A program made the translations under genes and the position numbers. Under the pieces are notes generated by a model. It did not search any database. It was not told the origin of the DNA and worked only from the letters and a program-made list of their open reading frames with translations. From Alphaproteobacteria bacterium (GTDB lineage Bacteria; Pseudomonadota; Alphaproteobacteria; CBDDJK01): DNA of 62,031 nucleotides. The DNA is taken from positions 1 to 62,031 of the forward strand of contig JBGCED010000007.1 in NCBI GenBank assembly GCA_045106055.1. Direction: 5' to 3'. Of this stretch, positions 1 through 62,031 are shown piece after piece (within the stretch, counting starts at the first letter, position 1; each line of letters starts with the position of its first letter).

Positions 1-119
1 CGCATCCGCCTTGATTCTATTTTGACGGAATTATTGTAATATGATTGCGGTTTGACCCAAATCTAAGCGCATCAGCTGATGGGGGTGCAAAAACAAAACC
101 TCCATTTAAGCAAAATATT

Positions 120-878
120 CTAGCGGTTGAAAATAATCAAAATTATAATTTCAATGCAGATGATTAATCCGCCGCATATATCGCCCGTTATGCCGCCCAA
201 GCGTTTCTTTGCCCATATGCCAAAGCCGATGATTAAGATTGCGGCCGCAATTAAGCTTAACAGCCCTTGGGCAAGCGGAAACCAGAAATATAGCGGGATC
301 AGGGCAATCCATAAAGCGATCACGGGCTGGATGATGCCAAGCGATTGGATGGCAGCAGAGCTTTCTTTATCTTTTGTCGCAAAACCATAAAGCGCAAAAG
401 GAATGGCAGCACGGCTTAATATGCCCATCATCACCATAATTAAGAAAAAATCTTTGGTTTTGAAAATCAAGATATATTCAATTAAAAAAATCTTGGCAAT
501 CACCATGATGATTAGCCCCAAAACCCCATAAGTTCCAAGGCTGCTGTCACGCATGATCCTCAATCTTTTAATGCGGTTACCGCCCGCAGCAGATCCATCC
601 AGCATATCGGCAAAGCCATCTTCGTGAAGCGCGCCCGTCAGCAAGATGGATATGCCAACGCCAAGCGCAACCGCAGGGATTGACGGCAGGCCCAGCAATG
701 CAAACAAAGCGTAAATGACCCAGCCTGTTACCAAGCCCGTCACCGCCCCGACAAGCGGGAACGCCCATAATGCATTTTGAAGGTGATCCTTTTCAGGATG
801 ATGGTCAACAAGGCGCATCACAGGCAAACGGGTCAGCCACCCAAACGCAACGATAAGCTGGCGAAAAATTTTAAGCAT
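120..878 (-). CDS. cobS: adenosylcobinamide-GDP ribazoletransferase (cobalamin synthase; CobS of Salmonella nomenclature, CobV of Pseudomonas), polytopic membrane protein
   Basis: 252-aa ORF with N-terminal FGWLTRLPV motif, DGFADxxDG-like HEDGFADMLDG motif and multiple hydrophobic helices typical of the family. Confidence 0.8.
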   Translation of the reverse strand: MLKIFRQLIVAFGWLTRLPVMRLVDHHPEKDHLQNALWAFPLVGAVTGLVTGWVIYALFALLGLPSIPAVALGVGISILLTGALHEDGFADMLDGSAAGGNRIKRLRIMRDSSLGTYGVLGLIIMVIAKIFLIEYILIFKTKDFFLIMVMMGILSRAAIPFALYGFATKDKESSAAIQSLGIIQPVIALWIALIPLYFWFPLAQGLLSLIAAAILIIGFGIWAKKRLGGITGDICGGLIICIEIIILIIFNR

Positions 879-926
879 TAGTGTAATGATGATAAAGCGA
901 TGTTGAAAGCGGCAATCACGGCGGGC

Positions 927-2249
927 TTACCCTGCAAGCCACAAGCTTGCTTCTTTGACGAAGCATTTGACCCGCTTTGCTTTTAGCTGGTTGCAGGCCT
1001 GTCTTGCGGTTTGCTGGCTATAGCCAACCAGCAATGCACGATAAATGCTGCTTTCTTTTGGTCTATAAATGGCAGTTTTGCCGCGATTGCTTTCAAACTT
1101 GCCATCAAGAATGCGCCGCGCGCCCTCTGATGCTTCCAAGGCTGCATTTTTTGATGAAAAAGCACCAACTTGCACAATCCAACGCCCCACATTATCATAA
1201 ACAAAGGCGCGCCCGCTGGTGCCATCAGCATCACCTTGTGCCAGCATATGAAGTTCTGATTGATCTTTATTGGTCGTGGGTTGAACCGCTGCCACCATCG
1301 AAATAGAATCAGGCAATTTGGGCGGGATGGGCATCCCCCTTGAATTTTGCGCGTTGTTTTGCGCATTGGACGCAAAGCGATTGCCATTATCCTGGTTAAG
1401 CTGGGCAAACCCGCGATCCAGCAACTTCTTCATGTGGCGGTCGCGAATTTTGCCTGTTTTTCCGCCAAGCACAACCCCAATAACATGCTGGCGATTGCGC
1501 TTAACCGATGCCACCAAATTAAAACCACTGGCGCGGGTATAGCCCGTTTTAATGCCATCTGCCCCTTGGTAATTGCCCAGCAGATTATTATGATTTTTAT
1601 ATTTCTTGCCCGCAAAATCAAAGCTTTTATTTGAAAAATAATGATAATATTGCGGAAAATCCTGTTGAATTCGAATGCCAAGCACGCCCATATCTTTTGC
1701 CGTTGATAGCTGCCCGCGATTGGGAAGCCCGCTTGCATTTTTGAAGCTGGTGCGCGTCATGCCAAGTTCCCGCGCTTTGGCAGTCATCTTGCGTGCAAAT
1801 TCAATTTCTGTTCCGCCAAGATGTTCCGCAACCGCAGTTGCAACATCATTTGCTGATTTTGTAACCAGCGCCATGATTGCTTGCTGCACGCTGATTGATT
1901 TTCCTGCCTTAACCCCCAATTTACTTGGCGCTTGCCCCGCTGCGCGCCGTGAAAATTTAACGCGATCATCCAGCCTGATTTTGTTTGCCTCCAGCGCATC
2001 AAACACCATATAAAGGGTCATAATTTTGGTTAGGGATGCAGGATAATTCCGGGTATTTTCATTGATCGCATAAAGCACCTCACCAGAATTTGCATCATAG
2101 ATATAGGCAGCATATTTCGCGTATGCCTGTTGCGGTGCCGCAATCATAAGCGCACCAATGACTGCGCATAGGATCATGCCATATAAAGCATGCGGCAAGC
2201 CTTTTGATCGGGCGGAAGGAAGCTTAACAGGGTTTAAACAATCTATCAT
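927..2249 (-). CDS. D-alanyl-D-alanine carboxypeptidase (S11 penicillin-binding protein) with C-terminal SPOR domain
   Basis: SxxK (SLTKIMT), SxN (SAND) and KTG (KTGYT) motifs; C-terminal WIVQVGAFSSKNAA...YRALLVGY SPOR-like segment. The start may be an internal Met (2177) just before the signal peptide. Confidence 0.85.
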   Translation of the reverse strand: MIDCLNPVKLPSARSKGLPHALYGMILCAVIGALMIAAPQQAYAKYAAYIYDANSGEVLYAINENTRNYPASLTKIMTLYMVFDALEANKIRLDDRVKFSRRAAGQAPSKLGVKAGKSISVQQAIMALVTKSANDVATAVAEHLGGTEIEFARKMTAKARELGMTRTSFKNASGLPNRGQLSTAKDMGVLGIRIQQDFPQYYHYFSNKSFDFAGKKYKNHNNLLGNYQGADGIKTGYTRASGFNLVASVKRNRQHVIGVVLGGKTGKIRDRHMKKLLDRGFAQLNQDNGNRFASNAQNNAQNSRGMPIPPKLPDSISMVAAVQPTTNKDQSELHMLAQGDADGTSGRAFVYDNVGRWIVQVGAFSSKNAALEASEGARRILDGKFESNRGKTAIYRPKESSIYRALLVGYSQQTARQACNQLKAKRVKCFVKEASLWLAG

Positions 2250-2535
2250 GCGTTTCTACGCCCTTATCGGTATTTCATGCCAATATTTTATTCTGTGATT
2301 ATTAACAAACACAAAGTAATCACAAATATTGATCTATTATTTAACAGAATAAACCAATAATAATAAATAAAAAAATTATTTTATATTTATAACGCATTTT
2401 GCAATCATTGTCTAGAGCGTGGCAGTAATAAAGCTAATTTTTCTTTTGAAATGGTTTTAATATGCTATATCTGCCCTATCTTATGGATTATAAATCGCGC
2501 CAATTAACATTTTATCAATTTATGGAATAACGAGC

Positions 2536-3567
2536 ATGAACTCTATGCGTCCTTATCGGATTTGGCTTGGTCTTAGCATGTTGATGGTGATCCTTATGAT
2601 GATCATTGGCGCAATTACGCGTCTAACGGAAAGCGGGCTGTCCATGGTGGAATGGCGACCCTTCATTGGATGGATTCCCCCGCTAAGCACAGGCGATTGG
2701 CAGCGCATCTTTGAACTTTATCAGCAAACTTCGCAATATCAGTTGATGAATAAGGGCATGAGCCTTGCCGATTTTCAAACCATCTTTTGGTGGGAATATA
2801 TTCATCGCGTATTTGGGCGGTTAATCGGGGTGGTTTACGCGCTGCCCTTTTTATATTGGGCGGTGCGCAATCGCTTGCCTGTTGGTTATCGGTTAAGGCT
2901 GTTTTTGTTGCTTGGGCTTGGCGGCTTGCAAGGGGTGATCGGCTGGTGGATGGTCAAAAGTGGCTTTGTTGATCGCACCGAAGTTAGCCAAATTCGGCTT
3001 GCGGTGCATCTGGGCGTGGCATTTATCATTCTTGGTCTTATTTATTGGGTTTGGCTGGATATGGGCAACCGCGAAACCCCCAATTCAGCGCAGCTTGAAA
3101 GCCCGTTTCTGCACACCAAAATCAGGCATTTTTTTGCGCTTGCCCCGATCACCATCATAGGGCTAACGCTGCTGGCGGGGGCATTGGTGGCTGGCTTGCG
3201 GGCGGGCTTTATTTATAATGATTGGCCAACCATGGATGGGGCGCTTTGGCCCAGCATCTATTGGGATTCTGCGATGGGGCTTAGAAGCCTTTATGAAGAT
3301 TATGCAACCGTGCAGATGAACCACCGCATCATGGCTTATTTAAGCGTGCTTACCTGTTTTGCTGTGTTTGCGGTTGCGCAAATAAAAAGCTTGAAGCAAA
3401 GCCAGCATAATGGCGCTGCGCTTATGATCATTGTGATAATTCAGCTTATGCTTGGTGTTGCGACCTTGATGTTGGTTGTTCCAATTTGGCTAGGCGCTTT
3501 GCATCAATTCACGGCCATTTTATTATATCTAGCAGCATTAAATCATTGTTATAAATGCTATAGATAG
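2536..3567 (+). CDS. ctaA: heme A synthase (COX15/CtaA family)
   Basis: 343-aa polytopic protein with conserved His motifs EYIHRVFGR and MNHRIMAY in the two half-repeats. Confidence 0.88.
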   Translation: MNSMRPYRIWLGLSMLMVILMMIIGAITRLTESGLSMVEWRPFIGWIPPLSTGDWQRIFELYQQTSQYQLMNKGMSLADFQTIFWWEYIHRVFGRLIGVVYALPFLYWAVRNRLPVGYRLRLFLLLGLGGLQGVIGWWMVKSGFVDRTEVSQIRLAVHLGVAFIILGLIYWVWLDMGNRETPNSAQLESPFLHTKIRHFFALAPITIIGLTLLAGALVAGLRAGFIYNDWPTMDGALWPSIYWDSAMGLRSLYEDYATVQMNHRIMAYLSVLTCFAVFAVAQIKSLKQSQHNGAALMIIVIIQLMLGVATLMLVVPIWLGALHQFTAILLYLAALNHCYKCYR

Positions 3568-3586
3568 ATTTCTTAACCAAGATGCC

Positions 3587-5473
3587 TTAGTGCTTTGTGA
3601 TGGTTTTGACGAAATTATCCAGTTTGGTGGATAAACTATCCGCTTGCTCATTTAAGTTTTTCGCAGATTGCATGATGGATTCATTGCGCTTGGAAGATTC
3701 ATCGGCAGCATCGGCAACCTCATTAATTGCCCTTTTAACATTCAAATTCTTCATGCCCGCTTGCTGCGCGCTTCTTGAAATTTCCAAGGTGGCTGAATTT
3801 TGCTCGGATATTGCGCCTGAGATTTGCATTGAACGGTCATTAATCTCTTTCACAATTTCTGCAATTTGCTGAATCGCTTCCACCGCATTATCGGTTTCCG
3901 TTTGCACGCCCGTCACTTGCTGCGCAATTTCTTCGGTCGCTTTGGCGGTTTGATTGGCAAGGTTTTTAACCTCACTTGCCACAACCGCAAAGCCGCGACC
4001 AACTTCCCCTGCGCGGGTTGCCTCAATCGTTGCATTTAAGGCAAGCAAATTGGTGCGGTTGGCAATCGTATTAATCAAGACCAATACATCATCAATATTC
4101 TTCGCTGCAACAGACAGACCACCAATGATTTCACTGGTTTTTTCTGCGCTTTGCAGGGCTTTATGCGAAACCTCGGTCGATCGGGTGATTTGATTTTCAA
4201 TATCACGCACCGAATTTGATAATTCTTCTGATGATGCCGCAACCGCTTCCACATCATTTGAAGTTTCCTGGATATATCCTGAAACTTCTTTGCTGCGTGT
4301 ATTTAAAAACTCATTTGAGCGGTCAATATTTTCGGCGGCACGATATAAATCATTTGCATTTTCAATGATTTGCATGATGATCGTTGATATTTCCGATGAA
4401 AATTCATTTGCAAGCGAATCAATATTCACGGATTTATCACTTGCAAGCTTATCAACCACCGGCTGAAGTGATGATCTGATCGCTTGTTCCACATCCTGCT
4501 TTGCTGCGTCTGATTGATTTTGTGCTTCATCATTTGAAACGGCGCGATCATCAATGCGTTTACGCACAAACAAGCTGCCTTGCTGTTCAATTTGTTTGAA
4601 AGCGGTTGCAATATCGTTAAGCTCGCCTTCTTCTGGAAAATTCTCCATATCCAAAGGCTCCCCCTCTTCAAGCAGCGTTTTAACAGAAGCTTGTAAGGCG
4701 GTCATTGGCTGAACAAAATGGCGCTTAAAGCTTAACATAAACAGCAAATTAACCAGCAACAACAGCAGCGCAGCGCCGTAAAGCGCATAATTGGACAAAT
4801 TCGCCTTTTGCTGGGCGCTTGCAACAGCTTTATCAAGCCGCATTTCTATCTTTGTGATAAATTCGCTAAGCGGCAGCATGATATCTGCTTTATAGCGATA
4901 ATATTGATCTGATTCCAGCAGGCTTGACGCAAGCTCAAGATCAGGGGCTAAAAATATTGAATATTCGCCTTGCTCATCTTGAAAAACGCCTTTGACGGCG
5001 TTAAAGGCCTCTACTTCAAGGCGGACAAGACGGTCTGAATTGGCTTTGGCTTTGGCAAGCAAATCAAGTTCGGCTGCGCTAAAGCCAGCCTGTATCATTA
5101 AATCCAGCAGCGATTTTTTGATCGTATCGGGTCTTGGCTGTGTGTCGTCAACCAAATATAGATCCCAATAAATATTATGGTAATCTTGAGGAATCGGTGC
5201 CTCACCCTCGCGAATGGCAACGATCATATTATAAGCCTTTTCAAAGCGCGCATCGCCTGTTTGGGAATAAGCGCGCGCAAGGCGGGTTAAATCATCCGAG
5301 GATTGGCGCAATATATCAACCAGCAAATAGGATTCATGTTTTTGATCGATTGCATCCTTTACCTTATGTTCATTATCCAAGGTGAACCAAATCAACGCCA
5401 ATGACATCACAATGATCCCTAAATTGACCATGGCAACCATGGTGAATTTTCGTTTTAGATGATTTGATCCCAT
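3587..5473 (-). CDS. methyl-accepting chemotaxis protein
   Basis: Two TM segments flank a periplasmic domain; the C-terminal signalling hairpin LLALNATIEATRAGEVGRGFAVVASEVKNLANQT is highly conserved in MCPs. Confidence 0.9.
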   Translation of the reverse strand: MGSNHLKRKFTMVAMVNLGIIVMSLALIWFTLDNEHKVKDAIDQKHESYLLVDILRQSSDDLTRLARAYSQTGDARFEKAYNMIVAIREGEAPIPQDYHNIYWDLYLVDDTQPRPDTIKKSLLDLMIQAGFSAAELDLLAKAKANSDRLVRLEVEAFNAVKGVFQDEQGEYSIFLAPDLELASSLLESDQYYRYKADIMLPLSEFITKIEMRLDKAVASAQQKANLSNYALYGAALLLLLVNLLFMLSFKRHFVQPMTALQASVKTLLEEGEPLDMENFPEEGELNDIATAFKQIEQQGSLFVRKRIDDRAVSNDEAQNQSDAAKQDVEQAIRSSLQPVVDKLASDKSVNIDSLANEFSSEISTIIMQIIENANDLYRAAENIDRSNEFLNTRSKEVSGYIQETSNDVEAVAASSEELSNSVRDIENQITRSTEVSHKALQSAEKTSEIIGGLSVAAKNIDDVLVLINTIANRTNLLALNATIEATRAGEVGRGFAVVASEVKNLANQTAKATEEIAQQVTGVQTETDNAVEAIQQIAEIVKEINDRSMQISGAISEQNSATLEISRSAQQAGMKNLNVKRAINEVADAADESSKRNESIMQSAKNLNEQADSLSTKLDNFVKTITKH

Positions 5474-5793
5474 AGTTACACCATTCCTTAGATTCTATAT
5501 ATTTGTGTATTTCCGACTGATTTAGTGGATAAAACTTTTATGTTTCAAAGTATTATCATAGTTTTATAAATAAATACAAGTGTAATATAGCTAGACACTT
5601 TAAATTCAAATGAATTAAAATTTAAAGAAACTAAATATATGCACCCAAAGCATCCCATAAGGGGCTTGCTTTGATGTTAAAAACATTTCATAAATTAGGT
5701 GATTTTAATTATATGCCCCAATCGCCGAATTTATTTTGCATCAAAATGATTTGATGGGTTTTAATGATTGAATAATAAGCTATTTTTTTTAGG

Positions 5794-8244
5794 ATGATGA
5801 TGAAAAACGCACAAGAACCATCAAATTTACATCAATTAATAACGGACGCAATGGCGCATTATCATGCAAATTCCTTGAGTGAATGCGAGGCGCTTTGCAC
5901 CCAGATCATCACGAAAAGCCCCAAAAACTTCACAGGAAATCAGCTGCTTGGGGTCATTCATGCGCGCCGCAATATGATGCGCGAAGCTTCAAAATATCTG
6001 CTGCTTGCACATCAAGCACGGCCAAATTCAAAGCCTGTCATCGACAATTTAATCAATGTAAAAACGCATATTGGTGATTGGAACGGGTTAATTAAGTTTT
6101 TAAACGGAATCATCAAGGAAATGCCTGATGCTTATGATTATATCCACCGCAGGGCCGAGATTGAGCTGCGACTTGGACGCAAAATAGAGGCAATATCAAG
6201 CTATATCATGTGCCTGGATGCGCCGCTTTCTGATGCATCAACTCTTGATTCGCAAAGGGCTGATCTGAAAACGCAAGATTTTAAACCCATCATATTAAGT
6301 GCCGCAATCGCAGCCGGGCATTTATCGCTTGCACAGGAAAAATTTAAACAAGCCCATAAATTGCTATGTTTTGGCATGATGCTGATTTACAAGATCACAC
6401 CCGACCCATACGCTTCTTTTAAGCCTCAGATTGATTTTTCAGCATTTGATAAGGTGGATGATCTAAGCATGTTGGAAATTCCGCCCAGATATGATGATGC
6501 TTTATCTTTTTTAGAAAAGACAATTGCCGCCATTGTGCAGGTCAGATATGATTTATGGCAAGAAAATTTGGCGGATGAATTAAAAACCGATTTCATCGCT
6601 GCTTTTGATTTTTTAACATCATTTCAAGCGCATCATCATTCCGCCAAATCCAATAAGATAATACATATGGAAGCGATGCTAGCCTTTGATCAAGGGGATG
6701 TTAAGACCGCCAAAAAGCTTCATCAAAGCATCACGCCCGAAACCGAAAATGACCGCGCAGATCAATTATTGCTTAATGGAAAGCTTGCGCTTCATAATCA
6801 AGCTTTGGGCGATGCTGAGCGGGCTTATGGTGCATATTTATTAATCAAACCGAATAAAATCAACATATTACAAGCGCAAGGTCAAATATTGCTTAGATTA
6901 GGGCGCGTGATGGCGGCAACCGCTTATTTTGAACGAATCTTGGAACTTGCGCCAGAATCAACCGAAGCTGCAAAAGCTGCCCATCATTCGCTTGCTGATT
7001 TAAGGCTGCTTAATGGGGATTACGAACAAGGGTTTAAAAGCAAGCAACGCGACTATAAAACCACAAATTTTTTGAAATCGCTTAACCTATCTAGGGATGA
7101 TTTAATTGATGCAAGCTGGGGCGGAATTGAACGGTTAAACGGCAAACGCATTATTTTATTTTCCAATTCGGATATGATTGATGATGTCAATGCACAGCCA
7201 CAAAAACCAGAAACAAGCCCGATTGATTTTGTGATTTTCAGCCGATATTTCCCTTTATTTGGTGATCGCCCACAATCGGTGCATTTATTGTTGCAAAAAA
7301 ACCAAGAAAGCTTGCGCCCACTTTATGAACATTATCGCGGCATTAACGGGGTGATCACCATGGATGGCGAAGTTCCCCAAGCGGATGCATGGCTATCGCT
7401 TTCCAGCTTGCCCTTGCTGTTCAGCACAGCTTCGTTTGAACAAATCCCCCCTTCATTGCCGCCACATCGATTGCACCAAGCCGTCATTGATCAAAAATCA
7501 AAATTACACACCGCGATTGACGCGCTTGAAGCGCCCAAAAATAACGCGATAAAAAAGAAACCCGCACCAAAGGCAAAATCATCCAAAAAGCAACAATCAG
7601 CGCAAATTCAAGCAACACAAAACGCACAAGCAACGGGGCAAACATGGCAAGTATGGGTGGGGTTATGCCCGCAGCCCAGCCATATTGATGCGGATCATAA
7701 GGATAAAAAACATGTTGGGAATGTTGGTGATCCAGATGATTTAGGCAATTATTTTAACTTAAAAAAACTGGCTGAACTTGCACGCAAGATTCCAAATTGC
7801 ATCCTATTCTGCTTGGAAGCAAATTTATCGCAAGCGGATCAATCCTATGTTGAAAAATGCGGGGATATTATTTGGCAAGCACAGGATTTGATAGATTATC
7901 AGGCACAAGCTGCAATGGTTCACGCAATGGATTTTGTCATTGGACAAGAAAGCTTGCCTGTTCATTTTGCGGGATCTATGAATAAGCGGGGCTGGGTTAT
8001 TTTGGATCAATTCCCGCATTGGTGGTGGGGAAACCATGATGAACGCAGCCCATGGTATCCCAATTTAAGATTATATAGAAAAGCCCTTGGTTGGGATGTT
8101 GAAGCTGTTGCCCAAGAAATCGCCGAAGATATAGAATATGAAAATAAACAAGGTATTTTCGCCGCGATGATAACCAAGAAAAAACGCAATGATCCTTTTT
8201 CCAATGATTCAGTTTCTGATGATTCTGACGATGATATTCATTAA
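5794..8244 (+). CDS. TPR-repeat protein with C-terminal glycosyltransferase-family-9-like (heptosyltransferase-fold) domain
   Basis: N-terminal TPR-like helices. The C-terminal half shares motifs with ORF 41421..42932 (HFAGSMNKRGWVIL / SPWYPNLRLYRK) and carries a K/Q-rich low-complexity insert (KKKPAPKAKSSKKQQSAQ). Confidence 0.55.
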   Translation: MMMKNAQEPSNLHQLITDAMAHYHANSLSECEALCTQIITKSPKNFTGNQLLGVIHARRNMMREASKYLLLAHQARPNSKPVIDNLINVKTHIGDWNGLIKFLNGIIKEMPDAYDYIHRRAEIELRLGRKIEAISSYIMCLDAPLSDASTLDSQRADLKTQDFKPIILSAAIAAGHLSLAQEKFKQAHKLLCFGMMLIYKITPDPYASFKPQIDFSAFDKVDDLSMLEIPPRYDDALSFLEKTIAAIVQVRYDLWQENLADELKTDFIAAFDFLTSFQAHHHSAKSNKIIHMEAMLAFDQGDVKTAKKLHQSITPETENDRADQLLLNGKLALHNQALGDAERAYGAYLLIKPNKINILQAQGQILLRLGRVMAATAYFERILELAPESTEAAKAAHHSLADLRLLNGDYEQGFKSKQRDYKTTNFLKSLNLSRDDLIDASWGGIERLNGKRIILFSNSDMIDDVNAQPQKPETSPIDFVIFSRYFPLFGDRPQSVHLLLQKNQESLRPLYEHYRGINGVITMDGEVPQADAWLSLSSLPLLFSTASFEQIPPSLPPHRLHQAVIDQKSKLHTAIDALEAPKNNAIKKKPAPKAKSSKKQQSAQIQATQNAQATGQTWQVWVGLCPQPSHIDADHKDKKHVGNVGDPDDLGNYFNLKKLAELARKIPNCILFCLEANLSQADQSYVEKCGDIIWQAQDLIDYQAQAAMVHAMDFVIGQESLPVHFAGSMNKRGWVILDQFPHWWWGNHDERSPWYPNLRLYRKALGWDVEAVAQEIAEDIEYENKQGIFAAMITKKKRNDPFSNDSVSDDSDDDIH

Positions 8245-8365
8245 AGCCTAATTTATCATTTCTTTGATCGCCTGTTGAGAGGTGATGCAATAAGATTAAA
8301 AGATTTTCATTTGCAAAATTGCGTGTGAACGGGCATATCTTATGCTTGTTTTTTAGCATATATCC

Positions 8366-9352
8366 ATGAAAGTAAAAGCAATGGTAGAAATAACAAGTGT
8401 TGAAGATTTAGGCACACCAGATCACCCCTATAAGGTGCGCGATCTGTTTGGCATTGACAGTGATAAAACGATCATGGGCTTTTCCAAGCGCACAGATCAT
8501 GTGCCAAGTCTTGATGAAAATTATATTTTTGACCGCGATACAACTTTGGCAATTTTGGCAGGGTTCGAGCATAATCGCCGCGTGATGGTTCAAGGCTATC
8601 ACGGAACAGGCAAATCCACCCATATTGAACAGGTGGCAGCACGGTTAAATTGGCCTTGCATCAGAATCAATTTGGATAGCCATATTAGCCGGATTGATCT
8701 TGTGGGTAAGGATGCGATTGTGCTTAAAGACGGCAAGCAAATCACCCAATTTCAAGAAGGGATTTTGCCATGGGCATTGCAGCATCCCGTTGCCTTATGT
8801 TTTGATGAATATGATGCGGGCAGACCCGATGTGATGTTTGTGATTCAGCGGATTTTAGAAATTGAAGGCAAATTAACGCTGCTGGATCAATCAAGGGTCA
8901 TTCGCCCCAACCCATTTTTCAGGCTGTTTGCAACCGCAAACACGGTTGGGCTTGGGGATACAAGCGGGCTTTATCATGGAACGCAACCGATCAATCAAGG
9001 GCAAATGGATCGCTGGTCAATCGTTACCAGCTTGAATTATTTGCCCAAACCCGAAGAGGTGAATATTATCCTTGCCAAATGCAAAGCCTATCAGAATGAA
9101 GCAGGGGAAAAAATGATTAAATCGATGGTTGAATGCGCTGCTTTAACCCGCGCATCCTTTATGAATGGCGATATTTCAACCGTGATGAGCCCGCGTACCG
9201 TCATTACTTGGGCGGAAAATACGCAAATTTTTGATGGCGATGTTGGGCTTGCCTTTCGCTTGACCTTTTTAAATAAATGTGATGATGCTGAACGGGAATT
9301 GATTGGCGATTTATATCAGCGTTGCTTTGATCAAGACCTGATTGCATCTTAA
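8366..9352 (+). CDS. cobS: cobaltochelatase subunit CobS (MoxR-like AAA+ ATPase; aerobic-pathway nomenclature)
   Basis: 328 aa; Walker [10 protein letters not shown], Walker B LCFDEYD; overall pattern of alphaproteobacterial CobS; immediately followed by cobT. Confidence 0.85.
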
Positions 9353-9386
9353 CCGATTTGCAGCATGATATGAATTGGCAAGATTT

Positions 9387-11255
9387 ATGTTAAGCAATCA
9401 GCCGCCCTCGACAACGATTCCAACCAAGGAAACGCCGCTTGAATCTTTAAAGCGAACGGTAAGCTGCACCGCGCGCGCATTAAGCGGACTTGAAGACACA
9501 GAAATTGTGTTTTCAAACCAATTAACGCCGCTTGCATCGCATCAAATTCGCTTGGCAATCCCTACCACAAAAACGGCAAATGATCCCGCGCTTAGGCGGG
9601 CTTATCGCGGGCAAGCCGATCTGGCTGCGGTCAGGCAAGCCCATCATAATCCTGTTTTGCATCATAAAATGCTGCCTGAACATGGGCAAGCAAATGCGCT
9701 ATTTGATGCATTAGAACAAGCGCGGGTTGAGCTGGTTGGCGGGCAAAATCGCAAAGGCATTGCCCATAATATTGATGCATTTAACCATCATCAACTGGAA
9801 TCATCGGGGCAGCTTAATCAGCGCATTGCCAGTGAAGAAAATCTGCCGATTGCGTTAAAATTAATGGTAAAACAGCTGGTTGGCGGCATTGCCCCGCCGC
9901 TGCAAATGCAAAGCTTGCTGGATGCGTGGAAAGCGCAGCTATCGCCAAAATTAATGCCTTTATTGCATGATTTGGCGGGTTTATTGGATGATCAAGCCAG
10001 TTACGGTAAGCAGGTAAAAGATATTTTGCGCGAAATGCACATGAATCCAGGCGATGATGTTGCGGATGATCCCCAAGAAGATGATCAGGAGCAGGGGGAT
10101 GATGAAGAAATTCAAGACAATCAAACCCGCAGCGAATCGGATGAGGATGAACAGCAAAATCAACCCAGCGAACAACAGCAAGGCGCATTGGATCAAGGCG
10201 CGGATGGCGATGAATCCCAAGAAATTGACGATGAATTGGCGCAGCAAATGGAACAGATGCACGAGGTTGAGGATGCTGGCGGGGAAGCCAGCGAAACGCG
10301 CCCCGAACATGATCTTTCAAATGCCACCAAGGAAAAATTTTATCATGCTTTTACCAAGGAATTTGATGAAATTCTTCTTCCAGAAGATTTATGCAATCCA
10401 GAAGAACTTGCAGGATTAAGGCAAATGTTGGATCAGCATTTGGCGCAGCTGCAAGGGGTGGTATCCAAGCTTGCCAATCGCCTGCAACGAAAATTGCTGG
10501 CGCAGCAACAGCGCGGCTGGGAATTTGACTTGGAAGAGGGGCATTTGGATAGTGCGCGCCTGTCGCGGATTATCATTGATCCCACCAGCTCGCTATCCTT
10601 TAAGGCTGAAAAAGAAACGGATTTTCGCGATACGATCCTAACCTTATTGATTGATAATTCAGGGTCAATGCGCGGCAGACCGATCACCATCGCATCCGTT
10701 TGTGCTGATATTTTGGCACAAACCATGGAGCGGTGCGGGGTCAAGATTGAAATTTTGGGCTTCACCACTTCTGCGTGGAAGGGCGGGCAATCACGCGAAA
10801 AATGGATCGCGCAAGAAAAGCCAAATATGCCTGGGCGGTTAAATGATTTGCGCCATATTATCTATAAACAAGCCGACAGCCCCTATCGCCGTTCCAGGCG
10901 TAACCTTGGCTTGATGCTGCGCGAGGGGTTGCTGAAAGAAAATATTGATGGCGAAGCCTTGCTATGGGCGCATGGCAGATTGCTGGCGCGCAAAGAAGAG
11001 CGGCGTATTTTAATGGTGATTTCGGATGGTGCGCCCGTGGATGATTCAACCCTTTCTGTTAATTCAGGCAATTATCTTGAACGGCATTTGCGCGATGTCA
11101 TCGACGATATTGAATCAAAATCAGAAATTGAGTTGGTTGCCATTGGGATTGGGCATGATGTCACCCGCTATTATAAGCGGGCATTAACCATTGTGGATGT
11201 CAATCAGCTTGGCGGGGCGATCACCAAGCAATTGGCGGATTTATTTGATCTTTAA
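9387..11255 (+). CDS. cobT: cobaltochelatase subunit CobT (acidic linker plus von Willebrand A domain)
   Basis: Long D/E/Q-rich central stretch; C-terminal vWA with [14 protein letters not shown]. The ORF track starts at TTG 9375; the first ATG is 9387. Confidence 0.85.
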
Positions 11256-11288
11256 CCCTTTATTTTAAGCGGGAAGCGAGCGAGCATT

Positions 11289-11882
11289 ATGTTATCGGTG
11301 AAGCGCAGGGAATTTCCCATACAAAAACCGCATATTTATGATATGGCACTGGCGGCTGAGAAAAATGCCGATTACGCACAAGCAGAGCAGCTATACCGCA
11401 TGATTATTTTGGGCGAAGAGCAGCATATTCCTGCATTGATCGGGCTTAGTCGGTCTCATTTTGCCCAGCAATTCTGGCTTGAATCCATGATTTTACTGGA
11501 TTACATATTATCAATTGATCCAGCCCATCAAGAGGCTGCGGCGTTAAGGGGCGATATTCTAAAAATTTATCGCCAGCAAGGCATTGAAATTGATCAATTG
11601 CCACCAGAAGGGAGTGTGGTCTCAGCAAGCAATAAGCAAGTGCAAGCCCCGCCCATCACACCCCCACCCATCACACCCCCGCCCATCACACCCGCACCCA
11701 TCACACCCCCACCCATCACGCCCCCGCCCATCACGCCCCCGCCCATCACGCCCGCACCCGCAGCACTAATGCCACTGCCAATCATGCCCGCTTCGCATCC
11801 CCCAAAAGCAGATAAAGAACAGCCAGCAGACGCGCCACCAGATGCACCAAAAAAACGCACACGATTGCGGGATGATTTTTAA
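11289..11882 (+). CDS. TPR-like protein with proline-rich PPITP tandem repeats
   Basis: N-terminal TPR-like helices (AEQLYRMIILG...), then about 7.5 copies of P-P-I-T-P, then a basic tail; the start is uncertain. Confidence 0.5.
   Translation: MLSVKRREFPIQKPHIYDMALAAEKNADYAQAEQLYRMIILGEEQHIPALIGLSRSHFAQQFWLESMILLDYILSIDPAHQEAAALRGDILKIYRQQGIEIDQLPPEGSVVSASNKQVQAPPITPPPITPPPITPAPITPPPITPPPITPPPITPAPAALMPLPIMPASHPPKADKEQPADAPPDAPKKRTRLRDDF
11647..11759 (+). repeat. 15-bp in-frame tandem repeat (about 7.5 units) encoding (P/A)PITP
   Basis: Direct reading: cccatcacacccccr repeated head-to-tail with only third-position or Pro/Ala changes. Confidence 0.9.
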
Positions 11883-12830
11883 ATGGATGAATTGTTGAAA
11901 TGGCTTAAAGCCTTGGGCGAGATTAGCCGATTGCGTTTGGTTGCCTTGCTGCATGAAGGGGGGGAGCGCCCCGTAAACGAGCTTGTGCGGATTATGGGAC
12001 AGTCGCAGCCCCGCGTATCGCATCATTTAAAAAGCCTTTCAGATGCAGGCATTGTCGAGCGCTATTCAGAAGGCGCATTCGTATTTTACCGCCTATCTTC
12101 TGGCGCAGCAGGGGAGTTTGTGCGTAAGATTTTACAAGCGCAAGGAACGGATTTTCTTGAAGCCAAAGATCGCCGCGCTTTGGAAAATCAAATGGAGGCA
12201 CAAAATGCAGCTGCCACCCATTATTTTGATCAGCACGCCGAAGAATGGGACCGCTTGCGCGCAGGGCAGATTGACGAAGATGCGGTGAATAAAGCCATTT
12301 TTCCTTTAATTAAGCCTTATTTTCCGATTGAGAAATTTCTTGATGTTGGAACGGGGGCAGGGGCAATGTTGCAGCTGCTTGCGCCTTATGTCAAAGCGGG
12401 GGAGGGGGTTGATCTATCGCGTCCAATGCTTGAACTTGCCCGCGCTAGATTGGCGATGAACGGTGATCATCATTGCAGAGTGCGCCAAGCTGATATGCAC
12501 CATATGGGCTATGAAGATGATTATTTTCAGCTGGTCATTATGAATCTGGTGCTGCATTTTTCCGACCAACCAGAGCGCGCGGTAAAAGAGGCAGCGCGGG
12601 TGCTTGCCCAAGATGGCATTTTTATCATTACTGATTTTGCGCCCCACCAGCAAGAAACATTACGCCAATCCCAAACCCATCGCTGGCTTGGCTTTTCACA
12701 AGAACAAATTTCAATGCTGTGCCGCGATTTGCCTGTATCCTTGCTGCATGCACTGCGCCTTGATCCGCAGCCCAATAGCACCCAGCTGCCCATCCATGTG
12801 ATGCTGTTCAAAAAACATGCTTCAGCTTAA
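11883..12830 (+). CDS. ArsR/SmtB-family HTH regulator fused to class I SAM-dependent methyltransferase
   Basis: N-terminal wHTH (ELVRIMGQSQPRVSHHLKSLSDAGIV); methyltransferase motif I LDVGTGAGA; start codon directly abuts the upstream stop. Confidence 0.8.
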   Translation: MDELLKWLKALGEISRLRLVALLHEGGERPVNELVRIMGQSQPRVSHHLKSLSDAGIVERYSEGAFVFYRLSSGAAGEFVRKILQAQGTDFLEAKDRRALENQMEAQNAAATHYFDQHAEEWDRLRAGQIDEDAVNKAIFPLIKPYFPIEKFLDVGTGAGAMLQLLAPYVKAGEGVDLSRPMLELARARLAMNGDHHCRVRQADMHHMGYEDDYFQLVIMNLVLHFSDQPERAVKEAARVLAQDGIFIITDFAPHQQETLRQSQTHRWLGFSQEQISMLCRDLPVSLLHALRLDPQPNSTQLPIHVMLFKKHASA

Positions 12831-12840
12831 ATTATCGGGC

Positions 12841-13440
12841 TTATGCTTTATAATATAGATCGGGTTCAAGATGATTTTGAATGGCATTTTGCGCATTTTT
12901 AACATCATTTTGCTGCGCACGCGCCCTTGCTGCGCCTGGATCAAGCCCATGGTCAAGCCAGCGCTTTATGCAGCGCGCCTCAACCATTTCCAGCGAAACA
13001 TCCACCCATACAGATAATGTCCAAAACGGCAATAAATCAGACCAAGGCGGTGCATTATGCAGCAGATAATTGCCTTCAACAATGATCAATCTTTGATTGG
13101 TGATTTCTATTGCGCCCGCGCGGGATAGGTCCAAATCGCGGTCAAATTCAGGCACAAAAACAGCTTGTTCAGCGCTTATTTTCTTTATGATTGCGGCAAA
13201 ACCAGCCGCATCAAAACTGTGAATCGCGCCCTTTTCATCAAGCTGCCCGCGTGCTTTTAAAATGCGATTATCAAGATGAAAGCCGTCCATTGGCACGATT
13301 GCACATCCATATTCAGAAAAATGCGCCGCGATTTGCTGTGACAGAGTGGATTTTCCTGCAGCGGGCGGGCCTGAAAGCGCAAGCATTACGCGCTGATGAT
13401 AATTAAGCGCATTTGCAATCGGGGCAATAAGCGGCTTCAT
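12841..13440 (-). CDS. P-loop nucleoside/nucleotide kinase family protein (uridine kinase / FrcK-like)
   Basis: Walker A GPPAAGKST, PMDGFH motif, about 200 aa; 4-nt overlap with the upstream DUF971 gene. Confidence 0.65.
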   Translation of the reverse strand: MKPLIAPIANALNYHQRVMLALSGPPAAGKSTLSQQIAAHFSEYGCAIVPMDGFHLDNRILKARGQLDEKGAIHSFDAAGFAAIIKKISAEQAVFVPEFDRDLDLSRAGAIEITNQRLIIVEGNYLLHNAPPWSDLLPFWTLSVWVDVSLEMVEARCIKRWLDHGLDPGAARARAQQNDVKNAQNAIQNHLEPDLYYKA

Positions 13441-13835
13441 TTTATGGATGGTGTTGCAAAGCGCGATTTTCCAGCTTCATCAAGTTCCGCCAGATAAAAA
13501 GCCCAGCGCGAATCATATTCTTCGCCCAATTTATAAAGATATTGCCAGCTAAAAATGCCGGTATCATGCAAATCATCAAACCCCAGCTTGATCGCATAAT
13601 TGCCCGTGGGTTCAATCGATATAATCTCAATTTTGGATTTGCCATCAACCAATTTACGCTGTTCGGGACTGTGACCTTGAACTTCAGCAGATGGGCTGTA
13701 AACGCGTAAATATTCCGCAGGATATTTATAAACCACGCCATTATCAAAGGTAACAATTAAATCGCGATCCGCTTTGACATAATTAATATCAACAGGCAAA
13801 TATTTGGTTGAAAAGCGGTTTGGATCGTCAGTCAT
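13437..13835 (-). CDS. DUF971 (gamma-butyrobetaine hydroxylase N-terminal-like) domain protein
   Basis: YLRVYSPSAEVQGH ... PTGNYAIKLGFDDLHDTGIFSWQYL pattern characteristic of DUF971. Confidence 0.7.
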   Translation of the reverse strand: MTDDPNRFSTKYLPVDINYVKADRDLIVTFDNGVVYKYPAEYLRVYSPSAEVQGHSPEQRKLVDGKSKIEIISIEPTGNYAIKLGFDDLHDTGIFSWQYLYKLGEEYDSRWAFYLAELDEAGKSRFATPSIK

Positions 13836-14737
13836 TATTCATTTGCAGATCGGTCAGGTTCAAGAATGTTCAGCAGCGGCACAGAAATAAAGTAAGAGGA
13901 ATAAGTTCCCACAAACACCCCAAACATCAGCGCAATTGAAAAGCCGCGCAAGACTTCCCCGCCAAAAACCACCAATGCAAGCAATGCAAGTTCGGTTGTT
14001 AGGCTGGTAATGATCGTACGCGATAAGGTTTGATTAACCGATTTATTCAACAAATCAGGCAGCAGCATTTTTCTATATTTGCGTAAATTTTCACGCACAC
14101 GGTCAAAAATAACCACCGTATCATTAATGGAATAGCCCGCAATCGTCAGCAACGCCGCGACAATCGCCAGATTAAACTCCATTCCCGTTAAGGCAAATAG
14201 CCCGATGGTTAAGATAATATCATGGAACAGGGTTGCAACCGCAGCCACACTAAATTGCCATTCAAAGCGAAACCATACATAAATCATAATTGCTGCCAAT
14301 GCCGATAAGGTTGCCCAAATTGCGGCGCTGCGCAATTCGCTGCCAATGGTTGGGCCAACAAATTCTATGCGGCGATATTCAATCACCAGATCATCAATCG
14401 CACGCTGGGCAATTTCAATCGCTTGTTGCTGGGTTGTTTCATCGCCTGTTTGGCGTTGCAGGCGGATTAAAATATCATTTTCTGCACCAAAGGTTTGCAG
14501 CGATATTTCACCCAAATCCAGCGATGAAAAGCGATCCCTAAAATCTTGTATATTGGTGTCGGGTTTTGCCAATACTTCAATCAATGAGCCGCCCAGAAAG
14601 TCAATTCCCAAATTAAGCCCCTTTCCAACCACCAGCCCCGCAGAGGCAAGCATTAAGATAAGCGATAGAGCAAGTGCGAATTTACGCCATTTCAAAAAGG
14701 GCAAATTAACATTATGGGGAATTAATTTTAACAACAT
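13835..14737 (-). CDS. secF: protein translocase subunit SecF
   Basis: 300 aa, six TM segments, GLNLGIDFLGG and INDTVVIFDRVRE motifs; downstream of secD. Confidence 0.92.
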   Translation of the reverse strand: MLLKLIPHNVNLPFLKWRKFALALSLILMLASAGLVVGKGLNLGIDFLGGSLIEVLAKPDTNIQDFRDRFSSLDLGEISLQTFGAENDILIRLQRQTGDETTQQQAIEIAQRAIDDLVIEYRRIEFVGPTIGSELRSAAIWATLSALAAIMIYVWFRFEWQFSVAAVATLFHDIILTIGLFALTGMEFNLAIVAALLTIAGYSINDTVVIFDRVRENLRKYRKMLLPDLLNKSVNQTLSRTIITSLTTELALLALVVFGGEVLRGFSIALMFGVFVGTYSSYFISVPLLNILEPDRSANE

Positions 14738-14760
14738 TTTTTGAAATGCCTGTAAGTTTA

Positions 14761-14823
14761 GCGGTCAAACATGACCTGTGGTTATTGCGGTCAAACATGA
14801 CCTTGTGGTTATTTGTGGTTATT
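14761..14823. repeat. tandem 26/27-bp direct repeat (2 full units plus a 10-bp partial) in the secD-secF spacer
   Basis: gcggtcaaacatgacc(t)tgtggttatt x2 followed by tgtggttatt; each unit contains the small palindrome GGTCA-tgtt-TGACC (read on the minus strand). Confidence 0.9.
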
Positions 14824-14828
14824 AACGA

Positions 14829-16397
14829 TCAAATATGAATTGTTTTGGGGCGCGTGCGCCGAAGCCAGCTTAACACAAACCATCTTGTCACCATGATCGC
14901 GGTAAACATGGAACTTAAAATCCCAATGCTTAGGGTAAGCGCAAAGCCTTTTAAGGGGCCGCTGCCAAAGGAAAATAGCAGGATTGCACCAATTAAAGTG
15001 GTCAAATTTGAATCAATGATCGTTGAAAAGGCTTGGCGATATCCCGTATCAATCGCATTTGATACATTATTGCGTAAATTTAATTCTTCGCGAATGCGTT
15101 CAAAAATCAGCACATTCGCATCCACCGCCATCCCAATGGTTAGCACCAGCCCTGCAATTCCAGGTAAGGTCAAGGTGATTTGCAGCGCGGTAATCACCGC
15201 CAAAATCAGCAGCATATTTGAAATAAGCGCGCATACGGCATAAATGCCAAAGCGTTTATAGCTGGCGATCATAAAGATGGAAACGGCAATGATTCCAATG
15301 ATGGCAGCAATGCGCCCCGCTTGGATGGAATCCGCGCCAAGCCCAGGCCCGACTGTGCGCTCTTCAATATAAATTAAGGGGGCGGGCAGCGCGCCAGCGC
15401 GTAATAATACCGCCAATTCTTCGGCTGTTTCCAGCGTGAAATTGCCTGAAATCAAGCTTGATCCCGTCAATATGGGTTCATTAACACGCGGTGCGCTGAT
15501 GACTTGATCATCAAGCACAATCGCAAGAAATCCGCCGACATTGGTGCGCGTCATCTCGCCAAAGGCGCGCCCGCCTGATGCATTAAAAGTGATGCTGACA
15601 ACCGCCTGACCATTATCAAAGGTGGATTGTGCATTTTCAAGGTCTTCGCCGCCAACAAAAGGCGTTCTTTCCATGACCAGATAGCGATTGGGATTGGATT
15701 GATCAGGCAAAATCACTTGATCTGCCTTTGGCGCGATTTGATCAACGCGATCAGCGGAAACTGTATCTTGCACAAGATGAAAGGTAAGCCGTGCCGTGGT
15801 GTTTAACAATGCTTTCAACGCGGAAGAATCCTGAATCCCTGGCACTTGCACTAAAATTCTATTTTCACCTTGGCGTTGGATCAAGGGTTCATTCGTGCCA
15901 AATTCATCCACCCTGCGCCTTACCACTTCAATCGATTGATTAAGGGCTTGGGTTTGAATATCAAGCTTGGTGGGTTCGTTAAATTCAAGCGTGATGCGCC
16001 CATTATTTTGATCAAGCAATAGGTTGGGATTAATATCGCGCGCAATATCGATGGTTTTGGAAATATCGCCTGCATTGGCAAGGGTAAATCCAAGAGTTTG
16101 TTGATCAATTAGAAAAGAATGGGCGCGAATGCGATTTTCACGAAAGGAACGCCGCAATTCGGTTTCGGTACTTGCCAATCTTGCTTCAAAGATTTTTTCA
16201 ATTTGCAATTCCAGCAGCAAATGCGCCCCGCCTTGCAAATCAAGTCCCAAATTAACAGTTTTTCCAGGCAGCCAGCTTGGCATATTATCAAAGACATTAT
16301 TTGTGGGTAAGAAATTTGGCAGACTGATCAGAATGCCCCATGCACAGACCACACTGACCAATATTTTCTTCCATAAAGGATAGTCAAGCATCCCCAA
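14829..16397 (-). CDS. secD: protein translocase subunit SecD
   Basis: 522 aa; large periplasmic loop plus C-terminal TM bundle with GMAVDANVLIFERIREE motif. Confidence 0.92.
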   Translation of the reverse strand: MGMLDYPLWKKILVSVVCAWGILISLPNFLPTNNVFDNMPSWLPGKTVNLGLDLQGGAHLLLELQIEKIFEARLASTETELRRSFRENRIRAHSFLIDQQTLGFTLANAGDISKTIDIARDINPNLLLDQNNGRITLEFNEPTKLDIQTQALNQSIEVVRRRVDEFGTNEPLIQRQGENRILVQVPGIQDSSALKALLNTTARLTFHLVQDTVSADRVDQIAPKADQVILPDQSNPNRYLVMERTPFVGGEDLENAQSTFDNGQAVVSITFNASGGRAFGEMTRTNVGGFLAIVLDDQVISAPRVNEPILTGSSLISGNFTLETAEELAVLLRAGALPAPLIYIEERTVGPGLGADSIQAGRIAAIIGIIAVSIFMIASYKRFGIYAVCALISNMLLILAVITALQITLTLPGIAGLVLTIGMAVDANVLIFERIREELNLRNNVSNAIDTGYRQAFSTIIDSNLTTLIGAILLFSFGSGPLKGFALTLSIGILSSMFTAIMVTRWFVLSWLRRTRPKTIHI

Positions 16398-16444
16398 AAT
16401 ATCCTTAATTTATAGTGATTAAGCTGAATGAATGATTGAAATGC

Positions 16445-16969
16445 TTATGATTTTGCCTTTGAATCGGCATCAGCTGCCTTATCATTGTCTTGATCATTGG
16501 TTTGGGAAGGTGCATCAATTTCAACCGCATCCACGGCTTCTTCTGCTTCACTGCTTTTGGCAGCTGCCGCAGGCTTGGCGCGCGTTTTTGCTGTTGCCGC
16601 TTTTCCCTTTGTTGATTTTGCAGAAGCCTTGCTTGGTGTTTTTGCAGCAGGCATTTTGGGGGCTTTATCCTTGTCAATCACATCCAGCAAGGTTTGCTTT
16701 AGAACGCGAACTTCAATGCCAGGGGCAAGTTCGACCAAGCAATCACTGTCACCATCAATGCGGGTTACACGCCCATACATCCCGCCAGCAAGCAGGATAT
16801 AATCCCCTTTTTGAACGGCATTGACTTTTTCCTTATGCGCTTTTTGCTTTTTTTGCTGCGGACGAATAAGCAGAAAGTAAAATACGACAAAGATTAAGAT
16901 TAGCGGTAAAAATGCGCTGATCAGATCGCCGCCACCGGCGGCTTGGGCATATGCAGGAGATATAAGCAT
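16445..16969 (-). CDS. yajC: preprotein translocase subunit YajC with long K/A-rich then acidic C-terminal tail
   Basis: N-terminal PLILIFVVFYFLLIRPQQKKQK and GGMYGRV core of YajC, followed by about 80 residues of low complexity. Confidence 0.85.
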   Translation of the reverse strand: MLISPAYAQAAGGGDLISAFLPLILIFVVFYFLLIRPQQKKQKAHKEKVNAVQKGDYILLAGGMYGRVTRIDGDSDCLVELAPGIEVRVLKQTLLDVIDKDKAPKMPAAKTPSKASAKSTKGKAATAKTRAKPAAAAKSSEAEEAVDAVEIDAPSQTNDQDNDKAADADSKAKS

Positions 16970-17272
16970 GGGATTTTTTAAAACCTTATATGAAATGTAA
17001 TTTTATGATATGATGCAGTTTTTAACCATAATCAGCTTAGTTTGCAATCATTATTTATAATGCTTTATGTTTGTTGAACTTGGGGCTTGTTCAATCGTAA
17101 AGAAGCGCACAAGCTTTCAAGCCCGCGACTGCGGGTCGCTGCCAGTGCAGCGCAGCTCCAGCGGCGCGTGAGCGTGCAAAATAGCGGCGCATAAAACAAA
17201 ACCACACTTGACGAAAGCCTTAATATCCACCATCATTATATAAACTATATTTATTAAGGGATATATGGTAAA

Positions 17273-17548
17273 ATGATGGATGCTATTGTGTTTTATACGC
17301 ATCAATTTGTAAAGAATTTGACGAAGGCAGGAATGCCTGAAGCGCAAGCTGAAATTATTGCCAATCAACAGCGTGATTTAATCGAAGAACGGCTTGCAAC
17401 CAAGCGTGACATGAAAGCGCTTGAGGTTACGCTTAAACGCGATATGCAAGAACTTGAAATGCGCTTGACGCGAGATTTTAAAATCTGGACAGGCAGCCTT
17501 GCCGTCGCGTTATTTGTTGCGCTGACGGCAATTAAGTATTTTGGCTGA
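17273..17548 (+). CDS. DUF1640-like coiled-coil protein with C-terminal TM anchor
   Basis: 91 aa; FDTHxFVKxLxxAGxxExQAE-type N-terminus, repeated K/R-D-M heptads, terminal hydrophobic helix. Confidence 0.55.
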   Translation: MMDAIVFYTHQFVKNLTKAGMPEAQAEIIANQQRDLIEERLATKRDMKALEVTLKRDMQELEMRLTRDFKIWTGSLAVALFVALTAIKYFG

Positions 17549-17550
17549 TT

Positions 17551-19053
17551 TTATTGGCTAATAATTTGTTGGCGCGCAATGCTGTGGGCGGATGGATGCA
17601 GATCAATCACGCATAGGCGATCTTGTATTTCGGGGTTAGGCATGCCATTTATACAATGCACCATCGCGGGTTTTCCGCCAATTTGGGGTAAGCTGCTGTC
17701 GGGAATTTCCGCTAACAATGCAGCGCCCTTATCGCTTTGATTTAACCAAATTTCAGCATTTAGCCAGCTTCCTGCACCCAATAGCGGGCTTGTCCCTGCT
17801 TGTGCGTAAAAGAACAGCCTTGTATCTTCATGGATGACAAGCGCAGGGGAAAGCGCGTAAAGCCCGATTGCCTCATCCGCCGTTGTTGGGGCTTCCATCA
17901 TAAAAATGCCCGTTTGTGCCATTAATTTACCCCCGCCATAAGGCGCACCAAGCGTGAAATCGCACGCGATGGTTAATCCTGTTTGATCAATCGCCACCAT
18001 TCCAGATGCACCATAAAGCGGAGGTTCTGGCGGTGAAACCGCGCCCCATTCTGGGGGATCATTAAAGATTAGGCGGCTTTGCGCGCTAAAGCTTTCTGGG
18101 GGATTTTCTGCCCATTTTAAATTATGATCAAGGCTTAGCGCCATTGCTTCGCGCGCCTTATCTTGGCGCTGTTCAAGCGCTAGATCATCATAATCAGGCA
18201 GGGCTTTAAGCAGATTAAAGGCTTGCGCTTGCGCAATGCCGCCAATCATGGGCGGGCGGGTCAGCAGCCATTCATAACGCCCGTTTAAATGGGTAAGCAC
18301 AGGCAAGAATTGCGGTAGGCTTTCGCGTAAATCAGCTTGATTCATTGTGCCATTTTCAGCTGCTATATCTTGCAATAAACGATGGGCAAGGCTGCCTTGA
18401 TAAAGTGCGCCCGCGCCATTTATTCTGATGTTGGCAAGGGTGGCTGCCAAGGCGGGCTGTCTTAACAAGCTTCCCTCTTTAAGCGCTGCGCCATCCTTGG
18501 AAGCAAACATGCTTTTTGCAGCCTTGTTGAATCCCGTAAAGCCTGATTGCGCAATCAGCGCAAGATCAACTGCATGGGCGCGGGGCAGTTTTACGCCAAG
18601 GCGGGCTAGCGTTTCAGCAGGATTAACCAAGCTGCGCCAGTCTTTTTTGCCATAGCGCGCGCTTAATGCTGCCATCGCACGGGGCAGCTGGGGGGTAAGA
18701 AATTTGCCATTATTCTTCATAACATCTTGAAAGCTGGGCAGGAAAAGCAGCATTTCATTCACATCAATTTGCGGATCATGGATCACGCATGCGCCCCCCG
18801 CGCCCAATGACACGCTGGAGGGTTTGGTCACGGATAACACAAATGCCATGGTGATGATCGCATCTGCGGCGCTTCCGCCTTGGGCAAGAATATTTTCGCC
18901 TGCCAATACCGCATGGGGTTCGTCTGCGGTAACCCCGCCATAAAAGCCCGATACAATCCCTGATTTTCCAAATTGATCTTGCTGTGCAAACCCGCAAGCG
19001 CTTAACATCACGCTAAGCCCAACCAGAACAGGTTTGATCAAACCTGTTTTCAT
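17551..19053 (-). CDS. gamma-glutamyltransferase-family lipoprotein (probably non-canonical; see findings)
   Basis: Lipobox LSAC after Met at 19053. N-terminal GGVTADEPHAVLAGENILAQGGSAADA and C-terminal IDQTG...FTLG...TGIFMM align with the GGT large and small subunits. Confidence 0.75.
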   Translation of the reverse strand: MKTGLIKPVLVGLSVMLSACGFAQQDQFGKSGIVSGFYGGVTADEPHAVLAGENILAQGGSAADAIITMAFVLSVTKPSSVSLGAGGACVIHDPQIDVNEMLLFLPSFQDVMKNNGKFLTPQLPRAMAALSARYGKKDWRSLVNPAETLARLGVKLPRAHAVDLALIAQSGFTGFNKAAKSMFASKDGAALKEGSLLRQPALAATLANIRINGAGALYQGSLAHRLLQDIAAENGTMNQADLRESLPQFLPVLTHLNGRYEWLLTRPPMIGGIAQAQAFNLLKALPDYDDLALEQRQDKAREAMALSLDHNLKWAENPPESFSAQSRLIFNDPPEWGAVSPPEPPLYGASGMVAIDQTGLTIACDFTLGAPYGGGKLMAQTGIFMMEAPTTADEAIGLYALSPALVIHEDTRLFFYAQAGTSPLLGAGSWLNAEIWLNQSDKGAALLAEIPDSSLPQIGGKPAMVHCINGMPNPEIQDRLCVIDLHPSAHSIARQQIISQ

Positions 19054-19206
19054 CCGATTATGCCCAAATAGGGGAGGTATAAAAGCAGCATGATGTTTGT
19101 AATTCATTTGTTTTTAGCCTATGTTGATAAGATCAAAGCGCGTTTAATATATCCATGCCATGTGCCGCGCCGTTTTTCAAGTGGGATACGCCTTAAAATA
19201 ACATTA

Positions 19207-20580
19207 ATGATGATGATGCCCTTTTACAAAAAAACCATTTTTCTATTGTTGGCGGCGTTTTTATGGCTGCAAATCGCGCATAAAGCAGGTGCCGCCAGCA
19301 TCAGCTTTATTCGCGATACGGAAATTGAAAATACCATTCGCCTATATTCAAAACCCATTTTTGAAGTGGCGGGGCTGGATTATAAGGCGGTTCAGGTATT
19401 TATCATCAATAATGATGAATTAAATGCGTTTGTAACCAATGGGCAGAAGATTTTTTTAAACACAGGCACGCTGCGCCATGCGGAATTACCCGAAGAGGTG
19501 ATTGGCGTGATCGCGCACGAGGTTGGGCATATCACAGGCGGGCATCTTGCCAAATTGCATGAAAGCATGGACCGCGCGAAAAAAGCAACCATTGCATCCT
19601 TATTGGTTGGTGTGCCGCTTGCGGTATTGTCGGGGCAGGCGGATATTGCGCTTGCTGCATCATCGCTTGGGCTTACTGTTGCCGAGCGCGATTTTCTTGC
19701 CTATAGCCGTGTTCAAGAGCAATCAGCGGATCAAGCCGGGGTTGAATTTATGAATAAGGCAGGGATTGACCCCAATGGGCTGACGCACTTTATGGAACGC
19801 TTAGACCGCAAATCAAGATTATATCAAGGCGCAGCCCCCGATCCTTACCAGCAAACCCACCCGCTAACCCAAGAACGCTTGGAATTTTTAGTGCATGAGG
19901 GCGCGCATTCAGCGGTGGCAGGGGAAAAAATGCCCGCCATCTATTATCATTTGCACGAAAGAATGCGGGTTAAATTAACCGCTTTTCTTGAACCCGCAGA
20001 AGTGGTTTTGCGCCAATATCCCATAAGTGATCAATCCTTATATGGCTATATGGCGCGCGCGATTGCCCATATGCGGCTTGCCCAATTTGATCAGGCAATT
20101 GATGCGATTAACATATTGATTGACCAGCATCCAGACGATCCTTTTTTAATTGAATTAAAGGGGGATATTTACCAAGATGCGGGGGAATTAACCAAAGCCG
20201 CAGAAGCTTATGCACAAGCGGTTGAATTGCTGCCATGGGCAGGTTTAATCCGTATTCAGCTTGCCGAAGCCCTGATCAGGCAGAATGATGAAACAAAACA
20301 TGCAAGCGCCCTGGAACAGCTTGAGGCGGCGCGCTTATATGAACCCAATTCCCCAACCTTATGGCGCAATTTTGGCATTATTTATGAACGCCAGGGCAAT
20401 ATGCCGCTGCTTACCCTAACCCTTGCTGAAACGGCGATTCGCACCAATGATGCAAAGCGCGCCAAACAGCAAGCTGAACGCGCGATTCAGCAGCTTCCCC
20501 GTCAATCGCCAGCATGGCAGCGCGCAAGGGATATTTTAAATCAAGCCAATCTTGCCTTAACAAATATGGGGCAACGCTGA
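19207..20580 (+). CDS. M48-family Zn metalloprotease with C-terminal TPR domain
   Basis: Signal peptide after Met cluster at 19207; HEXXH (HEVGH) plus downstream E (EQSADQAG); TPR-like C-terminal half. Confidence 0.85.
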   Translation: MMMMPFYKKTIFLLLAAFLWLQIAHKAGAASISFIRDTEIENTIRLYSKPIFEVAGLDYKAVQVFIINNDELNAFVTNGQKIFLNTGTLRHAELPEEVIGVIAHEVGHITGGHLAKLHESMDRAKKATIASLLVGVPLAVLSGQADIALAASSLGLTVAERDFLAYSRVQEQSADQAGVEFMNKAGIDPNGLTHFMERLDRKSRLYQGAAPDPYQQTHPLTQERLEFLVHEGAHSAVAGEKMPAIYYHLHERMRVKLTAFLEPAEVVLRQYPISDQSLYGYMARAIAHMRLAQFDQAIDAINILIDQHPDDPFLIELKGDIYQDAGELTKAAEAYAQAVELLPWAGLIRIQLAEALIRQNDETKHASALEQLEAARLYEPNSPTLWRNFGIIYERQGNMPLLTLTLAETAIRTNDAKRAKQQAERAIQQLPRQSPAWQRARDILNQANLALTNMGQR

Positions 20581-20589
20581 TTGTTTAAA
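20545..20589. repeat. att-like repeat, left copy (partial B half gccaatcttgcc, 16-nt spacer, A half aacgctgattgtttaaa), overlapping the M48 gene 3' end
   Basis: The 17-nt A half is identical to 21291..21307. Eleven of its 12 nt (gccaatcttgc) match the B halves at 21270..21289 and 21984..22003. Confidence 0.8.
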
Positions 20590-20606
20590 GTCAGCTATCA
20601 ACCCCT

Positions 20607-20900
20607 TCAACTGGTTTCAGGAACAAGCGGGATAACGATAATGTCCTTTTCAGATGCAGCCGCTTGCGCCAAATCATAGGCGGTTTGCATTTTATACCAA
20701 GTTTCTGCGCCGCCGCCAAACAGCTTATCCAAACGAATTGCCATTTCAGCCGATATGCGCGCACGCCCATGAATTAAGGATGATAAATGCTTGCGGCTTA
20801 CCCCTAATCTGCGGGCAGCTTCGCTAATGCTAAGCTTTAAAGGATCAAGGCAATCATATTTAACAGAAAGGCCTGGATGGGGTGGGTTTTTCATGCGCAT
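20607..20900 (-). CDS. higA: HigA-family antitoxin (XRE-type HTH)
   Basis: 97 aa; HPG...[19 protein letters not shown]...IS.EMA.RL pattern of HigA/VapI; located downstream of higB in the reversed toxin-first order. Confidence 0.85.
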
Positions 20901-20926
20901 TATAATGCTCCTGATGATAAATTCTT

Positions 20927-21205
20927 TTAATGATAATCTATAAGGTCAATATCCGTTATGTTTTCTTGCTCAAACCGAAAAATTACGCGCATATTTGCTG
21001 ATATGCTGATCGCCCAATAATGATTAAAATTGCCAACCAAAGGATGCAGCCGATAACTAGGTAAATTCATATCTTCGGGCTTTTCTGCTTGGTCTAAGCG
21101 TGCAAGCACGCGTTCAATTTTATCAATATATTTTGCCGATAATTTACTGCGATCTCCTTTTTGATAGAGCAAACGCAAGCCCTTATGTTTGATATGTATA
21201 ATCAT
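20927..21205 (-). CDS. higB: HigB toxin (RelE/ParE superfamily, plasmid maintenance system killer)
   Basis: 92 aa; [13 protein letters not shown] ... YRLHPL.G....YWAISI.AN.R.IF.F ... DYH closely follows the HigB pattern. Confidence 0.88.
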
Positions 21206-21269
21206 AGATAAAGTGTAACCTAAATGGTTTCAACATTCAAGTTTTTTGTCTTAAAACAATTTGCTATGC

Positions 21270-21307
21270 ATCCATCTTGCCAATCTTGCTAACGCTGATT
21301 GTTTAAA
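21270..21307. repeat. att-like repeat, middle copy (B half atccatcttgccaatcttgc + t + A half aacgctgattgtttaaa) between the two TA cassettes
   Basis: B half is 20/20 identical to 21984..22003; A half is 17/17 identical to 20573..20589. Confidence 0.85.
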
Positions 21308-21584
21308 AGCTTAAATTGCTGTGGCTTTCCATTCGGATAAGTTCCAGCTCATCATATTCTGTTTTGCGGTAAATTAAGACTAAATCTGGATAGATATGGC
21401 AGTCTCTGCAATCTTTGTATTTTCCAATTAAGGCGTGATCGCACGCGGATTCTGGCAAGGGCTGATCATGGATTAGGCGGTTTACAATCTCTGTTAATTC
21501 TTTATCCAGCGTTTTTGCATATCGTCCTTTTTTAATGCGGCGATAATCTTTTTTAAACGCTGTTGACCATTTAATCTCACGCAT
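21303..21584 (-). CDS. YafQ/RelE-family type II toxin (mRNA interferase)
   Basis: 93 aa; FKKDY.R..KR ... PLP....DH.L.G.....R.CHI.PD.VLIY ... pattern of YafQ; 8-nt overlap with the upstream antitoxin ORF. Confidence 0.8.
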   Translation of the reverse strand: MREIKWSTAFKKDYRRIKKGRYAKTLDKELTEIVNRLIHDQPLPESACDHALIGKYKDCRDCHIYPDLVLIYRKTEYDELELIRMESHSNLSF

Positions 21585-21843
21585 TCAAATCATCAAATAA
21601 GGCATCAAGGGAAGCTGATTGTTGCAATTTACCCGCGCGCGCTTCCTCTATGGCGGAAATGGTTGCTGCGTTTGGAATGATCACATCAGACGAAGCGTGT
21701 TTTTTTGAATTAATCGTTTTGTGAGCAGCATTCGATATTGCTTTGTTCGAAACACGCCCTGTCACTTTTGATTCTGTTTTTACCCCTGCGCCTGTTTTTA
21801 CACTAAGAATATTGCCCATCATCATCCCCTTTTTTAAACCCAT
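21577..21843 (-). CDS. DinJ/RelB-like antitoxin, C-terminal toxin-binding segment only (no recognisable RHH domain)
   Basis: C-terminus IPNAATISAIEEARAGKLQQSASLDALFDDLNA resembles the DinJ C-terminus (EPNQLTIQSIKNSEAG...ADDLFDKLGI). The N-terminal 50 residues are S/K/T/G-rich low complexity; the start codon is uncertain. Confidence 0.55.
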   Translation of the reverse strand: MGLKKGMMMGNILSVKTGAGVKTESKVTGRVSNKAISNAAHKTINSKKHASSDVIIPNAATISAIEEARAGKLQQSASLDALFDDLNA

Positions 21844-21983
21844 AAGTAATCCTTATATAGATGTATGATAACATAAAAACATTATTTCAAAAACATTTTT
21901 TTAAATGCGCTTATCACCATTCCGCCTCTGATAGCTGCATAATGGGCAGCGGGCAGCAATGCACCCGCGATTTTCTGGGCTTT

Positions 21984-22021
21984 ATCCATCTTGCCAATCT
22001 TGCCAATGATGATCATTTAAA
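21984..22021. repeat. att-like repeat, right copy (B half identical, A half degenerate 13/17), overlapping the permease stop codon
   Basis: atccatcttgccaatcttgc + c + aatgatgatcatttaaa. On the minus strand this is the end of the permease gene plus the following 24 nt and an ATGGAT. Confidence 0.8.
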
Positions 22022-23062
22022 GACAAAGCGGTATTTTACCAGCACATCGGCAGCAAGTAAGAAAAATAGCAGCATGCCTTGAAATATGCCCGTGACGGCG
22101 TTGGGCATATTTAGCTGAACTTGCGCGGCTTCCCCGCCTAAGAAGCTTAGGGCAAGCACAAGCCCTGCAAGCAAAATACCCACAGGATGTAACCGCCCCA
22201 AAAACGCAACGATGATCGCTGTAAAGCCATAGCCTGGCGATATGGATGGCACAATTTGCCCAATTGGGCCTGCAACCTCAAAAATGCCCGCAAGCCCAGC
22301 GCCAGCCCCGCTGATCATAAAGGATGCCCAGACGATTTTTTTGGGATTAACTCCCGCAAAAGCCGCCGCGCGCGGGGCTTGCCCGATGGTTTTAAAATGA
22401 AAGCCTGCAATATGTTTTGATAGGATCAGCCACGCAACCCCAACAATGATCAAGGCAGCAAATGCGCCATAATGCAATCTTGTGCCAAGCAAGGTGGGAA
22501 TTAAGGCGGCATCGTGGAACAGCCGTGATTCTGGAAAGCTGTAACCATCTGGGTCTTTTAACGGGCCGTGGATCAGCAAGCTTAACAGCAAATTGGCGAC
22601 ATAGACCAGCATCAGCGAAGTTAAAATCTCGTTCGCATTAAAGCGGGTTTTGAAGAAAGCGGGCAGGCAAGCCCATAGCATCCCCCCTGCCGTCCCTGCA
22701 ATTAGCATCAAAGGCAGCACAAAAATACTGTCAACTTCATAGAATAAAAGCGCGACGCTGCCACCTGCAAGCCCGCCAATGATAAATTGCCCCTCTGCGC
22801 CAATGTTCCACACCCCCGCGCGAAAGCCAAAGGATAGACCAACCCCGATCAATATTAGCGGGGTTGCTTTTAAGAATAATTCAGCAATGCCGCGCTTGCT
22901 GGTCACGGGATCAATGAAGAAAATGCGCAATGCTTCAAGCGCATTTACCCCCAATATGTTAAATAGCATCATGCCCGCAATTAAGGTAAGCGCGACTGCC
23001 AATAATGGTGCGCCATAGATCATTGAATTTGCTATTTCTGGTCTTGCTTCAAGCTTAATCAT
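22013..23062 (-). CDS. ABC transporter permease (BMP/nucleoside-type, YufP/RnsC-like)
   Basis: 349 aa, about 9-10 TM segments; FRAGVWNIGAEGQFIIGG motif typical of this permease family; downstream of the duplicated-ATPase gene. Confidence 0.8.
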   Translation of the reverse strand: MIKLEARPEIANSMIYGAPLLAVALTLIAGMMLFNILGVNALEALRIFFIDPVTSKRGIAELFLKATPLILIGVGLSFGFRAGVWNIGAEGQFIIGGLAGGSVALLFYEVDSIFVLPLMLIAGTAGGMLWACLPAFFKTRFNANEILTSLMLVYVANLLLSLLIHGPLKDPDGYSFPESRLFHDAALIPTLLGTRLHYGAFAALIIVGVAWLILSKHIAGFHFKTIGQAPRAAAFAGVNPKKIVWASFMISGAGAGLAGIFEVAGPIGQIVPSISPGYGFTAIIVAFLGRLHPVGILLAGLVLALSFLGGEAAQVQLNMPNAVTGIFQGMLLFFLLAADVLVKYRFVFK

Positions 23063-23096
23063 CTGTTTATGGCCTAAAAATATTTATCATCTTGTG

Positions 23097-24629
23097 TTAA
23101 GCGGCCGCGCCGCCCATTAGCAGCCCAACCTGTTTCGCGCTGATGGTTGCGGCGGGCTTGGGCTGGGATAGCTCCCCCTCGCTCATCACGGCAATTTCAT
23201 CGGCTAGGGTGAAAATTTCATCCAAATCTTGCGAGATGATTAAAATTGCAGTTCCCTTGCTTGCCAAATCCAGCAAGGCTTGGTGAATTGCGGTGGCTGC
23301 CCCTGCATCAACGCCCCATGTTGGCTGCAAAATAATCATTAATTCGGGGGCTTGTAATATTTCGCGCCCCATAATGAATTTTTGCAAATTTCCCCCTGAA
23401 AGGCTTGCTGCTTCATGGTTTGCAGAAGGGGTTTTAACTTGAAATTGCGTGATGATATTGCGGGCAAACTCAATTGCCTTATGCTGATTGATAAAGCCTT
23501 TTTGAACCAAATTTTTGGTGGTGCTTGCGCTTAGTAGCGTATTTTCCCACAAGCTCATATCAGGGACTGCCCCATGACCAAGCCGTTCTTCAGGCACAAA
23601 GGCCATTTTTAAATTGCGGCGTTGGTTGGGGCCAAGATCATCAATCGGCGCGCCTTTGAAAAACAGGCAATTCTGGCTTTGCGCAAGCCGTGTTTCGCCA
23701 GTAAGCACCGCCATAAGCTCGCTTTGACCATTGCCTGCAAGCCCTGCAATTCCTAAGATTTTGCCGGCGAACAGATCAATATGAATTGATTTTAAAGAAA
23801 CACTATGCGAATCTTTTGCAGGGGCGGATAGAGTGTTGATTTTCAAAATCGGGATGCTTTCACTGGAAGCCGCCTTATCATCATCGGCAGGCGGTTTGCG
23901 CGCCGTTTTAAGCACCGCGCCCATCATCATTTCAGCAAGCGATTTTGCGGTTTCTTGCGCAGGATCGCACGCATTTACGATCTTTCCAAGCCGCATAATG
24001 GTTGCCTTATGGCATAATTTGCGAATTTCTTCCAAGCGATGGCTGATATATAAAATGGCAACCCCTTCGCTTGCAAGCCGTTCCAGCGTTTCAAATAATT
24101 TATCGGCTTCTTGCGGGGTTAGAACCGATGTTGGCTCGTCCATAATTAACAATTCAGGCGATTGCAGCAAGCAGCGCACAATCTCTATGCGTTGGCGTTC
24201 CCCAACCGATAGTGACCATACATGGCGTTGTGGATCAAGCGACAGCCCATAAGCCGCCGATATTTCGCGAATGCGCCCCGCAAGATCGCCGCCCGCAAGT
24301 TCAAGCGGCAGCCCAACCGCAATATTTTCCGTCACCGTCATTGAATCAAATAAGGAAAAATGCTGGAATACCATACCGATTCTCAAGGATCGCGCCATAT
24401 TAGGGGATTCGATGGCAATATGCTGCCCCTTATGCAAGATCACGCCATCATCAGGCTGCAAAATGCCGTAAATGATTTTGACCAAAGTGCTTTTTCCCGC
24501 GCCATTTTCACCCAGCAGCGCGTGAATTTCGCCCTTATGAATTTCAAGATCAACTTGATCATTGGCGATTGTGCCAGGGAATTTTTTTGTAATCCCCTTC
24601 AAGGATAATAAAGGCGTTGCGTGATTCAT
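23097..24629 (-). CDS. ABC transporter ATP-binding protein with two fused ATPase domains (sugar/nucleoside importer type)
   Basis: Walker A GENGAGKST; signatures LSVGERQR and LSGGNLQK; Walker B LLIMDEPT; 510 aa. Confidence 0.9.
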   Translation of the reverse strand: MNHATPLLSLKGITKKFPGTIANDQVDLEIHKGEIHALLGENGAGKSTLVKIIYGILQPDDGVILHKGQHIAIESPNMARSLRIGMVFQHFSLFDSMTVTENIAVGLPLELAGGDLAGRIREISAAYGLSLDPQRHVWSLSVGERQRIEIVRCLLQSPELLIMDEPTSVLTPQEADKLFETLERLASEGVAILYISHRLEEIRKLCHKATIMRLGKIVNACDPAQETAKSLAEMMMGAVLKTARKPPADDDKAASSESIPILKINTLSAPAKDSHSVSLKSIHIDLFAGKILGIAGLAGNGQSELMAVLTGETRLAQSQNCLFFKGAPIDDLGPNQRRNLKMAFVPEERLGHGAVPDMSLWENTLLSASTTKNLVQKGFINQHKAIEFARNIITQFQVKTPSANHEAASLSGGNLQKFIMGREILQAPELMIILQPTWGVDAGAATAIHQALLDLASKGTAILIISQDLDEIFTLADEIAVMSEGELSQPKPAATISAKQVGLLMGGAAA

Positions 24630-24819
24630 AACATTGCTTTAATTGAAAAATGATTGAATGCCAGTTTCACTTTTTTTCTTAATAAGGTCAATAGAAATAT
24701 TGATGTTGACAAGCCTTGGAAAATCACTGTATTACTTAACTTGAATATAAAACCTGTTTATATATGCTTAATGAAACGCTTAAGATGCTTGTTTGGCACA
24801 AAAGCAAAAATCCTGTCAC

Positions 24820-24891
24820 ACGGGTTTTCGGACTGAGACGGGCTTTCGGATTGAAACGGGCCTTTGAATTGAAATTGGCTTTTGGATTGAA
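24820..24891. repeat. four tandem 18-bp imperfect repeats in a 626-bp non-coding gap
   Basis: acgggttttcggactgag / acgggctttcggattgaa / acgggcctttgaattgaa / attggcttttggattgaa, head to tail. Confidence 0.9.
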
Positions 24892-25255
24892 TTTTATTTC
24901 ATCCCAATTTAATGGATATTTTCCAAATATAAGCATATATTGTAATCTAAGCATATTATAGAGCAATAAACTGATTTTCCGCCCATATATTATAAATGAT
25001 CTATATATTTTAAATGCTTGATCTGTTGTGATCGCGAAATATCTAGGCTTGGTGCGGCATTAAAAATTCCATTAAAAACTCAATTAAACATTCGGTGAAA
25101 TTTACAAAAAACATAAATACTGATCCTTTTATGCGCCTTGGCATTAAGCTTTTATGTTTAATGTTAATGGATCAGGCATTTAAAAATAATATCATTATTA
25201 TTATAAACATTACGCATAATCATAAATTTTATAACCAAAACCAAAGAGGGTAATT

Positions 25256-26182
25256 GTGGGCGATACAGGCTATTCAAGCAATCATAATCAAAAAAGGCGC
25301 GTTTCGCGCAACAGCCGTTCTGATGGCGCGCGTTCAGGCAGTAATGGGGGATCACGCGGCCGCAATCATGGGGGCGGTCATGGTGGGGGCGGTCATGGTG
25401 GCGGCCGGGCCAATCATTCTGCGGGCGCAAGATCGAATAATGGCAATTTTGATTCGATTGGACCAAGCGTTCGCATTAAGGGATCTGCGCGTCAAGTTTT
25501 TGAAAAATATCAGCAAATGGCGCGCGAAATTCGCGGCAGTGATGAACGGGTGCTGATGGAAAATTATTATCAACATGCCGATCATTATTTCAGAATTTGG
25601 CTGGCGGATAATGAACGCGAGCAAGCACAAGCAGGAAATGCAGCGGATGCAAACGCCACCGATAAAGGCAATGATGATGCACAAAGCTTAAAAGAAGCAG
25701 CTGGCAAGGATCAAAAAAGAACGGGCAGAACATCCCCCCGCCAACCCAAGCAAACTAATCCCAAAGAAACCAATCCCAAAGAAACACGGGCAAGCGAGCA
25801 TAATACAGAAGAAAATGGCGCAGCAGTGCCAAGCAAAGTTGAAGCTGGGTTTCATCCAGAAATCGGACTTCCTTTACATTATACGGATGCTGGTATTGAC
25901 GGAAAAGCCGCAGAAAATATTGCGGGGGAGGGCGCGGGGCAAGATCAACCGGCGGTTAAACGCGCAACCCGCCGCTATGCTGCGCCCAAAACAAAGAAAG
26001 CAACAACAGAGTCAGCGACTGAAAATGATGGTGCAAATGCTGGTGAAACTGGCGGTGATGATGCGATTAAAAACACACTTGCATCAGATTCAAGCGAATC
26101 AGAACCAAAGCGCAAAATCAGCAGAGCAAAGCCAAAATCAAAAACAGCCCCAGCCGTTGAAGATGGCAATTTAACGCTTTAG
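25256..26182 (+). CDS. DUF4167 domain protein (R/G/H-rich N-terminus, conserved core, K/E/T-rich tail)
   Basis: Core SARQVFEKYQQMAREIRGSDERVLMENYYQHADHYFRI matches the DUF4167 signature. GTG start is preceded by AGAGGG. Contains HGGGHGGGGHGGG and TNPKETNPKET repeats. Confidence 0.75.
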   Translation: MGDTGYSSNHNQKRRVSRNSRSDGARSGSNGGSRGRNHGGGHGGGGHGGGRANHSAGARSNNGNFDSIGPSVRIKGSARQVFEKYQQMAREIRGSDERVLMENYYQHADHYFRIWLADNEREQAQAGNAADANATDKGNDDAQSLKEAAGKDQKRTGRTSPRQPKQTNPKETNPKETRASEHNTEENGAAVPSKVEAGFHPEIGLPLHYTDAGIDGKAAENIAGEGAGQDQPAVKRATRRYAAPKTKKATTESATENDGANAGETGGDDAIKNTLASDSSESEPKRKISRAKPKSKTAPAVEDGNLTL

Positions 26183-26225
26183 ACCTTATTCCATTCAAAT
26201 CAGAACGAAACAGGCTGGGAATGAT

Positions 26226-27017
26226 ATGGTAAAAATCGCGACCTATAATGCAAATTCATTAAGAATCAGGCTGGATCATTTCATTCCATGGCTTGGCGAA
26301 TTTGAACCTGATATTGTTTTAATTCAAGAAACAAAAGTGACGGATGATTTATTTCCTGTGGATGCGTTTAAGCAAGCGGGGTATCATGCTGAATTTTATG
26401 GTCAAAAATCCTATAATGGGGTGGCGATTCTTTCCAAGCATAAAATGGAAGATGTGATCAAGGGCTTGCCAAATTTTAGCGAAGATGAAAATGCGCGGGT
26501 CATTGCCGCAAGCATCAATGGGGTGCGTTATTTCTCGCTTTACTGCCCAAATGGCAACCCCATTGGCGCGCCTGATGATTATAGCGAAAAATTCACCTAT
26601 AAGCTTGATTTTATGGCGCGGCTTTATCAATTTGTAAAAGATGTGCTGATCCCAAGTGAGCAGCCTTTTTTATTGGGCGGTGATTTTAACATTTGCCCGC
26701 TGGATATTGATTGCTATGATCCTGCTGGCTTTAAAAATGATGCTTTATGCCAGCCCCAATCGCGCCATTTCCATCAAAGCTTAATCCATTTGGGGCTTGC
26801 TGATGCGTGGCGCACCTTAAATCCCGCGCCTGCGGTTGGCTATAGCTATTGGGATTATCAAGGCGGGCGTTTTTTCAAAGATGATGGGCTGCGGATTGAT
26901 CATTTTTTGCTAAGCCCCGCGCTTAATGACCGTCTGCTTGATGCGGGCGTCGCAGTTACCTTGCGCCAGCAAGAACGCCCATCCGATCACACCCCCGTCT
27001 GGATCACCCTTAAATAG
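26226..27017 (+). CDS. xthA: exodeoxyribonuclease III
   Basis: 263 aa; NANSLR, LIQETK, GGDFNI and SDHTPV motifs of the EEP/ExoIII family. Confidence 0.9.
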   Translation: MVKIATYNANSLRIRLDHFIPWLGEFEPDIVLIQETKVTDDLFPVDAFKQAGYHAEFYGQKSYNGVAILSKHKMEDVIKGLPNFSEDENARVIAASINGVRYFSLYCPNGNPIGAPDDYSEKFTYKLDFMARLYQFVKDVLIPSEQPFLLGGDFNICPLDIDCYDPAGFKNDALCQPQSRHFHQSLIHLGLADAWRTLNPAPAVGYSYWDYQGGRFFKDDGLRIDHFLLSPALNDRLLDAGVAVTLRQQERPSDHTPVWITLK

Positions 27018-27041
27018 CCAATCTTGCGCTGATATTTAATC

Positions 27042-27737
27042 CTAAATGCGGGCTTTTTCAAATTCCGCCCATGCTGCTTCAAATGCGTTAAAATCAAAAT
27101 TTGAATTGCGGGCGGGATCAAGAATTAATTTTTCAGTATCTTGCATTTTTTTAATTGCAGCCTCCAGCTGATCGACAATATCGGGGGGGATCACAACCGC
27201 GCCATGACGATCGGCGTGAATTAAATCGCCTTGCTTAATGGTTAAGCCCATCACGGTTACAGGCTGATTGATGGTTTTAACATGGACAAAGCCATGGCTT
27301 GGGCCAATGCTGCCCGCGATGACAGGAAAATCTGGGGCCATATCGCCCAAATCGCGCATCACGCCATTGGTTAACGCGCCCGCCATCCCAAAGCCTTTAT
27401 GGATATTTGTATTTACTTCCCCCCAATAAGCGCCGATTGCATTTGGATAATCCATATCTTGAATCACTGCAACCGAAGGCTTTGCGCCCTCTGCCATTGC
27501 TTTATAATATGCCATGCGGCGGGCGCGGATGGTTGCCGCATCTTCGCTTGGGGGACTAAGCGCAGCAATTTGCGCGGTGACCGCATAACCAACCATCACG
27601 CCTGTTGGGTCGGATGCAAGCATGGTGCCGCGCGTAAAATCATTAAAGCCGCGCTTTCCTTGCGCAACCTCAATCGCATTACACACGGTTGGCGTATCCA
27701 CGCTTTGTAATAGGGCTAATAATGTGTCTTTCATCAT
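27042..27737 (-). CDS. RraA-family protein (4-hydroxy-4-methyl-2-oxoglutarate aldolase / oxaloacetate decarboxylase-like)
   Basis: 231 aa; VCNAIE..., GAYWGEVNT, GALTNGVMRD, DLIHADRHGAVVIP pattern of the RraA/HMG-aldolase fold. Confidence 0.75.
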   Translation of the reverse strand: MMKDTLLALLQSVDTPTVCNAIEVAQGKRGFNDFTRGTMLASDPTGVMVGYAVTAQIAALSPPSEDAATIRARRMAYYKAMAEGAKPSVAVIQDMDYPNAIGAYWGEVNTNIHKGFGMAGALTNGVMRDLGDMAPDFPVIAGSIGPSHGFVHVKTINQPVTVMGLTIKQGDLIHADRHGAVVIPPDIVDQLEAAIKKMQDTEKLILDPARNSNFDFNAFEAAWAEFEKARI

Positions 27738-28423
27738 GCCTCCAGCCAGTTAATAAGGGCTTTATTGGTTGCTTGCGCTTGTTCAAGTGTGGGCATATGC
27801 CCTGCATTTTCAATGATTTCCAAATGTGAATTTTCAAGCAAATCATGCATTAATTCATGGTAAGCAATGGGACAAAGCATATCATGTCGCCCGCAAAGCA
27901 CAAGCGCGGGTTTTTTAAAAGCGCGCAATGTGTCTTGCTGATCCAAGCGATCACGCAAAGCAACCGATTGCCGTAAAAATACGCCCGCACCCAGTCCTAA
28001 GCCCATATCCATACATAAATCAAGAATATTCTGTTTTTGGGGGCTTTCAACCAGATAATTTGGCTTTAATTCATCGCGCAAAATATCCCGTAATTTGCCA
28101 TTTTTAACCGCTTCCATTTGCGCAAATCGCCGCGCGGATATTTCGGCGCGCTCTGCTTGCGGATTCGTATCCATCAGCGCAATCCGCGCAATCCGATCAG
28201 GCGCAAGCCGCATCATTTCCATTGCCACAATCCCGCCCATGGATAATCCTGCAAGCGCAAAGATGGGCGGCGCGTCCGCCAAAATGCTGTGGGCGATTGC
28301 GGTCATATTATCATATGCGCCAATATCGCGCACTTGAATTTCATGGGATGTAATCGCAGCGATTTGCGGCGCAAATAACCGCGCATCACACATCATACCA
28401 GGCAAAAAAATCAGCGGGATCAT
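27734..28423 (-). CDS. alpha/beta-fold hydrolase
   Basis: 229 aa; nucleophile elbow GLSMGG and C-terminal His (NAGHMP); 4-nt overlaps with both neighbours. Confidence 0.8.
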   Translation of the reverse strand: MIPLIFLPGMMCDARLFAPQIAAITSHEIQVRDIGAYDNMTAIAHSILADAPPIFALAGLSMGGIVAMEMMRLAPDRIARIALMDTNPQAERAEISARRFAQMEAVKNGKLRDILRDELKPNYLVESPQKQNILDLCMDMGLGLGAGVFLRQSVALRDRLDQQDTLRAFKKPALVLCGRHDMLCPIAYHELMHDLLENSHLEIIENAGHMPTLEQAQATNKALINWLEA

Positions 28424-29544
28424 TGAACCAAGCTTGCACCTTCTGCCAGGGATTTTAACTTGGCATAGGCAATATCAGGATCAACCGCGCCAAAGCCCGC
28501 AAAAGTGCCAAAGCCGCAATCTGACCCTGCAATCACGCGATCCTTGCCCACAATATCCACAAAACGCTGTATGCGCTGTGCAACAAGCTTTGGATGTTCC
28601 ACAAAATTGGTGGTCGTATCCACAACCCCAGGGATTAAAATCTTATGATCTGGAATATCGGCTGCCCGTTCTTGAAAAACCTCCCATTCATGCCCATGGC
28701 GCGGATTGGAAGTTTCAAATAATATCTTGGCTGGCTTTACCGACATTAACACATCAAACATTTTTGCCATTGGAATATCGCAGACATGGGGACCTTCATA
28801 ATTGCCCCAGCAAATATGCAAGCGCACCTTATCGGCAGGAATATCGCGCAGCGCATGATTTAGGGCTTCAACATGGCTTTGCGCAATCTTTAAAAATTCA
28901 TCATCCTGCAATTCATTAAACAGCATATGCCGACTTAGGGCAAGATCGGGGCAATCCAGCTGCAAATCAAGCCCTGCAGCGATAATGGTTTCATATTCTG
29001 CTTTCATCGCATCGGCAAGCGCCGCCAAATAGGCTTCACGCGATGAATAATATGAATTTTGTAAGAATAATGAAATCACGCCAGGCGATGCCGCATTCAT
29101 AAAGCCTTTATTTACCTTATGTTCTGCCATGGCCGCTTTAAGATTGGCAATGTCTTTTTCAAGCTCGCCTTGTCCTTTTGATGTAACTTCCCCCACGCAC
29201 ATGGGACGCGCATATTGCGGGGTGCCGCCATCATTTGCCAGCCGCTTTAAAAAGCTTGGAAATAATTTAAGATCGGCGGGGGGATTGCGCGGACTATCGC
29301 CGTCAAAGCCTGTATAGCGATCCTTGACATAGGTTGCATAGCTGATCTTGGAAGTTTCCCCATCGGATACAATATCAACCCCCGCTTCCACCTGTTGGCG
29401 CACGGTTTCCAGTACGGCGCGGGTCATGGATTGATCAAATTCTGCTTGCTCATAGGGTTTATGATGTTCGCGCGCAAAGATAAAATCAACGGTTTCTTGG
29501 GTGCGCGGCAATGATCCGACATGGGTGGTTTTAATGTGTTTCAT
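28420..29544 (-). CDS. cobalamin-independent methionine synthase C-terminal-domain-like protein (MetE-II / Zn methyltransferase fold)
   Basis: 374 aa (half the length of true MetE); THVGSLPR N-terminus; candidate Zn ligands in HICWGN and SDCGFG. Confidence 0.75.
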   Translation of the reverse strand: MKHIKTTHVGSLPRTQETVDFIFAREHHKPYEQAEFDQSMTRAVLETVRQQVEAGVDIVSDGETSKISYATYVKDRYTGFDGDSPRNPPADLKLFPSFLKRLANDGGTPQYARPMCVGEVTSKGQGELEKDIANLKAAMAEHKVNKGFMNAASPGVISLFLQNSYYSSREAYLAALADAMKAEYETIIAAGLDLQLDCPDLALSRHMLFNELQDDEFLKIAQSHVEALNHALRDIPADKVRLHICWGNYEGPHVCDIPMAKMFDVLMSVKPAKILFETSNPRHGHEWEVFQERAADIPDHKILIPGVVDTTTNFVEHPKLVAQRIQRFVDIVGKDRVIAGSDCGFGTFAGFGAVDPDIAYAKLKSLAEGASLVQ

Positions 29545-29561
29545 AATGATTCCTTATATGA

Positions 29562-30527
29562 TTATTTGCTGGTTAATCCTGCTTGATCTTTGGTGCGGGT
29601 AATGCGGTAAAGGGCTGCCTGTCCCATCATTGAGGGGGAAAGCTGATAAGGGATATTTTCAGGCATGCTCATCGTATCGCCTTTGGCTAGGGTTATATGA
29701 TTATCTTGCCCCCATTTAACCAGCCAATGCCCCTTTACGGGCATTAACACGCAGGGTTCTGGATGCTGGCTTGACGCATTGCCAGATGATGCGCGGGTGA
29801 TAAAGTCAATTTCAAAGCCTGGGCGATCTTTTAATAGACCCTTTGCGCCAATCACTTTGACGGGCTGGTGATCGGCAAGCGCAACCATATCCCAATAGCG
29901 CGCAACATGGTTTGGAATGACTTCAGCCGTTGTTGGCTCGCCTCGCTTTGCCAATTCTGTTTCCGTCATCACTGGCATGGGGCTTATGCCATCTGGCAAG
30001 GATTCCCCCTTATTTATATCATAAAGCCTGCCCGTTTCCGCAAGGATCAAGCCATGCTGTTTGGCTTCTTCAATTACTTGCGGCGCCCACATGACACCGC
30101 CCCCTGCATCATCGCCGCCCAGCACCGCCATAATCATGCCATAATCCGATCCGATATTTTCAAATCCGCGAAAAATGCCTGTGGGAATGTTAAAAATATC
30201 GCCCGCTTCCAGCACCACTTCGCCCGCATTCCCCCAGCGTCCCCAAAAGAACCGCCAGCGACCCTTTAGCACAAAAAACACTTCGGCGGTGCGGTGATCA
30301 TGCAGCGAATTGCGACATCTTGGCGGCTGACCCGCTGCACCAATGTTAAAGCCATGCGGGATATTGATATGGACATGCTGATCAGGGCTTTCAGATACGC
30401 CGCCACCAATGATCGTAAAATTTTCTTTTTGATCCGATCCTGGTGTATGCGTATCAATAAAGGCGGTCTTGCACGGTTTTAACGCACCATAACGAACGAT
30501 CCGCTGTTCCATATCCTGCAACATCAT
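29562..30527 (-). CDS. bicupin-domain protein
   Basis: Two cupin barrels (HDHRTAEVFFVLKGRW...GDIFNIP and HPEPCVLMPVKGHW...GDTMSMP). The start at 30527 overlaps the upstream stop by 1 nt (TAATG). Confidence 0.65.
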   Translation of the reverse strand: MMLQDMEQRIVRYGALKPCKTAFIDTHTPGSDQKENFTIIGGGVSESPDQHVHINIPHGFNIGAAGQPPRCRNSLHDHRTAEVFFVLKGRWRFFWGRWGNAGEVVLEAGDIFNIPTGIFRGFENIGSDYGMIMAVLGGDDAGGGVMWAPQVIEEAKQHGLILAETGRLYDINKGESLPDGISPMPVMTETELAKRGEPTTAEVIPNHVARYWDMVALADHQPVKVIGAKGLLKDRPGFEIDFITRASSGNASSQHPEPCVLMPVKGHWLVKWGQDNHITLAKGDTMSMPENIPYQLSPSMMGQAALYRITRTKDQAGLTSK

Positions 30528-31528
30528 TAAATATCCCCGCTTTGCATTAGGATTTGCTTCCAAATCGCAACCTCGTCATAAAGTGCGGTTTCGCGGCGGA
30601 TTGTCGCCTCCCCGCTTTCGCCATTGGTTATAAATGGACCATATTCTGCATGGCACATCCCCATAATATGCACTTTTGCGCCTGTGGGTCTGCCAAATGC
30701 CCCAAGCCCATCATGCACACCGTCAAGCGACCATCTTATCGCCGCGCGGGGGGGAAGCATATCGCCCTCCATGCCAATTTGATGGTGAATTTTAAACATT
30801 GCATTTGGAAAGGATGATCGCAAGCCCAGCCAAAAATCTTCGACTGATTCCCATGATAATCCCGCAACCCCGCCAGCATAATGGGCTATCACCGCGCGAT
30901 CATAATCATGCTTGATGCACTCAAATTCCTTATTCATCATTTTTTGTAAAGTCGCAGCATATTTCACGCCCCATATATGATCATTGCCGCTTCCGTGATA
31001 GCCCCCATCCACATCTTGATCGGGGGTAAAGGGTTTTGATGCGGTTTCAACCCCGCCTTCAGATCGGATTAATTCGCGCGCAAATTCACGCGGATGCCCG
31101 CCAAGCTGGCGCACGATTGCGCCATAATCCCGCACCAGCCATTCATCAAAGATCACATCATCCTTGGCAGCGCAATCGGCAATTACCCTTGCGGTGAATT
31201 TTTTGCCTGTGGCTTTACCAAATAGCCCATCATGGGTATGGGTTGCGGTTGTGATCAAACGATGAGACGATAAAAACCCCGTATCCGCATCGCCTGACCA
31301 GATCACATCTTCGCCAAAAAGCTGGCGATCGCGAAATTCATAAATTGTTCCCATGGTGGATGCAATCACGGCTTGATTGCCGCGCTGAATGCCCATTGGT
31401 GATCTTACGGGAATATTGGGGGCATAATAATGATTTAGCGTTCCCACCCCGCGATCTTCCCAAATTTCCTTGGTAATGCCGATAATGTAATCTGGAAAAT
31501 CCTTCCAGCGATTTGAAAAGCCTTTCAT
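30527..31528 (-). CDS. tandem SnoaL/NTF2-like (ester-cyclase-like) protein, paralog 1
   Basis: 333 aa, two NTF2-like halves (ITKEIWEDRGVG...DEWLVRD and ...ALYDEVAIWKQI); fold assignment made by eye. Confidence 0.55.
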   Translation of the reverse strand: MKGFSNRWKDFPDYIIGITKEIWEDRGVGTLNHYYAPNIPVRSPMGIQRGNQAVIASTMGTIYEFRDRQLFGEDVIWSGDADTGFLSSHRLITTATHTHDGLFGKATGKKFTARVIADCAAKDDVIFDEWLVRDYGAIVRQLGGHPREFARELIRSEGGVETASKPFTPDQDVDGGYHGSGNDHIWGVKYAATLQKMMNKEFECIKHDYDRAVIAHYAGGVAGLSWESVEDFWLGLRSSFPNAMFKIHHQIGMEGDMLPPRAAIRWSLDGVHDGLGAFGRPTGAKVHIMGMCHAEYGPFITNGESGEATIRRETALYDEVAIWKQILMQSGDI

Positions 31529-31532
31529 AATT

Positions 31533-32543
31533 TTATGCTCCTTTTAAGCTGCGGGTTGAGCCGCGAATAATCAGCGGTCCATCAATTTCTATGGTTTGAA
31601 TGGGGCATTCAGGATCTTGTATATTGGCAAGCAAAGTGTCAATCGTTGCATCCACCATGCGGTTAACGGGCTGCCTTACCGTGGTTAGATCATAAGCGGC
31701 CCAGCTTGCCATTGGCACATCATCATAGCCAACCACCGATATATCTTGCGGAACGCGAACACCCAGCCCTTGGCGCAATATATCCAGCACTGCAAATGCC
31801 ATATGATCATTTGCCACAAAAATAGCATCGGGCTTGGTTTGACGCTGCATTAATATCTGCGTTGCCTCGGCTGCAATGTTGCGGTTAAACATGCCGTCAA
31901 TAATGTCAATCGGGGCTTGCCCATGTTCTTTTAAGCCATCGATAAAGCCCTGCAAGCGATCGCGGCCTGTTGATGATCCTTTCCAGCCCGCAATATGGGC
32001 AATGCGGTGATGCCCGCTTTTGACCAGAAAATTTGCAACCTTGCGTCCCCCCTCCACATTGGCGGAAGTGACCGATGAATGTCCAGACCTTGGCTGCGCG
32101 CGGTTGAACATGACAACGGGAATCCCTGATTTGGCGCAGCGCTGGGTTAAATTAGACGATATAGACACAGAAGCAGTAATGATGCCATCCACTTGATAAT
32201 CAAGCAATTCGGCAACGACATCCTCCACCCGTTCCTGTTCATTTTCTGCCATAAACACAAGAATATGATAGCCCCTTTTTTGCAGCGCATTTGAAAGCCG
32301 TTCCAGCGCAACAGGGTAAAATTGATTTTCCAAATAAGACACGACAAGCCCAATGATGCGCGTTTTGCCTGTAATCATTGCGCGCGCCAGTGAATTTGGG
32401 CGGTAACCCAGCCTGTTTGCGGCATCATGCACCTTGGCAATGGTTGCCTTGGATGCGGATGCACCAGAAAACACACGGCTGACCGCCGATTGGCTGACCC
32501 CTGCATGGCGGGCAACTTCTTGTGAGGTTACCTTGATATTCAT
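31533..32543 (-). CDS. LacI-family transcriptional repressor
   Basis: N-terminal HTH VTSQEVARHAGVSQSAVSRVFSG plus periplasmic-binding-protein-like effector domain. Confidence 0.9.
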   Translation of the reverse strand: MNIKVTSQEVARHAGVSQSAVSRVFSGASASKATIAKVHDAANRLGYRPNSLARAMITGKTRIIGLVVSYLENQFYPVALERLSNALQKRGYHILVFMAENEQERVEDVVAELLDYQVDGIITASVSISSNLTQRCAKSGIPVVMFNRAQPRSGHSSVTSANVEGGRKVANFLVKSGHHRIAHIAGWKGSSTGRDRLQGFIDGLKEHGQAPIDIIDGMFNRNIAAEATQILMQRQTKPDAIFVANDHMAFAVLDILRQGLGVRVPQDISVVGYDDVPMASWAAYDLTTVRQPVNRMVDATIDTLLANIQDPECPIQTIEIDGPLIIRGSTRSLKGA

Positions 32544-32559
32544 CTAGCCCGCGCGTCCA

Positions 32560-33333
32560 TTATTCTGCCGTCCATCCGCCATCAATCATCAAGGAAGTTC
32601 CCGTCACCAACGAAGCTGCATCGCTGCTTAGATAAACCGCCGCGCCCATAATATCTTCCACCTTGCCAACCCGCCCCAATTTGATTTTATCTTCAATCCA
32701 TGCGCGCCGCTGCGGATCCGCAAAAGTGCTTGCGGTTAATTCGGTTAGAATAAAAGTGGGACAGATCGTATTGATCCGAATGCCATGCTTGCCCCATTCA
32801 ATCGCCATGGCTTTGGTAAAGCCCTCAACCGCGTGCTTGGTTGCGCAATAAACCGCGCGATCAATCCCGCCAACATGCGCCATTTGGCTTGAAATATTAA
32901 TCAGGCTGCCCGATTTTCCAGCTGCGATTAAGTTTGATGCAACCGCTTGCGTTAGAAAAAATGCCCCTTTTAGATTAAGATCGCTAACCGCGTCAAAATC
33001 AGTTTCTTGTGCATCAAGGGCTGCGCTATGGCGCGCCATCCCCGCTGAATTGATTAAAACATCAAAGGGATCTGCGGCGTTAATCGCTTGCTTTGTTGCC
33101 TGAATGTCGCTTACATCCAGCTTGATTATATCCGCCGTCATGCCCGCATGATTAATTTCAGCCGCCAAGGCTTCAAGCTTATTCACGCTGCGCGCGGCAA
33201 GCGTGACAGATGCCCCTGCTTCAGCTAAGGCAACTGCGCACGCAGCCCCAATGCCAGAGGATGCGCCTGTGACCAAAGCGCGGCGACCATCAAGGCGAAA
33301 AGAAGGGGTAACGGGCAGCGTCATGGCGTTCAT
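32560..33333 (-). CDS. short-chain dehydrogenase/reductase
   Basis: TGASSGIGAA cofactor motif, NSAG, catalytic YCATKHAV. Confidence 0.9.
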   Translation of the reverse strand: MNAMTLPVTPSFRLDGRRALVTGASSGIGAACAVALAEAGASVTLAARSVNKLEALAAEINHAGMTADIIKLDVSDIQATKQAINAADPFDVLINSAGMARHSAALDAQETDFDAVSDLNLKGAFFLTQAVASNLIAAGKSGSLINISSQMAHVGGIDRAVYCATKHAVEGFTKAMAIEWGKHGIRINTICPTFILTELTASTFADPQRRAWIEDKIKLGRVGKVEDIMGAAVYLSSDAASLVTGTSLMIDGGWTAE

Positions 33334-34391
33334 TCCTTTATCATTAATCCAGATGGAATGGATAGCGGATGCAGGCTGCGCATTTTGTTAAATTCATGCA
33401 AGCGCGCAAACACATCCACCCCAATTTGGGCATAAAGATCAAGCAGATCAACCAGCACCCAATTCTCGCGAATAAGCCCATCTTCAAGCCGCCAAAAATC
33501 AAGGCTGCGCAATAAAACTTCTTTGCCCGCAGGGGCAATCCCCATCCAGCCATCATGGTTTAGGGTCAGGCGCATATTGGGCCAGCCCGTCTCGCAGACA
33601 TAATCCCCCTCGCCAATCCAATTCGACATTAAATCGCCCATCGCATCCAATTTACGATCTGGCATGGCGCGCAAAAACGGAATTTGATGCCAGTTGCGAA
33701 AGCCAGATATGCCGCGACATGCGCCAATCCCCGCTGGCCCGTACCAGTTAAAATGCGGATGCCAAAATTTCTCAAGCTCCATAATGGCAGGATCAGGATT
33801 ATTGGGATAACGACATAAGGCGGTTAGCATATCAATCACATGGTTCATAGCATGATTGCCATTATCTGAAACGCCCCCATCACCCACATTCAGCCCGTCT
33901 TGGCTTAGGGGCGCAGGGGTGCATAAATAAGCGCCAAGCTGCGGCGCCATTGGCCATGCTTTTGCTTGCATCATCATTTCGGGAATATCCCAAATCGCTT
34001 GCATTTGGGTCACCTTGCCCGCATCCAATTTAAAAAATTCATGGTAGCGCATATGCGCCAGCTGCCCTGTGGGGGGAATGTTTAAAAAAGGCGCAGTGAA
34101 TGTTCCCATATAATTGCCCATACAGCCAACCCAATCTTGACCTTCTTTGGTTGTTCCTGCCATCACAATCATATCACGCCGCTCAAGATCGGGCAGCGCA
34201 GATAATAAGGGGGTGATGCAATGTTCCCAATAGGAATCTGCCCCCATTAAATCCCCAAAAGGATGACATAGATGAAGCATGGCATCTGGTGCAAAAAGCG
34301 CATGCACGGAATCGCGCCACGCCGCTTTATCTGCACCGATGGCGGCGCGCCGATAAGGTTCAATTTGTGCTTTTAATGCGGATGGATTCAT
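33330..34391 (-). CDS. tandem SnoaL/NTF2-like protein, paralog 2
   Basis: Start chosen at ATG 34391 (ATGA overlap with the upstream stop). Shares PFLNIPPTG..., WYGPAGIG... and ENWVLVDLL blocks with paralog 3. Confidence 0.6.
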
Positions 34392-35716
34392 TGTGAAGCC
34401 GTGCCATAGGGTGCCGCAGTGCCATAAGCAACATCTTTGCCGCCATAGCGGCGCACGCGAATATTGCATTGTTCAGCATGACCGACAAAGCCTTCCAACA
34501 TACATAGTCTTGATCCATATTCACCGATCAGCGTTGCGGCTTCATCGCTTTCAATGCGTTGATAGCTATGGGTTTTTAAAAATTTACCAACCCATAGCCC
34601 GCCTGTATAACGCCCCGCCTTTTTGGTGGGCAAAGTGTGATTCGTGCCGATGACCTTATCGCCATTTGAAACATTGGTGCGGGCCCCCAAAAATAATGCG
34701 CCAAAGGAATGCATATGATCCAAAAACCATTGATCGCGATCCGTCATAATCTGCACATGTTCAAATGCTTTTTCATTGGCAACAGCCAGCATTTCATCAT
34801 AAGCATCACATAAAATAACCTCGCCATAATCGCGCCAGCTTACAGATGCGGTCTCTGCGGTTGGCAGAATTTTTAAAATGCGGTCAATTTCTGCCATCGT
34901 GTCATCTGCCAATTTGCGTGAATTGGTGATTAAAATCGCAGGGGAATTATAGCCATGTTCGGCTTGACCCAGCAAATCGGTTGCACATAATTCGCCGTCC
35001 ACCGTATCATCGGCAATGATCATGGTTTCGGTTGGTCCTGCAAATAAATCAATGCCAACCCGCCCATAAAGCTGGCGTTTTGCTTCTGCGACAAAGGCAT
35101 TGCCGGGCCCAACAAGCATATCAACTTGCTTGATCGTTTCCGTGCCAAGCGCCATTGCCCCCACCGCCTGTATGCCGCCCATCACATAAATTTCATGCGC
35201 CCCGCCCAAATGCATGGCAGCAACAATCGCAGGATGGGGCGCGCCATCAACAGGCGGTGCAGATGCAATAATGCGCGGCACGCCCGCAACATTTGCGGTT
35301 AGCACCGACATATGCGCCGATGCCACCATCGGGAATTTTCCCCCTGGGACATAGCACCCCACCGACTGCACGGGAATATTCTTATGCCCCAAAATCACGC
35401 CAGGCATGGTTTCAACCTCAATATCTTTCATGGATGCGCGCTGGGCTTGTGCAAAGGTGCGAATTTGCTTTTGCGCGAATTTTATATCTTCCATATCGCG
35501 GGTTGATAATTTTTGCATTGCTGCTTCAATCTGGGAATCGGTTAAACGAAAGCTTTGCGGTTCATAATCATCAAATTTTGCGCTTAATTCACGCACAGCC
35601 TTGTCCCCGCGTGCTTCAATATCTTGTAAGGTTGCTTCCACCACCGCGCGCACTTTTGCATCATCTTCGGCGCGTTCTGATTCGGGCTTTCCTGATTTAA
35701 GATAATTAATGGTCAT
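34388..35716 (-). CDS. histidinol-dehydrogenase-family NAD-dependent alcohol-to-acid dehydrogenase (non-his context; HpsN-like subgroup suspected)
   Basis: 442 aa; GQAEHG and GTNHTLPT Zn/active-site motifs, [25 protein letters not shown]. Confidence 0.8.
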
Positions 35717-35753
35717 TGATCTTTATCCTTAATGATGTTCTTTAAAAAAAGCT

Positions 35754-36797
35754 TTAATGCAATCTTATCCCTGTTTTTGCATCAAATAAATGGCAAATGC
35801 TGGCAGGAATTGCGCCCGATACGGCATCGCCGATTTTTGCGCGAAATGTTTTTGGGGCTTTGATTGATACAAGCGCGCCCCCAACCTTGACGGTAATCAT
35901 GGTTGCATCCCCCAACAATTCAAGTGAATAGATGGGTGCGCTAATTTCGCCATGATCGGCAAGGCTGGCATCTTCGGCTCTAAAGCCAAGGGTAACCGCG
36001 CCATCAGCGCCTTCTAGTCCGCTAATTTTAACTTTATCAGCCGTAAAAACGCCATTTTCAAGCACACCTTCTATTAAATTCATCGCAGGATTGCCAATAA
36101 AGCCCGCCACAAAGGCATTTGCAGGGCGGTCATAAATTTCGGTCGGGGTTGCAACTTGCTGCACAATTCCCTTATACATCACAACAACACGATCAGCTAG
36201 GGTCATGGCCTCAATTTGATCATGGGTCACATAAACGGTGGTGACCTTTAATTCATGCGATAGATTTTTAATTTGCGCGCGGGTTGATACCCGCAATTTT
36301 GCATCCAAATTGGATAGGGGTTCATCCATTAAAAACACATTTGGACGGCGAACAATCGCCCTTGCCAGCGCAACCCGCTGTCTTTGCCCGCCAGATAATT
36401 CAGCGGGTTTACGATGCAGAAAATCATTTAATTCCACCATGTCGGCGGCACGGCGCACCCGCTTATCCTGTTCATCTGGATCGGATTTTCGAACCTTTAG
36501 CGGGAAGCGGATATTTTCATAGACATTTAAATTTGGATAAAGCGCATAGCTTTGAAACACCATCGCAACATTGCGGTCCTTGGGATCAAGATCATTGACG
36601 CGTTGATTATCAATAAAAATATCCCCCTCGGACGCATCTTCAAGCCCCGCAATCATGCGCATGGTTGTGGTTTTACCGCAGCCCGAAGGACCAAGCAGCA
36701 CAAGAAATTCCTGATCCGCAATGGTAAGGTCAAATTTATGAACGCCAACAAAGTCGCCCCAGCGTTTGGAAAGATTGCGCAGTTGAATTTCGGCCAT
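35754..36797 (-). CDS. ABC transporter ATP-binding protein (MalK/UgpC type, CUT1)
   Basis: Walker A GPSGCGKTT, signature LSGGQRQRVA, Walker B FLMDEPLS, C-terminal regulatory TOBE-like domain; ATG 36797 is preceded by AAGGA. Confidence 0.9.
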   Translation of the reverse strand: MAEIQLRNLSKRWGDFVGVHKFDLTIADQEFLVLLGPSGCGKTTTMRMIAGLEDASEGDIFIDNQRVNDLDPKDRNVAMVFQSYALYPNLNVYENIRFPLKVRKSDPDEQDKRVRRAADMVELNDFLHRKPAELSGGQRQRVALARAIVRRPNVFLMDEPLSNLDAKLRVSTRAQIKNLSHELKVTTVYVTHDQIEAMTLADRVVVMYKGIVQQVATPTEIYDRPANAFVAGFIGNPAMNLIEGVLENGVFTADKVKISGLEGADGAVTLGFRAEDASLADHGEISAPIYSLELLGDATMITVKVGGALVSIKAPKTFRAKIGDAVSGAIPASICHLFDAKTGIRLH

Positions 36798-36841
36798 CAG
36801 ACATCCTTCAATGATTAACACACTTAGATATTTAATATGAT

Positions 36842-36859
36842 TTTTGCATACGATTGCAT
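36842..36859. promoter_or_regulatory. candidate LacI-family operator O1 (core TGCATACGATTGCA)
   Basis: 18-bp sequence ttttgcatacgattgcat is the exact reverse complement of 36973..36990. The core is a CG-centred pseudo-palindrome lying 45-62 nt upstream of the ATPase ATG. Confidence 0.55.
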
Positions 36860-36972
36860 TATTATTACCCTTGATTTATCCATAAATGCAAGTGTTTTTT
36901 ATGAATTTTCTGCCTGTTAAGCATGAATTTGTGACTTGCAAAATGCAAATTTATTGTGTAGAGATAATATCT

Positions 36973-36990
36973 ATGCAATCGTATGCAAAA
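36973..36990. promoter_or_regulatory. candidate LacI-family operator O2 (core TGCAATCGTATGCA)
   Basis: Exact inverted copy of O1, 78-95 nt upstream of the solute-binding-protein ATG. Confidence 0.55.
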
Positions 36991-37067
36991 CTTGCACCCC
37001 GATTTAATCAGGTTTATTAATTTCGTTAATAAATATATCAAAAAACAAAAGGTCTGGAGAATAAAGG

Positions 37068-38330
37068 ATGAAAAATTTAGCAAAAATAGGGTTCGCTTCC
37101 GCGATTGCGGTATTAAGCAGCGCTTCATTTTTGGGGGCGGGCAATCATGCAGCTGCTCAAATGGCAAATTGCGCCGTTGATACGGGGCAGGTCAGCATTG
37201 TTGGCAATGAATTTCCTGCAATTCATACGGTTGCAAATGGCGCAGCCAAATGCAAGGGATTGACGGTGACTTCCAATCTAACTTCTGAACATCAAACCAT
37301 TAATGTTCCTGGCATGAAAGGCAACCCTGCTGAATATTCATCGGCGATCATTGCAAATTCATCGGTTGTTGCGCTTATTAACGAGGATGTGATTCGCCCC
37401 CTAGATGATTTGGTTGCAAAATATGGCGCGGATATTCCCAAACACCGCCTGATTACGATTGATGGCAAAATCTATGCGGTTGCTTTTATGGCAAATGCGC
37501 AAACGCTTGCTTATCGCAAGGATGTGCTTGAAAAAATTGGGGCGGCAGTGCCAACCAGCTATGAAGAAATGCTTGATGCTGCGGAAAAAATCCGTGCAGC
37601 TGGGATCAGCCAATATCCCGTTGGTGGGGCTTATGCAGCGGGCTGGAACCTAGCCGAAGAATTTGTGAATATGTATATTGGTCATGGCGGGGATTTTTTC
37701 AAAGCAGGAACGGCTGAAGTTTCAGTGAATAATGCGCGCGGAATTGCTGCTTTGGAAGTGATGAAAGCGCTTACCGAATATATGAATCCAGATTTTCTAA
37801 CCCATGATTCAAATGCCACCAACGCCGAAATGGAAGCTGGCAATGTGATGCTGATGAATATGTGGGGATCACGCATGGGTGTGCTGATGGATGATGAAGG
37901 CGCAGCCCCCGAAGTTTATGAAAATATTGCGGTTGCAGGCCCAATGACGGTCGGCGGCGGTAATATTCCAGCAACCACCTTGTGGTGGGATGGCTGGACG
38001 GTTGCCAAAAACTTGTCAGATGAAGATGCTGCAGCAACCTTTGTTGCGCTAGCCCATGGTTCAAGCCCCGCAATTTTAAATGATGAAACCATGTCGCAAG
38101 CAGTATGGATGATTGATGGCTATGAACCAGCACCCGTCAATGATGGTGTGTTTGCCGCAATTAGCGCAAATGCAAAGCCTTATCCAATGCTGCCCTTTAT
38201 GGGATTGCTGCATACAGCGCTTGGCAATAATTTGGGTGATTTCTTGCAAGGCAAAGAAAGTGCAGCCCAAGCCCTATCAGATGTTGAGGCGGCTTATACC
38301 GCAGCAGCAACCGAAAAAGGCTTCCTGTAG
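37068..38330 (+). CDS. ABC transporter extracellular solute-binding protein (family 1, CUT1)
   Basis: 420 aa with signal peptide; general SBP_bac_1 pattern; heads the permease operon. Confidence 0.8.
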   Translation: MKNLAKIGFASAIAVLSSASFLGAGNHAAAQMANCAVDTGQVSIVGNEFPAIHTVANGAAKCKGLTVTSNLTSEHQTINVPGMKGNPAEYSSAIIANSSVVALINEDVIRPLDDLVAKYGADIPKHRLITIDGKIYAVAFMANAQTLAYRKDVLEKIGAAVPTSYEEMLDAAEKIRAAGISQYPVGGAYAAGWNLAEEFVNMYIGHGGDFFKAGTAEVSVNNARGIAALEVMKALTEYMNPDFLTHDSNATNAEMEAGNVMLMNMWGSRMGVLMDDEGAAPEVYENIAVAGPMTVGGGNIPATTLWWDGWTVAKNLSDEDAAATFVALAHGSSPAILNDETMSQAVWMIDGYEPAPVNDGVFAAISANAKPYPMLPFMGLLHTALGNNLGDFLQGKESAAQALSDVEAAYTAAATEKGFL

Positions 38331-38359
38331 GCTTTCTTTTAATCTTTAGTGACTTAAAA

Positions 38360-38393
38360 AGGGGCGGCATTTAAACCGCCGCCTCTTTTTCTT
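38360..38393 (+). terminator. intrinsic terminator/attenuator hairpin between the SBP and permease genes
   Basis: a-gg-GGCGGC-(9-nt loop)-GCCGCC-tct followed by a T-rich run tttttcttt. Confidence 0.55.
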
Positions 38394-38412
38394 TAAACAG
38401 GCATTTGCGATC

Positions 38413-39435
38413 ATGAAACATAAAACATTTTGTATGTTTGTGCTGCCATCTTCCTTGGCGATGATCTTTTTTATTTTTTTACCGCTGATTTCAATTGTCA
38501 TGCAATCCGTATATGTTCCCCATGAACAAGTGATTGTGACGGTTGAAAATTGCGGTCCCTTTGGCTGCACCGAATCAACGATCATCGATCAAGAAGCAAC
38601 TGCAAAGCTTGCCGAGGATAAGCCCTTTGGGCGTTTTGCGGGCGCAGCAACCTATCTTGATCGCGGGCATTTGGCAGTTGATGAGCTTAAAGCCGCATGG
38701 CAGGCAAAAAATGGCTGGCGCGAATTTGGCGCGCGAATGCTTAACCTTCCCTTTTATAATGCGCTGGCATTTACCTTAACCTATACTTTGATCGTTACCC
38801 CGCTTGTTATTATTCTTGGCTTTATGATTGCGGTTGCGGTAAATGGTGTGCTGCGCGCAATCAGAGGCCCGTTGATCTTTATGTCGCTGCTGCCAATGAT
38901 CATTACCCCGCTTGTTGGCGCGCTTATCCTATTTTGGATGGTGGATGCGCGCGGGGTGGTTGGGGCGACCTTGCAAATCATGGCGGGCGATCCGTCTTTG
39001 TCTATTAAAGCATCCACCCCGCTAATGTGGATCATGTTGATGGTATATGGCGTATGGCACGGCGCGCCTTTTGCCTTTATTGTGTATTATGCAGGGCTGC
39101 AAACCGTAAATACAGACACGATAGAAGCGGCGATGATTGATGGCGCAACCCGCTTGCAGCGCATTCGCTATGTCATTGTCCCCCATCTTGTGCCGCTAAC
39201 CACCTTTATTGCATTGATGCAGATTATGGATAATTTCAGGGTGTTTGAACCGATTGTAAGCTTTGCGGCTTCTGCGCATGCAACCTCGCTAAGCTGGGCG
39301 ATTTATAATGATCTTGGCGGGGAAACGCGGCAATTATCCTCGGCGGCGGCAACATCGGTTTTAACGGTTGCCTGTATTGTCATTCTGTTGATGCCTGTGC
39401 TGATTAGAACTTGGCGCGATTTTGGAAAGAAATAA
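38413..39435 (+). CDS. ABC transporter permease (CUT1, UgpA/MalF-like)
   Basis: Six or more TM segments; EAA-type loop EAAMIDGATRLQRIRYVIVP. Confidence 0.85.
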   Translation: MKHKTFCMFVLPSSLAMIFFIFLPLISIVMQSVYVPHEQVIVTVENCGPFGCTESTIIDQEATAKLAEDKPFGRFAGAATYLDRGHLAVDELKAAWQAKNGWREFGARMLNLPFYNALAFTLTYTLIVTPLVIILGFMIAVAVNGVLRAIRGPLIFMSLLPMIITPLVGALILFWMVDARGVVGATLQIMAGDPSLSIKASTPLMWIMLMVYGVWHGAPFAFIVYYAGLQTVNTDTIEAAMIDGATRLQRIRYVIVPHLVPLTTFIALMQIMDNFRVFEPIVSFAASAHATSLSWAIYNDLGGETRQLSSAAATSVLTVACIVILLMPVLIRTWRDFGKK

Positions 39436-39439
39436 ATCT

Positions 39440-40321
39440 ATGACCAATAAAGCACAGCAAAAACCCTATTATCTCAGCCTATTTATTTTGATGGTGCTTG
39501 GCTTTTGGATCATCCTGTCCGCAGGGCCTTTTTTATGGACTTTATGGGGATCATTTAAGGTTGAGGGCGATTTTTTCTCCAAGGCAGATTGGGCAGCTGC
39601 TTTAACAGGCGAATTGACGCAAGTTGAAACAGGCGGGCATTTTACAGGCGATGGCTATTATGGTGCTTGGATCAAAGAAGGCTTTTGGCGTGCCGCCCTA
39701 AATTCATCGATTGTCTGCGTATTTGTGGTGATGATTTCGCTAACCCTTGGCACGCTTGGCGGCTATGCCTTATCCCGATCCACCGAACGCTATGCGTTTT
39801 GGTTTTTAATCATCGCGCTTGTGTTTCGCGCATTGCCGCAAATCACACTGGTTTCTGGCTATTTGCCTGTATTTTTTAATTTGAATATGTGGGGGCATCT
39901 GCCCACCGCGATTGTGGTTCTAATTGCAATTAATCAGCCCTTTACCCTATGGATGCTGCATTCTTTCTTTAAAAATATTCCCAAAGACCTTGATGAAAGC
40001 GCAATGGTTGACGGCTGCAATCGCTTTCAAGCGTTCCGCCATGTCATTATCCCCGTCATGTGGCCAGGGGTGATCACAACGGGCTTATTTTCATTCTTGC
40101 TTGCCTATAATGATTTTGCGGTGACCGCGATGATCCTATCCAAGGAAAATCAAACCATGATCCCTAAAATTGCGGGCTTCCTTGGCACAACCCAAACCAA
40201 AGGCAATGTGATGTTTGCGGTTGCTGCGGTTGTGTCGGTGACTGCGCCCTTATTTATTATGGTGATGGTGTTCCAGCGCCAAATCGTATCTGGATTAACG
40301 GCGGGCGCGATTAAAGGATGA
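39440..40321 (+). CDS. ABC transporter permease (CUT1, UgpE/MalG-like)
   Basis: EAA-type loop ESAMVDGCNRFQAFRHVIIP; ATG 39440 lies just after the upstream stop. Confidence 0.85.
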   Translation: MTNKAQQKPYYLSLFILMVLGFWIILSAGPFLWTLWGSFKVEGDFFSKADWAAALTGELTQVETGGHFTGDGYYGAWIKEGFWRAALNSSIVCVFVVMISLTLGTLGGYALSRSTERYAFWFLIIALVFRALPQITLVSGYLPVFFNLNMWGHLPTAIVVLIAINQPFTLWMLHSFFKNIPKDLDESAMVDGCNRFQAFRHVIIPVMWPGVITTGLFSFLLAYNDFAVTAMILSKENQTMIPKIAGFLGTTQTKGNVMFAVAAVVSVTAPLFIMVMVFQRQIVSGLTAGAIKG

Positions 40322-41304
40322 GCTTTCAAGCAGAAAAAGCCTTGGTGCGCGCTTATTATGATGCGCTTGCAGCCGCAACGCCAGATTCTGTTGATGCTGT
40401 TTTGGGCAAATATATCGCAGATCACTGGCTGTGGCGCGGGATGCACCCTTTTCACGAACAAATCGGCGCGCCAGCCGTGGCAAATGCGTTCTGGAAACCC
40501 TTTTTAAATGCCTTTCACACAGTACGCCGCCGCCAAGATGTGTTTATGGCTGGGGAAAATGAAATTGATGGGTTTCAATCGGTGTGGGTGGTTTCCATGG
40601 GGCATTTGATGGTGCTGTTTGATCGCCCTTTTTTAAACATTCCCCCCACCCGCAAATTAACGATGATCCGCTATGCTGAATTTAACAAGATAGAGCATGG
40701 TAAAATTACAGAAACTGCCTTTTTTTGTGATTTATTGCATTTGATGCGCCAAGCGGGGTTAAATCCGCTGCCACTACAAACGGGGCAGCATCTGATCCAG
40801 CCAGGGCCTGCCACCCATGATGGGCTGCTATTTGATGATGCGGATCGGAATGCGGGCAACGCCACCCTTGCCTTAATCAACAGGATGATTAATGATATTA
40901 ATGATCATGGCGCGCTTACCCCGCAGCAAGAATTATCCCGCACATGGCATGATGATATGATCTGGTGGGGACCAGAGGGGATCGGTGCGACCTATGGCAT
41001 TGATCGCTATATTGAACAGCATCAAAAACCCTTTCGCACCCAAATAGCGGATCGCAAATTTAACGGGCATATTTGCAGGCTGGCTGAGGGGGATTTTGGC
41101 GGCTTTTTTGGCTGGCCCAATTTAACGGTAACCCCAATCGGCGATTATATGGGGCTTCCAGCCACCCACCAACCAGCCGATATGCGGGTTGTGGATATTT
41201 ATCGACGCGATGGCGATAAGCTTGCGGAAAATTGGATATTCATCGATATGCTGCATTTTCTAAACCAGCAAGGAATCGATATTTTAAAAAAGATAGTGCC
41301 TTGA
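40318..41304 (+). CDS. tandem SnoaL/NTF2-like protein, paralog 3
   Basis: ATGA overlap with the permease stop; clear block similarity to paralog 2 ([44 protein letters not shown]). Confidence 0.6.
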   Translation: MSFQAEKALVRAYYDALAAATPDSVDAVLGKYIADHWLWRGMHPFHEQIGAPAVANAFWKPFLNAFHTVRRRQDVFMAGENEIDGFQSVWVVSMGHLMVLFDRPFLNIPPTRKLTMIRYAEFNKIEHGKITETAFFCDLLHLMRQAGLNPLPLQTGQHLIQPGPATHDGLLFDDADRNAGNATLALINRMINDINDHGALTPQQELSRTWHDDMIWWGPEGIGATYGIDRYIEQHQKPFRTQIADRKFNGHICRLAEGDFGGFFGWPNLTVTPIGDYMGLPATHQPADMRVVDIYRRDGDKLAENWIFIDMLHFLNQQGIDILKKIVP

Positions 41305-41420
41305 AATTAAGGGCGCGCAGATAAGTTAAAAAAAACATTGCCAGCATGATAAGAATCCTTTAGCTTAATAATTCTAAATGTATCTTTTAAACCAACAAGA
41401 TATTGCAAAGGAAAGAAAAA

Positions 41421-42932
41421 ATGAGTGATATGGTAAAAACAAAAAATTCAAAAACCAACGATTCAGCAGCAAGTGATGCGGTTGAAGTTCAAGATATTCA
41501 AGTTCAAGATATTGATACCAATATTGAAACGGGCGATGAAGCTTCACCAGAAGCTCCTGAATTAAATTATAATATCTCAGAATTTATGAATTTGGATGAA
41601 GAAGCATTGGTCATTGCTGCGATCAAGGCGTTTTCTGATGAACAGGATATTATGAAATCAATGACGATTTGCCGCTTGGCAGTGCGCAAATCCGTGACCA
41701 ATCATCGGGCATGGTCGCATCTTGGCACATTATTATTTATCACCCGCAAGCTTGAAGCTGCGATTGGTGCTTTTAAAAAATCGCTGCGCATTGAACCCGA
41801 AGAATATGCAAATTGGATCAATCTTGGCAATGCCCTATTGCGTGTTGCACGGGTGGAAGAAGCCTTGGAAGCGTTTGAACGCGCTGCCGAGCTTGAAGCT
41901 GGCGATGCTGCAATTTATAATTCCATCGCGCAATGCTATCAAGATTTGGGGGAGTATGACAAATCGCTTGATGCGCTGCGCCGCGCTGAATTGCTTGGCA
42001 GCAAAGACCCCAATCTTAAATGGAACCGCACCCTTACCCAATTAATGCAGGGAAATTATGAAGAAGGACTTGCAGGGTTTGAAGCACGCTGGGAAATGAG
42101 AGGCGCACAGCCCAGATATGACATGGATAAGAAATGGGACGGCACCATTACAAAAGGAAAACAGGTGCTAATCTGGTCGGATTCTGGTTTTAATGATATT
42201 ATTATGATGTCGCGCTTTGTGCCTTTGGCAGTTGAAAAAGGGCTTGATGTTATTTTTGAAATTCCAGCTGAAACCGCACGGATGTTCCAAGAAAGCCCGT
42301 TATTTCAAAAGATTAAATTAGCGCCCTTTACCAAAGAACCTAGTTCTTATGGGGGGGATCATTTGCCGTTATCATCCTTGGCTTCCGCGCTTGGATATAC
42401 CAATTCTTCAAATGTTCCAAATGTGCCTTATTTGCAAGCACCGCAAGCGCCAAGAATTCGCAGCGACCTATTTAAAGTTGGGATCGTGTGGAATGGTGCA
42501 AGTCGCCGTGTGCCTGATCCAAATCGCGTTTTGCCGCTGCGCCATGTCGCAAGATTGGCAGACAGCCCAAACACCGAATTTTATTCGTTGCAACGCGGCG
42601 GTGCGGAAAAGGAATTGGTCAATACAGGTTTTGATTATTTAATTTCCAATATGGGATCATTATGCCGCGATTTGGCGGATGTGGCTGCATTTTGTGAAAA
42701 TCTTGATCTGTTTATCACGGTGGATAGCTATCAAGCCCATATTGCTGCTGCAATGGGTAAGAAAGTATGGCTGCTGTTGGGAACAACCCCTGATTGGCGC
42801 TGGCAGTTAAAGCAAGCCACAAGCCCATGGTATAAAAACATTAAATTATACCGCAGAACTGACCGTTTGCATTGGGATGATTTGATTGAAAAAATCAGAC
42901 TGGATTTGATTAAGGAAGCCAAAGGCAGCTAA
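41421..42932 (+). CDS. TPR-repeat protein with C-terminal glycosyltransferase-family-9-like domain
   Basis: Central TPRs (AWSHLGTLL..., YANWINLGNAL..., YNSIAQCYQDLGEY...). The C-terminal domain has VDSYQAHIAAAMGKKVWLLL and SPWYKNIKLYRR and is a paralog of 5794..8244. Confidence 0.6.
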   Translation: MSDMVKTKNSKTNDSAASDAVEVQDIQVQDIDTNIETGDEASPEAPELNYNISEFMNLDEEALVIAAIKAFSDEQDIMKSMTICRLAVRKSVTNHRAWSHLGTLLFITRKLEAAIGAFKKSLRIEPEEYANWINLGNALLRVARVEEALEAFERAAELEAGDAAIYNSIAQCYQDLGEYDKSLDALRRAELLGSKDPNLKWNRTLTQLMQGNYEEGLAGFEARWEMRGAQPRYDMDKKWDGTITKGKQVLIWSDSGFNDIIMMSRFVPLAVEKGLDVIFEIPAETARMFQESPLFQKIKLAPFTKEPSSYGGDHLPLSSLASALGYTNSSNVPNVPYLQAPQAPRIRSDLFKVGIVWNGASRRVPDPNRVLPLRHVARLADSPNTEFYSLQRGGAEKELVNTGFDYLISNMGSLCRDLADVAAFCENLDLFITVDSYQAHIAAAMGKKVWLLLGTTPDWRWQLKQATSPWYKNIKLYRRTDRLHWDDLIEKIRLDLIKEAKGS

Positions 42933-42964
42933 ATTCAATTTAATTTAGTTCAAAATAAAATGGA

Positions 42965-43702
42965 ATGCCTTGCGTTATGACCGATGTTAAGAAGTTATCT
43001 CGCAAGGCATTTTTTTATGCAAAATTGCTTTTAATATGCGCAATGATTTATATGATCACTGTGGCTGGAAGGGCTGAAACTTCAGCGAAAAATTCAAAGC
43101 AAATTCTTGCCTTTGGCGACAGCCTTATCGCGGGCTATGGGCTTTCTGTGCAAAATGGATTTACAGCAAAGCTTCAAGCAGCGTTAAATAAAGCCGACCC
43201 AAATGCGATGATGGCCCCCATTAATGTCATAAATGCAGGATTATCTGGGGATACATCAGGGGGCGGGCTATCGCGGATTGAATGGATGCTGGCAGGGCAG
43301 GATTATGATTTAATTCTGCTTGAATTGGGGGCAAATGATGCACTTCGTGGACTTGACCCTAAGCAAACAAAGCTGAATTTGGATCATATTATTCGCATCA
43401 TCAAAGATCAAACCAACGCAAAGATTTTATTTGCGGGCATGTTAGCACCGCCCAATATGGGCGCGGATTATGGCGATCATTTCAATGCATTATACCCTGA
43501 TCTGGCGGCAAGCCACCAGTTGCCATTCTATCCTTTTTTCCTAGAAGGCGTTGCGGGAATCCCCGAACTTAACCAAGATGACGGCATTCACCCCAACCCA
43601 AAGGGGGTTGATCTTATTGTTCAAAATCTTGAAGCATGCATTCTAGGTTTGCTGGACGGCGTTGAAAGCCCAAAAACCTGCCCAATTATTGCTGCGCCTT
43701 GA
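42965..43702 (+). CDS. SGNH/GDSL arylesterase-lysophospholipase (TesA-like), secreted
   Basis: Block I FGDSLIAGYG, block III GANDAL, block V DGIHPN; N-terminal signal/anchor. Confidence 0.8.
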   Translation: MPCVMTDVKKLSRKAFFYAKLLLICAMIYMITVAGRAETSAKNSKQILAFGDSLIAGYGLSVQNGFTAKLQAALNKADPNAMMAPINVINAGLSGDTSGGGLSRIEWMLAGQDYDLILLELGANDALRGLDPKQTKLNLDHIIRIIKDQTNAKILFAGMLAPPNMGADYGDHFNALYPDLAASHQLPFYPFFLEGVAGIPELNQDDGIHPNPKGVDLIVQNLEACILGLLDGVESPKTCPIIAAP

Positions 43703-43823
43703 TGCTTGGTAATTTTCGGTCTATTGACTTTCAATCTATTGGAATCTAAATATGTCAAAGGCATTTCATAAATCCAGTGGTTCTGGCATTTTTAGCATAT
43801 TTTATTTATAGGAGACGATTATT

Positions 43824-43961
43824 ATGGAAACTGAACTTGATTATACAAAAGCCAGCAAAGCACATCTTCAAGCTTGGGATGGTTTGAAAAAATCAATTGT
43901 CTGGTCAACGGCGGGCATTATTTTATTGCTTGCTTTGCTCGCTTTTTTCTTTGCGGGTTAA
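43824..43961 (+). CDS. small membrane protein resembling aa3-type cytochrome c oxidase subunit IV (bacterial COX4 family)
   Basis: 45-aa ORF absent from the track (too short): METELDYTKASKAHLQAWDGLKKSIVWSTAGIILLLALLAFFFAG. Has AGGAGA RBS 8 nt upstream and a single C-terminal TM. D-Y...H..(T/A)(F/W).G..K...W pattern. Confidence 0.55.
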   Translation: METELDYTKASKAHLQAWDGLKKSIVWSTAGIILLLALLAFFFAG

Positions 43962-43981
43962 GACGCATATAAGCCTGTCTG

Positions 43982-44677
43982 GTGAGCGCATTTTATCATA
44001 TTCTGGTCGTTGATGATGATGAGCGGCTGCGCGGATTAATCAAAAATTATCTGATCAAACAAGGCTTTATTGTGGCGACCGCCAGCGATGGGGCTGAAGC
44101 CTTAAAATCCCTAGATTATGTTGATTTTGACTTGATGGTGCTTGATGTGATGATGCCTGGGCTTGATGGGTTTGAAGTTTTGGCGCAATTACGCCAAACA
44201 TCCAAGCTGCCAGTTTTGCTGTTGACCGCGATGAGCGAAACCGAGCAGCGCATTAAGGGGCTGTGGCTGAAAGCCGATGATTATTTAACCAAGCCTTTTG
44301 AACCGCAAGAACTGGTTTTGCGGATTGAAGCCATCTTGCGCCGCAGCCATAATGCCCCCCCCCAAGCCGATTTCCAGTCAGCAGAGAAAATTGAATTTTC
44401 AGGCTTTCACTATTATCCTAAGCAAGGGCAGCTGATTGATCCAAAAGGTGAAAAGCTGCATTTAACCAGCAATGAGCTTAGCCTGATGGGGGCCTTAATT
44501 GATCATCAAGGAAAGGCTGTTCCCCGTGAAGCTTTGTCAAAATTTGCCAATATCCATGGCGGAGACCGCGCGGTTGATGTTCAAATTGCACGGCTTAGAA
44601 TCAAAATAGAGCAAAATCCAAAACAGCCAAGGCATATTTGCACCGTTCATGGCAAGGGCTATATCTTCAGGCAATGA
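43982..44677 (+). CDS. OmpR-family response regulator (CenR/OmpR-like)
   Basis: Receiver domain (VVDDD, phospho-Asp in VLDVMMPG, TKPF) plus winged-helix output; GTG start. Confidence 0.9.
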   Translation: MSAFYHILVVDDDERLRGLIKNYLIKQGFIVATASDGAEALKSLDYVDFDLMVLDVMMPGLDGFEVLAQLRQTSKLPVLLLTAMSETEQRIKGLWLKADDYLTKPFEPQELVLRIEAILRRSHNAPPQADFQSAEKIEFSGFHYYPKQGQLIDPKGEKLHLTSNELSLMGALIDHQGKAVPREALSKFANIHGGDRAVDVQIARLRIKIEQNPKQPRHICTVHGKGYIFRQ

Positions 44678-44694
44678 TGAATGATGCTGTTTAA

Positions 44695-46041
44695 ATGAAT
44701 CTTTTAAAATACATAAAGCTTTTATTGCCGCGCAGCCTGCTTGGGCGGGGATTGCTGATTATTTTTCTGCCGCTGCTTTTGCTGCAAATCATCTCTATTT
44801 GGGTGTTTTTGGATCGCCATGTTGATCAGGTAAGCTGGCGGCTTGCAAATTCACTTGCCGCAGAAATACATTATACAGTTGATCAAATTGAGGCTTACCC
44901 ACAAGATCAAGATAAGCTGTTAGAAACCGCAAAATCTACTTTTGAATTTGAAGCATTAAGCCTTGATGATGATGCGATTTTGCCCAATCAGCCAGCCTTG
45001 CCGCTTGGCTATATTGGCAGCATTGTTGAGCGGGCGATGGCTAAGCTTGCGCGCCCTGTCAGGGTGGATGATCGCAATTTTCGCGATTCCTTAACGGTTA
45101 AGGTGCAGCTGCCGCAAGGGGTTTTAAATATTAAAATTCCAGGAAAACGATTATTTAGCGTAACCATTATTGTATTTATTTTATGGATGCTAGGCTCTTC
45201 AATTATTTTATTTGGCATTGCTGCGATTTTTATGCGCAATCAAGTAAGACCCTTAAAACGCTTGGCATTAGCAGCAGAAAGCTTTGGCAAGGGCTTGCAG
45301 GATAAACAATCCTTTAAGCTTGAAGGTGCGCTGGAGGTGCGCCAAGCTGCCATCGCCTTTAATCAAATGAAAGAGCGCATTCGCCGCCAAATTAGGCAGC
45401 GCACCGATATGCTATCCGCCGTAGGGCATGACCTTAGAACGCCGATTACCCGCATGCAGCTGCAAATTGAAATGATGGATGGCGAGGATCAAAACCGAAA
45501 TGATTTACAAGCCGACTTGAAACAAATGCACGAAATGATCGAAGCCTATCTTGCCTTTGCGCGCGGTCAAGGCGAAGAGCGAACGGTTGAGCTTAGTTTA
45601 AATGCGCTGATGGATAAAATTAATCGCGGGTTTTTGCAAGATAATGTAAGCTTGGACATCCATCTTGAGGGCGAAATTTCATTTATGGCACGACCAATTG
45701 CAATGCGCCGCTTATTTGATAATTTAATCAATAATGCAACCCGTTATGCAAAGACGATTCGGCTTTATATCGCCAAACGCAGCAATCAAAGTCAATTTCC
45801 TGATTTTAAGCATTTCATTGAAATTTTGTTGGATGATGATGGTCCAGGCATTCCTGAAGATCAGCGCAAACACGCTTTTCAGCCCTTTATCAGGCTTGAA
45901 AAATCGCGCAATCCCAGCACAGGCGGAACGGGGCTGGGGCTTTCTATTGCGCAGGATATTGTAAATGCGCATGGCGGTAAAATCCAGCTTGAAACCTCGC
46001 CGCTTGGGGGATTAAGGGTCAGGATTAGATTGCCAATTTAA
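44695..46041 (+). CDS. EnvZ-like sensor histidine kinase
   Basis: Two TM segments, HAMP, H-box SAVGHDLRTPITR, N-box NNATRYA, G1 DDGPGI, G2 GGTGLGLSI. Confidence 0.9.
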   Translation: MNLLKYIKLLLPRSLLGRGLLIIFLPLLLLQIISIWVFLDRHVDQVSWRLANSLAAEIHYTVDQIEAYPQDQDKLLETAKSTFEFEALSLDDDAILPNQPALPLGYIGSIVERAMAKLARPVRVDDRNFRDSLTVKVQLPQGVLNIKIPGKRLFSVTIIVFILWMLGSSIILFGIAAIFMRNQVRPLKRLALAAESFGKGLQDKQSFKLEGALEVRQAAIAFNQMKERIRRQIRQRTDMLSAVGHDLRTPITRMQLQIEMMDGEDQNRNDLQADLKQMHEMIEAYLAFARGQGEERTVELSLNALMDKINRGFLQDNVSLDIHLEGEISFMARPIAMRRLFDNLINNATRYAKTIRLYIAKRSNQSQFPDFKHFIEILLDDDGPGIPEDQRKHAFQPFIRLEKSRNPSTGGTGLGLSIAQDIVNAHGGKIQLETSPLGGLRVRIRLPI

Positions 46042-46103
46042 TGCTGTTTTATTTCTAGAATCAGGGCTATTTTATCAAAATATTTTAAATCATCTTTTAT
46101 GGA

Positions 46104-47468
46104 ATGAAATCAATGGTTACACAACCAGACTCAAGCTCGCAATCCGCTGCTGATTCCAAGGATAATCCGCAGCAAGCGCCAAAAGCACAGGCAGATCAAA
46201 GCGCGATCAGCCCGCATTCTCAAAAGCAGCTTGCGTCGGTGATTGACAGCCTGCCGCTAAATCCAGCGCGCGATTTATATGGCATTGAGGATACGCAGCT
46301 GCAAACGATCTGTTTTATCTCTCAGCGCACAATGGAAGAAGGGGTGCGCAATGAAAATTACGCCATTGCCGCAAATGCAATCGGGGCGTGGTTAATTTCA
46401 GCTGGGCAATATCTGGGCGTGCTTGGGCGTGATCGCAATCTTCCTGCAATATTTGCAGAAGATGTGGTGAAATCTGTGCCCGCTTTAATCCCGCTTAGCC
46501 GCATGATCAGCGATTCCATTCGCCCTTGGATCAATCATTCCCCCGAAGCGCAAGCCTTTTGCCGCGCGCTGGTTTCAAAACCCAACACCCACCCGCTTGC
46601 GGCATTAAGCTTTTTAAATAGTGTGCCTGCAACGCTTGCATTGCCATGGTTAAGCCTGTTTTATAATCAACGCTTTGCCCAATTATCCGATTCAATCAAT
46701 GTTGCGCTTGCTTATGCGTGCAAACATCATTTGGAACTGCTTCATCTTCAAAATCAGGGGCTGATTGCAGCAAGGCGGGTTTATCTTCATGGGCTTGCCA
46801 AAAAGCTGGTCAGGCTTTACCCCGATGGCGATTCCAAGCAAGCGCAAAGACCAGAACAAAAGCAGCGAATTTTATTTCTGGTTGATCGGTTGCGCCCGAA
46901 AAACGATCCGCAAATGATGAAAATCATGGCATTGATTGATGGCGTGAACCAGCTTCAAAAAGATGCATCATTTGAATTTTCGATTTATGAAACAGGCGAT
47001 GGTAAGCCAAGCCTTAATCAAATTGGCTATTACCCGCAAGCAGATGATAGAATAGCAGCTGGTGCAAGCGCAGGGGATATGGTGTCTTACCGCAAACAGC
47101 TGATCAGTGCGCGCCAATGGCAGCATGAGGAAAAATATGACCGCAATTTGCAATTATTCTTTAGCGCGGTATATAATTTCAATCCAAAGCTGGTGGTTGC
47201 CGTTGATTTGGAAGATTCGGTTTCAAAAATCTGTCTTTCGCATAAAATGCCTGTAATTGATTGGCTTTTGCGTCCCGAGCAAATTGGGCTATCGATGGGC
47301 GCGCATTTAATTGCCATTGATTGCGCAGAAGCTGCCGCACGGCAAATGTTGCAATTAAGCAATTTGGGGCGGATGGACAATGCAGAATTATTGCTGCTGC
47401 CCGCAGCGCAAGAAAAGAATGGGATTGAATTATATGCTTATTTTCACCAGCTATTTCATGCGCTATAG
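46104..47468 (+). CDS. hypothetical protein (no domain recognised)
   Basis: 454-aa ORF with coding-like composition and a Q/S/D-rich N-terminus; sits between the kinase and the cell-wall hydrolase genes. Confidence 0.45.
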   Translation: MKSMVTQPDSSSQSAADSKDNPQQAPKAQADQSAISPHSQKQLASVIDSLPLNPARDLYGIEDTQLQTICFISQRTMEEGVRNENYAIAANAIGAWLISAGQYLGVLGRDRNLPAIFAEDVVKSVPALIPLSRMISDSIRPWINHSPEAQAFCRALVSKPNTHPLAALSFLNSVPATLALPWLSLFYNQRFAQLSDSINVALAYACKHHLELLHLQNQGLIAARRVYLHGLAKKLVRLYPDGDSKQAQRPEQKQRILFLVDRLRPKNDPQMMKIMALIDGVNQLQKDASFEFSIYETGDGKPSLNQIGYYPQADDRIAAGASAGDMVSYRKQLISARQWQHEEKYDRNLQLFFSAVYNFNPKLVVAVDLEDSVSKICLSHKMPVIDWLLRPEQIGLSMGAHLIAIDCAEAAARQMLQLSNLGRMDNAELLLLPAAQEKNGIELYAYFHQLFHAL

Positions 47469-47481
47469 GCGGCTTAGTTTC

Positions 47482-48726
47482 ATGCGCTTAATGAAATTTT
47501 TCTGTTTGCGGCTTGTCTTATTGGGGGGGCTTGTATTTACGCCCGCAATGATTCAGGCGCAATCGGTTGACGGTGATATGGTTGATCCGCAAGCATTCAA
47601 GGCATGGACGGCAGATTATTTAAAGCGGTACTATGCCAGCGCCCCGCCGCCAGTGGTGGCGCAAGCCTTTCGCGCGATTGAACCCATCCAAAGAGTAATA
47701 GAGCTTGACCGCGCGCAGCCTGAATTCACCCTAAGCTTTTGGCAATATATTGATCGGGTGATCAATCAAGAACGGCTTAATCGCGGGCAGGAATTAACCC
47801 AGCTTCATCAAAATTTACTGGGCGAAGTCACTCAAATTTACGGCATCCCCCCAGAAGTCATCGTTGCGTTTTGGGGGATTGAAACAGGATATGGCGCTTA
47901 TTTTGGAAAGTTTGATCTTATTCCCGCGCTTGCAACCCTAGGCTTTGATTCAAGGCGCGGTAAGTTTTTTGAACAGGAATTGACCCATGCTTTATCCTTG
48001 TTGGTTGCGGGGGATTTAAAGCTTGAAAATGCCTATGGTTCTTGGGCGGGCGCACATGGGAATTTTCAATTTATGCCAAGCTCGATGAACGCCTTTGCGC
48101 TTGATGCGGATGGTGGCGGCATTGACCTTATCCATTCCTTGACAGATGCAATGCATTCTGCGGGCAATTATTTACAGCAATCTGGGTGGAAAGCGGGGCA
48201 GCGATGGGGGCGCGAAGTGATCTTGCCGCCAAATTTTGATTACCAACAAAATTATAGCAAAATGCGCCCCTTGTCCGACTGGCAAGGGCTTGGCATCAAA
48301 ACCATTACAGGTGCGCCCTTGCCAAACGCGCAAGGCTTTAATGCAAGGCTGATCATTCCTGCGGGGCATCTTGGCCCTAAATATATGGTTTATGATAATT
48401 TTGATGTGATTTTACGGTGGAATCGTTCGAATTTCTATGCGTTGGCGGTCGGGCTGCTTGCGGATGGATTTATAAAAGCCCCGCATGCGCTGCCTGTGAT
48501 TAAAGGCGCGGCGCGCCCTAAAAATGACATAAGGCTTGATCGCGCGACCATTTTGGCGGTTCAAACCCATTTGAATAAGCTTGGCAAAGACACCAAGGGA
48601 ATTGATGGCATCTTAGGCAGCGCAACCAAGCGGGCTTTGCGCCAATGGCAGCTTGAAAATAATATGATTGCAGATGGTCATTTAAGCAAAGCGATGTTGG
48701 ATCGGATGGGAATTCATACACAATGA
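47482..48726 (+). CDS. lytic murein transglycosylase (MltB/SLT_2 family) with C-terminal peptidoglycan-binding domain
   Basis: Signal peptide after ATG 47482; FWGIETGYG (catalytic Glu), GAHGNFQFMPSS; C-terminal PGBD-like GIDGILGSATKRALRQWQ. Confidence 0.85.
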   Translation: MRLMKFFCLRLVLLGGLVFTPAMIQAQSVDGDMVDPQAFKAWTADYLKRYYASAPPPVVAQAFRAIEPIQRVIELDRAQPEFTLSFWQYIDRVINQERLNRGQELTQLHQNLLGEVTQIYGIPPEVIVAFWGIETGYGAYFGKFDLIPALATLGFDSRRGKFFEQELTHALSLLVAGDLKLENAYGSWAGAHGNFQFMPSSMNAFALDADGGGIDLIHSLTDAMHSAGNYLQQSGWKAGQRWGREVILPPNFDYQQNYSKMRPLSDWQGLGIKTITGAPLPNAQGFNARLIIPAGHLGPKYMVYDNFDVILRWNRSNFYALAVGLLADGFIKAPHALPVIKGAARPKNDIRLDRATILAVQTHLNKLGKDTKGIDGILGSATKRALRQWQLENNMIADGHLSKAMLDRMGIHTQ

Positions 48727-49754
48727 ACGATTCTATGCTTTTTAAAATGCGTATTTTTTTAATTGGAACCTTGCTGATTGTCGCTGGGTGCAGTGAAATT
48801 AATTTCATCAATGGCGCAAGTAAGAAAATTAGCTCCATGACCAGCAAGCCCGTTGATTCTGTTGATTTTAAGGGACTAACCCGCATTTCCGAGCAGGAAT
48901 ATTATAAAATTGGCGCACCTTATCAAATTAAGGGCGTTTGGTATTACCCTAAAACCGATTATGGCTATGTTGAAGAGGGGATTGCATCCTGGTATGGACC
49001 AAATTTTCATGGCAAGCAGACTGCAAATGGCGCAATCTTCAATCAAAATGACATCAGCGCAGCCCATAGAACCTTACCCATGCCGTCATTGGTGCGGGTA
49101 ACAAATTTGGAAAATGGCAAATCCTTGATTGTAAAAGTGAATGATCGCGGGCCCTTTGCCCGAAATCGGATCATTGATCTTTCAAAAGCCGCTGCCGAAG
49201 CCTTGGATATGATTGAAAAAGGAACGGCATTGGTGCGGGTTGAAATATTGGCAGCAGAAAGCATTGAAATTGCCGAGCTGGTGACGGGCAAGCAATTAAC
49301 CAATGTGCCATTAAATTTGGCAGCAAATGATTCCAAAATCCACAATCAACATTCACAAGCTGCGCCAAAATCATCAGCAATGATTGCGGTAAAACGCCAG
49401 CAGCTGGGGCTTAAACCCGCAGCTGATTTAAAACCTTCCCCAAGCACCATATCGGATCAAATGGCAAATAAGCCGCGCGCCATTTTAAGCACACCGCAGG
49501 TCAAACCGCCATTGCCTGCGATTTTTATTCAAGCGGGCGCATTTGGGCAATATCAAAATGCATTGCGGGCAAAGGCACGGATTGAACAAAAGGTAAAACC
49601 CGTCTTGATTGAACAATATAATCAATCGCAAATTCCTTTATTTCGGGTGCGCTTAGGGCCGATCTATGACACAAATAAAGCGGATAGAATGTTAAATATC
49701 GTGCAAAATTTGGGCTTTGATGATGCACATATCATTTCCCCCAGCTTGAAATAG
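48723..49754 (+). CDS. rlpA: septal ring lytic transglycosylase RlpA-family lipoprotein with C-terminal SPOR domain
   Basis: Lipobox (VAGC); DPBB core GIASWYGPNFHGKQTANG...AAHRTLPMPS..VRVTNL.NGKS..VKVNDRGPF; SPOR-like FIQAGAFGQYQNA. Confidence 0.88.
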   Translation: MNDSMLFKMRIFLIGTLLIVAGCSEINFINGASKKISSMTSKPVDSVDFKGLTRISEQEYYKIGAPYQIKGVWYYPKTDYGYVEEGIASWYGPNFHGKQTANGAIFNQNDISAAHRTLPMPSLVRVTNLENGKSLIVKVNDRGPFARNRIIDLSKAAAEALDMIEKGTALVRVEILAAESIEIAELVTGKQLTNVPLNLAANDSKIHNQHSQAAPKSSAMIAVKRQQLGLKPAADLKPSPSTISDQMANKPRAILSTPQVKPPLPAIFIQAGAFGQYQNALRAKARIEQKVKPVLIEQYNQSQIPLFRVRLGPIYDTNKADRMLNIVQNLGFDDAHIISPSLK

Positions 49755-49840
49755 GCAGGATAGGCTTGATCCTGACCTTGTAAATCTGCCCTTTTTTATC
49801 TATAAAATGCATTATGATCGATTAAAGGAACGCAACGCTT

Positions 49841-51007
49841 ATGAAAAGACTGAATTTTCTTCACGCTTATCACTTTAATATATTGATTTTTTTATGTGGC
49901 TTGCTTGTTGCCGCATTAAGCATCAATTCGGCTAACGCCCAAGACACATATCAATCACAAGCATCACAAGCGATTATGATTGATATGTTAAGCGGTGCGG
50001 TGCTTTATGACAAGAACCCTGATCAGCAGGTTGCCCCTGCATCCATGACCAAGATGATGACCGCTTATATTATTTTTGACCAGCTAAAGCGCGGCATCTT
50101 ATCAATGGAAGATAAATTTACGGTATCAGAAAAAGCGTGGCGCAAGGGCGGGTCAAAAATGTTTGTTGAAGTTGGCAAGCAAGTCACGGTGCAAGATTTA
50201 ATTCAAGGGATCATCGTTCAATCTGGCAATGATGCAACCATCGTCGCTGCCGAAGCGATTGCAGGATCAGAAGCGGCATTTGGCGAATTGATGAGCGCAA
50301 AAGCGCGTGAACTTGGCATGAATAATACGCAATTTCTAAACCCAAGCGGATGGCCAGAAGAAGGGCATTACAGCACAGTGCGCGATCTTGCCACGCTTGC
50401 CATCGCGCTGATTAATAATTTTCCAGAATATTATGACACATATCAGCAAACGGAATTTACCTATAATAATATCCGCCAATTCAACAGAAATCCGATTTTG
50501 GGTAAAATTGCAGGGGTGGACGGCTTAAAAACAGGGCATGTAGAAGCGGCAGGTTACGGGCTTACCGCATCTGCCACGCGCAATGGCAGGCGCTTGGTGA
50601 TGGTCATTCATGGGATGGAATCAGTAAAAGCGCGCGCCGAAGAAGCCGCCCGTTTGATGGAATGGGGCTATAGTCATTGGGGGCATTATAAATTTTTCTC
50701 GAAAGGCACACGCCTTACCGAAGTGCCTGTTTGGCTTGGAAGTCAAAATCAGGTTCAAGCCATCTTGGATCAAGATGTTGCAATCAGCTTGCCGCGTGAT
50801 CAATTTTCAAAGATTGAATTTCACATTAATGGCACACAGCCGCTTGAAACCCCGATCAAGGCGGGGGATAATATTGCCCAGCTACAGCTGAAAGTCGCAG
50901 ATCGCTTAATGCAAAGCTATCCGTTAATTGCGGCAAATAATGTTGAAGCCATCGGCGGCATTAACAAAATCATGGCAGGGCTGCGCTATATCTTTTTGGG
51001 GGAATAA
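49841..51007 (+). CDS. D-alanyl-D-alanine carboxypeptidase (PBP5/6-like, S11)
   Basis: SMTKMMT (SxxK), SGND (SxN), KTGHV (KTG); C-terminal PBP5_C-like domain. Confidence 0.9.
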   Translation: MKRLNFLHAYHFNILIFLCGLLVAALSINSANAQDTYQSQASQAIMIDMLSGAVLYDKNPDQQVAPASMTKMMTAYIIFDQLKRGILSMEDKFTVSEKAWRKGGSKMFVEVGKQVTVQDLIQGIIVQSGNDATIVAAEAIAGSEAAFGELMSAKARELGMNNTQFLNPSGWPEEGHYSTVRDLATLAIALINNFPEYYDTYQQTEFTYNNIRQFNRNPILGKIAGVDGLKTGHVEAAGYGLTASATRNGRRLVMVIHGMESVKARAEEAARLMEWGYSHWGHYKFFSKGTRLTEVPVWLGSQNQVQAILDQDVAISLPRDQFSKIEFHINGTQPLETPIKAGDNIAQLQLKVADRLMQSYPLIAANNVEAIGGINKIMAGLRYIFLGE

Positions 51008-51012
51008 AATTA

Positions 51013-51690
51013 ATGGCGCACGGGCAGTTTATCAGCTTTGAAGGCGGCGAGGGAGCGGGAAAAACCACTCAAATCACGCTATTTTCAGCATGGCTGCAAA
51101 GCAAAGGACACGAGGTCGTCACCACCCGTGAGCCTGGCGGGACAAAAGGCGCAGAGCATTTGCGTAACTTTATAAAATATGGGCATGAATTTGATCTTTC
51201 CCCAAAAACTGAAACCGTGCTGATTTATGCTGCCAGAATGGATCATGTTGAAAAAATCATTCGCCCCGCTTTATCGCAAGGCAAGATCGTGCTATGTGAT
51301 CGCTTCCATGATAGCACTTTGGCGTATCAAGGTGGCGCGCGCGGGGTGGATGCCGAATGGATTATGAAATTGCATTTGCATTTGATGGATGATTTTTTTC
51401 CAGACCTTACTTTTTTCCTCTCCTTACCGCCAGAACAAGGCTTGAAGCGCGCGCAAAACCGTCTGCAGGATCAGGAAAAATCGCGTGATTCCGCGCTCAA
51501 ACAGGCTGATGATCGTTTTGAAAATGCAGGACCCGAATTTCATCAGCGGGTTGCTGCCTATTTTGAACAATTGGCGCGCTTGTCGCCGCGCCGCATCGTA
51601 AAAATTGACGCTGATCAACCCGAACCCATGGTGGCAGATCAAATCTCAAGCGCTTTTTCAAATCATATGCAATCGCTTGAAGCGGATTAA
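51013..51690 (+). CDS. tmk: thymidylate kinase
   Basis: FISFEGGEGAGKTT P-loop, DRF..S..AYQG motif. Confidence 0.92.
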   Translation: MAHGQFISFEGGEGAGKTTQITLFSAWLQSKGHEVVTTREPGGTKGAEHLRNFIKYGHEFDLSPKTETVLIYAARMDHVEKIIRPALSQGKIVLCDRFHDSTLAYQGGARGVDAEWIMKLHLHLMDDFFPDLTFFLSLPPEQGLKRAQNRLQDQEKSRDSALKQADDRFENAGPEFHQRVAAYFEQLARLSPRRIVKIDADQPEPMVADQISSAFSNHMQSLEAD

Positions 51691-51693
51691 ATC

Positions 51694-52809
51694 ATGGGAA
51701 ATGGCGCAAGAACGCGCAAAAATCAAGCCGAAGCTGCGCAAATTGGGAATGAAGCCCATCCAGGCCTTACCCGAAATTTGCTGGGGCAGGATCATGCAAT
51801 AACCGAATTTTTGGAAAGCTGGAATCATAAACGCCCGCATCATGCGTGGTTGCTTCAAGGCGCACAAGGCATTGGCAAAGCGACCTTAGCATTTCATATT
51901 GCGCGTTTTATTCTGCATTTTGGGTCAAATTCTGTGCCTGAAATGGGGCTTGGCTTTACAGATCAACAAACAGACGCACTGCCAAACAGCCTTGATATTC
52001 CTGAATATTCCCCCCTATTTGATCAGCTGGTTAAGGGCGCGCATAATGATTTTCGCTATATTGCCAAGCTGGAGGATAAGACCCAGATTAATGTGGATCA
52101 AATTCGTGAATTATTGCATTTTACAAGCCTTACCGCAGGCAGTGGTGGATGGCGGATCATCATCATTGACAGTGCGAATGATTTAACCAATGCAGCTGCA
52201 AATGCATTGTTAAAATTACTAGAAGAGCCGCCAAAAAACACCATGCTGCTGCTGATTGCCCATCAAGCAGGGCGATTGCTGCCAACCATTCGATCACGCT
52301 GTCGGAATCTGGTGCTTGAACCGCTGCAAAATAATGTCATTATGGATATTCTGGGCGATCATTATCAAGCAAGCCCCCCAAGCGATAGCGGTGCTGTTCT
52401 GCCGCTTGCCCAAGGAAGCGCAGGGCGCGCTTTGAAAATTTTAAGGCTTGATGGCGCATTGATTTATAACAGCATGCTTTCAATGCTTGGCACACCCAAA
52501 TCAGATAATTTTAATGCACGCAAAAGCCTGGCGATTCAAATGACAGGCAATATGGGCAAGGAACGCTTTTCATTATTTGGTGAAATGTTAAGCTTTTGGG
52601 CGATGCAATCGTGTAAATATAAGCTTAGCAATGACAAAAAAGCCTTTTCATTTAGCCCGCTAGAGCAAGCGGCCTATGATCATTATTTTGCACCAATTAC
52701 CGCCGCTGAAGCCTTTGCGCAGCTGGAACGCTGGCAAGGCTTAATCACCAAGAATAAACCCCCTGCCAATCTTGATCCAGCGCAGCTTATTCATGTTATG
52801 TTTGGGTGA
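51694..52809 (+). CDS. holB: DNA polymerase III subunit delta'
   Basis: HAWLLQGAQGIGKATLA, IIIIDSANDL, LLEEPP, SRC motifs; conserved position after tmk. Confidence 0.8.
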   Translation: MGNGARTRKNQAEAAQIGNEAHPGLTRNLLGQDHAITEFLESWNHKRPHHAWLLQGAQGIGKATLAFHIARFILHFGSNSVPEMGLGFTDQQTDALPNSLDIPEYSPLFDQLVKGAHNDFRYIAKLEDKTQINVDQIRELLHFTSLTAGSGGWRIIIIDSANDLTNAAANALLKLLEEPPKNTMLLLIAHQAGRLLPTIRSRCRNLVLEPLQNNVIMDILGDHYQASPPSDSGAVLPLAQGSAGRALKILRLDGALIYNSMLSMLGTPKSDNFNARKSLAIQMTGNMGKERFSLFGEMLSFWAMQSCKYKLSNDKKAFSFSPLEQAAYDHYFAPITAAEAFAQLERWQGLITKNKPPANLDPAQLIHVMFG

Positions 52810-52923
52810 CATAAAAACTAAGTGGAAACCAGCAAGAAAGACTTGCATTTCAAGCAAAGCTTCGCTATGAACCAATCATTCTTATTTAAGGAAATTTTGC
52901 CTTATTTGATGATGTTACCTTAT

Positions 52924-52999
52924 GGCGGATTAGCTCAGGGGTTAGAGCAGAGGAATCATAATCCTTGTGTCCGGGGTTCAAATCCCTGATCCGCCACCA
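52924..52999 (+). tRNA. tRNA with CAT anticodon (elongator Met, or Ile2 if lysidine-modified), CCA encoded
   Basis: Manual cloverleaf: acceptor GGCGGAT/ATCCGCC, D arm GCTC-AGGGGTTA-GAGC, anticodon arm GAGGA-ATCATAA-TCCTT, variable GTGTC, T arm CGGGG-TTCAAAT-CCCTG, then ACCA. The short D loop resembles Ile2-type tRNAs. Confidence 0.85.
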
Positions 53000-53053
53000 T
53001 TTTCTTCTTAAATTGATTTCAATCTAATTTAAGTAAAATATATCTAAAGATAT

Positions 53054-56032
53054 TCAAAGAACATCACGCCCCAAAAAATCACAGGTGAGCGAAATGGCAT
53101 CGCGAATGCCGAGCTTTTCAATTTGAACCCCTTCAGGAAACGCACCATGAAGCCTTGATGGGAAGCGTTTATCCAGCATGACAAAAACGCCCTTATCATC
53201 TTTTCTGCGTACCAACCTGCCAAAGGCTTGCTTTAATTTCTGGCTAACGACTTTATCATCATAAATGCTTGATGCATTCTTGGATTGCGGGGCATTTTGA
53301 ATAAGCTGCGCGCCAAAATGCGCCTTGCGGGCTTTGTGCAATAAATCGGGGCGCGGCCATGGCACCTTATCAAATACCAGCAGCCGCAAGGATCTGCCTG
53401 GCACATCAATCCCATCACGCACAGCATCCGTGCCAAGCAAGCAGGCATTTTCTTCTGATTTAAAAATATCAATTAAATTATGATTGCTAAACGGGTCAAC
53501 ATGCTGCGCATAAAGATTATAGCCAGCTTGGGTTAAGGGGTTTATCATGCGTTGATGCGCCGCGCGCAGCCTGCCAATTGCCGTAAACAGCCCAACGCCG
53601 CCGCCGCCTGCTGCCATGAATAAATGCTGCATCGCGGATGCAATTTGATCCATTTCTTGATTGTCAATATCGCGCACTAAGATGATTTTGGTTTGATTTG
53701 GATAATCAAATGGCGACAGGGTTTTAATTTGTAAAGCGGGGCTGCTAAGATGATTTGACCCTGTAATCATTTGGGCAAAATCCCACTGATTAAAAAGATG
53801 ATTATCCCCAGAATCAGTTAAGGCTGCATCAGTTAAAGCAGGCGGGGACTGGGTCAGGGTCGCCGATGTAATCACCACGCCATGCGCCCCCGTAATGATG
53901 CTTTTTGAAAAGGGCAGGCTGGGATCAAGCCAATGTTGATAAATGCCGCAATCATAATCCATGCCATTCACGCGCTCTATGCCAAACCAGCGCACAAATT
54001 GACTGTCTTTTGGCTTGATAATATCGCTAAGCATATCCATCCATGTGGCAATATGATCGGTAATGCGCCGCTCCATTGATCTTATGATTTGGGCAAGCCG
54101 CAAGCGGGAATGCTGATCCAGCCCCTCCATATCAGTAGAAAGCCGCTTATGTAATAATTTAACCAATAATTCAGCAGGATTTTTGATGCTGGCAAGCATG
54201 TCAATCGATTGCAGAATCAGGGCTTTTAAATCGGGGCTTGCCTCATGGATTGGGCTTTCTAGGGCAAAACCCTGCATTTGACCTGATTTATTTTTATAAA
54301 CCTCGCCATGAATGGTCCATAGCAAGGCTTCAACGGGGTTTGCGTTGGTTGGCACAGGGTTAATCCCGCGTAAATATTCAGGGCGCGTGTTGCGCCAGTC
54401 AATCAAGGGCAGCAAGCTTGCATTTTGAATTAATTGCTCAAGCGCAGCCCGCGCTTCTTGTTCATTTGGATCGGTAATGATAAATTCTTCCAAACGCTGC
54501 ATGATGCCCTTGCCGCGCTTGCGCCCCTTGCCCTCTGGCCCTTTGACCCAATGCCGCATTTCCGCAATCTCTCTGCCTGTAAAATAAAGCGCAAACGCAT
54601 TATCGGCAGCATCAAACAGATGATGCCCTTCATCAAACACAAAGCGGCGAATAACGCTTTGATCATCAACATCTTCGTTTAAAAACTGAGTCATTGCCAG
54701 CGCATGATTGGCAATCACAATATCGGCTTCTTTGGCTTGGCGTTTTGCATGTTCAATAAAACATTGCTTATAATGCGGGCAAAGCGAATAAATACATTCC
54801 CCGCGCCGATCAGGCAGCCGCGCCAAACGCTGCGAATCAATAATATCGCCAAGCCAGCTTGGAAAATCGCTGCCCGTCATATCGCCATTCACCGTATGGG
54901 CGATCCAGCGCGCAATTAAGCCCATTCCGATCGAATCTTGCTTAAAAAGCCCAAGGCTGGATACTTCATCCGCATAATTTAACAGGCACAGGTAATTTTC
55001 ACGCCCCTTGCGCACAATCACCCGCTTTGCTTTTTCGGCGGGGTTGGGGAATAAGCGATCGCATTCTTTGTAAATTTGTTGCTGCAAATTGCGGGTGAAG
55101 GTTGAAATCCATACCGCGCCGCCATTGCGCTCTGCCCATAAGGATGCAGGGGCAATATAGCCAAGCGTTTTGCCAACCCCCGTTCCAGCCTCAGCCAGCA
55201 CCAAATTGGCTTGATCTTCATGCTGCTTAGGCTGAAATGCAGGGGTGATTGCTTGCGCATAATCGGTTTGCCCAGGGCGATCTTCCAGATGTTTTCCTGC
55301 CAAATAAGGATCGCTTAAATTTAACAAATCAGCAAGCCTTGCGCTTGCATCCTCGGGGCTAATTGCTTGATTATCAGGGGCAGGTAAGGGCGGCTGCTCT
55401 TGCCATTCTGCCAAATCTTGCCATATATCAAGCCCCACAAAAATATGTTTTTGCTGTTTATTATCAGATGGTTGGTTGTTATTTTTAAACGCATCAGGAA
55501 ATAAAGCAAGCAAATCTTGCGCCCATGCCCACCCTGCGGCTTGCATGGTTTTGATTAAATCATAAAGTCTGTTTTTTGCCTTATGATCCAAGGGGATCAG
55601 CGATTGCTCAAATTGTTCCAGCAGCATTGCGATTGCCTGTTTTAAGCCGCGCGCTTGATCGGTTAATTGCGGTGTTTGAACAGGGTCAATCCCGCAAGCC
55701 TGCATCACGCCAGCAATGGTTGGCAGGCAAAAGCGGGCAGGGCGCACAAAGGCAAATAATTCAAGCACATCACTGCCATAAAGTACCGCAGAATCCCCGC
55801 GTGAATTTTTTGTTTTTGCCAGTCCCAAATGGGTGATATTCGCCAAATGATGGCAAAAAACCAAACGGGGCGTTTTTCCTTTATGCAGCAAATTAACAAA
55901 TGCTTGCGGGGTCACTATATGATGTTTTTGATCATCAAACCATAATAGCACCTGATCTTGGGCGGTGACCAAAATGGCAGCTTGATCTTGCGATTTTGTA
56001 TCTATCCCCATCTTCGATGCAACCATAACCAT
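53054..56032 (-). CDS. DinG/XPD-family ATP-dependent DNA helicase with about 270-aa N-terminal extension
   Basis: Walker A AEAGTGVGKTLGY; DEAH-type FDEGHHL; four-Cys Fe-S cluster region (YLC...GECIYSLCPHYKQC); C-terminal helicase_C_2-like motifs. An alternative start at 56011 reduces the overlap with the upstream gene. Confidence 0.8.
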   Translation of the reverse strand: MVMVASKMGIDTKSQDQAAILVTAQDQVLLWFDDQKHHIVTPQAFVNLLHKGKTPRLVFCHHLANITHLGLAKTKNSRGDSAVLYGSDVLELFAFVRPARFCLPTIAGVMQACGIDPVQTPQLTDQARGLKQAIAMLLEQFEQSLIPLDHKAKNRLYDLIKTMQAAGWAWAQDLLALFPDAFKNNNQPSDNKQQKHIFVGLDIWQDLAEWQEQPPLPAPDNQAISPEDASARLADLLNLSDPYLAGKHLEDRPGQTDYAQAITPAFQPKQHEDQANLVLAEAGTGVGKTLGYIAPASLWAERNGGAVWISTFTRNLQQQIYKECDRLFPNPAEKAKRVIVRKGRENYLCLLNYADEVSSLGLFKQDSIGMGLIARWIAHTVNGDMTGSDFPSWLGDIIDSQRLARLPDRRGECIYSLCPHYKQCFIEHAKRQAKEADIVIANHALAMTQFLNEDVDDQSVIRRFVFDEGHHLFDAADNAFALYFTGREIAEMRHWVKGPEGKGRKRGKGIMQRLEEFIITDPNEQEARAALEQLIQNASLLPLIDWRNTRPEYLRGINPVPTNANPVEALLWTIHGEVYKNKSGQMQGFALESPIHEASPDLKALILQSIDMLASIKNPAELLVKLLHKRLSTDMEGLDQHSRLRLAQIIRSMERRITDHIATWMDMLSDIIKPKDSQFVRWFGIERVNGMDYDCGIYQHWLDPSLPFSKSIITGAHGVVITSATLTQSPPALTDAALTDSGDNHLFNQWDFAQMITGSNHLSSPALQIKTLSPFDYPNQTKIILVRDIDNQEMDQIASAMQHLFMAAGGGGVGLFTAIGRLRAAHQRMINPLTQAGYNLYAQHVDPFSNHNLIDIFKSEENACLLGTDAVRDGIDVPGRSLRLLVFDKVPWPRPDLLHKARKAHFGAQLIQNAPQSKNASSIYDDKVVSQKLKQAFGRLVRRKDDKGVFVMLDKRFPSRLHGAFPEGVQIEKLGIRDAISLTCDFLGRDVL

Positions 56033-56913
56033 TGTTCGGGATGTTGTTTAATCCAAGCTTCCAAGCGTTGATGCGCCCAAATGGCAAGCGCAAGCGCGTC
56101 ATCTTGGATATGATCAGCGGCGCTTTCAGGATCATTCATCGCTTCAAGTGTAATGGTAAATTTGGGATCACGCCACAAGCCTTGATCATGGCGCACACAA
56201 TGGCATAAAACCAGTTGATAATGATGCTTCAAGCCAAGCTCAAGCGGGGTGATTGCGGTCATGCATTTAGCACCAAAAAATGAAATTGGCTTGCCAGCAT
56301 TGAATTTTAAATCAAACATAAAGCCGCTATCCTTGCCCTTTAAGAAAGCGCGCACCAGCTGCTTTGCCGTATTTGCGCCTTTGGGCAGCAATTCACCTGC
56401 AAAACACCGCCTTTTTTGCTGCACCCAGCGATCAATATAAGGATTATTCACCGAGCGATAGATAAAATTAGGGTGAATGCCCGTGATGTTGGCAAGCAAG
56501 CATCCAACCTCCCAATTTCCAAAATGGGCAGCAACCAGTAAAATCGGGCGTTGCTGCTGCTTGGCGCGCTCAATCACCGCTTTGCCTTCCAGCGTGATAA
56601 AATGATCTAACCGATTGCTAATGCGCCCCATTCGGCAAAAATCGGCAAAAACAGCACCCAAATGATACCATATATTGCGCGCAAGCCGCTTTTTATCGCT
56701 GATGCTCATGGCTGGATAAACATGGTTAAGATTATTAAGCGCAGCGGTTTGTCCCCTTGTAAAACGCCCGATCCCATAAGCAATGCTGCCTGCAATCCGC
56801 GCCGCAAGCCCGTGCGGCATTGCGTTAAAGCAAAATGCCAACGCAAGCAATGCAACATATTCAAACAGATGGCGTGATTTTGTAAATAGGCTGCGGTTTG
56901 CTGCGTTTCCCAT
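56002..56913 (-). CDS. lipid A biosynthesis lauroyl/late acyltransferase family protein (LpxL/HtrB-like)
   Basis: N-terminal TM; HFGNWE (HX4E/D) acyltransferase motif; about 300 aa. Confidence 0.72.
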   Translation of the reverse strand: MGNAANRSLFTKSRHLFEYVALLALAFCFNAMPHGLAARIAGSIAYGIGRFTRGQTAALNNLNHVYPAMSISDKKRLARNIWYHLGAVFADFCRMGRISNRLDHFITLEGKAVIERAKQQQRPILLVAAHFGNWEVGCLLANITGIHPNFIYRSVNNPYIDRWVQQKRRCFAGELLPKGANTAKQLVRAFLKGKDSGFMFDLKFNAGKPISFFGAKCMTAITPLELGLKHHYQLVLCHCVRHDQGLWRDPKFTITLEAMNDPESAADHIQDDALALAIWAHQRLEAWIKQHPEQWLWLHRRWG

Positions 56914-56915
56914 GG

Positions 56916-57998
56916 CTATTTTTCTTCAGCCTTTGCGGGCGTTTGAAATAAATCCGCGTCATTATTCAGCAAGGCACGCGGCGGGTTAAGCCCCAAATAT
57001 TCCCAGCCATTGCGGGTTAGCATGCGCCCGCGCGCGGTGCGTTGCAGCAATCCTTTTTGAATTAAAAAAGGCTCAACCACCTCTTCTAGCACATCGCGTT
57101 CATTGCCAAGAGCGGCTGCCAAGGTTTCTGCGCCAACAGGCCCGCCGCCATAATTATCGGCGATTAAATGAAGATAGCGGCGATCCATTGCATCCAGCCC
57201 CAGCGCATCCACATCCAGCCTTAACAGCGATTTATCCGCACTTTCACGGGTGACCAATTTGGATTTATCCACCGTTGCAAAATCGCGCACCCGCCGCAAA
57301 AGGCGATTTGCAATGCGCGGTGTGCCGCGACTGCGCTTTGCAATTTCAGCTGCGCCCTCGCTTGAAATTGGCAGATTTAGCAATCGCGCTGAACGCTCAA
57401 TAATATAGGTTAATTCATCAATTTCATAAAAATTCATGTGAAGCGGAATGCCAAACCGTTCGCGCAAGGGGGTGGTGATCAGCCCCGCACGGGTGGTTGC
57501 CCCAATCAGGGTAAAGGGCGCAAGGTCAATCCGAACCGATCTTGCCGATGGCCCCTCGCCAATCATTAAATCCAGCTGATAATCCTCCATTGCAGGATAT
57601 AGAATTTCTTCAACCGCTGGATTAAGCCTGTGAATTTCATCAATGAACAACACATCGCGCGGCTGTAAATTTGTAAGCAAAGCCGCCAAATCGCCTGCTT
57701 TGGCGATTACAGGGCCAGAGGTTGCGCGAAACCCCACCCCAAGCTCTTTTGCCACAATTTGTGCCAAAGTGGTTTTGCCAAGCCCTGGCGGCCCGTAAAA
57801 CAAGATATGATCCATTGCATCAAGGCGATCCCTTGCAGCAGCAACAAACACAGACAGATTTTGCTTTACCGCCTTTTGACCGACAAAATCATCCAAGCTT
57901 AACGGGCGAATGGCGCGATCATGATCCTTGTTGCCGATTGAATCCTCGGTTTGGGGCATTGCAGAGACCAATCGGTCATTATGATTTGAAGCTTCCAT
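56916..57998 (-). CDS. ruvB: Holliday junction branch migration helicase RuvB
   Basis: [25 protein letters not shown] and sensor motifs. Confidence 0.95.
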
Positions 57999-58011
57999 AA
58001 TGTTACAAGCT

Positions 58012-58650
58012 CTAATGGGCTAAGCGTTTCAAGGCAAGCTGAATCAGCCTGCCAAGGTCAGGTGCATTGCCATCATTATTCATTTCTTTTACAGAATCAA
58101 TGACGGCGCGGTAGCCATCGGCGCGGCCATAGCCCAAATTTTCAAGGGCGGATACCGCATCTGCTTGCAAATTGCTGCCCTCAATCGGCTGCGATGGTTG
58201 ATTTGCGCTTGATGGTGTTTGTTCTGTTAAGCCTTGCAACGGCGCGCCAAGGCTTAATTTATCTTTTAATTCCAAGATAATGCGATTGGCAAGCTTTGGA
58301 CCAACCCCATCTGCTTGGGTCAATAAGGCCTTATCGCTTGAAATAATTGCTTCGCGAATTTGGTGTTCTGCTAATGCAGAAAGAATGGCAATTCCAACCT
58401 TTGCACCCACCCCTTGCACCGATAATAGGGTTTTAAATAAATCCTGTTCTTGCGGGCTTTTAAACCCATAAAGATGGATATGATCTTCGCGCACATGGGT
58501 TTCAATATATAGGGAAAATAAGCTGCCATCGCGCGGGATGGATTGCAGCGTCTTGGTGGATGCAAACACAATATAGCCCACATGCCCAGCCTGCATCAAC
58601 AGCCCGTTTTGAATTTCTTGAATGAATTTTCCCTCTAACCAGCCAATCAT
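58012..58650 (-). CDS. ruvA: Holliday junction DNA-binding protein RuvA
   Basis: MIGWLEG start, HhH motifs ([26 protein letters not shown]), C-terminal domain III. Confidence 0.92.
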
Positions 58651-58682
58651 CTTAATCTATGCCTTATATTTTACAAAATGCG

Positions 58683-59180
58683 TCAGGAAATATGCTGATG
58701 ATGGCTGTCGCAAATTGCCACCGCCAGCGCATCGGCAGCATCCGCATCTTGCGGATTTGATTGCGGCAGTAAAATGCGCACCATCGCTTCCACCTGTGAT
58801 TTTTCGGCTGCACCCGTTCCAACCAATGCCTTTTTAACGCTGCGCGTTGCATATTCGCTAACCCTTATTCCCCTTAATGAAGCGCTTAGCAGCACAACCC
58901 CGCGCGCATGACCAAGCTTTAAAGTTGATTCTGGGTTTTTATTTTGAAATACTTGCTCAACAGCGGCTTTATCGGGTTGATATTCGTTAAAGATTTCGGT
59001 TAATTTAAGGTATAAATCCTGCAGCCTTTCTGCCATTTCACCTTCAATTTGTGGGTTTACACGCCCGCACGCAATGAAGCGTAAATGATTGCCAGATTGC
59101 TCAATCACGCCCCACCCACAATGGCGAAGCCCAGGATCAAGCCCAATGATGCGCTGCGTAGAAGATGTTTTTAAAGCCAT
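58683..59180 (-). CDS. ruvC: crossover junction endodeoxyribonuclease RuvC
   Basis: IIGLDPGLRHCGWGVI, catalytic acidic residues, ADALAVAICH-like C-terminus. Confidence 0.92.
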   Translation of the reverse strand: MALKTSSTQRIIGLDPGLRHCGWGVIEQSGNHLRFIACGRVNPQIEGEMAERLQDLYLKLTEIFNEYQPDKAAVEQVFQNKNPESTLKLGHARGVVLLSASLRGIRVSEYATRSVKKALVGTGAAEKSQVEAMVRILLPQSNPQDADAADALAVAICDSHHQHIS

Positions 59181-59201
59181 AAGGAATTAAGGGAAAAAGC
59201 A

Positions 59202-59954
59202 TTAAGCATCATCTAGCTTCGCAAGTGCCTCATCGGATATATCCTCGTTGGCATAGACATTTTGAACATCATCATTATCTTCTAGTGCGTTGATTAATTT
59301 GAATAATCCTTCGACCTTATCATCTTCAACCAGCACCTGATTTTGGGCGCGCCAAGTAAGCCCAACCTTATCGGCTTCCCCCAATTTTTCCTCCATTGCG
59401 GTTGCAACCTTATTTAAATCATCCCCGCTGCATATAATTTCATGGGTTTCATCATTGCTGGTGACATCATCCGCGCCCGCTTCCAGCCCAGCTTCAAATA
59501 CAAGATCATGGTCGCCTGCGGTAAGCGGATAGATAATTTCCCCCAAACGGTCAAACATAAAGGAAACCGAGCCCGTTTCCCCCATTGACCCACCATTTTT
59601 ATTAAACAGATTGCGAATTTCAGCAGCAGCGCGATTTTTATTATCAGTCATCACCTCAACAATGATTGCAACCCCCGAAGGGCCATAGCCTTCATAGCGA
59701 ATTTCGCTATATTCAACGCCGTCCCCGCCGCCAACACCTTTGACAATCGCGCGCTCTATATTTTCTTTGGGCATGCGCTCTCCGCGTGCATTTTGCACCG
59801 CAAGCCGCAATCTTGCATTGCTGGCAGGATCGCCGCCGCCCATTTTGGCTGCAACCGTTATTTCTTTGCCCAATTTTGCAAAAACCTGTGCTTTTTTGCG
59901 ATCTTGTGCGCCCTTACGGTGCATGATATTTTTAAATTTTGAATGTCCTGCCAT
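59202..59954 (-). CDS. yebC: YebC/PmpR-family DNA-binding transcriptional regulator
   Basis: MAGHSKFKNIMHRKGAQDRKKA N-terminus; 250 aa; classic position upstream of ruvC. Confidence 0.92.
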   Translation of the reverse strand: MAGHSKFKNIMHRKGAQDRKKAQVFAKLGKEITVAAKMGGGDPASNARLRLAVQNARGERMPKENIERAIVKGVGGGDGVEYSEIRYEGYGPSGVAIIVEVMTDNKNRAAAEIRNLFNKNGGSMGETGSVSFMFDRLGEIIYPLTAGDHDLVFEAGLEAGADDVTSNDETHEIICSGDDLNKVATAMEEKLGEADKVGLTWRAQNQVLVEDDKVEGLFKLINALEDNDDVQNVYANEDISDEALAKLDDA

Positions 59955-59988
59955 GATAATTCGCTTGATGCTTTACCTTAATGTTTTC

Positions 59989-60498
59989 TTATTTCGCTTT
60001 GATTTTTCTTGATTTTTTTACTTCTACAACGGGTTCTTTGCCCCCGCGTTCTGGAATGGGCATGGGCCCTTCGCCGCTGGTTAGCGGGGCTGCAATTCCT
60101 TGCGCACTGCCTGTTGCGGCTTGCAAGCGTTCGGATTCATGGTCAATTAAATCATTGGTTGCTTTTAATGCGCCGTAAAAGCGTTGTTCTTCTATTTCTT
60201 CGGCAATTTTTGCAATGACAGCTGCGCTGCTGGGGGCGGCATCGCGATATTGTTTTAAAAATTCAAGCGCATGGGTGATATAGCGTGATCTTTCATCATC
60301 AAACATATAGGCGCATTGCAACGAATAATAAACACGGCGCGCAGGGGTTGTGGCTTCATGTTCTGCCATAACCTCTTTACGGCGCAAAATATCAACGCGG
60401 TTATGCACGATTAATACGGTTGAATCCCCTGCATTTTCAAGAACAGCACCATTGATAATGATCCGATCATGTGAGGGGAGTTTAATTCTCAAAGGCAT
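59989..60498 (-). CDS. flbT: flagellin synthesis repressor FlbT
   Basis: MPLRIKLPSHDRIIINGAVLEN...LRRKEVM...TTPARRVYY...FYGALKATNDLIDHESERL follows Caulobacter FlbT closely. ATG 60498 has an AAGGA RBS. Extra K-rich C-terminal tail. Confidence 0.82.
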   Translation of the reverse strand: MPLRIKLPSHDRIIINGAVLENAGDSTVLIVHNRVDILRRKEVMAEHEATTPARRVYYSLQCAYMFDDERSRYITHALEFLKQYRDAAPSSAAVIAKIAEEIEEQRFYGALKATNDLIDHESERLQAATGSAQGIAAPLTSGEGPMPIPERGGKEPVVEVKKSRKIKAK

Positions 60499-60587
60499 GT
60501 TCAAATCCTTTCTGACTTCTGCCAAACGCTATAAATTAAAAATCATAAACAATGATTCGGGCAGAAAAGGCAAGCCTTCAAAAAAAA

Positions 60588-61949
60588 TTATCCCGCTGCC
60601 AGCATCATCCCATCAATGCGCACGGATGGGGCGTTGGTTGCGCCTTTAAATTCAAGATCATTTGCGGGGGTTAGCGCAAGGAACATGGTTTTTAAATTGC
60701 CAGCAATCGTTGCTTCATTGACGGGATAGGCAATTTCGCCCTTTTCAATCCAAAATCCGCTTGCGCCTTGGCTGTAATCGCCTGTTACCCCATTTACACC
60801 CATCCCCATTAGGTGGGTCACCAAAAAGGCGCATTCTTCATGCTGATAAAGCGATTCTGGGGTTTGCGTGCCAGCATGAAGCGTAAAATTGCCAACGCTT
60901 GGACGCGGCAGCGATGATGCCCCCCTAGCCGCATTTGCAGTTGATTGAAGCCCAAGCTGCTTTGCGCTTCTGCAATCCAGAATCCAGCTGGTTAGGATGC
61001 CATTTTCAACAAAATTACGCGGAGCAGTCGCCAACCCCTCGCCATCAAAAAATTTGGATGCAAGCCCGCGTTTGCGGTGGGGATCATCGCTGATGGTAAT
61101 CGCAGAATCAAAAATTTGTGTCCCCAGCGCATCCAGTAAAAAGCTGGTTTTGCGTGCGATAGATTGCCCGTTAATCGCCCCTGCAAGGCTGCTTAACAGG
61201 GAAGCCGATACCCGCTTATCAAAAATGATAGGCACTTTTTTTGTGGGCGGACGCTTGGGGGATAGGCGCGATAAGGCGCGGCTTGCAGCATGATCGCCAA
61301 TGATGTTTGCTGGCGTTAAATCTTCGCCATAAACCGCGCTGCTATAATCATAATCGCTTTCCATTTCAAGCCCGCTGCCTGCGATGACATTCGCAAATAG
61401 GCTGTGATTGCTGGCAGATCTTGTGCCAAGAAAGCCATTTGATCCAGCAAGCGCAATGCGCGACAAGGACCAGCTTGCACTTGCCCCTTCTGAATTGGTA
61501 ATGCCATCATGGGAAAGGGCGGTTTCTTCGGCTTGCTTTGCGCGTTCTATCAATAAATCTGCGCTTGGTTCAACTGGGTCTTCGGCATCAAGATTGGCGG
61601 CGATCATATTGGACGCAAGCTGATCTTGATGGGCAAGCCCGCAATAAGGGTCTTCGGGGACTTGTTTTGCCATCGCAACCGCGCGCTCAACCAGCCCATC
61701 AAAGGATTGCTTTGAAAGGTCATTGCTGCTGACCAAGGCTTGATGTTTTCCAACAATCACCCGCAAGCCAAGCAGTGAATCTTCGCTGCGCTCCACCCCT
61801 TCAGAATGTCCCATTCTTAGCTGATGCGATACGCTATGGGCTTTTCCAAGCAAGGCATCGGCTTCATCGGCACCCGCTTTTTTTGCTGTTTTTATCAGTT
61901 CTTGCAGCTGGTCAATCGCTTGGGCTGAAAATTCATCATGAGTTTGCAT
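60588..61949 (-). CDS. pmbA: PmbA/TldE-family metalloprotease
   Basis: 453 aa; N-terminal GADEADALL...S..LRMG...ERSED..LGLRV and C-terminal GDYS.GASGFWIEKGEI motifs of the TldD/PmbA family. Confidence 0.85.
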   Translation of the reverse strand: MQTHDEFSAQAIDQLQELIKTAKKAGADEADALLGKAHSVSHQLRMGHSEGVERSEDSLLGLRVIVGKHQALVSSNDLSKQSFDGLVERAVAMAKQVPEDPYCGLAHQDQLASNMIAANLDAEDPVEPSADLLIERAKQAEETALSHDGITNSEGASASWSLSRIALAGSNGFLGTRSASNHSLFANVIAGSGLEMESDYDYSSAVYGEDLTPANIIGDHAASRALSRLSPKRPPTKKVPIIFDKRVSASLLSSLAGAINGQSIARKTSFLLDALGTQIFDSAITISDDPHRKRGLASKFFDGEGLATAPRNFVENGILTSWILDCRSAKQLGLQSTANAARGASSLPRPSVGNFTLHAGTQTPESLYQHEECAFLVTHLMGMGVNGVTGDYSQGASGFWIEKGEIAYPVNEATIAGNLKTMFLALTPANDLEFKGATNAPSVRIDGMMLAAG

Positions 61950-62031
61950 TCAATAATATCCTTAAAATAATGACAAAATAAATCAAACAGGCTATGATTT
62001 ATTCTTGGATAATAAGATTAGGGCTGTTTGC

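Follow-up and report, generated by a model that had tools for sequence, protein, structure and literature searches.

Several described systems resemble parts of the gene cluster analysed here. Cupin dioxygenases of the quercetinase/acireductone type cleave keto-ene-diols with O2. Non-phosphorylative L-rhamnose and L-fucose pathways consist of an SDR dehydrogenase, an Amidohydro_2 lactonase, an enolase-type dehydratase and an HpcH-type aldolase. HpsN is defined by the motif G-R-Y-A/S-H, and it also oxidises sulfolactaldehyde, an aldehyde (PMC11382572). Core-MetE homologues without an assigned role have been noted in roseobacters (PMC12478193). The cluster spans positions 27042-41304 of a 62,031-nt stretch of alphaproteobacterial DNA (the window). 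It was described in an earlier note as matching no nameable pathway, and curated family models, solved structures and the searched literature indeed assign it to none.

ORF coordinates and Pfam families agree with the 14 genes, and their order, as first read. The minus strand encodes, in ascending coordinates, an RraA-like protein (27042-27737; Pfam RraA-like), an alpha/beta hydrolase (27734-28423; Abhydrolase_1/6), a short, 374-residue MetE-like protein (28420-29544; Meth_synt_2), a bicupin (29562-30527; Cupin_2), the tandem SnoaL/NTF2 protein NTF2_a (30527-31528; SnoaL and SnoaL_2), a LacI-family repressor (31533-32543; LacI HTH and Peripla_BP_3), a classical, KduD/GolD-like SDR (32560-33333; adh_short_C2, 188 bits), the tandem SnoaL/NTF2 protein NTF2_b (33330-34391; two SnoaL domains), a HisD-family, HpsN-like dehydrogenase (34388-35716; Histidinol_dh, 445 bits) and a MalK/UgpC-type ABC ATPase (35754-36797; ABC_tran and OB_MalK). 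The plus strand encodes a CUT1-type solute-binding protein (SBP; 37068-38330; SBP_bac_1), two ABC permeases (38413-39435 and 39422-40321, the latter with a TTG start at 39422 or an ATG start at 39440; both BPD_transp_1) and the tandem SnoaL/NTF2 protein NTF2_c (40318-41304; two SnoaL domains). For three genes, the longest-ORF start is over-extended; translation more likely begins at 34391 (NTF2_b), 30527 (bicupin) and ATG 36797 (ATPase). Genes are tightly packed: neighbours overlap by ATGA at five junctions and by TAATG at one, and the remaining minus-strand gaps measure 4, 16, 17 and 37 nt. The claim that no gap exceeds 37 nt is true of the minus-strand operon, but the plus-strand operon features an 82-nt spacer between the SBP and permease genes, because a terminator-like GC-rich hairpin with a T run (38363-38380, plus strand) sits there. 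A divergent region of 270 nt separates the two operons.

Gene neighbourhoods were compared at 80 related loci, 39 of which have full 10-kb flanks, and the gene set is co-conserved across genomes. All four core genes counted (those for the HisD-like, NTF2_a, bicupin and MetE-like proteins) are present in 23 of the 39 loci with full flanks, and at least three in 30 of them. Gene order varies between lineages while the gene set persists. The xthA and TPR/GT9 genes adjoin the cluster in none of the 80 loci. Two slots are filled by alternative genes: the aldolase is RraA-like in some lineages and HpcH in others, and the transporter is either a CUT1 ABC system or a sodium symporter. Carriers include Planktomarina temperata RCA23, a species in which the same 14 genes are found, CHAB-I-5 strain SB2, alga-associated Hyphomonadaceae and Agarilytica. 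The island is conserved in many marine bacteria, abundant coastal roseobacters among them. Cluster proteins are 75-86% identical to those of Rhodobacterales in a host that looks Rhodospirillales-like. This identity pattern and the related-locus comparison make the island a probable horizontal acquisition.

The palindrome TGCATWCGWATGCA, with at most one mismatch allowed, has two matches in the 62-kb window against 0.18 expected, and the divergent promoter region holds both. The predicted LacI operators are O1 (TGCATACGATTGCA; 36845-36858), 48 nt upstream of the ATPase start, and O2 (TGCAATCGTATGCA; 36974-36987), 81 nt upstream of the SBP start. Orthologous loci carry the same palindrome in their divergent regions. 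Across the 80 loci, 74 of 75 TGCANNCGNNTGCA sites fall within the cluster span, and sites at related loci lie upstream of SBP, ATPase, NTF2, HisD-like, hydrolase and symporter genes. Confinement of the palindrome to the cluster points to a single LacI regulon. The LacI gene co-occurs in 60/80 loci, and its product reaches no NCBIfam equivalog cutoff. Co-occurrence, rearranged synteny and the conserved operator back the proposal of one co-conserved, LacI-controlled unit of uptake and catabolism.

The ATPase scores 434 bits against the UgpC subfamily model. PDB relatives of the SBP are distant (at most 45 bits) and include maltose, trehalose, sorbitol and sulfoquinovosyl-glycerol binders. In Hyphomonadaceae, Sphingomonadaceae and some Gammaproteobacteria, a sodium:solute symporter (SSF) replaces the ABC system, and some loci with an SSF also carry a TonB receptor (TBDR). 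The ABC/SSF exchange argues for a small solute.

The closest solved relatives of the HisD-like protein are DHPS-3-dehydrogenases (PDB 8V35 and 8WWE; 372 and 369 bits, about 50% identity), whereas true HisD scores 263 bits. The protein keeps the QAEH, EH, GDK and distal His residues, and this full HisD/HpsN catalytic set is consistent with the four-electron alcohol-to-acid oxidation suggested previously.

In the MetE-like protein, an alignment of 16 sequences shows invariant Zn ligands (H-I-C-W-G-N, E277 and S-D-C-G) and invariant homocysteine-site motifs (T-H-V-G-S-L-P-R, D-G-E and Q-L-D), which is consistent with a role in methyl transfer. The protein reaches no methionine-synthase equivalog cutoff, and the window contains no riboswitch. 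The host encodes CobT, so the MetE-like protein is unlikely to serve as its housekeeping methionine synthase. A SAM methyltransferase gene lies between the bicupin and MetE-like genes in at least six loci, an odd insertion that sits badly with a demethylating route.

The H-x-H-x3-E motif is present in 54/54 bicupin orthologues and lies in the N-terminal half of the window protein, in which the fourth metal ligand (motif-2 His) is replaced by Arg. No PDB match was found by sequence. In a Foldseek search with an AF2 model (pLDDT 71), the top PDB match is a fungal quercetin 2,3-dioxygenase (E 5e-15, TM about 0.48), followed by salicylate/gentisate dioxygenases and oxalate decarboxylase. The bicupin has its one metal site in the N-terminal barrel, and we propose that it is an O2-dependent, C-C cleaving dioxygenase. 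The fold match is moderate, and isomerases and decarboxylases also occur among bicupins.

NTF2_b is the most conserved gene of the cluster, with 5404 homologues that are 65-75% identical across Alpha- and Gammaproteobacteria and are named only "ester cyclase". It always adjoins an aldolase or HisD-like gene (RraA>Nb, HpcH>Nb or HisD>Nb), and is sometimes found with little or none of the cluster. The N-domain of its model resembles generic SnoaL-type cyclases, and the C-terminal half is poorly modelled. NTF2_c is a paralogue of NTF2_b (33% identity over the full length) and, judging by the ATGA overlap, would be co-transcribed with the transporter. NTF2_a, which shows no similarity to NTF2_b or NTF2_c detectable by BLASTP, is present in 59/80 loci and duplicated in several.

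The RraA-like protein, a putative class II pyruvate aldolase/oxaloacetate decarboxylase for the final catabolic step, scores 67.7 bits in Pfam (cutoff 24.5) and 33 bits against the LigK equivalog (cutoff 304); the R-D motif NGVMRD is kept in 27/32 orthologues. The HpcH/HpaI aldolase found in its place is closest to the GarL, HpaI and RhmA aldolases. The previously suggested pyruvate-releasing aldol step is strengthened, since the two aldolases replace each other. The hydrolase holds a GLSMG nucleophile motif and, among NCBIfam models, comes nearest to PcaD enol-lactonase and BioH methyl esterase, falling far short of either cutoff. The SDR scores 221 bits against the KduD model (cutoff 339) and also resembles GolD and rhamnose dehydrogenases. 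Planktotalea and Sulfitobacter versions of the cluster lack the hydrolase gene, and several otherwise complete clusters lack the SDR gene. Genes for the predicted secondary-alcohol oxidation and ester hydrolysis are present, but their dispensability in some lineages makes these steps accessory rather than core.

The interpretation we favour, to which we give an even chance, is that the cluster is a horizontally mobile, LacI-repressed regulon. It would import a small algal metabolite that is hydroxylated, sugar-like or carbocyclic, and probably carries a methyl group, and would degrade it oxidatively to pyruvate and a short (di)carboxylic acid. Working from the gene set, co-conservation, operator and non-orthologous exchanges, which were observed directly, we infer the following order of steps. 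In the window organism, the substrate would enter through the CUT1 ABC system. The tandem NTF2/SnoaL proteins would then carry out cofactor-free trimming, dehydration or isomerisation; the roles given to all three are guesses. The HpsN-like enzyme would turn a CH2OH beside a C-OH into a carboxylate, using 2 NAD+, and the core-MetE-like Zn enzyme would move a substrate methyl to homocysteine. The quercetinase-like bicupin would split the C-C bond of an ene-diol or diketone using O2. Side groups may be processed by the optional SDR and an esterase/lactonase (the alpha/beta hydrolase here, Amidohydro_2 elsewhere), and pyruvate would be freed by the RraA-like aldolase, or by HpcH in other lineages. 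The pairing of NTF2_b with the aldolase and its occurrence outside the cluster are not explained by this scheme.

The island may degrade an algal metabolite, for instance the core of mycosporine sunscreens. [quoted passage not shown] In this route, C8H12O5 would be oxidised to the acid C8H10O6, demethylated to the aci-reductone C7H8O6 and converted by addition of O2 to C7H8O8. The last formula is that of 4-carboxy-4-hydroxy-2-oxoadipate, on which RraA-type aldolases classically act and which would yield pyruvate and oxaloacetate. The searched literature describes no MAA or gadusol catabolic pathway. MAAs are amino-acid conjugates, yet the core features no aminotransferase or deaminase (an IlvA-like gene is present in one locus), which counts against gadusol. 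The distance of the RraA-like protein from LigK weighs against the favoured reading, and an ordinary sugar derivative would fit CUT1 and LacI equally.

The likeliest of the alternatives, though itself unlikely, is that the cluster degrades an unusual sugar or sugar acid (methylated, deoxy or branched) by a non-phosphorylative pathway. The SDR would act as a sugar 1-dehydrogenase, the hydrolase or Amidohydro_2 as a lactonase, and an NTF2 protein or the cupin as an unrecognised dehydratase; the aldolase would release pyruvate and an aldehyde, the latter being oxidised by the HisD-like enzyme. The CUT1 transporter and LacI repressor suit this pathway, as do the SSF found elsewhere, which is related to sugar symporters, the SDR and HpcH resemblances described above, the Amidohydro_2 protein of other loci, which is closest to L-fucono-1,5-lactonase, and the aldehyde activity of HpsN (PMC11382572). 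However, otherwise complete clusters lack the SDR and hydrolase, no enolase-superfamily, IlvD/Edd or altronate-type dehydratase is found among the genes recurring in the 80 loci, and the MetE-like protein, the bicupin and the three NTF2 proteins are left without a role.

It is quite unlikely that a methoxylated phenolic is degraded here through a marine lower pathway of the gallate/syringate type, resembling protocatechuate 4,5-cleavage. Such a pathway would begin with demethylation; the bicupin would then cleave the ring, and methyl-ester/lactone hydrolysis, hydration and LigK-like aldol cleavage would follow. The RraA-like aldolase adjoins an Amidohydro_2 gene (LigI/LigJ family) in Hyphomonadaceae-type loci, the hydrolase resembles PcaD, and gentisate and salicylate dioxygenases are fold neighbours of the bicupin. 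Scores against the LigK and PcaD equivalogs, however, are far below cutoff, and no dioxygenase of the LigAB/DesZ/GalA type, LigM-type demethylase or ring hydroxylase turned up among the genes recurring in the 80 loci. A LacI regulator and sugar-type uptake are unusual for aromatic acids, and such pathways have no place for a HisD-like alcohol oxidation.

Catabolism of an onium (sulfonium or quaternary-ammonium) alcohol, with BHMT-like demethylation to homocysteine by the MetE-like enzyme and the cupin acting as a lyase, is improbable. The homocysteine and Zn sites of the MetE-like protein are intact, onium methyls are chemically the easiest donors to a thiolate, and cupin DMSP lyases exist. 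Nevertheless, the CUT1/LacI/SSF set is unlike the BCCT or ProU-type systems for betaines and DMSP, no gene recurrent in the 80 loci would deal with dimethylsulfide, methylamine or demethylated amine products, and homarine hom, the one described marine N-methyl pathway checked, is unrelated.

A sulfonated diol was among the substrates suggested earlier, and a route for DHPS, cysteinolate or a sulfoquinovose-derived compound would agree with the kinship of the HisD-like protein to DHPS-3-dehydrogenases and with its retained GDK lysine, a sulfonate contact. It is nonetheless very improbable. The motif was found in 57 cluster orthologues and reads G-K-F/Y-P-M/L in 56 and G-R-Y-P-L in one, so that the sulfonate-binding His126 of HpsN is replaced by Met or Leu in 57/57. 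The genes recurring in the 80 loci include no desulfonation gene, be it for a sulfolyase (SuyAB), a sulfoacetaldehyde acetyltransferase (Xsc), a cysteate lyase (CuyA) or a sulfonate oxygenase, and no sulfite exporter; the SBP scores only 35 bits against the sulfoquinovosyl-glycerol binder. The sulfonated-diol suggestion is not supported.

A chance juxtaposition of unrelated operons is refuted, to near certainty, by co-occurrence across orders and classes, reordered synteny and the cluster-confined operator. Nothing besides the absence of a known pathway was counted in its support.

Comparison with the characterised DHPS, protocatechuate/gallate and L-rhamnose/L-fucose pathways assigns the cluster to none of them. 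DHPS/HpsN clusters share with it a HisD-family Zn/NAD enzyme for four-electron oxidation of X-CH2-CH(OH)-CH2OH, including the catalytic E-H pair, the Zn ligands and the GDK lysine. In contrast, the window cluster lacks both the His126 motif and a sulfolyase, window-type clusters use ABC or SSF rather than TRAP or MFS uptake, and the window cluster adds the bicupin, the MetE-like protein and three NTF2 proteins. The MetE-like protein keeps the Zn site (His, Cys, Glu, Cys) and homocysteine-binding motifs of the MetE family, but at 374 residues it is missing the N-terminal folate domain found in canonical MetE, and its gene, part of a LacI catabolic regulon, has no riboswitch of the sort by which metE is often controlled. 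The bicupin resembles quercetin 2,3-dioxygenase and acireductone-type cupins in its fold and in the lone metal site of the N-terminal barrel, but differs from quercetin 2,3-dioxygenase in its low identity (12-16%), the TM value and the Arg at motif-2 His given above. The protocatechuate 4,5-cleavage and gallate/syringate pathways (LigI, LigJ and LigK) likewise combine an RraA-fold pyruvate aldolase, Amidohydro_2 and an esterase/lactonase, ending in pyruvate and oxaloacetate. However, all equivalog scores of the window proteins are far below cutoff, cleavage is by LigAB/GalA there and by the proposed quercetinase-like bicupin here, and window-type clusters feature a sugar-type regulator and transporter and a marine pelagic distribution. 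Finally, some versions of the cluster share with L-rhamnose and L-fucose pathways an SDR, a fuconolactonase-like Amidohydro_2 and a GarL/HpaI/RhmA-like aldolase. The cluster has no dehydratase, its SDR and lactonase are dispensable, and its core is formed instead by the HisD-like, MetE-like, bicupin and NTF2 genes.

The cluster comprises 14 ORFs arranged in two divergent operons, 270 nt apart, and is flanked by xthA (26226-27017) on one side and a TPR/GT9-like gene (41403-42932) on the other. Pfam searches bore out all the gene families that the earlier note had named for these ORFs. In coordinate order, the minus strand encodes an RraA-like protein, an alpha/beta hydrolase, a 374-aa Meth_synt_2 protein (hereafter MetE-like), a cupin (the bicupin, 29562-30527), a tandem SnoaL/NTF2 protein (NTF2_a, 30527-31528), LacI, an SDR, a second tandem protein (NTF2_b, 33330-34391), a Histidinol_dh protein (HisD-like) and a MalK/UgpC-type ATPase. 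The plus strand encodes an SBP_bac_1 binding protein, two permeases and NTF2_c (40318-41304), the third tandem SnoaL protein. The longest-ORF starts are over-extended in three cases, the likely true starts being 34391, 30527 and 36797. Genes meet at five ATGA overlaps and one TAATG junction. The maximal gap of 37 nt reported previously holds for the minus strand, but the plus strand features an 82-nt spacer (38331-38412) between the SBP and permease genes. Within this spacer, a T run follows a GC-rich hairpin (38363-38380), a structure typical of partial terminators by which SBP:permease expression ratios are raised. Promoter and terminator consensus scans yielded matches no better than those found in shuffled sequence.

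The uptake genes encode a CUT1 carbohydrate ABC importer, as evidenced by the SBP_bac_1 protein, two BPD_transp_1 permeases and a MalK/UgpC-type ATPase carrying the C-terminal regulatory domain. In a PDB sequence search, the SBP matched distant sugar binders only. Screening all 14 proteins against NCBIfam yielded no specific equivalog, and cutoffs were passed for two broader models alone, the generic hisD domain and the UgpC subfamily. A second, unrelated sugar-type ABC system maps upstream of the cluster (22013-24629), and its ATPase contains two ABC domains and most resembles that of a putative vitamin B6/ribose-type transporter.

Conservation of the cluster was assessed in 80 loci from species-representative genomes, retrieved by a profile of NTF2_b homologues; the recurring gene set was defined by tblastn of all window proteins and all-against-all clustering of ORFs. 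LacI is found in 60 of the 80 loci, NTF2_a in 59, the HisD-like protein in 57, the bicupin in 54, the SDR in 53, the MetE-like protein in 47, the hydrolase in 41 and the RraA-like protein in 32. Many of these loci are truncated contigs. In the stricter subset of 39 loci with full 10-kb flanks, the HisD-like, NTF2_a, bicupin and MetE-like genes are all present in 23, and at least three of them in 30; NTF2_b occurs without other cluster genes in 5. Gene order varies among lineages, whereas the gene set is retained. The xthA and TPR/GT9 genes never accompany the cluster in the 80 loci (tblastn), and the boundaries drawn in the earlier note are therefore right. A chance juxtaposition of unrelated operons, the outcome that the proposed neighbourhood search might have revealed, is excluded, since the genes form a recurring set in rearranged orders.

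Variants are informative about the core of the system. The aldolase slot is occupied either by the RraA-like protein or by an HpcH/HpaI protein whose nearest relatives are GarL, HpaI and RhmA. The two families have unrelated folds but the same chemistry, both being pyruvate-forming class II aldolases, and their interchange argues most strongly for an aldol cleavage to pyruvate as the last step. Uptake relies on the CUT1 ABC system in Rhodobacterales and Hyphomicrobiales, and on a sodium:solute symporter, sometimes along with a TonB-dependent receptor, in Hyphomonadaceae, Sphingomonadaceae, Arenicella and Agarilytica. Both the SDR and the alpha/beta hydrolase are missing in some otherwise complete clusters, such as the Planktotalea loci L005 and L071, which leaves as the irreducible set the transporter, the HisD-like protein, NTF2_b, NTF2_a, the bicupin, the MetE-like protein and the aldolase.

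Accessory genes were also identified. A gene for a 200-210-aa SAM-dependent methyltransferase of class I separates the bicupin and MetE-like genes in at least six roseobacter loci (L021:14767-15393; also L035, L041, L054, L076 and L077). It is not present in the window, where the gap between the two genes is 17 nt. Hyphomonadaceae-type clusters feature an additional Amidohydro_2 protein, adjoining the aldolase and closest to L-fucono-1,5-lactonase. Several roseobacter clusters have a tandem duplication of NTF2_a (L002, L054, L070, L076 and L080), and L080 carries a second HisD-like gene at the cluster end, with the motif G-R-Y-P-L. The Arenicella cluster includes an IlvA-like threonine/serine dehydratase, an amino-acid kinase and a D-2-hydroxyacid dehydrogenase, and the Hellea cluster a four-carbon acid-sugar kinase (SBD_N/NBD_C). 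An aldehyde dehydrogenase was recognized by domain scan in a sphingomonad cluster, and a homologous ORF is found in Hellea. These lineage-specific extras map to L004:11849-15292, L010:7852-9438 and L056:14668-17458.

The repressor has the features of the LacI family, namely an N-terminal HTH, a periplasmic-binding-protein-like effector domain, and palindromic operators with a central CG at divergent promoters. The palindrome TTGCATACGTTTGCAA / TGCATTCGTATGCA is common to the divergent SBP/ATPase regions of orthologous loci, and TGCATACGATTGCA is the candidate operator. When up to one mismatch is allowed, TGCATWCGWATGCA matches the window exactly twice (36845-36858 and 36974-36987), both times inside the 270-nt divergent region, against 0.18 matches expected from window shuffles. 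Seventy-five copies of TGCANNCGNNTGCA were found in 48 of the 80 loci, and 74 of them lie inside the cluster span, which makes up 67% of the bases searched. These sites are located upstream of SBP, ATPase, NTF2, HisD-like, hydrolase and symporter genes. The cluster is predicted to be one LacI regulon, and we infer that the repressor binds the predicted operator.

The HisD-like protein belongs to the HisD family (445 bits with PF00815; 428 bits with the TIGR00069 domain model, whose cutoff is 244). Its closest solved structures are DHPS-3-dehydrogenases (8WWE, 372 bits; 8V35, 369 bits). The alignment preserves the QAEH zinc ligands, the Asp-Lys of GDK, the distal His and the catalytic Glu-His pair, and the residues correspond to E318/H319/D352 and the QAEH motif of CpHpsN. 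A true HisD is rejected because the G-S-A-P-L motif differs and HisD structures score at most 263 bits, versus 372 for HpsN; moreover, the full-length equivalog PRK13770 yields 256 bits against a cutoff of 647. HpsN proteins are defined by the motif G-R-Y-A/S-H, the final His of which (His126) binds the sulfonate (PMC11382572). The window protein reads G-K-F-P-M at this position. The motif site was located in 57 of 58 cluster HisD-like ORFs, where it is K-F/Y-P-M/L in 56 and R-Y-P-L in one, the second copy of locus L080; the sulfonate-binding His occurs in none of the 57. Genes of the desulfonating families SuyAB, Xsc and CuyA are not recurrent in the 80 loci. An HpsN identity is rejected on both grounds, on which the sulfonated diol suggested in the earlier note is also disfavoured. 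The altered motif sets the enzyme apart as a third subfamily, the substrate of which probably has the shape X-CH2-C(OH)-CH2OH with a different, possibly anionic, zinc-ligating group.

Canonical MetE proteins consist of two barrels (about 750 aa), including a folate-binding N-terminal domain. In contrast, the 374-aa MetE-like protein is a single barrel and is not a canonical MetE, its best equivalog, PRK04326, scoring 97.7 bits against a cutoff of 406; it falls below every methionine-synthase equivalog cutoff by a wide margin. An alignment of 16 sequences shows no variation in the four zinc ligands (HxC, Glu, Cys). The zinc motifs HICWGN, E277 and SDCG are invariant or nearly so in cluster proteins, and align with the HxC and DCG of 1YPX, 3RPD and 1U1H. 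In the same 16-sequence alignment, the MetE homocysteine motifs TTxIGSFPQ, HGE and IDEP correspond to invariant THVGSLPR, DGE and QLD. A PDB sequence search matched only two uncharacterised structural-genomics entries. No riboswitch reaches threshold anywhere in the window, and the host carries cobalamin-synthesis genes. Given these genes, the lack of a riboswitch and the intact zinc and homocysteine motifs, the most economical reading of the sequence is that homocysteine takes part in a catabolic transfer of an alkyl or methyl group. Core-MetE homologues have been noted in roseobacters, and no role has been demonstrated for them in these aerobic marine bacteria (PMC12478193).

The RraA-like protein has the RraA fold (Pfam, 67.7 bits against 24.5) and retains the catalytic Arg-Asp pair, but reaches 30-33 bits with LigK models, whose cutoffs are 179-304. 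Its exchange for the HpcH aldolase in other loci lends functional support. One uncharacterised protein was its sole match in a PDB sequence search. The same search returned no significant match for the bicupin. An HxHx3E motif is present in all 54 bicupin orthologues; in the window protein it is found in the N-terminal barrel only, and the motif-2 His is replaced by Arg. The AF2 model (pLDDT 71) best matches a fungal quercetin 2,3-dioxygenase, followed by salicylate/gentisate dioxygenases and oxalate decarboxylase, at a TM of ~0.48. Quercetin 2,3-dioxygenase has its single site in the N-terminal barrel, where the HxHx3E motif of the window bicupin predicts a metal site as well.

NTF2_b and NTF2_c are paralogous (33% identity over the full length), whereas NTF2_a has no detectable sequence relation to either. 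All give generic SnoaL-type matches only, and their database name, "ester cyclase", is a family label only. A PDB sequence search with NTF2_b found only single-domain polyketide cyclases; its AF2 model is unreliable in the C-terminal half, beyond residue 145, and the Foldseek matches are generic. A role as a SnoaL-like polyketide cyclase is rejected, as the NTF2 fold is present but the context is one of transport and catabolism without PKS genes. NTF2_b is about 70% identical between classes. In cluster loci it always adjoins the aldolase gene (RraA>NTF2_b or HpcH>NTF2_b) or the HisD-like gene. It stands alone in unrelated contexts at five loci. Besides L019, the loci noted for these NTF2_b arrangements are L004, L006, L018 and L082. 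Neighbours of stand-alone genes are heterogeneous, except in L019 (10001-11816), where NTF2_b lies beside an HpcH aldolase with no further cluster gene. This suggests that NTF2_b and the aldolase are a functional pair, possibly older than the cluster.

The remaining window is ordinary chromosome, encoding CobT, a chemoreceptor, a DinG-like helicase, DacA and PmbA. The tRNA-Met (CAT; 52924-52999) is the sole RNA family detected, no other Rfam family reaching threshold. The host seems to be a marine alphaproteobacterium that has been poorly sampled. The best named relatives of CobT (9375-11255) are Rhodospirillales-like (50-61% identity), whereas cluster proteins are 75-86% identical to Rhodobacterales orthologues. 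Together with the slightly higher G+C content of the cluster (0.48-0.51, versus 0.43-0.46 in the flanks), this mismatch in affinity suggests that the cluster was probably acquired horizontally. The layout of the 14 genes is identical on a metagenome contig encoding the bicupin of Planktomarina temperata RCA23 (AII88208.1). The assembly collection has this exact protein in 550 blocks. Looking up the HisD-like protein by exact sequence gave no match. Close relatives are also encoded by pelagic roseobacters, CHAB-I-5 strain SB2 among them. The bacteria that carry the cluster live in the surface ocean or in association with algae, the latter including Hyphomonadaceae and Gammaproteobacteria. Cultured carriers are Planktomarina temperata RCA23, Yoonia litorea DSM 29433, Litoreibacter meonggei DSM 29466, Nioella spp. 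and Agarilytica rhodophyticola. The marker proteins have thousands of metagenomic homologues. The breadth and conservation of the regulon point to a common algal metabolite with an undescribed bacterial sink.

In the proposed route, the imported solute would be trimmed or isomerised by the NTF2 enzymes without cofactors. The HisD-like enzyme would oxidise an alpha-hydroxy CH2OH to a carboxylate, the MetE-like enzyme would move a methyl group from the substrate onto homocysteine, and the bicupin would cleave a keto-ene-diol in an O2-dependent reaction. Variants would be handled by the esterase/lactonase and the SDR, and the aldolase would release pyruvate. The leading candidate substrate, though we consider it unlikely to be the right one, is 4-deoxygadusol or gadusol, which in mycosporine-like amino acids (MAAs) forms the C7-cyclitol core. 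By our own chemical bookkeeping, it is one natural product that fits every core enzyme. Like HisD/HpsN substrates, it contains the arrangement O-C-CH2-C(OH)-CH2OH; its methoxy group, a vinylogous methyl ester, is a feasible donor to a Zn-thiolate; and the demethylated core is a cyclic aci-reductone, the substrate type of cupin dioxygenases. The formulae would proceed from C8H12O5 to C8H10O6, C7H8O6 and, with O2, C7H8O8. The latter would be 4-carboxy-4-hydroxy-2-oxoadipate, yielding pyruvate and oxaloacetate. This compound is the classical substrate of RraA-type aldolases.

The cluster might represent the first pathway to be found for degrading gadusol, 4-deoxygadusol and MAAs, which are marine sunscreens; to this proposal we assign a low probability. 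NTF2-fold enzymes would remove the amino-acid substituents, and the HpsN-like dehydrogenase would form the ring carboxylate. The core-MetE-family enzyme would act as a catabolic O-demethylase, making methionine directly from the sunscreen methoxy group, and the quercetinase-like bicupin as a cyclic aci-reductone dioxygenase producing 4-carboxy-4-hydroxy-2-oxoadipate. The scheme leaves the NTF2_b-aldolase linkage and the accessory SAM methyltransferase unexplained. No catabolic pathway for MAAs or gadusol was found in the freely accessible literature searched; an old suggestion that Vibrio harveyi hydrolyses shinorine is the only lead.

Other substrates were weighed against the same enzymes. 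An unusual sugar or sugar-acid route, in our view also unlikely, would match the transporter, regulator, SDR, lactonase and aldolase, but a dehydratase is missing and the core enzymes would have no role in it. Breakdown of a methoxylated phenolic by a gallate/syringate-like route agrees with the set of RraA, Amidohydro_2, hydrolase and dioxygenase proteins; it is quite unlikely, however, as neither the uptake system nor the HisD-like step fits. Demethylation of an onium compound is improbable. Sulfonate catabolism, with the HpsN motif test negative and desulfonation genes missing, is very improbable.

Solving the pathway would assign functions to three orphan enzyme subfamilies and add a carbon flux, possibly also a methyl-group or methionine flux, to models of phytoplankton-bacteria exchange. 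It would also provide a defined operator/repressor pair as a biosensor for the compound. Among known systems, the homarine hom operon was rejected as a match, its enzymes being different, and tracing the PDB codes 8YSB and 8KAA in the literature revealed nothing relevant. None of the curated models or solved structures describes the pathway, and no paper in the freely accessible literature searched combines these enzyme families. The building blocks and the logic, a LacI-controlled importer plus a catabolic operon, are familiar. The enzyme combination, unassigned in these sources, is very widespread and features three orphan subfamilies: a dehydrogenase that resembles HpsN but lacks the sulfonate His, a core-MetE homologue, and the tandem SnoaL "ester cyclases".
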